NCBI GenBank assembly: GCA_964016885.1
Contig: OZ024745.1
Span: 4,960,001-5,024,000, forward strand
DNA length: 64,000 nt
DNA from: Eledone cirrhosa
Lineage: Eukaryota
Direction: 5' to 3'
This document shows positions 1-64,000 of this stretch, one piece after another; the first letter of the stretch is position 1; each line of letters opens with the position of its first letter. A program made the position numbers and the translations under genes. The notes below the pieces were generated by a model. It did no database searches, was not told where the DNA came from, and worked only from the letters and a program-made list of their open reading frames with translations.

Positions 1-748
1 CCATGTAGCCCTTCAAAGTGAAGGTGTCCAGGTTACTTGTCACAGCCTCCTTCATATCCTCAAAGCGTAAACTTCTGTGCTTCTCCTTCAGCTTTGGGAA
101 CATCCAGAAGTGACATGGGGCTAGGTCTGGCCTGTAGGAAGGATGAGGGACAGTCTTGATTTTCATATTGATCAAGTAGTTGGTCAGCAGGATGGATTTG
201 TGGCAGAGGACATTGTCTTGGTGCAGAGGACATTGTCTTGGTGCAGAGGGTATTGTCTTGGTGCAGAGGACATTGTCTTGGTGCAGAGGACATTGTCTTG
301 GTGCAGAGGACATTGTCTTGGTGCAGAGGACATTGTCTTGGTGCAGAGGGTATTGTCTTGGTGCAGAGGACATTGTCTTGGTGCAGAGGGTATTGTCTTG
401 GTGCAGAGGGCATTGTCTTGGTGCAGAGGGCATTGTCTTGGTGCAGAGGGCATTGTCTTGGTGCAGAGGGCATTGTCTTGGTGCAGAGGGCATTGTCTTG
501 GTGCAGGTGCCACTGACCTGACGTGAAGAGTTCTGGTTTCTTGTTACAAAATCTCTTTCCGGGCTGCCTCAAAACCTCTACATTGTACTCTGTGTTGACT
601 GTCTGGCCATGTGGGACCCAGTAGATATAGATGATGCCCTTGCTGTCAAATAATGGGATCATCATGAGCTTCCCCAGTGGACCTGCTTTACATGGCTTTC
701 TTGGGGAGTCAGAATATTTCTACTGGGTATTCTGTCTCTTGGTCTCTC
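1..748 (-). mobile_element. Decayed Tc1/mariner (mariner DD34D-type) transposase fragment, C-terminal catalytic domain
   Basis: Minus-strand translation: ETKRQNTQ*KYSDSPRKP..GKLMMIPLFDSKGIIYIYWVPHGQTVNTEY..WHLHQDNA, then after the repeat (different frame) QDNVLCHKSILLTNYLINMKIKTVPHPSYRPDLAPCHFWMFPKLKEK. This matches the mariner motifs HDNA and YSPDLAPxDF. Exactly 34 residues lie between the D of QDN and the third catalytic position (here H, codon CAC). In-frame TAG at 720-722 plus a frameshift from the repeat expansion. No terminal inverted repeat recognised. Confidence 0.9.
203..506. repeat. 20-bp minisatellite, 15 copies (GTGCAGAGG[A/G][C/T]ATTGTCTTG), inside the mariner remnant
   Basis: (C/T)ATTGTCTTG recurs every 20 bp from 211 to 491. 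The reverse complement CTGCACCAAGACAATGCCCT encodes LHQDNA. Confidence 0.98.
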
Positions 749-1197
749 TACAAACAATATAATTTTGTCTCAAATTTCTATCAATTAATAAACTTTGAAT
801 GTAATGTTATTGAGTCACTTTCTGTTGAAGAATATTTATGAAACTTTCAATATTTATTATTATGACAAATCTCTTGAGAGGTTATTTCAAGTTGTAGCTA
901 TTTAGATTATAATTACTACTATTAAGTTTCTGAGTTCCTTAGGATATTTTCTCTATCTTAGCTTTTACAAGTGTCTTGGAGTGTTTGGAAAAATTCTCAA
1001 TGTATCTTTATATTTCATATCGGTAGTTTCAATTATTTTAATGGAATAAAAATGTCAGAAACTAACATATATAACTTTATTTAGTGACAGGTGAGATGAC
1101 AAAATTTGTAACACTCATGTACCCCCAGGTCCCAGATAATAGGAGGAGAGAGATAAGCAGGAGTGGGGATTGGAAAATCGATAATTTTTCTAGGTTG

Positions 1198-1224
1198 TCA
1201 TCATCATCATCATCATCATCATCA
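1198..1224. repeat. (TCA)9 microsatellite
   Basis: Nine perfect TCA units read directly. Confidence 0.95.
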
Positions 1225-1750
1225 TTTTAAAAACCAGAATTAGTTGTTTAGTTTACATATTGAGATTCCAACCCATCCTATTTATTTTATAACATGGGAT
1301 TTCTAGTAATGTACTTCTTTTTGTCATGTATAATGTTTTTTAATGTCTAAAGAAAATTAATTGTTGCAGGAATGTTACCTGTTAAAATAAAATTTCACTG
1401 TAGATAGATTAGCAAAATTTAATAAGCAAAGGAGGTGGGTGTGTGTGGAAAAATGAAACATTAATAAGTGGTGGTCGGGGGGAGGATTATGAGACCCGTA
1501 GGTATAATACATATATGATAGGTATACATTTCTCAAACATTTTGTAGATAAATAAATGTGCTGCTGTGTTTAATAGAGGGGGTTGTATAACTAATTAGTT
1601 TATAACAACTAAGATGAGAACTTTATAATTAATAGTATTATGTGGTGGGGAAGGAGGGGAGAAATCATGAAATCATCTCCAATAAACCCTGGATTGGTTT
1701 TGCAATATCCAATGTTTATATGAAGCAATGTCATTTTTTCAATTTTGCAG

Positions 1751-1850
1751 ATCTTGAATCGTAAAAATGCAGAAATTGAAGAACTAAAAAAAAATTTCTC
1801 TGAGAAAAGAAATGAACTTGAAGAAAGTACATTTAAATTAGAAAATGAAG
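1751..1850 (+). CDS. CEP112: Internal coding exon (100 bp, phase 0 to phase 1) of a coiled-coil protein, probably centrosomal protein CEP112/CCDC46
   Basis: Acceptor catttttttcaattttgcag-like T-rich tract ending at 1750, donor GAAG|gtgtgt at 1851, and an open frame ILNRKNAEIEELKKNFSEKRNELEESTFKLENE. It aligns without gaps to my recollection of vertebrate CEP112 (ILERKNNEIEELKTLYRSKQHETEETIRKLEKK-V). The exon call is stronger than the gene identity, which needs BLAST confirmation. Confidence 0.65.
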
Positions 1851-2025
1851 GTGTGTATAGAATGTATAAATATTTTAATACAGATTGAAGTGTGACTGCT
1901 GTTTTAAATCCGATTTACATCCAGTATATTTTATTGTTGTCGTAATATTGTGATTGATGTTTGTCATGTTGCTTTTCATGTCTATTTTCCATACTTGCAT
2001 GGGTTAAAGGGGTTGTTTTGTTAAC

Positions 2026-2583
2026 AGTGGAGGATGGTGCTCTGAGAGCATGGTTAGAATAAGGTTAGAATGGAAGAAGTTTAAGGAATAACTACCTCTG
2101 TTGACAACAAAAAGTTTCTTCTTTCGAATGAAAGGACAGCTGTATGTTACCTGTGTGTGAAGTGCTGCATGGCTCTAAAACATGGGTAGTGACTGCAGAG
2201 GTAATGTACAGACTGGAGAGAAATGAAGCAAGCATGCTTTGATGGATGTGCAATGTTAATATAAGAGAAAGTCAGAGTTTGGATGATCTGAGAGAAAAAT
2301 TGGGTTTAAGAGAAATCAGAAGTAGTGTACAAAAGGTAAGACTGCATTGGTATGGTCATGTGATGTGCATGGTGATTGCTAGGTGAAGAAGTGCCAAGTA
2401 ATCCCAGTGGAAGGAAGCTGCAGCAGAGGAAGGCTAAGAAAGACCTGAGTAGAGGTAGTGGGACAGGATCTCAACTCACAGTGGAGAGGATGAAGGGTTA
2501 TGGTGTGTGGAGAGATGTGTGGAAAAGCCCCATGGAAACCCATGGAAAAATGTTTTTAAAACAATGTTGAGGATGATGATGAG
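2026..2583 (+). mobile_element. 5'-truncated, degenerate non-LTR retrotransposon (RTE-clade LINE) 3' end
   Basis: Interrupted translation SGGWCSESMVRIRLEWKKFKE*LPLLTTK..RMKGQLYVTCV*SA / RLERNEASML*WMCNV..LREKLGLREIRSSVQKVRLHWYGHVM resembles the post-RT C-terminal region of RTE elements (RLRWxGHV motif). It ends in a short GATGATGATGAG tail typical of RTE simple-repeat tails. Multiple stops and frameshifts. Confidence 0.8.
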
Positions 2584-2644
2584 AATAGACAGACACGTCT
2601 TTATCTTACTTATACAATATATTTTGACATGGTTTTTATGGCAA

Positions 2645-2832
2645 CCACTTTATGGCGTATACCAGGTTTGTTTTCTCATAGCACCACCACTATCACCTGG
2701 CAGGGTGGACTGGGTGCTTTTTTGTAGCTCCAGCATTACCACTTTACACTGTGGAATGGATACATTTTATCATGGTACAACTACTTGACAGAGTGGGCTG
2801 AGTGCATTTTATCTTGGCACCAGCACTACCAC
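2645..2832. repeat. Degenerate tandem repeat, ~4 units of ~42-49 bp (approx. CACTTTACAGAGTGGACTGGGTGCWTTTTAT..GCACCAGCACTAC)
   Basis: Units start near 2645, 2694, 2740 and 2782 and share CACTT.ACA..GTGG..TG.GTGC.TTTT...GC.CCAGCA.TAC elements by eye. Possibly SINE-derived (inference). Confidence 0.55.
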
Positions 2833-5800
2833 CTTCCAAATACATGTATGGAACAGTGGTAGTCAATCAAATACTTGAACATAACTCAGAAATGTAGAAA
2901 CTTGGATGTTTTCATCTGATTTGGTCTAGGACTATACCACACACTCCAACATAGGTACCTTTATATAGTGTAGGACTATACCACACACTCCATCATAGGT
3001 ACCTTTATATAGTGTAGGACTATACCACACACTCCATCATAGGTACCTTTATATAGTGTAGGACTATACCACACACTCCATCATAGGTACCTTTATATAG
3101 TGTAGGACTATACCACACACTCCATCATAAGTACCTTTATATAGTGTAGGACTATACCACACACTCCATCATAGGTACCTTTATATAGTGTAGGACTATA
3201 CCACACACTCCATAATAGGTAACTTCATCTAGTCTGGGACTATACCACACACTCCATAATAGGTGCCTTCATCTAGTGTAGGACTATACCACACACTCCA
3301 TCATAGGTACCTTCATCTAGTCTGGGACTATACCACACACTCCATAATAGGTACCTTCATCTAGTCTGGGACTATACCACACACTCCATAATAGGTACCT
3401 TCATCTAGTCTAGGACTATACCACACACTCCATCATAGGTACCTTTATATAGTGTAGGACTATACCACACACTCCATCATAGGTAGCTTCATCTAGTCTA
3501 GGACTATACCACACACTCCATCATAGGTACCTTCATCTAGTGTAGGACTATACCACACACTCCATCATAGGTACCTTCATCTAGTCTGGGACTATACCAC
3601 ACACTCCATCATAGGTACCTTCATCTAGTGTAGGACTATACCACACACTCCATAATAGGTACCTTTATCTAGTGTAGGACTATACCACACACTCCATCAT
3701 AGGTAGCTTCATCTAGTGTAGGTCTATACCACACACTCCATCATGGGTACCTTCATCTAGTCTAGGACTATACCACACACTCCATCATAGGTACCTTCAT
3801 CTAGTGTAGGACTATACCACACACTCCATCATAGGTACCTTCATCTAGTGTAGGACTATACCACACACTCCATAATAGGTACCTTTATCTAGTGTAGGAC
3901 TATACCACACACTCCATCAGAGGTACCTTCATCTAGTGTAGGACTATACCACACACTCCATAATAGGTACCTTTATCTAGTGTAGGACTATACCACACAC
4001 TCCATCATAGGAACCTTCATCTAGTCTGGTACTATACCACACACTCCATCATAGGTACCTTTATATAGTGTAGGACTATACCACACACTCCATCATAGGT
4101 ACCTTTATATAGTGTAGGACTATACTACACACTCCATCATAGGTACCTTTATATAGTGTAGGACTATACCACACACTCCATCATAGGTACCTTCATCTAG
4201 TCTAGGACTATACCACACACTCCATCATAGGTACCTTTATATAGTGTAGGACTATACCACACACTCCGTCATAGGTACCTTTATATAGTGTAGGACTATA
4301 CCACACACTCCATCATAGGTACCTTTATATAGTGTAGGACTATACCACACACTCCATCATAGGTACCTTCATCTAGTGTAGGACTATACCACACACTCCA
4401 TCATAGGTACCTTTATTTAGTGTAGGACTATACCACACACTCCATCATAGGTACCTTCATCTAGTCTGGGACTATACCACACACTCCATCATAGGTACCT
4501 TCATCTACTCTAGGACTATACCACACACTCCATCATAGGTACCTTTATATAGTGTAGGACTATACCACACACTCCATCATAGGTACCTTTATATAGTGTA
4601 GGACTATACCACACACTCCATCATAGGTACCTTTATATAGTGTAGGACTATACCACACACTCCATCATAGGTACCTTCATCTAGTCTGGGACTATACCAC
4701 ACACTACATCATAGGTACCTTTATATAGTGTAGGACTATACCACACACTCCATCATAGGTACCTTTATATAGTGTAGGACTATACCACACACTCCATCAT
4801 AGGTACCTTCATCTAGTGTAGGACTATACCACACACTCCATCATAGGTACCTTCATCTAGTCTGGGACTATACCACACACTCCATCATAGGTACCTTTAT
4901 TTAGTGTAGGACTATACCACACACTCCATCATAGGTACCTTCATCTAGTCTGGGACTATACCACACACTCCATCATAGGTACCTTCATCTACTCTAGGAC
5001 TATACCACACACTCCATCATAGGTACCTTTATATAGTGTAGGACTATACCACACACTCCATCATAGGTACCTTTATATAGTGTAGGACTATACCACAAAC
5101 TCCATCATAGGTACCTTTATATAGTGTAGGACTATACCAAACACTCCATCATAGGTACCTTCATCTAGTGTAGGACTATACCACACACTCCATCATAAGT
5201 ACCTTCATCTAGTGTAGGACTATACCACACACTCCATCATAGGTACCTTTATATAGTGTAGGACTATACCACACACTCCATCATAGGTACCTTCATCTAG
5301 TGTAGGACTATACCATACATTCCATCATAGGTACCTTTATCTAGTGTAGGACTATACCACACACTCCACCATGGCTACCTTTATCTAGTGTAGGACTATA
5401 CCACACACTCCATCATGGGTACCTTCATTTAGTCTAGGACTATACCACACACTCCATCATAGGTACCTTCATCTAGTCTGGGACTATACCACACACTCCA
5501 TCATAGGTACCTTCATCTAGTCAAGGACTATACCACACACTCCATCATAGGTACCTTTATATAGTGTAGGACTATACCACACACTCCATCATAGGTACCT
5601 TTATATAGTGTAGGACTATACCACAAACTCCATCATAGGTACCTTTATATAGTGTAGGACTATACCAAACACTCCATCATAGGTACCTTCATCTAGTGTA
5701 GGACTATACCACACACTCCATCATAAGTACCTTCATCTAGTGTAGGACTATACCACACACTCCATCATAGGTACCTTCATCTAGTGTAGGACTATACCAC

Positions 5801-8800
5801 ACACTCCATCATAGGTACCTTCATCTAGTCTGGGACTATACCACACACTCCATCATAGGTACCTTCATCTAGTGTAGGACTATACCACACACTCCATAAT
5901 AGGTACCTTTATCTAGTGTAGGACTATACCACACACTCCATCATAGGTACCTTCATCTAGTGTAGGACTATACCACACACTCCATCATGGGTACCTTCAT
6001 CTAGTCTAGGACTATACCACACACTCCATCATAGGTACCTTCATCTAGTGTAGGACTATACCACACACGCCATAATAGGTACCTTCATCTAGTGTAGGAC
6101 TATACCACACACTCCATCATAGGTACCTTCATCTAGTGTAGGACTATACCACACACTCCATCATAGGTACCTTCATCTAGTGTAGGACTATACCACACAC
6201 TCCATAATAGGTACCTTTATCTAGTGTAGGACTATACCACACACTCCATCAGAGGTACCTTCATCTAGTGTAGGACTATACCACACACTCCATAATAGGT
6301 ACCTTTATCTAGTGTAGGACTATACCACACACTCCATCATAGGAACCTTCATCTAGTCTGGTACTATACCACACACTCCATCATAGGTACCTTTATATAG
6401 TGTAGGACTATACCACACACTCCATCATAGGTACCTTTATATAGTGTAGGACTATACCACACACTCCATCATAGGTACCTTCATCTAGTGTAGGACTATA
6501 CCACACACTCCATCATAGGTACCTTCATCTAGTCTAGGACTATACCACACACTCCATCATAGGTACCTTTATATAGTGTAGGACTATACCACACACTCCA
6601 TCATAGGTACCTTCATCTAGTGTAGGACTATACCACACATTCCATCATAGGTACCTTCATCTAGTCTGGGACTATACCACACACTCCATCATGGGTACCT
6701 TTATATAGTGTAGGACTATACCACACACTCCATCATAGGTACCTTCATCTAGTCTGGGACTATACCACACACTACATCATAGGTACCTTTATATAGTGTA
6801 GGACTATACCACACACTCCATCATAGGTACCTTTATATAGTGTAGGACTATACCACACACTCCATCATAGGTACCTTCATCTAGTGTAGGACTATACCAC
6901 ACACTCCATCATAGGTACCTTCATCTAGTCTGGGACTATACCACACACTCCATCATGGTACCTTTATATAGTGTAGGACTATACCACACACTCCATCATA
7001 GGTACCTTCATCTAGTCTGGGACTATACCACACACTACATCATAGGTACCTTTATATAGTGTAGGACTATACCACACACTCCATCATAGGTACCTTTATA
7101 TATTGTAGGACTATACGACACACTCCATCATAGGTACCTTCATCTAGTGTAGGACTATACCACACACTCCATCATAGGTACCTTCATCTAGTCTGGGACT
7201 ATACCACACACTCCATCATAGGTACCTTTATTTAGTGTAGGACTATACCACACACTCCATCATAGGTACCTTCATCTAGTCTGGGACTATACCACACACT
7301 CCATCATAGGTACCTTCATCTAGTCTAGGACTATACCACACACTCCATCATAGGTACCTTTATATAGTGTAGGACTATACCACACACTCCATCATAGGTA
7401 CCTTTATATAGTGTAGGACTATACTACACACTCCATCATAGGTACCTTTATATAGTGTAGGACTATACCAAACACTCCATCATAGGTACCTTCATCTAGT
7501 GTAGGACTATACCACACACTCCATCATAAGTACCTTTATATAGTGTAGGACTATACCACAAACTCCATCATAGGTACCTTTATATAGTGTAGGACTATAC
7601 CAAACACTCCATCATAGGTACCTTCATCTAGTGTAGGACTATACCACACACTCCATCATAAGTACCTTCATCTAGTGTAGGACTATACCACACACTCCAT
7701 CATAGGTACCTTTATATAGTGTAGGACTATACCACACACTCCATCATAGGTACCTTCATCTAGTGTAGGACTATACCATACATTCCATCATAGGTACCTT
7801 TATCTAGTGTAGGACTATACCACACACTCCATCATGGCTACCTTTATCTAGTGTAGGACTATACCACACACTCCATCATGGGTACCTTGATTTAGTCTAG
7901 GACTATACCACACACTCCATCATAGGTACCTTCATTTAGTCTGGGACTACACCACACACTCCATCATAGGTACCTTCATCTAGTCTAGGACTATACCACA
8001 CACTCCATCATAGGTACCTTCATCTAGTGTAGGACTATACAACACACTCCATCATAGGTACCTTCATCTAGTCTGGGACTATACCACACACGCCATCATA
8101 GGTACCTTCATCTAGTGTAGGACTATACCACACACTCCATCATAAGTACCTTCATCTAGTGTAGGACTATACCACACACTCCATCATAGGTACCTTTATA
8201 TAGTGTAGGATTATACTACACACTCCATCATAGGTACCTTCATCTAGTGTAGGACTATACCATACACTCCATCATAGGTACCTTTATCTAGTGTAGGACT
8301 ATACCACACACTCCATCATGGCTACCTTTATCTAGTGTAGGACTATACCACACACTCCATCATGGGTACCTTTATATAGTGTAGGACTATACCACACACT
8401 CCATCATAGGTAACTTTATATAGTGTAGGACTATACCACACACTCCATCATAGGTACCTTCATCTAGTGTAGGACTATACCACACACTCCATCATATGTA
8501 CCTTTATATAGTGTAGGAGTATACCACACACTCCATCATAGGTACCTTCATCTAGTCTGGGACTATACCACACACTCCATCATAGGTACCTTCATTTAGT
8601 CTGGGACTACACCACACACTCCATCATAGGTACCTTCATCTAGTCTAGGACTATACCACACACTCCATCATAGGTACCTTCATCTAGTGTAGGACTATAC
8701 CACACACTCCATCATAGGTACCTTCATCTAGTGTAGGACTATACCACACACTCCATCATAGGTACCTTCATCTAGTGTAGGACTATACCACACACTCCAT

Positions 8801-10949
8801 CATAGGTACCTTTATATAGTGTAGGACTATACCACACACTCCATCATAGGTACCTTCATCTAGTCTGGGACTATACCACACACTACATCATAGGTACCTT
8901 TATATAGTGTAGGACTATACCACACACTCCATCATAGGTACCTTTATATAGTGTAGGACTATACGACACACTCCATCATAGGTACCTTCATCTAGTGTAG
9001 GACTATACCACACACTCCATCATAGGTACCTTCATCTAGTCTGGGACTATACCACACACTCCATCATAGGTACCTTTATTTAGTGTAGGACTATACCACA
9101 CACTCCATCATAGGTACCTTCATCTAGTCTGGGACTATACCACACACTCCATCATAGGTACCTTCATCTAGTCTAGGACTATACCACACACTCCATCATA
9201 GGTACCTTTATATAGTGTAGGACTATACCACACACTCCATCATAGGTACCTTTATATAGTGTAGGACTATACTACACACTCCATCATAGGTACCTTTATA
9301 TAGTGTAGGACTATACCAAACACTCCATCATAGGTACCTTCATCTAGTGTAGGACTATACCACACACTCCATCATAAGTACCTTTATATAGTGTAGGACT
9401 ATACCACAAACTCCATCATAGGTACCTTTATATAGTGTAGGACTATACCAAACACTCCATCATAGGTACCTTCATCTAGTGTAGGACTATACCACACACT
9501 CCATCATAAGTACCTTCATCTAGTGTAGGACTATACCACACACTCCATCATAGGTACCTTCATCTAGTGTAGGACTATACCACACACTCCATCATAGGCA
9601 CCTTCATCTAGTCTGGGACTATACCACACACTCCATCATAGGTACCTTCATCTAGTGTAGGACTATACCACACACTCCATAATAGGTACCTTTATCTAGT
9701 GTAGGACTATACCACACACTCCATCATAGGTACCTTCATCTAGTGTAGGACTATACCACACACTCCATCATGGGTACCTTCATCTAGTCTAGGACTATAC
9801 CACACACTCCATCATAGGTACCTTCATCTAGTGTAGGACTATACCACACACGCCATAATAGGTACCTTCATCTAGTGTAGGACTATACCACACACTCCAT
9901 CATAGGTACCTTCATCTAGTGTAGGACTATACCACACACTCCATCATAGGTACCTTCATCTAGTGTAGGACTATACCACACACTCCATAATAGGTACCTT
10001 TATCTAGTGTAGGACTATACCACACACTCCATCAGAGGTACCTTCATCTAGTGTAGGACTATACCACACACTCCATAATAGGTACCTTTATCTAGTGTAG
10101 GACTATACCACACACTCCATCATAGGAATCTTCATCTAGTCTGGTACTATACCACACACTCCATCATAGGTACCTTTATATAGTGTAGGACTATACCACA
10201 CACTCCATCATAGGTACCTTTATATAGTGTAGGACTATACCACACACTCCATCATAGGTACCTTTATATAGTGTAGGACTATACCACACACTCCATCATA
10301 GGTACCTTCATCTAGTCTAGGACTATACCACACTCCATCATAGGTACCTTTATATAGTGTAGGACTATACCACACACTCCATCATAGGTACCTTTATATA
10401 GTGTAGGACTATACCACACACTCCATCATAGGTACCTTCATCTAGTGTAGGACTATACCACACACTCCATCATAGGTACCTTCATCTAGTCTAGGACTAT
10501 ACCACACACTCCATCATAGGTACCTTTATATAGTGTAGGACTATACCACACACTCCATCATAGGTACCTTCATCTAGTGTAGGACTATACCACACATTCC
10601 ATCATAGGTACCTTCATCTAGTCTGGGACTATACCACACACTCCATCATGGGTACCTTTATATAGTGTAGGACTATACCACACACTCCATCATAGGTACC
10701 TTCATCTAGTCTGGGACTATACCACACACTACATCATAGGTACCTTTATATAGTGTAGGACTATACCACACACTCCATCATAGGTACCTTTATATAGTGT
10801 AGGACTATACCACACACTCCATCATAGGTACCTTCATCTAGTGTAGGACTATACCACACACTCCATCATAGGTACCTTCATCTAGTCTTCGGACTATACC
10901 ACACACTCCATCATGGTACCTTTATATAGTGTAGGACTATACCACACAC

Positions 10950-13900
10950 TCCATCATAGGTACCTTCATCTAGTCTGGGACTATACCACACACTACATCA
11001 TAGGTACCTTTATATAGTGTAGGACTATACCACACACTCCATCATAGGTACCTTTATATAGTGTAGGACTATACGACACACTCCATCATAGGTACCTTCA
11101 TCTAGTGTAGGACTATACCACACACTCCATCATAGGTACCTTCATCTAGTCTGGGACTATACCACACACTCCATCATAGGTACCTTTATTTAGTGTAGGA
11201 CTATACCACACACTCCATCATAGGTACCTTCATCTAGTCTGGGACTATACCACACACTCCATCATAGGTACCTTCATCTAGTCTAGGACTATACCACACA
11301 CTCCATCATAGGTACCTTTATATAGTGTAGGACTATACCACACACTCCATCATAGGTACCTTTATATAGTGTAGGACTATACTACACACTCCATCATAGG
11401 TACCTTTATATAGTGTAGGACTATACCAAACACTCCATCATAGGTACCTTCATCTAGTGTAGGACTATACCACACACTCCATCATAAGTACCTTTATATA
11501 GTGTAGGACTATACCACAAACTCCATCATAGGTACCTTTATATAGTGTAGGACTATACCAAACACTCCATCATAGGTACCTTCATCTAGTGTAGGACTAT
11601 ACCACACACTCCATCATAAGTACCTTCATCTAGTGTAGGACTATACCACACACTCCATCATAGGTACCTTTATATAGTGTAGGACTATACCACACACTCC
11701 ATCATAGGTACCTTCATCTAGTGTAGGACTATACCATACATTCCATCATAGGTACCTTTATCTAGTGTAGGACTATACCACACACTCCATCATGGCTACC
11801 TTTATCTAGTGTAGGACTATACCACACACTCCATCATGGGTACCTTGATTTAGTCTAGGACTATACCACACACTCCATCATAGGTACCTTCATTTAGTCT
11901 GGGACTACACCACACACTCCATCATAGGTACCTTCATCTAGTCTAGGACTATACCACACACTCCATCATAGGTACCTTCATCTAGTGTAGGACTATACAA
12001 CACACTCCATCATAGGTACCTTCATCTAGTCTGGGACTATACCACACACGCCATCATAGGTACCTTCATCTAGTGTAGGACTATACCACACACTCCATCA
12101 TAAGTACCTTCATCTAGTGTAGGACTATACCACACACTCCATCATAGGTACCTTTATATAGTGTAGGATTATACTACACACTCCATCATAGGTACCTTCA
12201 TCTAGTGTAGGACTATACCATACACTCCATCATAGGTACCTTTATCTAGTGTAGGACTATACCACACACTCCATCATGGCTACCTTTATCTAGTGTAGGA
12301 CTATACCACACACTCCATCATGGGTACCTTTATATAGTGTAGGACTATACCACACACTCCATCATAGGTAACTTTATATAGTGTAGGACTATACCACACA
12401 CTCCATCATAGGTACCTTCATCTAGTGTAGGACTATACCACACACTCCATCATATGTACCTTTATATAGTGTAGGAGTATACCACACACTCCATCATAGG
12501 TACCTTCATCTAGTCTGGGACTATACCACACACTCCATCATAGGTACCTTCATTTAGTCTGGGACTACACCACACACTCCATCATAGGTACCTTCATCTA
12601 GTCTAGGACTATACCACACACTCCATCATAGGTACCTTCATCTAGTGTAGGACTATACCACACACTCCATCATAGGTACCTTCATCTAGTGTAGGACTAT
12701 ACCACACACTCCATCATAGGTACCTTCATCTAGTGTAGGACTATACCACACACTCCATCATAGGTACCTTTATATAGTGTAGGACTATACCACACACTCC
12801 ATCATAGGTACCTTCATCTAGTCTGGGACTATACCACACACTACATCATAGGTACCTTTATATAGTGTAGGACTATACCACACACTCCATCATAGGTACC
12901 TTTATATAGTGTAGGACTATACGACACACTCCATCATAGGTACCTTCATCTAGTGTAGGACTATACCACACACTCCATCATAGGTACCTTCATCTAGTCT
13001 GGGACTATACCACACACTCCATCATAGGTACCTTTATTTAGTGTAGGACTATACCACACACTCCATCATAGGTACCTTCATCTAGTCTGGGACTATACCA
13101 CACACTCCATCATAGGTACCTTCATCTAGTCTAGGACTATACCACACACTCCATCATAGGTACCTTTATATAGTGTAGGACTATACCACACACTCCATCA
13201 TAGGTACCTTTATATAGTGTAGGACTATACTACACACTCCATCATAGGTACCTTTATATAGTGTAGGACTATACCAAACACTCCATCATAGGTACCTTCA
13301 TCTAGTGTAGGACTATACCACACACTCCATCATAAGTACCTTTATATAGTGTAGGACTATACCACAAACTCCATCATAGGTACCTTTATATAGTGTAGGA
13401 CTATACCAAACACTCCATCATAGGTACCTTCATCTAGTGTAGGACTATACCACACACTCCATCATAAGTACCTTCATCTAGTGTAGGACTATACCACACA
13501 CTCCATCATAGGTACCTTTATATAGTGTAGGACTATACCACACACTCCATCATAGGTACCTTCATCTAGTGTAGGACTATACCATACATTCCATCATAGG
13601 TAACTTTATCTAGTGTAGGACTATACCACACACTCCATCATGGCTACCTTTATCTAGTGTAGGACTATACCACACACTCCATCATGGGTACCTTCATTTA
13701 GTCTAGGACTATACCACACACTCCATCATAGGTACCTTCATTTAGTCTGGGACTACACCACACACTCCATCATAGGTACCTTCATCTAGTCTAGGACTAT
13801 ACCACACACTCCATCATAGGTACCTTCATCTAGTGTAGGACTATACAACACACTCCATCATAGGTACCTTCATCTAGTCTGGGACTATACCACACACGCC

Positions 13901-14600
13901 ATCATAGGTACCTTCATCTAGTGTAGGACTATACCACACACTCCATCATAAGTACCTTCATCTAGTGTAGGACTATACCACACACTCCATCATAGGTACC
14001 TTTATATAGTGTAGGATTATACTACACACTCCATCATAGGTACCTTCATCTAGTGTAGGACTATACCATACACTCCATCATAGGTACCTTTATCTAGTGT
14101 AGGACTATACCACACACTCCATCATGGCTACCTTTATCTAGTGTAGGACTATACCACACACTCCATCATGGGTACCTTTATATAGTGTAGGACTATACCA
14201 CACACTCCATCATAGGTAACTTTATATAGTGTAGGACTATACCACACACTCCATCATAGGTACCTTCATCTAGTGTAGGACTATACCACACACTCCATCA
14301 TATGTACCTTTATATAGTGTAGGAGTATACCACACACTCCATCATAGGTACCTTCATCTAGTCTGGGACTATACCACACACTCCATCATAGGTACCTTCA
14401 TTTAGTCTGGGACTACACCACACACTCCATCATAGGTACCTTCATCTAGTCTAGGACTATACCACACACTCCATCATAGGTACCTTCATCTAGTGTAGGA
14501 CTATACCACACACTCCATCATAGGTACCTTCATCTAGTGTAGGACTATACCACACACTCCATCATAGGTACCTTCATCTAGTGTAGGACTATACCACACA
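10950..14600. repeat. Higher-order tandem duplication, 42 monomers (1,848 bp) x2; boundaries approximate
   Basis: The rare variant CATATGTACC..AGGAGTATA lies at 12453 and 14301 (1848 = 42x44), with the same order of other rare variants (ATACGACAC, CACGCCATC, GGATTATACTAC). Confidence 0.85.
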
Positions 14601-17600
14601 CTCCATCATAGGTACCTTCATCTATTCTGGGACTATACCTCACACTCCATCATAGGTACCTTCATCTAGTGTAGGACTATACCACACACTCCATCATAGG
14701 TACCTTCATCTAGTGTAGGACTATACCACACACTCCATCATAGGTACCTTCATCTAGTCTAGGACTATACCACACACTCCATCATAGGTACCTTTATATA
14801 GTGTAGGACTATACCACACACTCCATCATAGGTACCTTTATATAGTGTAGGACTATACCACACACTCCATCATAGGTACCTTCATCTAGTCTGGGACTAT
14901 ACCACACACTACATCATAGGTACCTTTATATAGTGTAGGACTATAACACACACTCCATCATAGGTACCTTTATATAGTGTAGGACTATACCACACACTCC
15001 ATCATAGGTACCTTCATCTAGTGTAGGACTATACCACACACTCCATCATAGGTACCTTCATCTAGTCTGGGACTATACCACACACTCCATCATAGGTACC
15101 TTTATTTAGTGTAGGACTATACCACACACTCCATCATAGGTACCTTCATCTAGTCTGGGACTATACCACACACTCCATCATAGGTACCTTCATCTAGTCT
15201 AGGACTATACCACACACTCCATCATAGGTACCTTTATATAGTGTAGGACTATACCACACACTCCATCATAGGTACCTTTATATAGTGTAGGACTATACCA
15301 CAAACTCCATCATAGGTACCTTTATATAGTGTAGGACTATACCAAACACTCCATCATAGGTACCTTCATCTAGTGTAGGACTATACCACACACTCCATCA
15401 TAAGTACCTTCATCTAGTGTAGGACTATACCACACACTCCATCATAGGTACCTTTATATAGTGTAGGACTATACCACACACTCCATCATAGGTACCTTCA
15501 TCTAGTGTAGGACTATACCATACATTCCATCATAGGTACCTTTATCTAGTGTAGGACTATACCACACACTCCATCATGGCTACCTTTATCTAGTGTAGGA
15601 CTATACCACACACTCCATCATAGGTACCTTCATCTAGTGTAGGACTATACCACACACTCCATCATAGGTACCTTCATCTAGTGTAGGACTATACCACACA
15701 CTCCATAATAGGTACCTTTATCTAGTGTAGGACTATACCACACACTCCATCATAGGTACCTTCATCTAGTGTAGGACTATACCACACACTCCATCATGTG
15801 TACCTTCATCTAGTCTAGGACTATACCACACACTCCATCATAGGTACCTTCATCTAGTGTAGGACTATACCACACACTCCATAATAGGTACCTTCATCTA
15901 GTGTAGGACTATACCACACACTCCATCAGAGGTACCTTCATCTAGTGTAGGACTATACCACACACTCCATCATAGGTACCTTCATCTAGTGTAGGACTAT
16001 ACCACACACTCCATAATAGGTACCTTTATCTAGTGTAGGACTATACCACACACTCCATCAGAGGTACCTTCATCTAGTGTAGGACTATACCACACACTCC
16101 ATAATAGGTACCTTTATCTAGTGTAGGACTATACCACACACTCCATCATAGGAACCTTCATCTAGTCTGGTACTATACCACACACTCCATCATAGGTACC
16201 TTTATATAGTGTAGGACTATACCACACACTCCATCATAGGTACCTTTATATAGTGTAGGACTATACCACACACTCCATCATAGGTACCTTTATATAGTGT
16301 AGGACTATACCACACACTCCATCATAGGTACCTTCATCTAGTCTAGGACTATACCACACACTCCATCATAGGTACCTTTATATAGTGTAGGACTATACCA
16401 CACACTCCATCATAGGTACCTTTATATAGTGTAGGACTATACCACACACTCCATCATAGGTACCTTTATATAGTGTAGGACTATACCACACACTCCATCA
16501 TAGGTACCTTCATCTAGTGTAGGACTATACCACACACTCCATCATAGGTACCTTCATCTAGTCTAGGACTATACCACACACTCCATCATAGGTACCTTTA
16601 TATAGTGTAGGACTATACCACACACTCCATCATAGGTACCTTCATCTAGTGTAGGACTATACCACACATTCCATCATAGGTACCTTCATCTAGTCTGGGA
16701 CTATACCACACACTCCATCATGGGTACCTTTATATAGTGTAGGACTATACCACACACTCCATCATAGGTACCTTCATCTAGTCTGGGACTATACCACACA
16801 CTACATCATAGGTACCTTTATATAGTGTAGGACTATACCACACACTCCATCATAGGTACCTTTATATAGTGTAGGACTATACGACACACTCCATCATTGG
16901 TACCTTCATCTAGTGTAGGACTATACGACACACTCCATCATAGGTACCTTCATCTAGTCTGGGACTATACCACACACTCCATCATAGGTACCTTTATTTA
17001 GTGTAGGACTATACCACACACTCCATCATAGGTACCTTCATCTAGTCTGGGACTATACCACACACTCCATCATAGGTACCTTCATCTAGTCTAGGACTAT
17101 ACCACACACTCCATCATAGGTACCTTTATATAGTGTAGGACTATACCACACACTCCATCATAGGTACCTTTATATAGTGTAGGACTATACCACAAACTCC
17201 ATCATAGGTACCTTTATATAGTGTAGGACTATACCAAACACTCCATCATAGGTACCTTCATCTAGTGTAGGACTATACCACACACTCCATCATAAGTACC
17301 TTCATCTAGTGTAGGACTATACCACACACTCCATCATAGGTACCTTTATATAGTGTAGGACTATACCACACACTCCATCATAGGTACCTTCATCTAGTGT
17401 AGGACTATACCACACATTCCATCATAGGTACCTTTATCTAGTGTAGGACTATACCACACACTCCATCATGGCTACCTTTATCTAGTGTAGGACTATACCA
17501 CACACTCCATCATGGGTACCTTCATTTAGTCTAGGACTATACCACACACTCCATCATAGGTACCTTCATTTAGTCTGGGACTACACCACACACTCCATCA

Positions 17601-20600
17601 TAGGTACCTTCATCTAGTCTAGGACTATACCACACACTCCATCATAGGTACCTTCATCTAGTGTAGGACTATACAACACACTCCATCATAGGTACCTTCA
17701 TCTAGTCTGGGACTATACCACACACTCCATCATAGGTACCTTCATCTAGTGTAGGACTATACCACACACTCCATCATAATTACCTTCATCTAGTGTAGGA
17801 CTATACCACACACTCCATCATAGGTACCTTTATATAGTGTAGGATTATACCACACACTCCATCATAGGTACCTTCATCTAGTGTAGGACTATACCATACA
17901 CTCCATCATAGGTACCTTTATCTAGTGTAGGACTATACCACACACTCCATCATGGCTACCTTTATCTAGTGTAGGACTATACCACACACTCCATCATGGG
18001 TACCTTTATATAGTGTAGGACTATACCACACACTCCATCATAGGTAACTTTATATAGTGTAGGACTATACCACACACTCCATCATAGGTACCTTCATCTA
18101 GTGTAGGACTGTACCACACACTCCATCATATGTACCTTTATATAGTGTAGGACTATACCACACACTCCATCATAGGTACCTTCATCTAGTCTGGGACTAT
18201 ACCACACACTCCATCATAGGTACCTTCATTTATTCTGGGACTACACCACACACACCATCATAGGTACCTTCATCTAGTCTAGGACTATACCACACACTCC
18301 ATCATAGGTACCTTCATCTAGTGTAGGACTATACAACACACTCCATCATAGGTACCTTCATCTAGTGTAGGACTATACCACACACTCCATCATAAGTACC
18401 TTCATCTAGTGTAGGACTATACCACACACTCCATCATAGGTACCTTTATATAGTGTAGGACTATACCACACACTCCATCATAGGTACCTTTATCTAGTGT
18501 AGGACTATACCACACACTCCATCATGGCTACCTTTATCTAGTGTAGGACTATACCACACACCGCATCATGGGTACCTTCATTTAGTCTAGGACTATACCA
18601 CACACTCCATCATAGGTACCTTCATCTAGTGTAGGACTATACCACACACTCCATCATAGGTACCTTTATATAGTGTAGGACTATACCACACACTCCATAA
18701 TAGGTACCTTCATCTAGTCTAGGACTATACCACACACTCCATCATAAGTACCTTTATGTAGTGTAGGACTATACCACACACTCCATCATAGGTACCTTCA
18801 TCTAGTCTAGGACTATACCACACACTCCATCATAGGTACCTTCATCTAGTGTAGGACTATACCACACACTCCATCATAGGTACCTTCATTAGTGTAGGAC
18901 TATACCACACACTCCATCATAGGTACCTTCATCTAGTGTAGGACTATACCACACACTCCATCATAGGTACCTTCATCTATTCTGGGACTATACCACACAC
19001 TCCATCATAGGTACCTTCATCTAGTGTAGGACTATACCACACACTCCATCATAGGTACCTTCATCTAGTGTAGGACTATACCACACACTCCATCATAGGT
19101 ACCTTCATCTAGTCTAGGACTATACCACACACTCCATCATAGGTACCTTCATCTAGTCTGGGACTATACCACACACTCCATCATAGGTACCTTCATCTAG
19201 TCTAGGACTATACCACACACTCCATCATAGGTACCTTCATCTAGTGTAGGACTATACCACACACTCCATCATAGGTACCTTCATCTAGTCTAGGACTATA
19301 CCACACACTCCATCATAGGTACCTTCATCTAGTCTGGGACTATACCACACACTCCATCATAGGTACCTTCATCTAGTGTAGGACTATACCACACACTCCA
19401 TCATAGGTACCTTCATCTAGTGTAGGACTATACCACACACTCCATCATAGGTACCTTCATCTAGTGTAGGACTATACCACACACTCCATCATAGGTACCT
19501 TCATCTATTCTGGGACTATACCACACACTCCATCATAGGTACCTTCATCTAGTCTAGGACTATACCACACACTCCATCATAGGTACCTTCATCTAGTCTG
19601 GGACTATACCACACACTCCATCATAGGTACCTTCATCTAGTCTAGGACTATACCACACACTCCATCATAGGTACCTTCATCTAGTGTAGGACTATACCAC
19701 ACACTCCATCATAGGTACCTTCATCTAGTCTAGGACTATACCACACACTCCATCATAGGTACCTTCATCTAGTCTGGGACTATACCACACACTCCATCAT
19801 AGGTACCTTCATCTAGTGTAGGACTATACCACACACTCCATCATAGGTACCTTCATCTAGTGTAGGACTATACCAAACACTCCATCATAGGTACCTTCAT
19901 CTAGTCTGGGACTATACCACACACTCCATCATAAGTACCTTCATCTAGTCTAGGACTATACCACACACTCCATCATAGTTACCTTCATCTAGTGTAGGAC
20001 TATACCACACACTCCATCATAGGTACCTTCATCTAGTCTAGGACTATACCACACACTCCATCATAGGTACCTTCATCTAGTCTGGGACTATACCACACAC
20101 TCCATAATAGGTACCTTCATCTAGTCTGGGACCATACCACATACTCCATCATAGGTACCTTCATCTAGTCTAGGACTATACCACACACTCCATCATAGGT
20201 ACCTTCAGCTAGTCTAGGACTATACCACACACTCCATAATAGGTACCTTCATCTAGTGTAGGACTATACCACACACTCCATCATAGGTACCTTTATATAG
20301 TGTAGGACTATACCACACACTCCATAATAGGTACCGTCATCTATTCTGGGACTATACCACACACTCCATCATAGGTACCTTCATCTAGTCTGGGACTATA
20401 CCACACACTACATCATAGGTACCTTCATCTAGTCTGGGACTATACCACACACTCCATCATAGGTACCTTCATCTAGTCTGGGACTATACCACACACTACA
20501 TCATAGGTACCTTCATCTAGTCTGGGACTATACCACACACTACATCATAGGTACCTTCATCTAGTGTAGGACTATACCACACACTCCATCATAGGTACCT

Positions 20601-22559
20601 TCATCTAGTCTGGGACTATACCACACACTCCATCATAGGTACCTTCATCAAGTGTAGGACTATACCACACGCTCCATCATAAGTACCTTTATATAGTGTA
20701 GGACTATACCACACACTCCATCATAGGTACCTTTATCTAGTGTAGGACTATACCACACACTCCATCATGGGTACCTTTATCTAGTGTAGGACTATACCAC
20801 ACACTCCATAATAGGTACCTTCAACTAGTGTAGGACTATACCACACACTCCATCATAGGTACCTTCATCTAGTGTAGGACTATACCACACACTCCATCAT
20901 AGGTACCTTCATCTAGTTGGGGACTATACCACACACTCCATAGGTACCTTTATACAGTGTAGGACTATACCACACACTCCATCATAGGTACCTTCATCTA
21001 GTCTGGGACTATACCACACACTCCATCATAGGTACCTTTATCTAGTGTAGGACTATACCACACACTCCATCATAGGTACCTTTATATAGTGTAGGACTAT
21101 ACCACACACTCCATCATAGGTACCTTCATCTAGTGTAGGACTATACCACACTCCATAATAGGTACCTTCATCTAGTCTAGGACTATACCACACACTCCAT
21201 AATAGGTACCTTCATCTAGTCTAGGACTATACCACACACTCCATAATAGGTACCTTCATCTAGTGTAGGACTATACCACACATTCCATCATAGGTACCTT
21301 CATCTAGTGTAGGACTATACCACACACTCCATCATGGGTACCTTCATCTAGTCTAAGACTATACCACACACTCCATCATAGGTACCTTCATCTAGTGTAG
21401 GACTATACCACACACTCCATCATAGGTACCTTCATCTAGTGTAGGACTATACCACACACTCCATCATAAGTACCTTTATATAGTGTAGGACTATACCACA
21501 CACTCCATCATGGGTACCTTCATCTAGTCTAAGACTATACCACACACTCCATCATAGGTACCTTCATCTAGTGTAGGACTATACCACACACTCCATCATA
21601 GGCACCTTTATATAGTGTACGACTATACCACACACTCCATCATAGGTACCTTCATCTAGTGTAGGACTATACCACACACTCCATAATAGGTACCTTCATC
21701 TAGTCTAGGACTATACCACACACTCCATCAGAGGTACCTTCATCTAGTCGGGGACTATACCACAAACTCCATCATAGGTACCTTTATATAGTGTAGGACT
21801 ATACCACACACTCCATCATAGGTACCTTCATCTAGTGTAGGACTATACCACACACTCAATCATAGGTACCTTCATCTAGTCTGGGACTATACCACACACT
21901 CCATCATGGGTACCTTTATATAGTGTAGGACTATACCACACACTCCATCATAGGTACCTTCATCTAGTCTGGGACTATACCACACACTACATCATAGGTA
22001 CCTTTATATAGTGTAGGACTATACCACACACTCCGTCATAGGTACCTTTATATAGTGTAGGACTATACCACACACTCAATCATAGGTACCTTCATCTAGT
22101 GTAGGACTATACCACACACTCCATCATAGGTACCTTCATCTAGTCTGGGACTATACCACACACTCCATCATAGGTACCTTTATTTAGTGTAGGACTATAC
22201 CACACACTCCATCATAGGTACCTTCATCTAGTCTGGGACTATACCACACACTCCATCATAGGTACCTTCATCTAGTCTAGGACTATACCACACACTCCAT
22301 CATAGGTACCTTTATATAGTGTAGGACTATACCACACACTCCATCATAGGTACCTTTATATAGTGTAGGACTATACCACAAACTCCATCATAGGTACCTT
22401 TATATAGTGTAGGACTATACCAAACACTCCATCATAGGTACCTTCATCTAGTGTAGGACTATACCACACACTCCATCATAAGTACCTTCATCTAGTGTAG
22501 GACTATACCACACACTCCATCATAGGTACCTTTATATAGTGTAGGACTATACCACACAC

Positions 22560-25500
22560 TCCATCATAGGTACCTTCATCTAGTGTAGGACTATACCATA
22601 CACTCCATCATAGGTACCTTTATCTAGTGTAGGACTATACCACACACTCCATCATGGCTACCTTTATCTAGTGTAGGACTATACCACACACTCCATCATG
22701 GGTACCTTCATTTAGTCTAGGACTATACCACACACTCCATCATAGGTACCTTCATTTAGTCTGGGACTACACCACACACTCCATCATAGGTACCTTCATC
22801 TAGTCTAGGACTATACCACACACTCCATCATAGGTACCTTCATCTAGTGTAGGACTATACAACACACTCCATCATAGGTACCTTCATCTAGTCTGGGACT
22901 ATACCACACACTCCATCATAGGTACCTTCATCTAGTGTAGGACTATACCACACACTCCATCATAAGTACCTTCATCTAGTGTAGGACTATACCACACACT
23001 CCATCTTAGGTACCTTTATATAGTGTAGGACTATACCACACACTCCATCATAGGTACCTTCATCTAGTGTAGGACTATACCATACACTCCATCATAGTTA
23101 CCTTTATCTAGTGTAGGACTATACCACACACTCCATCATGGCTACCTTTATCTAGTGTAGGACTATACCACACACTCCATCATGGGTACCTTTATATAGT
23201 GTAGGACTATACCACACACTCCATCATAGGTAACTTTATATAGTGTAGGACTATACCACACACTCCATCATAGGTACCTTCATCTAGTCTGGGACTATAC
23301 CACACACTCCATCATAGGTACCTTCATTTAGTCTGGGACTACACCACACACTCCATCATAGGTACCGTCATCTAGTCTAGGACTATACCACACACTCCAT
23401 CATAGGTACCTTCATCTAGTGTAGGACTATACAACACACTCCATCATAGGTACCTTCATCTGGTCTGGGACTATACCACACACTCCATCATAGGTACCTT
23501 CATCTAGTGTAGGACTATACCACACACTCCATCATAAGTACCTTCATCTAGTGTAGGACTATACCACACACTCCATCATAGGTACCTTTATATAGTGTAG
23601 GACTATACCACACACTCCATCATAGGTACCTTCATCTAGTGTAGGACTATACCATACACTCCATCATAGGTACCTTTATCTAGTGTAGGACTATACAACA
23701 CACTCCATCATAGGTACCTTCATCTAGTCTGGGACTATACCACACACTCCATCATAGGTACCTTCATCTAGTGTAGGACTATACCACACACTCCATCATA
23801 GGTAGCTTCATCTAGTGTAGGACTATACAACACACTCCATCATAGGTACCTTCATCTAGTCTGGGACTATACCACACGCTCCATCATAGGTACCTTCATC
23901 TAGTGTAGGACTATACCACACACTCCATCATAGGTACCTTTATATAGTGTAGGACTATAGCACACACTCCATAATAGGTACCTTCATCTAGTCTAGGACT
24001 ATACCACACACTCCATCATAAGTACCTTTATGTAGTGTAGGGCTATACCACACACTCCATAATAGGTACCTTCATCTAGTGTAGGACTATACCACACACT
24101 CCATCATAGTTACCTTCATCTATTCTGGGACTATACCACACACTCCATCATAGGTACCTTCATCTATTCTGGGACTATACCACACACTCCATCATAGGTA
24201 CCTTCATCTAGTGTAGGACTATACCACACACTCCATCATAGGTACCTTCATCTAGTGTAGGACTATACAACACACTCCATCATAGGTACCTTCATCTGGT
24301 CTGGGACTATACCACACACTCCATCATAGGTACCTTCATCTAGTGTAGGACTATACCACACACTCCATCATAAGTACCTTCATCTAGTGTAGGACTATAC
24401 CACACACTCCATCATAGGTACCTTTATATAGTGTAGGACTATACCACACACTCCATCATAGGTACCTTCATCTAGTGTAGGACTATACCATACACTCCAT
24501 CATAGGTACCTTTATCTAGTGTAGGACTATACAACACACTCCATCATAGGTACCTTCATCTAGTCTGGGACTATACCACACACTCCATCATAGGTACCTT
24601 CATCTAGTGTAGGACTATACCACACACTCCATCATAGGTAGCTTCATCTAGTGTAGGACTATACAACACACTCCATCATAGGTACCTTCATCTAGTCTGG
24701 GACTATACCACACGCTCCATCATAGGTACCTTCATCTAGTGTAGGACTATACCACACACTCCATCATAGGTACCTTTATATAGTGTAGGACTATAGCACA
24801 CACTCCATAATAGGTACCTTCATCTAGTCTAGGACTATACCACACACTCCATCATAAGTACCTTTATGTAGTGTAGGGCTATACCACACACTCCATAATA
24901 GGTACCTTCATCTAGTGTAGGACTATACCACACACTCCATCATAGTTACCTTCATCTATTCTGGGACTATACCACACACTCCATCATAGGTACCTTCATC
25001 TAGTGTAGGACTATACCACACACTCCATCATAGGTACCTTCATCTAGTCTAGGGCTATACCACACACTCCATCATAGGTACCTTCATCTAGTCTGGGACT
25101 ATACCACACACTCCATCATAGGTACCTTCATCTAGTGTAGGACTATACCACACACTCCATCATAGGTACCTTCATCTAGTGTAGGACTATACCACACACT
25201 CCATCATAGGTACCTTCATCTAGTGTAGGACTATACCACACACTCCATCATAGGTACCTTCATCTAGTCTAGGACTATACCACACACTCCATCATAGGTA
25301 CCTTCATCTAGTGTAGGACTATACCAAACACTCCGTCATAGGTACCTTCATCTAGTCTGGGACTATACCACACACTCCATCATAAGTACCTTCATCTAGT
25401 CTAGGACTATACCACACACTCCATCATAGGTACCTTCATCTAGTGTAGGACTATACCACACACTCCATCATACGTACCTTCATCTAGTCTAGGACTATAC

Positions 25501-28500
25501 CACACACTCCATAATAGGTACCTTCATCTAGTCTGGGACTATACCACATACTCCATCATAGGTACCTTCATCTAGTCTAGGACTATACCACACACTCCAT
25601 CATAGGTACCTTCATCTAGTCTAGGACTATACCACACACTCCATCATAGGTACCTTCATCTAGTGTAGGACTATACCATACACTCCATCATAGGTACCTT
25701 TATCTAGTGTAGGACTATACCACACACTCCATCATGGCTACCTTTATCTAGTGTAGGACTATACCACACACTCCATCATGGGTACCTTCATTTAGTCTAG
25801 GACTATACCACACACTCCATCATAGGTACCTTCATTTAGTCTGGGACTACACCACACACTCCATCATAGGTACCTTCATCTAGTCTAGGACTATACCACA
25901 CACTCCATCATAGGTACCTTCATCTAGTGTAGGACTATACAACACACTCCATCATAGGTACCTTCATCTAGTCTGGGACTATACCACACACTCCATCATA
26001 GGTACCTTCATCTAGTGTAGGACTATACCACACACTCCATCATAAGTACCTTCATCTAGTGTAGGACTATACCACACACTCCATCTTAGGTACCTTTATA
26101 TAGTGTAGGACTATACCACACACTCCATCATAGGTACCTTCATCTAGTGTAGGACTATACCATACACTCCATCATAGTTACCTTTATCTAGTGTAGGACT
26201 ATACCACACACTCCATCATGGCTACCTTTATCTAGTGTAGGACTATACCACACACTCCATCATGGGTACCTTTATATAGTGTAGGACTATACCACACACT
26301 CCATCATAGGTAACTTTATATAGTGTAGGACTATACCACACACTCCATCATAGGTACCTTCATCTAGTCTGGGACTATACCACACACTCCATCATAGGTA
26401 CCTTCATTTAGTCTGGGACTACACCACACACTCCATCATAGGTACCGTCATCTAGTCTAGGACTATACCACACACTCCATCATAGGTACCTTCATCTAGT
26501 GTAGGACTATACAACACACTCCATCATAGGTACCTTCATCTGGTCTGGGACTATACCACACACTCCATCATAGGTACCTTCATCTAGTGTAGGACTATAC
26601 CACACACTCCATCATAAGTACCTTCATCTAGTGTAGGACTATACCACACACTCCATCATAGGTACCTTTATATAGTGTAGGACTATACCACACACTCCAT
26701 CATAGGTACCTTCATCTAGTGTAGGACTATACCATACACTCCATCATAGGTACCTTTATCTAGTGTAGGACTATACAACACACTCCATCATAGGTACCTT
26801 CATCTAGTCTGGGACTATACCACACACTCCATCATAGGTACCTTCATCTAGTGTAGGACTATACCACACACTCCATCATAGGTAGCTTCATCTAGTGTAG
26901 GACTATACAACACACTCCATCATAGGTACCTTCATCTAGTCTGGGACTATACCACACGCTCCATCATAGGTACCTTCATCTAGTGTAGGACTATACCACA
27001 CACTCCATCATAGGTACCTTTATATAGTGTAGGACTATAGCACACACTCCATAATAGGTACCTTCATCTAGTCTAGGACTATACCACACACTCCATCATA
27101 AGTACCTTTATGTAGTGTAGGGCTATACCACACACTCCATAATAGGTACCTTCATCTAGTGTAGGACTATACCACACACTCCATCATAGTTACCTTCATC
27201 TATTCTGGGACTATACCACACACTCCATCATAGGTACCTTCATCTATTCTGGGACTATACCACACACTCCATCATAGGTACCTTCATCTAGTGTAGGACT
27301 ATACCACACACTCCATCATAGGTACCTTCATCTAGTGTAGGACTATACAACACACTCCATCATAGGTACCTTCATCTGGTCTGGGACTATACCACACACT
27401 CCATCATAGGTACCTTCATCTAGTGTAGGACTATACCACACACTCCATCATAAGTACCTTCATCTAGTGTAGGACTATACCACACACTCCATCATAGGTA
27501 CCTTTATATAGTGTAGGACTATACCACACACTCCATCATAGGTACCTTCATCTAGTGTAGGACTATACCATACACTCCATCATAGGTACCTTTATCTAGT
27601 GTAGGACTATACAACACACTCCATCATAGGTACCTTCATCTAGTCTGGGACTATACCACACACTCCATCATAGGTACCTTCATCTAGTGTAGGACTATAC
27701 CACACACTCCATCATAGGTAGCTTCATCTAGTGTAGGACTATACAACACACTCCATCATAGGTACCTTCATCTAGTCTGGGACTATACCACACGCTCCAT
27801 CATAGGTACCTTCATCTAGTGTAGGACTATACCACACACTCCATCATAGGTACCTTTATATAGTGTAGGACTATAGCACACACTCCATAATAGGTACCTT
27901 CATCTAGTCTAGGACTATACCACACACTCCATCATAAGTACCTTTATGTAGTGTAGGGCTATACCACACACTCCATAATAGGTACCTTCATCTAGTGTAG
28001 GACTATACCACACACTCCATCATAGTTACCTTCATCTATTCTGGGACTATACCACACACTCCATCATAGGTACCTTCATCTAGTGTAGGACTATACCACA
28101 CACTCCATCATAGGTACCTTCATCTAGTCTAGGGCTATACCACACACTCCATCATAGGTACCTTCATCTAGTCTGGGACTATACCACACACTCCATCATA
28201 GGTACCTTCATCTAGTGTAGGACTATACCACACACTCCATCATAGGTACCTTCATCTAGTGTAGGACTATACCACACACTCCATCATAGGTACCTTCATC
28301 TAGTGTAGGACTATACCACACACTCCATCATAGGTACCTTCATCTAGTCTAGGACTATACCACACACTCCATCATAGGTACCTTCATCTAGTGTAGGACT
28401 ATACCAAACACTCCGTCATAGGTACCTTCATCTAGTCTGGGACTATACCACACACTCCATCATAAGTACCTTCATCTAGTCTAGGACTATACCACACACT

Positions 28501-28740
28501 CCATCATAGGTACCTTCATCTAGTGTAGGACTATACCACACACTCCATCATACGTACCTTCATCTAGTCTAGGACTATACCACACACTCCATAATAGGTA
28601 CCTTCATCTAGTCTGGGACTATACCACATACTCCATCATAGGTACCTTCATCTAGTCTAGGACTATACCACACACTCCATCATAGGTACCTTCATCTAGT
28701 CTAGGACTATACCACACACTCCATCATAGGTACCTTCATC
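22560..28740. repeat. Higher-order tandem duplication, 70 monomers (3,080 bp) x2, each containing an internal 19-monomer (836 bp) duplication
   Basis: CCATCTTAGG at 23001 and 26081 (3080 apart). TGGTCTGGG at 23461/24297 and 26541/27377 (836 apart within each copy). Confidence 0.9.
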
Positions 28741-31700
28741 TAGTGTAGGACTATACCACACACTCCATAATAGGTACCTTCATGTAGTCTGGGACTATAC
28801 CACACACTCCATCATAGGTACCGTCATCTATTCTGGGACTATACCACACACTCCATCATAGGTACCTTCATCTAGTCTGGGACTATACCACACACTACAT
28901 CATAGGTACCTTCATCTAGTCTGGGACTATACCACACACTCCATCATAGGTACCTTCATCTAGTCTGGGACTATACCACACACTACATCATAGGTACCTT
29001 CATCTAGTCTGGGACTATACCACACACTACATCATAGGTACCTTCATCTAGTGTAGGACTATACCACACACTCCATCAGAGGTACCTTCATCTAGTCTGG
29101 GACTATACCACACACTCCATCATAGGTACCTTCATCAAGTGTAGGACTATACCACACACTCCATCATAAGTACCTTTATATAGTGTAGGACTATACCACA
29201 CACTCCATCATAGGTACCTTCATCTAGTGTAGGACTATACCACACACTCCATCATAGGTACCTTTATCTAGTGTAGGACTATACCACACACTCCATCATG
29301 GGTACCTTTATCTAGTGTAGGACTATACCACACACTCCATCATGGGTACCTTCATTTAGTCTAGGACTATACCACACACTCCATCATAGGTACCTTCATC
29401 TAGTGTAGGACTATACCACACACTCCATCAAGGTACCTTTATATAGTGTAAGACTATACCACACACTCCATAATAGGTACCTTCAACTAGTGTAGGACTA
29501 TACCACACACTCCATCAGAGGTACCTTCATCTAGTCGGGGACTATACCACAAACTCCATCATAGGTACCTTTATATAGTGTAGGACTATACCACACACTC
29601 CATCATAGGTACCTTCATCTAGTGTAGGACTATACCACACACTCCATAATAAGTAACTTCATCTAGTCTGGGACTATACCACACACTCCATCATAGGTAC
29701 CTTCATCTAGTCTAGGACTATACCACACACTCCATCATAGGTACCTTCATCTAGTCTGGGACTATACCACACACTCCATCATAGGTACCTTCATCTAGTG
29801 TAGGACTATACCACACACTCCATAATAGGTAACTTCATCTAGTCTAGGACTATACCACACACTCCATCATAGGTACCTTCATCTAGTCTAGGACTATACC
29901 ACACACTCCATCATAGGTACCTTCATCTAGTCTGGGACTATACCACACACTCCATCATAGGTACCTTCATCTAGTGTAGGACTATACCACACACTCCACC
30001 ATAGGTACCTTCATATAGTGTAGGACTATACCACACACTCCATCATAGGTACCTTCATCTAGTGTAGGACTATACCACACACTACATCATAAGTACCTTC
30101 ATCTAGTGTAGGACTATACCACACACTCCATCTTAGGTACCTTTATATAGTGTAGGACTATACCACACACTCCATCATAGGTACCTTCATCTAGTGTAGG
30201 ACTATACCATACACTCCATCATAGTTACCTTTATCTAGTGTAGGACTATACCACACACTCCATCATGGCTACCTTTATCTAGTGTAGGACTATACCACAC
30301 ACTCCATCATGGGTACCTTTATATAGTGTAGGACTATACCACACACTCCATCATAGGTAACTTTATATAGTGTAGGACTATACCACACACTCCATCATAG
30401 GTACCTTCATCTAGTCTGGGACTATACCACACACTCCATCATAGGTACCTTCATTTAGTCTGGGACTACACCACACACTCCATCATAGGTACCTTCATCT
30501 AGTGTAGGACTATACAACACACTCCATCATAGGTACCTTCATCTGGTCTGGGACTATACCACACACTCCATCATAGGTACCTTCATCTAGTGTAGGACTA
30601 TACCACACACTCCATCATAAGTACCTTCATCTAGTGTAGGACTATACCACACACTCCATCATAGGTACCTTTATATAGTGTAGGACTATACCACACACTC
30701 CATCATAGGTACCTTCATCTAGTGTAGGACTATACCATACACTCCATCATAGGTACCTTTATCTAGTGTAGGACTATACAACACACTCCATCATAGGTAC
30801 CTTCATCTGGTCTGGGACTATACCACACACTCCATCATAGGTACCTTCATCTAGTGTAGGACTATACCACACACTCCATCATAGGTACCTTCATCTAGTG
30901 TAGGACTATACAACACACTCCATCATAGGTACCTTCATCTAGTCTGGGACTATACCACATGCTCCATCATAGGTACCTTCATCTAGTGTAGGACTATACC
31001 ACACACTCCATCATAGGTACCTTTATATAGTGTAGGACTATAGCACACACTCCATAATAGGTACCTTCATCTAGTCTAGGACTATACCACACACTCCATC
31101 ATAAGTACCTTTATGTAGTGTAGGGCTATACCACACACTCCATAATAGGTACCTTCATCTAGTCTAGGACTATACCACACACTCCATCATAGGTACCTTC
31201 ATCTAGTCTGGGACTATACCACACACTCCATCATAGTTACCTTCATCTATTCTGGGACTATACCACACACTCCATAATAGGTACCTTCATCTAGTGTAGG
31301 ACTATACCACACACTCCATCATAGGTACCTTCATCTAGTCTAGGACTATACCACACACTCCATCATAGGTACCTTCATCTCATGTAGGACTATACCACAC
31401 ACTCCATCATAGGTACCTTCATCTAGTCTAGGACTATACCACACACTCCATCATAGGTACCTTCATCTAGTGTAGGACTATACCACACACTCCATCATAG
31501 GTACCTTCATCTAGTCTAGGGCTATACCACACACTCCATCATAGGTACCTTCATCTAGTCTGGGACTATACCACACACTCCATCATAGGTACCTTCATCT
31601 AGTGTAGGACTATGCCACACACTCCATCATAGGTACCTTCATCTAGTGTAGGACTATACCACACACTCCATCATAGGTACCTTCATCTAGTCTAGGACTA

Positions 31701-34139
31701 TACCACACACTCCGTCATAGGTACCTTCATCTAGTCTGGGACTATACCACACACTCCATCATAAGTACCTTCATCTAGTCTAGGACTATACCACACACTC
31801 CATCATAGGTACCTTCATCTAGTGTAGGACTATACCACACACTCCATCATACGTACCTTCATCTAGTCTAGGACTATACCACACACTCCATAATAGGTAC
31901 CTTCATCTAGTCTGGGACTATACCACATACTCCATCATACGTACCTTCATCTAGTCTAGGACTATACCACACACTCCATAATAGGTACCTTCATCTAGTC
32001 TAGGACTATACCACACACTCCATCATAGGTACCTTCATCTAGTCTAGGACTATACCACACACTCCATCATAGGTACCTTCATCTAGTGTAGGACTATACC
32101 ACACACTCCATAATAGGTACCTTCATGTAGTCTGGGACTATACCACACACTCCATCATAGGTACCGTCATCTATTCTGGGACTATACCACACACTCCATC
32201 ATAGGTACCTTCATCTAGTGTAGGACTATACCACACACTCCATCATAGGTACCTTCATCTAGTCTGGGACTATACCACACACTACATCATAGGTACCTTC
32301 ATTTAGTCTGGGACTATACCACACACTCCATCATAGGTACCTTCATCTAGTCTGGGACTATACCACACACTACATCATAGGTACCTTCATCTAGTCTGGG
32401 ACTATATCACACACTACATCATAGGTACCTTCATCTAGTGTAGGACTATACCACACACTCCATCATAGGTACCTTCATCAAGTGTAGGACTATACCACAC
32501 ACTCCATCATAAGTACCTTTATATAGTGTAGGACTATACCACACACTCCATCATAGGTACCTTCATCTAGTGTAGGACTATACCACACACTCCATCATAG
32601 GTACCTTTATCTAGTGTAGGACTATACCACACACTCCATCATGGGTACCTTTATCTAGTGTAGGACTATACCACACACTCCATCATGGGTACCTTCATTT
32701 AGTCTAGGACTATACCACACACTCCATCATAGGTACCTTCATCTAGTGTAGGACTATACCACACACTCCATCAAGGTACCTTTATATAGTGTAAGACTAT
32801 ACCACACACTCCATAATAGGTACCTTCAACTAGTGTAGGACTATACCACACACTCCATCAGAGGTACCTTCATCTAGTCGGGGACTATACCACAAACTCC
32901 ATCATAGGTACCTTTATATAGTGTAGGACTATACCACACACTCCATCATAGGTACCTTCATCTAGTGTAGGACTATACCACACACTCCATAATAAGTAAC
33001 TTCATCTAGTCTGGGACTATACCACACACTCCATCATAGGTACCTTCATCTAGTCTAGGACTATACCACACACTCCATCATAGGTACCTTCATCTAGTCT
33101 GGGACTATACCACACACTCCATCATAGGTACCTTCATCTAGTGTAGGACTATACCACACACTCCATAATAGGTAACTTCATCTAGTCTAGGACTATACCA
33201 CACACTCCATCATAGGTACCTTCATCTAGTCTAGGACTATACCACACACTCCATCATAGGTACCTTCATCTAGTCTGGGACTATACCACACACTCCATCA
33301 TAGGTACCTTCATCTAGTGTAGGACTATACCACACACTCCATCATAGGTACCTTCATATAGTGTAGGACTATACCACACACTCCATCATAGGTACCTTCA
33401 TCTAGTGTAGGACTATACCACACACTCCATCATAGGTACCTTCATATAGTGTAGGACTATACCACACACTCCATCATAGGTACCTTCATCTAGTGTAGGA
33501 CTATACCACACACTCCATCATAGGTACCTTCATCTAGTGTAGGACTATACCACACACTCCATCATAGGTACCTTCATATAGTGTAGGACTATACCACACA
33601 CTCCATCATAGGTACCTTTATATAGTGTAGGACTATACCACACACTCCATCATAGTTACCTTCATCTAGTGTAGGACTATACCACACACTCCATCATAGG
33701 TACCTTCATATAGTGTAGGACTATACCACACACTCCATCATAGGTACCTTCATCTAGTGTAGGACTATACCACACACTCCATCATAGGTACCTTCATATA
33801 GTGTAGGACTATACCACACACTCCATAATAGGTACCTTCATATAGTGTAGGACTATACCACACACTCCATCATAAATACCTTTATATAGTGTAGGACTAT
33901 ACCACACACTCCATCATAGGTACCTTCATCTAGTGTAGGACTATACCACACACTCCATCATAGGTACCTTTATCTAGTGTAGGACTATACCACACACTCC
34001 ATCATGGGTACCTTTATCTAGTGTAGGACTATACCACACACTCCATCATGGGTACCTTCATTTAGTCTAGGACTATACCACACACTCAATCATAGGTACC
34101 TTCATCTAGTGTAGGACTATACCACACACTCCATCATAG

Positions 34140-37100
34140 GTACCTTTATATAGTGTAGGACTATACCACACACTCCATAATAGGTACCTTCAACTAGTGT
34201 AGGACTATACCACACACTCCATCATAGGTACCTTCATCTAGTGTAGGACTATACCACACACTCCATCATAGGCACCTTTATATAGTGTACGACTATACCA
34301 CACACACCATCATAGGTACCTTCATCTAGTGTAGGACTATACCACACACTCCATCATAGGTACCTTCATCTAGTGTAGGACTATACCACACACTCCATCA
34401 TGGGAACCTTCATCTAGTCTAAGACTATACCACACACTCCATCAGAGGTACCTTCATCTAGTCGGGGACTATACCACACACTCCATCATAGGTACCTTTA
34501 TATAGTGTAGGACTATACCACACACTCCATCATAGGTACCTTCATCTAGTGTAGGACTATGCCACACACTCCATAATAGGTACCTTCATCTAGTCTAGGA
34601 CTATACCACACACTCCATCATAGGTACCTTCATCTAGTGTAGGACTATACCACACACTCCATCATAGGTACCTTCATCTAGTCTAGGACTATACCACACA
34701 CTCCATAATAGGTACCTTCATCTAGTCTAGGACTATACCACACACTCCATCATAGGTACCTTCATCTAGTCTGGGACTATACCACACACTCCATCATGGG
34801 TACCTTCATCTAGTGTAGGACTCTACCCCACATTCCATCATAGGTACCTTCATCTAGTGTAGGACTATACCACACACTACATCATAGGTACCTTTATATA
34901 GTGTAGGACTCTGCCAGACACTCCATTATAGGTACCTTCATCTAGTCTAGGACTATACCACACACTCCATCATAGGTACCTTCATCTAGTCTGGGACTAT
35001 ACCACACACTACATCATAGGTACCTTTATATAGTGTAGTACTATACCAGACACTCCATCATAGGTACCTTCATCTAGTGTAGGACTATACCACATACTCC
35101 ATCATAGGTACCTTCATCTAGTGTAGGACTATTCCACACACTCCATCATAGGTACCTTCATCTAGTGTAGGACTATACCACACACTACATCATAGGTACC
35201 TTTATATAGTGTAGTACTATACCAGACACTCCATCATAGGTACCTTCATCTAGTCTAGGACTATACCACACACTCCATCATAGGTACCTTCATCTAGTCT
35301 GGGACTATACCACACACTCCATCATAGGTACCTCCATCTAGTGTAGGACTATACCCCACACTCCATCATAGGTACCTTCATCTAGTCTAGGACTATACCA
35401 CACACTCCATAATAGGTACCTTTATATAGTGTAGGACTATACCACACACTCCATAATAGGTACCTTCATCTAGTGTAGGACTATACCACACACTCCATCA
35501 TAGGTACCTTCATCTAGTCTAGGACTATACCACACACTCCATCATAGGTACCTTTATATAGTGTACGACTATACCACTCACTCCATCATAGGTACCTTCA
35601 TCTAGTGTAGGACTATACCACACACTACATCATAGGTACCTTTATATAGTGTAGGACTATACCACACACTCCATCATAGGTACCTTCATCTAGTCTAGGA
35701 CTATACCACACACTCCATCATAGGTACCTTCATCTAGTCTGGGACTATACCACACACTCCATCATAGGTACCTTCATCTAGTCGGGGACTATACCACACA
35801 CTCCATCATAGGTACCTTCATCTAGTGTAGGACTATACCACACACTCCATCATAGGTACCTTCATCTAGTCTGGGACTATACCACACACTCCGTCATAGG
35901 TACCTTTATCTAGTCTAGAACTATACCACACACTCCATCATAGGTACCTTCATCTAGTCTGGGACGACTATACCACACACTCCATCATAGGTACCTTCAT
36001 CTAGTCTAGGACTATACCACACACTCCATAATAGGTACCTTTATACAGTGTAGGACTATACCACACACTCCATCATAGGTACCTTCATCTAGTGTGGGAC
36101 TATACCACACACTCCATAATAGGTACCTTTATATAGTGTAGGACTATACCACACACTCCATCATAGGTACCTTCATCTAGTCTGGGTCTATACCACACAC
36201 TCCATAATAGGTACCTTTATATAGTGTAGGACTATACCACACACTCCATCATAGGTACCTTAATCTAGTGTAGGACTATACCACACACTCCATAATAGGT
36301 ACCTTCATCTAGTGTAGGACTATACCACACACTCCATCATAGGTACCTTTATATAGTGTAGGACTATACCACACACTCCATAATAGGTACCCTCAACTAG
36401 TGTAGGACTATACCACACACTCCATCATAGGTACCTTCATCTAGTGTAGGACTATACCACACACTCCATCATAGGCACCTTTATATAGTGTACGACTATA
36501 CCACACACACCATCATAGGTACCTTCATCTAGTGTAGGACTATACCACACACTCCATCATAGGTACCTTCATCTAGTGTAGGACTATACCACACACTCCA
36601 TCATGGGAACCTTCATCTAGTCTAAGACTATACCACACACTCCATCAGAGGTACCTTCATCTAGTCGGGGACTATACCACACACTCCATCATAGGTACCT
36701 TTATATAGTGTAGGACTATACCACACACTCCATCATAGGTACCTTCATCTAGTGTAGGACTATGCCACACACTCCATAATAGGCACCTTCATCTAGTCTA
36801 GGACTATACCACACACTCCATCATAGGTACCTTCATCTAGTGTAGGACTATACCACACACTCCATCATAGGTACCTTCATCTAGTCTAGGACTATACCAC
36901 ACACTCCATCATAGGTACCTTCATCTAGTCTAGGACTATACCACACACTCCATAATAGGTACCTTCATCTAGTCTAGGACTATACCACACACTCCATCAT
37001 AGGTACCTTCATCTAGTCTGGGACTATACCACACACTCCATCATAGGTACCTTCATCTAGTGTAGGACTCTACCCCACACTTCATCATAGGTACCTTCAT

Positions 37101-38400
37101 CTAGTGTAGGACTATACCACACACTACATCATAGGTACCTTTATATAGTGTAGGACTCTACCAGACACTCCATTATAGGTACCTTCATCTAGTCTAGGAC
37201 TATACCACACACTCCATCATAGGTACCTTCATCTAGTCTGGGACTATACCACACACTACATCATAGGTACCTTTATATAGTGTAGTACTATACCAGACAC
37301 TCCATCATAGGTACCTTCATCTAGTGTAGGACTATACCACACACTCCATCATAGGTACCTTCATCTAGTCTGGGACTATACCACACACTCCATCATAGGT
37401 ACCTCCATCTAGTGTAGGACTATGCCCCACACTCCATCATAGGTACCTTCATCTAGTCTAGGACTATACCACACACTCCATAATAGGTACCTTTATATAG
37501 TGTAGGACTATACCACACACTCCATAATAGGTACCTTCATCTAGTGTAGGACTATACCACACACTCCATCATAGGTACCTTCATCTAGTCTAGGACTATA
37601 CCACACACTCCATCATAGGTACCTTTATATAGTGTACGACTATACCACTCACTCCATCATAGGTACCTTCATCTAGTGTAGGACTATACCACACACTACA
37701 TCATAGGTACCTTTATATAGTGTAGGACTATACCACACACTCCATCATAGGTACCTTCATCTAGTCTAGGACTATACCACACACTCCATCATAGGTACCT
37801 TCATCTAGTCTGGGACTATACCACACACTCCATCATAGGTACCTTCATCTAGTCGGGGACTATACCACACACTCCATCATAGGTACCTTCATCTAGTGTA
37901 GGACTATACCACACACTCCATCATAGGTACCTTCATCTAGTCTGGGACTATACCACACACTCCATCATAGGTACCTTTATCTAGTCTAGAGCTATACCAC
38001 ACACTCCATCATAGGTACCTTCATCTAGTCTGGGACGACTATACCACACACTCCATCATAGGTACCTTCATCTAGTCTAGGACTATACCACACACTCCAT
38101 AATAGGTACCTTTATACAGTGTAGGACTATACCACACACTCCATCATAGGTACCTTCATCTAGTGTGGGACTATACCACACACTCCATAATAGGTACCTT
38201 TATATAGTGTAGGACTATACCACACACTCCATCATAGGTACCTTCATCTAGTCTGGGTCTATACCACACACTCCATAATAGGTACCTTTATATAGTGTAG
38301 GACTATACCACACACTCCATCATAGGTACCTTAATCTAGTGTAGGACTATACCACACACTCCATAATAGGTACCTTCATCTAGTGTAGGACTATACCACA
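34140..38400. repeat. Higher-order tandem duplication of ~47-50 monomers (2.07-2.2 kb) x2
   Basis: GGGAACC at 34402 and 36605 (2203 = 50x44+3). GGGACGAC insertion at 35961 and 38032 (2071 = 47x44+3). Confidence 0.85.
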
Positions 38401-41400
38401 CACTCCATAATAGGTACCTTCATCTAGTGTAGGACTATACCACACACTCCATCATAGGTACCTTCATCTAGTCTGGGACTATACCACACACTCCATCATA
38501 GGTACCTTTATATAGTGTAGGACTATACCACACACTCCATCATAGGTATCTTCATCTAGTCTAGGACTATACCACACACTCCATAATAGGTACCTTTATA
38601 TAGTGTAGGACTATACCACACACTCCATAATAAGTACCTTCATCTAGTGTAGGACTATACCACACACTCCATCATAGGTACCTTCATCTAGTGTAGGACT
38701 ATACCACACACTCCATCATAGGTACCTTCATCTAGTGTAGGACTATACCACACACTCCATAATAGGTACCTTCATCTAGTGTAAGACTATACCACACATT
38801 CCATCATAAGTACCTTCATCTAGTGTAGGACTATACCACACACTCCATAATAGGTACCTTCATCTAGTGTAGGACTATACCACACACTCCATAATAGGTA
38901 CCTTTATATAGTGTAGGACTATACCACACACTCCATCATAGGTACCTGCATCTAGTCTAGGACTATACCACACACTCCATAATAGGTACCTTCATCGAGT
39001 CTGGGACTATACCACACACTCCATCATAGGTACCTTCATCTAGTCTAGGACTATACCACACACTCCATCATAGGTACCTTCATCTAGTCTGGGACTATAC
39101 CACACACTCCATCATAGGCACCTTCATCTAGAGTAGGACTCTACCCCACACTCCATCATAGGTACCTTCATCTAGTGTAGGACTATACCACACACTACAT
39201 CATAGGTACCTTTATATAGTGTAGGACTCTACCAGACACTCCATTATAGGTACCTTCATCTAGTCTAGGACTATACCACACACTCCATCATAGGTACCTT
39301 CATCTAGTCTGGGACTATACCACACACTACATCATAGGTACCTTTATATAGTGTATTACTATACCAGACACTCCATCATAGGTACCTTCATCTAGTGTAG
39401 GACTATACCACACACTCCGTCATAGGTACCTTCATCTAGTGTAGGACTATACCACACACTCCATCATAGGTACCTTCATCTAGTGTAGGACTATACCACA
39501 CACTACATCATAGGTACCTTTATATAGTGTAGTACTATACCAGACACTCCATCATAGGTACCTTCATCTAGTCTAGGACTATACCACACACTCCATCATA
39601 GGTACCTTCATCTAGTCTGGGACTATACCACACACTCCATCATAGGTACCTCCATCTAGTGTAGGACTATACCCCACACTCCATCATAGGTACCTTCATC
39701 TAGTCTAGGACTATACCACACACTCCATAATAGGTACCTTTATATATTGTAGGACTATACTACACACTCCATCATAGGTACCTTTATCTAGTGTAGGACT
39801 ATACCACACACCCCATAATAGGTACCTTCATCTAGTGTATGACTATACCACACACTCCATCATAGGTACCTTCATCTAGTCTAGGACTATACCACACACT
39901 CCATAATAGGTACCTTTATATAGTGTAGGAATATACCACACACTCCATAATAGGTACCTTCATCTAGTGTAGGACTATACCACACACTCCATCATAGGTA
40001 CCTTCATCTAATCTAGGACTATACCACACACTCCATCATAGGTACCTTTATATAGTGTAGGACTATACCACACACTCCATCATAGGTACCTTCATCTAGT
40101 CTAGGACTATACCACACACTACATCATAGGTACCTTCATCTAGTGTAGGACTATACCACACACTACATCATAGGTACCTTTATATAGTGTAGGACTATAC
40201 CACACACTCCATCATAGGTACCTTCATCTAGTCTAGGACTATACCACACACTCCATCATAGGTACCTTCATCTAGTCTGGGACTATACCACACACTCCAT
40301 CATAGGTACCTTCATCTAGTCGGGGACTATTCCACACACTCCATCATAGGTACCTTCATCTAGTGTAGTACTATACCACACACTCCATCATAGGTACCTT
40401 CATCTAGTCTGGGACTATACCACACACTCCATCATAGGTACCTTCATCTAGTCTAGGACTATACCACACACTCCATCATAGGTACCTTCATCTAGTCTGG
40501 GACGACTATACCACACACTCCATCATAGGTACCTTCATCTAGTCTAGGACTATACCACACACTCCATAATAGGTACCTTTATACAGTGTAGGACTATACC
40601 ACACACTCCATCATAGGTACCTTCATCTAGTGTCGGACTATACCACACACTCCATAATAGGTACCTTTATATAGTGTAGGACTATACCACACACTCCATC
40701 ATAGGTACCTTCATCTAGTCTGGGACTATACCACACACTCCATAATAGGTACCTTTATATATCGTAGGACTATACCACACACTCAATCATAGGTACCTTA
40801 ATCTAGTGTAGGACTATACCACACACTCCATAATAGGTACCTTCATCTAGTGTAGGACTATACCACACACTCCATCATAAGTACGTTCATCTAGTGTAGG
40901 ACTATACCACACACTCCATAATAGGTACCTTCATCTAGTGTAGGACTATACCACACACTCCATAATAGGTCCCTTTATATAGTGTAGGACTATACCACAC
41001 ACTCCATCATAGGTACCTTCATCTAGTCTAGGACTATACCACACACTCCATAATAGGTACCTTCATCTAGTCTGGGACTATACCACACACTCCATCATAG
41101 GTACCTTCATCTAGTCTAGGACTATACCACACACTCCATCATAGGTACCTTCATCTAGTGTAGGACTATACCACACACTCCATCATAGGTACCTTCATCT
41201 AGTGTAGGTCTATACCACACACTCCATAATAGGTACCTTCATCTAGTGTAGGACTATACCACACACTCCATCATAGGTACCTTCATCTAGTGTAGGACTA
41301 TACCACACACTCCATAATAGGTACCTTCATCTAGTGTAGGACTATACCACACACTCCATAATAGGTACCTTTATATAGTGTAGGACTATACCACACACTC

Positions 41401-44400
41401 CATCATAGGTACCTTCATCTAGTCTAGGACTATACCACACACTCCATAATAGGTACCTTCATCTAGTCTAGGACTATACCACACACTCCATCATAGGTAC
41501 CTTCATCTAGTCTGGGACTATACCACACACTCCATCATAGGTACCTTCATCTTGTGTAGGACTATACCCCACACTCCATCATAGGTACCTTCATCTAGTG
41601 TAGGACTATACCACACACTACATCATAGGTACCTTCATCTAGTGTAGGAGTATACCACACACTCCATCATAGGTACCTTCATCTAGTCTGGGACTATACC
41701 ACACACTCCATCATAGGTACCTTCATCTAGTGTAGGACTATACCACGCACTCCATCATAGGTACCTTCATCTAGTGTAGGACTATACCACACACTACATC
41801 ATAGGTACCTTCATCTAGTCTGTGACTATACCACACACTCCATCATAGGTACCTTCATCTAGTGTAGGACTATACCCCACACTCCATCATAGGTACCTTC
41901 ATCTAGTGTAGAACTATACCACACACTACATCATAGGTACCTTCATCTAGTGTAGGACTATACCACACACTCCATCATAGGTACCTTCATCTAGTCTGGG
42001 ACTATACCACACACTCCATCATAGGTACCTTCATCTAGTGTAGGACTATACCACACACTCCATCATGGGTAACTTTATATAGTGTAGGACTATACCACAC
42101 ACTCCATCATAGGTACCTTCATCTAGTGTAGGACTGTACCGCACACTCCATCATAGGTACCTTCATCTAGTGTAGGACTATACCACACACTCCATCATAG
42201 CTAACTTTATTTAGTGTAGGACTATACCACACACTCCATCATAGGTACCTTTATATAGTGTTGGACTCTACCAGACACTCCATTATAGGTACCTTCATCT
42301 AGTCTAGGACTATACCACACACTCCATCATAGGTACCTTCATCTAGTCTGGGACTATACCACACACTACATCATAGGTACCTTTATATAGTGTAGTACTA
42401 TACCAGACACTCCATCATAGGTACCTTCATCTAGTGTAGCACTATACCACACACTCCATCATAGGTACCTTCATCTAGTGTAGGACTATACCACACACTC
42501 CATCATAGGTACCTTCATCTAGTGTAGGACTATACCACACACTACATCATAGGTACCTTTATATAGTGTAGTACTATACCAGACACTCCATCATAGGTAC
42601 CTTCATCTAGTCTAGGACTATACCACACACTCCATCATAGGTACCTTCATCTAGTCTGGGACTATACCACACACTCCATCATAGGTACCTCCAGCTAGTG
42701 TAGGACTATAGCCCACACTCCATCATAGGTACCTTCATCTAGTCTAGGACTATACCACACACTCCATAATAGGTACCTTTATATAGTGTAGGACTATACC
42801 ACACACCCCATAATAGGTACCTTCCTCTAGTGTATGACTATACCACACACTCCATCATAGGTACCTTCATCTAGTCTAGGACTATACCACACACTCCATA
42901 ATAGGTACCTTTATGTAGTGTAGGACTATACCACACACTCCATAATAGGTACCTTCATCTAGTGTAGGACTATACCACACACTCCATCATAGGTACCTTT
43001 ATATAGTGTACGACTATACCACTCACTCCATCATAGGTACCTTCATCTAGTGTAGGACTATACCACACACTACATCATAGGTACCTTTATATAGTGTAGG
43101 ACTATACCACACACTCCATCATAGGTACCTTCATCTAGTCTAGGACTATACCACACACTCCATCATAGGTACCTTCCTCTAGTCTGGGACTATACCACAC
43201 ACTCCATCATAGGTACCTTCATCTAGTCGGGGACTATACCACACACTCCATCATAGGTACCTTCATCTAGTGTAGGACTATACCACACACTCCATCATAG
43301 GTACCTTCATCTAGTCTGGGACTATACCACACACTCCATCATAGGTACCTTCATCTAGTCTAGGACTATACCACACACTCCATCATAGGTACCTTCATCT
43401 AGTCTGGGACGACTATACCACACACTCCATCATAGGTACCTTCATCTAGTCTAGGACTATACCACACACTCCATAATAGGTACCTTTATACAGTGTAGGA
43501 CTATACCACACACTCCATCATAGGTACCTTCATCTAGTGTGGGACTATACCACACACTCCATAATAGGTACCTTTATATAGTGTAGGACTATACCACACA
43601 CTCCATCATAGGTACCTTCATCTAGTCTGGGACTATACCACACACTCCATATTAGGTACCTTTATATAGCGTAGGACTATACCACACACTCCATCATAGG
43701 TACCTTAATCTATTGTAGGACTATACCACACACTCCATAATAGGTACCTTCATCTAGTGTAGGACTATACCACACACTCCATCATAGGTACCTTTATATA
43801 GTGTAGGACTATACCACACACTCCATCATGGGTACCTTTATATAGTGTAGGACTATACCACACACTCCATAATAGGTACCTTCATCTAGTGTAGGACTAT
43901 ACCACACACTCCATAATAGGTACCTTCATCTAGTGTAGGACTATACCACACACTCCATCATAGGTACCTTCATCTAGTCTGGGACTATACCACACACTCC
44001 ATCATAGGTACCTTTATATAGTGTAGGACTATACCACACACTCCATCATAGGTACCTTCATCTAGTCTAGGACTATACCACACACTCCATAATAGGTACA
44101 TTTATATAGTGTAGGACTATACCACACACTCCATAATAGGTACCTTCATCTAGTGTAGGACTATACCACACACTCCATCATAGGTACCTTCATCTAGTGT
44201 AGGACTATACCACACACTCCATCATAGGTACCTTCATCTAGTGTAGGACTATACCACACACTCCATAATAGGTACCTTCATCTAGTGTAGGACTATACCA
44301 CACACTCCATCATAAGTACCTTCATCTAGTGTAGGACTATACCACACACTCCATAATAGGTACCTTCATCTAGTGTAGGACTATACCACACACTCCATAA

Positions 44401-44699
44401 TAGGTCCCTTTATATAGTGTAGGACTATACCACACACTCCATCATAGGTACCTTCATCTAGTCTAGGACTATACCACACACTCCATCATAGGTACCTTCA
44501 TCTAGTGTAGGACTATACCACACACTCCATCATAGGTACCTTCATCTAGTGTAGGACTATACCACACACTCCATAATAGGTACCTTCATCTAGTGTAGGA
44601 CTATACCACACACTCCATCATAAGTACATTCATCTAGTGTAGGACTATACCACACACTCCATAATAGGTACCTTCATCTAGTGTAGGACTATACCACAC

Positions 44700-47600
44700 A
44701 CTCCATAATAGGTCCCTTTATATAGTGTAGGACTATACCACACACTCCATCATAGGTACCTTCATCTAGTCTAGGACTATACCACACACTCCATAATAGG
44801 TACCTTCATCTAGTCTGGGACTATACCACACACTCCATCATAGGTACCTTCATCTAGTCTAGGACTATACCACACACTCCATCATAGGTACCTTCATCTA
44901 GTGTAGGACTATACCACACACTCCATCATAGGTACCTTCATCTAGTGTAGGACTATACCACACACTCCATAATAGGTACCTTCATCTAGTGTAGGACTAT
45001 ACCACACACTCCATCATAGGTACCTTCATCTAGTGTAGGACTATACCACACACTCCATAATAGGTACCTTCATCTAGTGTAGGACTATACCACACACTCC
45101 ATAATAGGTACCTTTATATAGTGTAGGACTATACCACACACTCCATCATAGGTACCTTCATCTAGTCTAGGACTATACCACACACTCCATAATAGGTACC
45201 TTCATCTAGTCTAGGACTATACCACACACTCCATCATAGGTACCTTCATCTAGTCTGGGACTATACCACACACTCCATCATAGGTACCTTCATCTTGTGT
45301 AGGACTATACCCCACACTCCATCATAGGTACCTTCATCTAGTGTAGGACTATACCACACACTCCATCATAGGTACCTTCATCTAGTGTAGGAGTATACCA
45401 CACACTCCATCATAGGTACCTTCATCTAGTCTGGGACTATACCACACACTCCATCATAGGTACCTTCATCTAGTGTAGGACTATACCACGCACTCCATCA
45501 TAGGTACCTTCATCTAGTGAAGGACTATACCACACACTACATCATAGGTACCTTCATCTAGTCTGGGACTATACCACACACTCCATCATAGGTACCTTCA
45601 TCTAGTGTAGGACTATACCCCACACTCCATCATAGGTACCTTCATCTAGTGTAGAACTATACCACACACTACATCATAGGTACCTTCATCTAGTGTAGGA
45701 CTATACCACACACTCCATCATAGGTACCTTCATCTAGTCTGGGACTATACCACACACTCCATCATAGGTACCTTCATCTAGTGTAGGACTATACCACACA
45801 CTCCATCATGGGTAACTTTATATAGTGTAGGACTATACCACACACTCCATCATAGGTACCTTCATCTAGTGTAGGACTGTACCGCACACTCCATCATAGG
45901 TACCTTCATCTAGTGTAGGACTATACCACACACTCCATCATAGCTAACTTTATTTAGTGTAGGACTATACCACACACTCCATCATAGGTACCTTTATATA
46001 GTGTTGGACTCTACCAGACACTCCATTATAGGTACCTTCATCTAGTCTAGGACTATACCACACACTCCATCATAGGTACCTTCATCTAGTCTGGGACTAT
46101 ACCACACACTACATCATAGGTACCTTTATATAGTGTAGTACTATACCAGACACTCCATCATAGGTACCTTCATCTAGTGTAGCACTATACCACACACTCC
46201 ATCATAGGTACCTTCATCTAGTGTAGGACTATACCACACACTCCATCATAGGTACCTTCATCTAGTGTAGGACTATACCACACACTACATCATAGGTACC
46301 TTTATATAGTGTAGTACTATACCAGACACTCCATCATAGGTACCTTCATCTAGTCTAGGACTATACCACACACTCCATCATAGGTACCTTCATCTAGTCT
46401 GGGACTATACCACACACTCCATCATAGGTACCTCCATCTAGTGTAGGACTATAGCCCACACTCCATCATAGGTACCTTCATCTAGTCTAGGACTATACCA
46501 CACACTCCATAATAGGTACCTTTATATAGTGTAGGACTATACCACACACCCCATAATAGGTACCTTCATCTAGTGTATGACTATACCACACACTCCATCA
46601 TAGGTACCTTCATCTAGTCTAGGACTATACCACACACTCCATAATAGGTACCTTTATGTAGTGTAGGACTATACCACACACTCCATAATAGGTACCTTTA
46701 TATAGTGTAGGACTATACCACACACCCCATAATAGGTACCTTCATCTAGTGTATGACTATACCACACACTCCATCATAGGTACCTTCATCTAGTCTAGGA
46801 CTATACCACACACTCCATAATAGGTACCTTTATATAGTGTAGGACTATACCACACACCCCATAATAGGTACCTTCATCTAGTGTAGGACTATACCACACA
46901 CTCTATCATAGGTACCTTTATATAGTGTATGACTATACCACTCACTCCATCATAGGTACCTTCATCTAGTGTAGGACTATACCACACACTACATCATAGG
47001 TACCTTTATATAGTGTAGGACTATACCACACACTCCATCATAGGTACCTTCATCTAGTCTAGGACTATACCACACACTCCATCATAGGTACCTTCCTCTA
47101 GTCTGGGACTATACCACACACTCCATCATAGGTACCTTCATATAGTCGGGGACTATACCACACACTCCATCATAGGTACCTTCATCTAGTGTAGGACTAT
47201 ACCACACACTCCATCATAGGTACCTTCATCTAGTCTGGGACTATACCACACACTCCATCATAGGTACCTTCATCTAGTCTAGGACTATACCACACACTCC
47301 ATCATAGGTACCTTCATCTAGTCTAGGACTATACCACACACTCCATAATAGGTACCTTTATACAGTGTAGGACTATACCACACACTCCATCATAGGTACC
47401 TTCATCTAGTGTGGGACTATACCACACACTCCATAATAAGTACCTTTATATAGTGTAGGACTATACCACACACTCCATCATAGGTACCTTCATCTAGTCT
47501 GGGACTATACCACACACTCCATATTAGGTACCTTTATATAGCGTAGGACTATACCACACACTCCATCATAGGTACCTTAATCTATTGTAGGACTATACCA

Positions 47601-50600
47601 CACACTCCATAATAGGTACCTTCATCTAGTGTAGGACCATACCACACACTCCATCATAGGTACCTTTATATAGTGTAGGACTATACCACACACTCCATCA
47701 TGGGTACCTTTATATAGTGTAGGACTATACCACACACTCCATAATAGGTACCTTCATCTAGTGTAGGACTATACCACACACTCCATAATAGGTACCTTCA
47801 TCTAGTGTAGGACTATACCACACACTCCATCATAGGTACCTTCATCTAGTCTGGGACTATACCACACACTCCATCATAGGTACCTTTATATAGTGTAGGA
47901 CTATACCACACACTCCATCATAGGTACCTTCATCTAGTCTAGGACTATACCACACACTCCATAATAGGTACCTTTATATAGTGTAGGACTATACCACACA
48001 CTCCATAATAGGTACCTTCATCTAGTGTAGGACTATACCACACACTCCATCATAGGTACCTTCATCTAGTGTAGGACTATACCACACACTCCATCATAGG
48101 TACCTTCATCTAGTGTAGGACTATACCACACACTCCATAATAGGTACCTTCATCTAGTGTAGGACTATACCACACACTCCATCATAAGTACCTTCATCTA
48201 GTGTAGGACTATACCACACACTCCATAATAGGTACCTTCATCTAGTGTAGGACTATACCACACACTCCATAATAGGTCCCTTTATATAGTGTAGGACTAT
48301 ACCACACACTCCATCATAGGTACCTTCATCTAGTCTAGGACTATACCACACACTCCATCATAGGTACCTTCATCTAGTGTAGGACTATACCACACACTCC
48401 ATCATAGGTACCTTCATCTAGTGTAGGACTATACCACACACTCCATAATAGGTACCTTCATCTAGTGTAGGACTATACCACACACTCCATCATAGGTACC
48501 TTCATCTAGTCTAGGACTATACCACACGCTCCATCATAGGTACCTTCATCTAGTGTAGGACTATACCACACACTCCATAATAGGTACCTTCATCTAGTGT
48601 AGGACTATACCACACACTCCATCATAGGTACCTTCATCTAGTGTAGGACTATACCACACACTCCATAATAGGTACCTTCATCTAGTGTAGGACTATACCA
48701 CACACTCCATAATAGGTACCTTTATATAGTGTAGGACTATACCACACACTCCATCATAGGTACCTTCATCTAGTCTAGGACTATACCACACACTCCATAA
48801 TAGGTACCTTCATCTAGTGTAGGACTATACCACACACTCCATCATAGGTACCTTCATCTAATCTAGGACTATACCACACACTCCATCATAGGTACCTTTA
48901 TATAGTGTAGGACTATACCACACACTCCATCATAGGTACCTTCATCTAGTCTAGGACTATACCACACACTACATCATAGGTACCTTCATCTAGTGTAGGA
49001 CTATACCACACACTACATCATAGGAAACCTTTATATAGTGTAGGACTATACCACACACTCCATCATAGGTACCTTCATCTAGTCTAGGACTATACCACAC
49101 ACTCCATCATAGGTACCTTCATCTAGTCTGGGACTATACCACACACTCCATCATAGGTACCTTCATCTAGTCGGGGACTATACCACACACTCCATCATAG
49201 GTACCTTCATCTAGTGTAGGACTATACCACACACTCCATCATAGGTACCTTCATCTAGTCTGGGACTATACCACACACTCCATCATAGGTACCTTCATCT
49301 AGTCTAGGACTATACCACACACTCCATCATAGGTACCTTCATCTAGTCTGGGACGACTATACCACACACTCCATCATAGGTACCTTCATCTAGTCTAGGA
49401 CTATACCACACACTCCATAATAGGTACCTTTATACAGTGTAGGACTATACCACACACTCCATCATAGGTACCTTCATCTAGTGTCGGACTATACCACACA
49501 CTCCATAATAGGTACCTTTATATAGTGTAGGACTATACCACACACTCCATCATAGGTACCTTCATCTAGTCTGGGACTATACCACACACTGCATAATAGG
49601 TACCTTTATATATCGTAGGACTATACCACACACTCCATCATAGGTACCTTAATCTAGTGTAGGACTATACCACACACTCCATAATAGGTACCTTCATCTA
49701 GTGTAGGACTATACCACACACTCCATCATAGGTACCTTTATATAGTGTAGGACTATACCACACACTCCATCATAGGTACCTTCATCTAGTCTAGGACTAT
49801 ACCACACACTCCATAATAGGTACCTTTATATAGTGTAGGACTATACCACACACTCCATAATAGGTACCTTCATCTAGTGTAGGACTATACCACACACTCC
49901 ATCATAGGTACCTTCATCTAGTGTAGGACTATACCACACACTCCATCATAGGTACCTTCATCTAGTGTAGGACTATACCACACACTCCATAATAGGTACC
50001 TTCATCTAGTGTAGGACTATACCACACACTCCATCATAAGTACGTTCATCTAGTGTAGGACTATACCACACACTCCATAATAGGTACCTTCATCTAGTGT
50101 AGGACTATACCACACACTCCATAATAGGTCCCTTTATATAGTGTAGGACTATACCACACACTCCATCATAGGTACCTTCATCTAGTCTAGGACTATACCA
50201 CACACTCCATCATAGGTACCTTCATCTAGTGTAGGACTATACCACACACTACATCATAGGTACCTTCATCTAGTGTAGGACTATACCACACACTCCATAA
50301 TAGGTACCTTCATCTAGTGTAGGACTATACCACACACTCCATAATAGGTCCCTTTATATAGTGTAGGACTATACCACACACTCCATCATAGGTACCTTCA
50401 TCTAGTCTAGGACTATACCACACACTCCATAATAGGTACCTTCATCTAGTCTGGGACTATACCACACACTCCATCATAGGTACCTTCATCTAGTCTAGGA
50501 CTATACCACACACTCCATCATAGGTACCTTCATCTAGTGTAGGACTATACCACACACTCCATCATAGGTACCTTCATCTAGTGTAGGACTATACCACACA

Positions 50601-53600
50601 CTCCATAATAGGTACCTTCATCTAGTGTAGGACTATACCACACACTCCATCATAGGTACCTTCATCTAGTGTAGGACTATACCACACACTCCATAATAGG
50701 TACCTTCATCTAGTGTAGGACTATACCACACACTCCATAATAGGTACCTTTATATAGTGTAGGACTATACCACACACTCCATCATAGGTACCTTCATCTA
50801 GTCTAGGACTATACCACACACTCCATAATAGGTACCTTCATCTAGTCTAGGACTATACCACACACTCCATCATAGGTACCTTCATCTAGTCTGGGACTAT
50901 ACCACACACTCCATCATAGGTACCTTCATCTTGTGTAGGACTATACCCCACACTCCATCATAGGTACCTTCATCTAGTGTAGGACTATACCACACACTCC
51001 ATCATAGGTACCTTCATCTAGTGTAGGAGTATACCACACACTCCATCATAGGTACCTTCATCTAGTCTGGGACTATACCACACACTCCATCATAGGTACC
51101 TTCATCTAGTGTAGGACTATACCACGCACTCCATCATAGGTACCTTCATCTAGTGAAGGACTATACCACACACTACATCATAGGTACCTTCATCTAGTCT
51201 GGGACTATACCACACACTCCATCATAGGTACCTTCATCTAGTGTAGGACTATACCCCACACTCCATCATAGGTACCTTCATCTAGTGTAGAACTATACCA
51301 CACACTACATCATAGGTACCTTCATCTAGTGTAGGACTATACCACACACTCCATCATAGGTACCTTCATCTAGTCTGGGACTATACCACACACTCCATCA
51401 TAGGTACCTTCATCTAGTGTAGGACTATACCACACACTCCATCATGGGTAACTTTATATAGTGTAGGACTATACCACACACTCCATCATAGGTACCTTCA
51501 TCTAGTGTAGGACTGTACCGCACACTCCATCATAGGTACCTTCATCTAGTGTAGGACTATACCACACACTCCATCATAGCTAACTTTATTTAGTGTAGGA
51601 CTATACCACACACTCCATCATAGGTACCTTTATATAGTGTTGGACTCTACCAGACACTCCATTATAGGTACCTTCATCTAGTCTAGGACTATACCACACA
51701 CTCCATCATAGGTACCTTCATCTAGTCTGGGACTATACCACACACTACATCATAGGTACCTTTATATAGTGTAGTACTATACCAGACACTCCATCATAGG
51801 TACCTTCATCTAGTGTAGCACTATACCACACACTCCATCATAGGTACCTTCATCTAGTGTAGGACTATACCACACACTCCATCATAGGTACCTTCATCTA
51901 GTGTAGGACTATACCACACACTACATCATAGGTACCTTTATATAGTGTAGTACTATACCAGACACTCCATCATAGGTACCTTCATCTAGTCTAGGACTAT
52001 ACCACACACTCCATCATAGGTACCTTCATCTAGTCTGGGACTATACCACACACTCCATCATAGGTACCTCCATCTAGTGTAGGACTATAGCCCACACTCC
52101 ATCATAGGTACCTTCATCTAGTCTAGGACTATACCACACACTCCATAATAGGTACCTTTATATAGTGTAGGACTATACCACACACCCCATAATAGGTACC
52201 TTCATCTAGTGTATGACTATACCACACACTCCATCATAGGTACCTTCATCTAGTCTAGGACTATACCACACACTCCATAATAGGTACCTTTATGTAGTGT
52301 AGGACTATACCACACACTCCATAATAGGTACCTTTATATAGTGTAGGACTATACCACACACCCCATAATAGGTACCTTCATCTAGTGTATGACTATACCA
52401 CACACTCCATCATAGGTACCTTCATCTAGTCTAGGACTATACCACACACTCCATAATAGGTACCTTTATATAGTGTAGGACTATACCACACACCCCATAA
52501 TAGGTACCTTCATCTAGTGTAGGACTATACCACACACTCTATCATAGGTACCTTTATATAGTGTACGACTATACCACTCACTCCATCATAGGTACCTTCA
52601 TCTAGTGTAGGACTATACCACACACTACATCATAGGTACCTTTATATAGTGTAGGACTATACCACACACTCCATCATAGGTACCTTCATCTAGTCTAGGA
52701 CTATACCACACACTCCATCATAGGTACCTTCCTCTAGTCTGGGACTATACCAAACACTCCATCATAGGTACCTTCATATAGTCGGGGACTATACCACACA
52801 CTCCGTCATAGGTACCTTCATCTAGTGTAGGACTATACCACACACTCCATCATAGGTACCTTCATCTAGTCTGGGACTATACCACACACTCCATCATAGG
52901 TACCTTCATCTAGTCTAGGACTATACCACACACTCCATCATAGGTACCTTCATCTAGTCTAGGACTATACCACACACTCCATAATAGGTACCTTTATACA
53001 GTGTAGGACTATACCACACACTCCATCATAGGTACCTTCATCTAGTGTGGGACTATACCACACACTCCATAATAAGTACCTTTATATAGTGTAGGACTAT
53101 ACCACACACTCCATCATAGGTACCTTCATCTAGTCTGGGACTATACCACACACTCCATATTAGGTACCTTTATATAGCGTAGGACTATACCACACACTCC
53201 ATCATAGGTACCTTAATCTATTGTAGGACTATACCACACACTCCATAATAGGTACCTTCATCTAGTGTAGGACCATACCACACACTCCATCATAGGTACC
53301 TTTATATAGTGTAGGACTATACCACACACTCCATCATGGGTACCTTTATATAGTGTAGGACTATACCACACACTCCATAATAGGTACCTTCATCTAGTGT
53401 AGGACTATACCACACACTCCATAATAGGTACCTTCATCTAGTGTAGGACTATACCACACACTCCATCATAGGTACCTTCATCTAGTCTGGGACTATACCA
53501 CACACTCCATCATAGGTACCTTTATATAGTGTAGGACTATACCACACACTCCATCATAGGTACCTTCATCTAGTCTAGGACTATACCACACACTCCATAA

Positions 53601-56600
53601 TAGGTACCTTTATATAGTGTAGGACTATACCACACACTCCATAATAGGTACCTTCATCTAGTGTAGGACTATACCACACACTCCATCATAGGTACCTTCA
53701 TCTAGTGTAGGACTATACCACACACTCCATCATAGGTACCTTCATCTAGTGTAGGACTATACCACACACTCCATAATAGGTACCTTCATCTAGTGTAGGA
53801 CTATACCACACACTCCATCATAAGTACCTTCATCTAGTGTAGGACTATACCACACACTCCATAATAGGTACCTTCATCTAGTGTAGGACTATACCACACA
53901 CTCCATAATAGGTCCCTTTATATAGTGTAGGACTATACCACACACTCCATCATAGGTACCTTCATCTAGTCTAGGACTATACCACACACTCCATCATAGG
54001 TACCTTCATCTAGTGTAGGACTATACGACACACTCCATCATAGGTACCTTCATCTAGTGTAGGACTATACCACACACTCCATAATAGGTACCTTCATCTA
54101 GTGTAGGACTATACCACACACTCCATCATAGGTACCTTCATCTAGTCTAGGACTATACCACACGCTCCATCATAGGTACCTTCATCTAGTGTAGGACTAT
54201 ACCACACACTCCATAATAGGTACCTTCATCTAGTGTAGGACTATACCACACACTCCATCATAGGTACCTTCATCTAGTGTAGGACTATACCACACACTCC
54301 ATAATAGGTACCTTCATCTAGTGTAGGACTATACCACACACTCCATAATAGGTACCTTTATATAGTGTAGGACTATACCACACACTCCATCATAGGTACC
54401 TTCATCTAGTCTAGGACTATACCACACACTCCATAATAGGTACCTTCATCTAGTGTAGGACTATACCACACACTCCATCATAGGTACCTTCATCTAATCT
54501 AGGACTATACCACACACTCCATCATAGGTACCTTCATCTAGTGTAGGACTATACCACACACTCCATCATAGGTACCTTCATCTAGTCTAGGACTATACCA
54601 CACACTACATCATAGGTACCTTCATCTAGTGTAGGACTATACCACACACTACATCATAGGAAACCTTTATATAGTGTAGGACTATACCACACACTCCATC
54701 ATAGGTACCTTCATCTAGTCTAGGACTATACCACACACTCCATCATAGGTACCTTCATCTAGTCTGGGACTATACCACACACTCCATCATAGGTACCTTC
54801 ATCTAGTCGGGGACTATACCACACACTCCATCATAGGTACCTTCATCTAGTGTAGGACTATACCACACACTCCATCATAGGTACCTTCATCTAGTCTGGG
54901 ACTATACCACACACTCCATCATAGGTACCTTCATCTAGTCTAGGACTATACCACACACTCCATCATAGGTACCTTCATCTAGTCTGGGACGACTATACCA
55001 CACACTCCATCATAGGTACCTTCATCTAGTCTAGGACTATACCACACACTCCATAATAGGTACCTTTATACAGTGTAGGACTATACCACACACTCCATCA
55101 TAGGTACCTTCATCTAGTGTCGGACTATACCACACACTCCATAATAGGTACCTTTATATAGTGTAGGACTATACCACACACTCCATCATAGGTACCTTCA
55201 TCTAGTCTGGGACTATACCACACACTGCATAATAGGTACCTTTATATATCGTAGGACTATACCACACACTCCATCATAGGTACCTTAATCTAGTGTAGGA
55301 CTATACCACACACTCCATAATAGGTACCTTCATCTAGTGTAGGACTATACCACACACTCCATCATAGGTACCTTTATATAGTGTAGGACTATACCACACA
55401 CTCCATCATAGGTACCTTCATCTAGTCTAGGACTATACCACACACTCCATAATAGGTACCTTTATATAGTGTAGGACTATACCACACACTCCATAATAGG
55501 TACCTTCATCTAGTGTAGGACTATACCACACACTCCATCATAGGTACCTTCATCTAGTGTAGGACTATACCACACACTCCATCATAGGTACCTTCATCTA
55601 GTGTAGGACTATACCACACACTCCATAATAGGTACCTTCATCTAGTGTAGGACTATACCACACACTCCATCATAAGTACGTTCATCTAGTGTAGGACTAT
55701 ACCACACACTCCATAATAGGTACCTTCATCTAGTGTAGGACTATACCACACACTCCATAATAGGTCCCTTTATATAGTGTAGGACTATACCACACACTCC
55801 ATCATAGGTACCTTCATCTAGTCTAGGACTATACCACACACTCCATCATAGGTACCTTCATCTAGTGTAGGACTATACCACACACTACATCATAGGTACC
55901 TTCATCTAGTGTAGGACTATACCACACACTCCATAATAGGTACCTTCATCTAGTGTAGGACTATACCACACACTCCATCATAAGTACATTCATCTAGTGT
56001 AGGACTATACCACACACTCCATAATAGGTACCTTCATCTAGTGTAGGACTATACCACACACTCCATAATAGGTCCCTTTATATAGTGTAGGACTATACCA
56101 CACACTCCATCATAGGTACCTTCATCTAGTCTAGGACTATACCACACACTCCATAATAGGTACCTTCATCTAGTCTGGGACTATACCACACACTCCATCA
56201 TAGGTACCTTCATCTAGTCTAGGACTATACCACACACTCCATCATAGGTACCTTCATCTAGTGTAGGACTATACCACACACTCCATCATAGGTACCTTCA
56301 TCTAGTGTAGGACTATACCACACACTCCATAATAGGTACCTTCATCTAGTGTAGGACTATACCACACACTCCATCATAGGTACCTTCATCTAGTGTAGGA
56401 CTATACCACACACTCCATAATAGGTACCTTCATCTAGTGTAGGACTATACCACACACTCCATAATAGGTACCTTTATATAGTGTAGGACTATACCACACA
56501 CTCCATCATAGGTACCTTCATCTAGTCTAGGACTATACCACACACTCCATAATAGGTACCTTCATCTAGTCTAGGACTATACCACACACTCCATCATAGG

Positions 56601-59600
56601 TACCTTCATCTAGTCTGGGACTATACCACACACTCCATCATAGGTACCTTCATCTTGTGTAGGACTATACCCCACACTCCATCATAGGTACCTTCATCTA
56701 GTGTAGGACTATACCACACACTCCATCATAGGTACCTTCATCTAGTGTAGGAGTATACCACACACTCCATCATAGGTACCTTCATCTAGTCTGGGACTAT
56801 ACCACACACTCCATCATAGGTACCTTCATCTAGTGTAGGACTATACCACGCACTCCATCATAGGTACCTTCATCTAGTGAAGGACTATACCACACACTAC
56901 ATCATAGGTACCTTCATCTAGTCTGGGACTATACCACACACTCCATCATAGGTACCTTCATCTAGTGTAGGACTATACCCCACACTCCATCATAGGTACC
57001 TTCATCTAGTGTAGAACTATACCACACACTACATCATAGGTACCTTCATCTAGTGTAGGACTATACCACACACTCCATCATAGGTACCTTCATCTAGTCT
57101 GGGACTATACCACACACTCCATCATAGGTACCTTCATCTAGTGTAGGACTATACCACACACTCCATCATGGGTAACTTTATATAGTGTAGGACTATACCA
57201 CACACTCCATCATAGGTACCTTCATCTAGTGTAGGACTGTACCGCACACTCCATCATAGGTACCTTCATCTAGTGTAGGACTATACCACACACTCCATCA
57301 TAGCTAACTTTATTTAGTGTAGGACTATACCACACACTCCATCATAGGTACCTTTATATAGTGTTGGACTCTACCAGACACTCCATTATAGGTACCTTCA
57401 TCTAGTCTAGGACTATACCACACACTCCATCATAGGTACCTTCATCTAGTCTGGGACTATACCACACACTACATCATAGGTACCTTTATATAGTGTAGTA
57501 CTATACCAGACACTCCATCATAGGTACCTTCATCTAGTGTAGCACTATACCACACACTCCATCATAGGTACCTTCATCTAGTGTAGGACTATACCACACA
57601 CTCCATCATAGGTACCTTCATCTAGTGTAGGACTATACCACACACTACATCATAGGTACCTTTATATAGTGTAGTACTATACCAGACACTCCATCATAGG
57701 TACCTTCATCTAGTCTAGGACTATACCACACACTCCATCATAGGTACCTTCATCTAGTCTGGGACTATACCACACACTCCATCATAGGTACCTCCATCTA
57801 GTGTAGGACTATAGCCCACACTCCATCATAGGTACCTTCATCTAGTCTAGGACTATACCACACACTCCATAATAGGTACCTTTATATAGTGTAGGACTAT
57901 ACCACACACCCCATAATAGGTACCTTCATCTAGTGTATGACTATACCACACACTCCATCATAGGTACCTTCATCTAGTCTAGGACTATACCACACACTCC
58001 ATAATAGGTACCTTTATGTAGTGTAGGACTATACCACACACTCCATAATAGGTACCTTTATATAGTGTAGGACTATACCACACACCCCATAATAGGTACC
58101 TTCATCTAGTGTATGACTATACCACACACTCCATCATAGGTACCTTCATCTAGTCTAGGACTATACCACACACTCCATAATAGGTACCTTTATATAGTGT
58201 AGGACTATACCACACACCCCATAATAGGTACCTTCATCTAGTGTAGGACTATACCACACACTCTATCATAGGTACCTTTATATAGTGTACGACTATACCA
58301 CTCACTCCATCATAGGTACCTTCATCTAGTGTAGGACTATACCACACACTACATCATAGGTACCTTTATATAGTGTAGGACTATACCACACACTCCATCA
58401 TAGGTACCTTCATCTAGTCTAGGACTATACCACACACTCCATCATAGGTACCTTCCTCTAGTCTGGGACTATACCACACACTCCATCATAGGTACCTTCA
58501 TATAGTCGGGGACTATACCACACACTCCATCATAGGTATCTTCATCTAGTGTAGGACTATACCACACACTCCATCATAGGTACCTTCATCTAGTCTGGGA
58601 CTATACCACACACTCCATCATAGGTACCTTCATCTAGTCTAGGACTATACCACACACTCCATCATAGGTACCTTCATCTAGTCTAGGACTATACCACACA
58701 CTCCATAATAGGTACCTTTATACAGTGTAGGACTATACCACACACTCCATCATAGGTACCTTCATCTAGTGTGGGACTATACCACACACTCCATAATAAG
58801 TACCTTTATATAGTGTAGGACTATACCACACACTCCATCATAGGTACCTTCATCTAGTCTGGGACTATACCACACACTCCATATTAGGTACCTTTATATA
58901 GCGTAGGACTATACCACACACTCCATCATAGGTACCTTAATCTATTGTAGGACTATACCACACACTCCATAATAGGTACCTTCATCTAGTGTAGGACCAT
59001 ACCACACACTCCATCATAGGTACCTTTATATAGTGTAGGACTATACCACACACTCCATCATGGGTACCTTTATATAGTGTAGGACTATACCACACACTCC
59101 ATAATAGGTACCTTCATCTAGTGTAGGACTATACCACACACTCCATAATAGGTACCTTCATCTAGTGTAGGACTATACCACACACTCCATCATAGGTACC
59201 TTCATCTAGTCTGGGACTATACCACACACTCCATCATAGGTACCTTTATATAGTGTAGGACTATACCACACACTCCATCATAGGTACCTTCATCTAGTCT
59301 AGGACTATACCACACACTCCATAATAGGTACCTTTATATAGTGTAGGACTATACCACACACTCCATAATAGGTACCTTCATCTAGTGTAGGACTATACCA
59401 CACACTCCATCATAGGTACCTTCATCTAGTGTAGGACTATACCACACACTCCATCATAGGTACCTTCATCTAGTGTAGGACTATACCACACACTCCATAA
59501 TAGGTACCTTCATCTAGTGTAGGACTATACCACACACTCCATCATAAGTACCTTCATCTAGTGTAGGACTATACCACACACTCCATAATAGGTACCTTCA

Positions 59601-61350
59601 TCTAGTGTAGGACTATACCACACACTCCATAATAGGTCCCTTTATATAGTGTAGGACTATACCACACACTCCATCATAGGTACCTTCATCTAGTCTAGGA
59701 CTATACCACACACTCCATCATAGGTACCTTCATCTAGTGTAGGACTATACCACACACTCCATCATAGGTACCTTCATCTAGTGTAGGACTATACCACACA
59801 CTCCATAATAGGTACCTTCATCTAGTGTAGGACTATACCACACACTCCATCATAGGTACCTTCATCTAGTGTAGGACTATACCACACACTCCATAATAGG
59901 TACCTTCATCTAGTGTAGGACTATACCACACACTCCATAATAGGTACCTTTATATAGTGTAGGACTATACCACACACTCCATCATAGGTACCTTCATCTA
60001 GTCTAGGACTATACCACACACTCCATAATAGGTACCTTCATCTAGTGTAGGACTATACCACACACTCCATCATAGGTACCTTCATCTAATCTAGGACTAT
60101 ACCACACACTCCATCATAGGTACCTTTATATAGTGTAGGACTATACCACACACTCCATCATAGGTACCTTCATCTAGTCTAGGACTATACCACACACTAC
60201 ATCATAGGTACCTTCATCTAGTGTAGGACTATACCACACACTACATCATAGGAAACCTTTATATAGTGTAGGACTATACCACACACTCCATCATAGGTAC
60301 CTTCATCTAGTCTAGGACTATACCACACACTCCATCATAGGTACCTTCATCTAGTCTGGGACTATACCACACACTCCATCATAGGTACCTTCATCTAGTC
60401 GGGGACTATACCACACACTCCATCATAGGTACCTTCATCTAGTGTAGGACTATACCACACACTCCATCATAGGTACCTTCATCTAGTCTGGGACTATACC
60501 ACACACTCCATCATAGGTACCTTCATCTAGTCTAGGACTATACCACACACTCCATCATAGGTACCTTCATCTAGTCTGGGACGACTATACCACACACTCC
60601 ATCATAGGTACCTTCATCTAGTCTAGGACTATACCACACACTCCATAATAGGTACCTTTATACAGTGTAGGACTATACCACACACTCCATCATAGGTACC
60701 TTCATCTAGTGTCGGACTATACCACACACTCCATAATAGGTACCTTTATATAGTGTAGGACTATACCACACACTCCATCATAGGTACCTTCATCTAGTCT
60801 GGGACTATACCACACACTGCATAATAGGTACCTTTATATATCGTAGGACTATACCACACACTCCATCATAGGTACCTTAATCTAGTGTAGGACTATACCA
60901 CACACTCCATAATAGGTACCTTCATCTAGTGTAGGACTATACCACACACTCCATCATAGGTACCTTTATATAGTGTAGGACTATACCACACACTCCATCA
61001 TAGGTACCTTCATCTAGTCTAGGACTATACCACACACTCCATAATAGGTACCTTTATATAGTGTAGGACTATACCACACACTCCATAATAGGTACCTTCA
61101 TCTAGTGTAGGACTATACCACACACTCCATCACAGGTACCTTCATCTAGTGTAGGACTATACCACACACTCCATCATAGGTACCTTCATCTAGTGTAGGA
61201 CTATACCACACACTCCATAATAGGTACCTTCATCTAGTGTAGGACTATACCACACACTCCATCATAAGTACGTTCATCTAGTGTAGGACTATACCACACA
61301 CTCCATAATAGGTACCTTCATCTAGTGTAGGACTATACCACACACTCCAT
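44700..61350. repeat. Higher-order repeat of ~120-130 monomers (5.3-5.7 kb), three tandem copies with partial related copies on both sides
   Basis: CTTGTGTAGG at 45294, 50930, 56654 and 61938 (spacings 5636, 5724, 5284 = 128, 130, 120 monomers +4 bp). GGAAACC insertion at 49023, 54659 and 60251. Confidence 0.9.
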
Positions 61351-64000
61351 AATAGGTCCCTTTATATAGTGTAGGACTATACCACACACTCCATCATAGG
61401 TACCTTCATCTAGTCTAGGACTATACCACACACTCCATAATAGGTACCTTCATCTAGTCTGGGACTATACCACACACTCCATCATAGGTACCTTCATCTA
61501 GTCTAGAACTATACCACACACTCCATCATAGGTACCTTCATCTAGTGTAGGACTATACCACACACTCCATCATAGGTACCTTCATCTAGTGTAGGACTAT
61601 ACCACACACTCCATAATAGGTACCTTCATCTAGTGTAGGACTATACCACACACTCCATCATAGGTACCTTCATCTAGTGTAGGACTATACCACACACTCC
61701 ATAATAGGTACCTTCATCTAGTGTAGGACTATACCACACACTCCATAATAGGTACCTTTATATAGTGTAGGACTATACCACACACTCCATCATAGGTACC
61801 TTCATCTAGTCTAGGACTATACCACACACTCCATAATAGGTACCTTCATCTAGTCTAGGACTATACCATACACTCCATCATAGGTACCTTCATCTAGTCT
61901 GGGACTATACCACACACTCCATCATAGGTACCTTCATCTTGTGTAGGACTATACCCCACACTCCATCATAGGTACCTTCATCTAGTGTAGGACTATACCA
62001 CACACTACATCATAGGTACCTTCATCTAGTGTAGGAGTATACCACACACTCCATCATAGGTACCTTCATCTAGTCTGGGACTATACCACACACTCCATCA
62101 TAGGTACCTTCATCTAGTGTAGGACTATACCACGCACTCCATCATAGGTACCTTCATCTAGTGTAGGACTATACCACACACTACATCATAGGTACCTTCA
62201 TCTAGTCTGGGACTATACCACACACTCCATCATAGGTACCTTCATCTAGTGTAGGACTATACCCCACACTCCATCATAGGTACCTTCATCTAGTGTAGAA
62301 CTATACCACACACTACATCATAGGTACCTTCATCTAGTGTAGGACTATACCACACACTCCATCATAGGTACCTTCATCTAGTCTGGGACTATACCACACA
62401 CTCCATCATAGGTACCTTCATCTAGTGTAGGACTATACCACACACTCCATCATGGGTAACTTTATATAGTGTAGGACTATACCACACACTCCATCATAGG
62501 TACCTTCATCTAGTGTAGGACTGTACCGCACACTCCATCATAGGTACCTTCATCTAGTGTAGGACTATACCACACACTCCATCATAGCTAACTTTATTTA
62601 GTGTAGGACTATACCACACACTCCATCATAGGTACCTTTATATAGTGTTGGACTCTACCAGACACTCCATTATAGGTACCTTCATCTAGTCTAGGACTAT
62701 ACCACACACTCCATCATAGGTACCTTCATCTAGTCTGGGACTATACCACACACTACATCATAGGTACCTTTATATAGTGTAGTACTATACCAGACACTCC
62801 ATCATAGGTACCTTCATCTAGTGTAGCACTATACCACACACTCCATAATAGGTACCTTTATATAGTGTAGGACTATACCACACACCCCATAATAGGTACC
62901 TTCATCTAGTGTATGACTATACCACACACTCCATCATAGGTACCTTCATCTAGTCTAGGACTATACCACACACTCCATAATAGGTACCTTTATGTAGTGT
63001 AGGACTATACCACACACTCCATAATAGGTACCTTCATCTAGTGTAGGACTATACCACACACTCCATCATAGGTACCTTTATATAGTGTACGACTATACCA
63101 CTCACTCCATCATAGGTACCTTCATCTAGTGTAGGACTATACCACACACTACATCATAGGTACCTTTATATAGTGTAGGACTATACCACACACTCCATCA
63201 TAGGTACCTTCATCTAGTCTAGGACTATACCACACACTCCATCATAGGTACCTTCCTCTAGTCTGGGACTATACCACACACTCCATCATAGGTACCTTCA
63301 TCTAGTCGGGGACTATACAACACACTCCATCATAGGTACCTTCATCTAGTGTAGGACTATACCACACACTCCATCATAGGTACCTTCATCTAGTCTGGGA
63401 CTATACCACACACTCCATCATAGGTACCTTCATCTAGTCTAGGACTATACCACACACTCCATCATAGGTACCTTCATCTAGTCTGGGACGACTATACCAC
63501 ACACTCCATCATAGGTACCTTCATCTAGTCTAGGACTATACCACACACTCCATAATAGGTACCTTTATACAGTGTAGGACTATACCACACACTCCATCAT
63601 AGGTACCTTCATCTAGTGTGGGACTATACCACACACTCCATAATAGGTACCTTTATATAGTGTAGGACTATACCACACACTCCATCATAGGTACCTTCAT
63701 CTAGTCTGGGACTATACCACACACTCCATATTAGGTACCTTTATATAGCGTAGGACTATACCACACACTCCATCATAGGTACCTTAATCTATTGTAGGAC
63801 TATACCACACACTCCATAATAGGTACCTTCATCTAGTGTAGGACTATACCACACACTCCATCATAGGTACCTTTATATAGTGTAGGACTATACCACACAC
63901 TCCATCATGGGTACCTTTATATAGTGTAGGACTATACCACACACTCCATAATAGGTACCTTCATCTAGTGTAGGACTATACCACACACTCCATAATAGGT

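What the first reader, a model, noticed from the sequence alone, without database searches (positions are those of the whole stretch)
1751..64000. Satellite-filled giant intron (>62 kb) in a probable CEP112 centrosomal/spermiogenesis gene
Seen: a clean exon with an open frame and a phase-1 donor at 1851, no plausible next exon before 2924, then 61 kb of pure satellite with stops in every frame. Known: CEP112 is a centrosomal coiled-coil protein linked to spermiogenesis in mammals, and the Drosophila Y fertility genes (kl-3, kl-5) carry satellite-filled gigantic introns that need dedicated RNA-processing factors. Inference: if the gene is intact, Pol II must transcribe over 1,390 monomers, making this a possible independent case of satellite intron gigantism and a source of abundant repeat RNA.
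Basis: partly seen in the sequence, partly recalled or inferred. Interest (0 to 1): 0.75.

Follow-up and report, generated by a model that had tools for sequence, protein, structure and literature searches.

The report
Private satellites swell octopod CEP112 introns
In an octopus-type genome, the intact centrosome gene CEP112 has an 81,500-base intron that is 94% one 44-base repeat found nowhere else in the assembly, but the whole 7-million-base neighbourhood is equally full of other such repeats, so this is likely tolerated local repeat growth rather than a sperm-specific device like the giant fly Y genes.

Summary
Exon 1751-1850 is coding exon 12 of a 30-exon, 976-codon, stop-free CEP112 model spanning 755 kb (octopod; 64% identical to an Octopus model). 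The next exon lies beyond the array in matching phase. The intron is 81,519 bp, of which 76,968 bp are about 1,748 copies of a 44-mer. All 1,728 genome-wide matches lie in this one gap-free array. Seven introns exceed 50 kb and carry unrelated arrays; 70% of the gene is satellite. That equals the local background: 68% in 25 samples from the first 7 Mb of the contig, against 9% in 35 samples elsewhere. The swelling is therefore regional, not specific to CEP112. The Drosophila Y-loop parallel fails on intron size and repeat type, and testis restriction is untested. The closest match is avian 'intron stuttering', here with far longer arrays. Hairpin enrichment and recursive-splice motifs were tested and not supported. 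Transcription through the array is inferred, since no RNA run was available. This scan has already noted the same pattern in many other genes of this genome, including housekeeping genes. I found no paper describing it in cephalopods.

The parts
1751..1850 (+). CEP112 coding exon 12 of 30 (33 codons plus 1 base; phase 0 in, phase 1 out)
   Evidence: tblastn 68% to P0002 residues 301-337; model
1851..64000 (+). 5' part of CEP112 intron 12 (GT-AG, 81,519 bp in all). It ends beyond the window at C5:5,043,369; the next exon (coding exon 13, 119 nt, phase 1 to 0) is C5:5,043,370-5,043,488 = L003:9370-9488
1851..2926 (+). non-array 5' stretch of the intron (1.08 kb), holding pieces of dispersed repeats
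   Evidence: high summed contig depth at 1958-2016, 2194-2252, 2312-2429 and 2784-2842, about 5-10 on unique parts
2927..64000 (+). single-locus 44-bp tandem array (continues to C5:5,039,894; 76,968 bp, about 1,748 copies), built from kilobase block duplications of 42-130 monomers
203..506 (+). small 20-bp minisatellite (15 copies) in intron 11, unrelated to the 44-mer

Best explanation
The 44-bp array is a single-locus repeat inside intron 12 of an intact CEP112 gene, one of dozens of unrelated arrays in a repeat-choked 7-Mb stretch of this octopod contig; it likely grew in place and is likely transcribed through and spliced out as tolerated filler. Shown: gene structure, privacy of the repeat, regional excess, kilobase block duplications inside the array. 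Inferred steps: (1) a short unique intronic stretch duplicated by slippage or repair; (2) it was amplified by unequal crossing-over or gene conversion that copies blocks of 42-130 monomers; (3) arrays persist where they miss exons and splice sites; (4) ordinary exon-definition splicing removes them, helped by a sense strand without strong splice or poly(A) signals in this array; (5) the cost is a few extra hours of elongation.
For: Intact 30-exon, 976-codon model, 29 of 29 introns GT-AG, one stop at the end. Privacy: 1,081 of 1,081 exact and 1,728 of 1,728 two-mismatch genome-wide matches are accounted for by this array. 96 arrays fall into 83 unrelated families. Region: 16 of 25 10-kb samples at 0-7 Mb of C5 are at least half large array (mean 68%), against 2 of 35 elsewhere (mean 9%), Fisher p=1.4e-6; 15 of the 20 samples drawn after the pattern was suspected meet the mark. 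Gene 70%, flanks 82% of 509 kb. Growth by blocks: exact tandem duplication of 71 monomers (3.1 kb), periodicities of 42, 70, 90, 128 and 130 monomers, and variant frequencies that drift along the array. The sense strand has 0 donors and 0 acceptors scoring 7 or more and 0 AATAAA/ATTAAA in 77 kb, against 1.13, 0.95 and 1.66 per kb in 60 kb of plain introns.
Against: No RNA evidence from this species was obtained here, so splicing across the intron is inferred. Neutrality is not shown. The far end of C5 (6 samples at 124-134.5 Mb) is not array-rich, two interior samples (60 and 65 Mb) are pure satellite, and no telomeric repeat was seen at C5:1-10,000, so 'chromosome end' is not established. Only 3 of 12 samples 2 Mb from the start of other contigs are at least half array (p=0.10 against interior C5). 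Samples are not fully independent: two share one monomer. Clean sense strands are not general: the 43-mer array has 11 poly(A)-type hexamers per kb in sense. No seed copy of the 44-mer was found in the surrounding 1.26 Mb, and no neighbouring gene could be identified, so the flanking arrays may or may not be intronic.
Confidence: 0.75

Rival explanations
1. Y-loop-like programme: CEP112 gained satellite introns because it is a spermiogenesis gene, and slow transcription through them would time or gate its expression in male germ cells with dedicated RNA-binding factors.
For: Mouse Cep112 loss gives male-specific sterility and expression rises in spermiogenesis (PMC11443074 passages). 99.6% of the coding span is non-coding and 7 of 29 introns exceed 50 kb.
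Against: The satellite share equals the regional background and the flanks are richer. The largest intron is 160 kb, against megabases in kl-3 (PMC6508621 Introduction). Fly genes with a largest intron of 50-100 kb did not show the splicing-dependent attenuation of the Y giants (PMC11207136 passages). Octopus has ZZ/ZO sex determination, with no Y (PMC10925132 passages). Unchecked scan notes report the same build in housekeeping genes.
Confidence: 0.08
2. Assembly artefact: the array is mis-joined into the gene or its length is inflated.
For: The three runs that hold this DNA are one sample and may be the source of the assembly, so they are not independent support. Long tandem arrays are a known weak point of assemblies (recalled).
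Against: All 30 exons are collinear with compatible phases and no N. The 3' junction is bridged in 3 of 3 runs with 50-59 letters inside the array. The longest exact internal duplicate is about 3.1 kb, shorter than the 14-kb longest records of these runs. Depth ratios of array to unique sequence are 804-2,172 in 6 readings, the same order as 1,748; the tool warns this is no copy number. No other locus holds the repeat.
Confidence: 0.06
3. The array acts in chromatin or as RNA in its own right, for example as a centromere-like or heterochromatin seed, or as a source of regulatory repeat RNA, and the gene merely tolerates it.
For: It has higher-order block structure and high homogeneity (1.8 differences per 44 nt). 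Satellites are relatively methylated in O. bimaculoides (PMC9476566 passages).
Against: The monomer is private to one site among 83 unrelated families, unlike a shared centromeric family. There is no hairpin excess (z=+1.07 for this monomer).
Confidence: 0.08
4. The AG-GT motif in nearly every monomer is a set of recursive splice points that removes the intron piecewise.
For: 1,557 AG|GT sites lie on the sense strand of the array.
Against: Their acceptor scores are near 0 for the common variants (best 3.5), against a median of about 10.6 for the gene's real acceptors. The common donor scores 3.5, below all 28 real donors used (lowest 4.7). The matrix is small and built from this gene, and the true acceptor of this intron itself scores only 4.7.
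Confidence: 0.03

Closest known systems
Avian intron 'sequence stuttering' on dot chromosomes (Hron et al. 2026, PMC12954441; abstract, Results section 7 part 1, section 8 part 1 and whole Discussion read)
   Same: [quoted passage not shown] Blocks stay inside introns, coding regions stay intact, intergenic DNA is affected too, and the trait belongs to a chromosomal compartment rather than a gene class.
   Different: Here arrays reach 77-190 kb (the worked chicken example is a 1.6-2.9 kb intron), are orderly tandem arrays at about 40% GC rather than in GC-rich genes, and lie in one part of a 135-Mb contig of a mollusc. No exon stuttering was found. Length polymorphism between individuals is untested.
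Drosophila Y-loop fertility genes kl-3 and kl-5 (PMC6508621, abstract and Introduction read; PMC11207136, 6 passages)
   Same: Over 99% of the locus is non-coding, introns are filled by tandem repeats that Pol II would have to transcribe, and the host gene has a sperm role in mammals.
   Different: kl-3 spans at least 4.3 Mb with megabase introns of simple shared satellites that form over 99% of the locus, on a Y chromosome, expressed only in spermatogenesis. Here: 755 kb, introns up to 160 kb, 70% satellite, private 15-56-mers, and no sign of gene-specific excess.
Single-locus intronic VNTRs and macrosatellites such as human CACNA1C intron 3 (name taken from scan notes; paper not read here)
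   Same: A private unit of about 30-50 bp expanded to tens of kilobases inside one intron of an intact gene.
   Different: In human these are rare outliers (recalled); here seven introns of one gene and two thirds of a 7-Mb region are built this way.
CEP112 (centrosomal protein of 112 kDa; DUF4485/PF14846 family)
   Same: Model is 67% identical to P0002, 64% to the O. vulgaris model, 33% to Lingula and 30% to a manatee CEP112 over nearly full length. P0002 carries PF14846 at E=1.3e-21.
   Different: Nothing unusual in the protein. Function in cephalopods is untested.

Membership tests
CEP112 orthologues | N-terminal DUF4485 (PF14846) domain followed by long coiled coil, about 950-1,000 aa | tested here: met
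   P0002 PF14846 E=1.3e-21; the genomic model aligns end to end with it at 67% over 976 aa. The Pfam scan was run on P0002, not on the joined model.
CEP112 orthologues | Best named relatives are CEP112; one locus in the genome | tested here: met
   Of 39 hits of P0002, 35 carry a CEP112/CE112 or DUF4485 name, 3 are unnamed (P0002 itself among them) and 1 is 'unnamed protein product' (hand count). 18 of 18 genome matches lie in one collinear locus (stricter first look, so weak copies may be missed).
Drosophila Y-loop gigantic genes | Over 99% of the locus non-coding | tested here: met
   Coding share 0.39% of 755 kb
Drosophila Y-loop gigantic genes | Megabase introns; satellites form over 99% of the locus | tested here: not met
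   Largest intron 160,084 bp; large arrays are 70% of the span
Drosophila Y-loop gigantic genes | Simple satellites shared across the chromosome, such as (AATAT)n | tested here: not met
   44-mer private to one array; 83 families among 96 arrays
Drosophila Y-loop gigantic genes | Location on a male-limited Y chromosome | tested here: inconclusive
   Sex linkage of C5 was not measured. Octopus orthologues sit on 192-216 Mb contigs. O. bimaculoides is ZZ/ZO with chromosome 17 as Z. That chromosome 17 is much smaller than these contigs is recalled.
Drosophila Y-loop gigantic genes | Expression only in spermatogenesis, lampbrush loops, need for Blanks/Heph-type factors | not testable with these tools
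   No RNA run listed; needs tissue RNA-seq, FISH and genetics
Avian-type intron stuttering | Locally expanded motifs confined to single introns, coding region intact | tested here: met
Avian-type intron stuttering | Concentrated in a chromosomal compartment and also affecting DNA outside the gene | tested here: met
   68% against 9%; flanks 82%
Avian-type intron stuttering | Occasional copying of exon edges into the neighbouring intron | tested here: not met
   blastn of 29 exons against 28 introns: best hit 38.3 bits, 23 nt, reverse strand, non-adjacent intron. The feature is occasional in birds too, so one gene does not decide.
Avian-type intron stuttering | Extensive length variation between individuals | not testable with these tools
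   Only three runs of one sample were listed
Avian-type intron stuttering | GC-rich gene context | tested here: not met
   Array 41-43% GC, flank 36.5%

The most novel reading that the evidence does not exclude
This octopod has megabase domains in which nearly any short intronic stretch can run away into its own 50-190 kb satellite. Ordinary genes there are routinely transcribed through hundreds of kilobases of young, private tandem repeat: intron stuttering at tens of times the avian scale. If array lengths vary between individuals, as in chickens, gene length and time to first mRNA become a large heritable variable, giving a natural test of whether intron gigantism needs a dedicated programme.
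Probability: 0.35. Interest if true: 0.65.

Novelty: new variant of a known kind. Interest (0 to 1): 0.35.

Why it matters
It separates two ideas that the fly Y genes bundle together. Satellite-filled giant introns can arise from where a gene lies, without sign of a sperm-specific programme. A region with dozens of unrelated single-locus arrays, each bracketed by conserved exons, is a good system for dating satellite birth and growth and for asking what long repeat introns cost. For annotation, such introns may split gene models: 4 RefSeq CEP112 models of two Octopus species begin only in exon 13 or 14. As a single locus it is one of many like cases in this genome.

Tried and rejected
(1) Hairpin-driven expansion: by eye many monomers looked palindromic, but against 100 circular dinucleotide shuffles each there was no excess. 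Mean z was +0.04 for 29 arrays of 5 kb or more and -0.20 for 54 shorter ones; the 44-mer itself scored +1.07. (2) Recursive splice points: weak scores. (3) General strand selection against splice or poly(A) signals: no consistent sense depletion over 16 arrays. (4) Seed copy of the 44-mer in 1.26 Mb of surrounding DNA: best hit 14 nt, E=0.3. (5) Expression: no RNA holder listed. The query was mostly intronic, so an RNA run could not easily have qualified; this is no evidence either way. (6) 5' junction of the array: not bridged in the listed contig pieces, with depth 1.65, 2.33 and 0 at 2843-2901; a hole proves nothing. (7) Neighbouring genes: 15 candidate exons, 8 scanned in Pfam with no gene identified. 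The best candidate proved to be part of a dispersed element. (8) A housekeeping control: a CTLH-domain gene at C2:351.7 Mb of 416 Mb has a gap of about 40 kb between domain exons with 0% large array. It is an interior negative, so I have no self-tested housekeeping gene with satellite introns. (9) Single exons alone gave no meaningful Pfam hit. (10) Print searches for this pattern in cephalopods or in CEP112 (listings only) and term searches in PMC13652810 and PMC12682272 (0 occurrences of 'tandem' or 'satellite') found no description. Subscription journals and all supplements were not seen, and genome-paper supplements could hold repeat landscapes that show it. (11) A scan look-up near this place and by protein gave nothing.
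Full report
Observation. The window is G000:C5:4,960,001-5,024,000 of a 3.0-Gb genome; C5 is 134.7 Mb. An exon at 1751-1850 lies between AG and GT and is open for 33 codons plus one base. A 44-bp tandem array runs from 2927 to the window end, 1,387.7 copies at 93% match, with stops in all six frames. Beyond the window it ends at C5:5,039,894: 76,968 bp, 1,748 copies.

The gene. A downstream exon found a 991-aa unnamed protein, P0002, on a 3,378-nt contig; its length suggests a spliced transcript of a relative (inference). P0002 carries DUF4485, and its named relatives are CEP112 from Octopus, other invertebrates and vertebrates. All 18 of its matches in this genome lie in one collinear locus. 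Splice-site refinement gave 30 coding exons at C5:4,722,020-5,477,311 (755 kb), 976 codons, one terminal stop, and 29 of 29 introns GT-AG. One acceptor (exon 11) has a 9-nt alternative. Identity is 67% to P0002, 64% to Octopus models and 30% to a mammalian CEP112, so the animal is likely an octopod. The window exon is coding exon 12. Exon 13 (C5:5,043,370-5,043,488) starts in phase 1 and continues the protein without a gap. Intron 12 is 81,519 bp and 94% array (where it is numbered 11). An acceptor-like site about 40 nt before the ATG suggests a further 5' exon beyond another array; I did not locate it.

Is the assembly right? There is no N in 864 kb. The longest exact duplicate inside the array is 71 monomers, about 3.1 kb, and no stretch over 2.9 kb lacks a unique 200-mer. 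Contigs of three public runs, all one sample and possibly the source, bridge the 3' junction in 3 of 3 runs. None listed bridges the 5' junction, which proves nothing either way. Array-to-unique depth ratios were 804-2,172 in six readings; the tool warns these are not copy numbers, but the order of size agrees. A mis-join is unlikely.

The repeat is private. An exact 31-mer has 1,081 matches genome-wide, all forward, and 1,081 lie in this array. A 25-mer with two mismatches has 1,728 matches and 1,728 lie here. Monomers differ from the consensus at 1.8 of 44 positions. Blocks recur at 42, 70, 90, 128 and 130 monomers, and variant frequencies drift along the array. This fits growth by kilobase block duplication, as by unequal crossing-over or gene conversion (inference from established models of tandem-array evolution). 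No seed copy was found in 1.26 Mb around it.

It is one of many. Seven of 29 introns exceed 50 kb (median 4.6 kb). They hold unrelated arrays, among them a 15-mer and a 30-32-mer (128 kb together), a 51-mer (55 kb), the 44-mer, a 29-mer (83 kb), a 21-mer (116 kb) and a 43-mer (27 kb). Two of the seven are under half array (43% and 24%). Large arrays (1 kb or more, period 10 or more, 80% match or more) make up 70% of the gene and 82% of 509 kb of flanking DNA, including arrays of 80, 86 and 190 kb. Across the DNA sampled up to then, 96 arrays fall into 83 families.

Gene or region? Sixty 10-kb samples of C5 were scored. At 0-7 Mb, 16 of 25 were at least half array (mean 68%); elsewhere 2 of 35 (mean 9%); Fisher p=1.4e-6. 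The 7-Mb limit was set after the first 40 samples; 15 of the 20 later samples met the mark. CEP112 therefore matches its neighbourhood and shows no excess. Limits: two samples share one monomer; the other end of C5 is not array-rich; two interior samples are pure satellite; no telomeric repeat was seen at the contig start. At 2 Mb of 12 other contigs, 3 of 12 samples were fully array (p=0.10 against interior C5). An interior CTLH-domain gene on C2 has a gap of about 40 kb with no large array. I identified no neighbouring gene. That housekeeping genes are built the same way rests on unchecked scan notes (713 notes fit 'satellite intron').

How it likely works. Shown: an intact gene, a private array, block duplications and a regional excess. 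Inferred: local birth, recombination-type amplification, survival where exons and splice sites are spared, and removal by ordinary splicing. The sense strand of this array has no donor or acceptor scoring 7 or more and no AATAAA/ATTAAA in 77 kb, whereas plain introns have about 1-1.7 of each per kb. That would help read-through but is not general across 16 arrays. An AG|GT motif occurs 1,557 times but scores far below real sites. Monomers show no hairpin excess. At 1-4 kb per minute (recalled rate, not measured in cephalopods) the gene would take about 3-13 hours to transcribe, far below the 90 hours described for kl-3. No RNA run was listed, so transcription and splicing are untested here.

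Comparison. Fly kl-3 spans at least 4.3 Mb with megabase introns of simple satellites, on the Y, expressed only in spermatogenesis (PMC6508621, abstract and Introduction). Fly genes whose largest intron is 50-100 kb did not behave like these giants when splicing was disturbed (PMC11207136, passages). Octopus is ZZ/ZO (PMC10925132, passages). The better match is avian intron stuttering: locally expanded motifs confined to introns, intact exons, a chromosomal compartment, and intergenic DNA affected too (PMC12954441, parts of sections 7 and 8 and all of 9; lead from scan notes). It differs in scale, GC content and lineage; exon stuttering was not found and polymorphism is untested. It works like stuttering but is not filed as a member.

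Novelty and verdict. Seven listing searches and term searches in two cephalopod genome papers found no description of this in cephalopods; subscription papers and supplements were not seen. The scan itself has noted the pattern in many other genes of this genome. The feature is real and the gene call is right. The Y-loop reading is not supported, and the regional reading is best at 0.75. Novelty: new variant of a known kind. Interest 0.35.

Noticed in passing
L160:8500-9800 (C5:4,698,500-4,699,800): A palindromic (fold-back) dispersed element carries an exon-like open frame as an inverted pair. There are 44 matches genome-wide at 94-100% identity, and 65 short library proteins match it. The frame resembles the N-terminus of RMND5 from recall only. 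It may be a recently active element with a captured host exon.
   Followed up: partly
CEP112 introns 12 and 13: RefSeq models of O. sinensis (653 aa) and O. bimaculoides (603-631 aa) start only in exon 13 or 14, while the O. vulgaris model (1,040 aa) is whole. This is a weak hint that the same introns are hard to assemble or annotate in other octopods.
   Followed up: partly
C5:5,129,040-5,132,011 and C5:5,459,752-5,461,240: One 56-mer occurs as arrays in two different CEP112 introns in opposite orientation, so not every array is private; it may be carried by a mobile element.
   Followed up: no
C5:5,392,749-5,395,484 and L085: A 400-1,114 bp near-identical tandem unit occurs in CEP112 intron 25 and again at C5:3.5 Mb.
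   Followed up: no
L103, L104 (C5:60 Mb and 65 Mb): Two interior 10-kb samples are pure satellite with different 19- and 20-mers; possible centromere or relic of a chromosome fusion.
   Followed up: no
G000 contigs C1-C4: Four contigs of 379-443 Mb against 135 Mb or less for the others whose length was seen: a strongly fused karyotype or assembly.
   Followed up: no
C5:4,710,001-4,721,913: A 20-mer array of at least 12 kb ends about 107 bp before the CEP112 ATG, upstream of an acceptor-like site, so it probably lies in a 5' intron.
   Followed up: partly
C5:5,337,515-5,364,795: The 43-mer array in intron 25 has 11 AATAAA/ATTAAA hexamers per kb on the sense strand, a possible load of premature poly(A) signals.
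   Followed up: no
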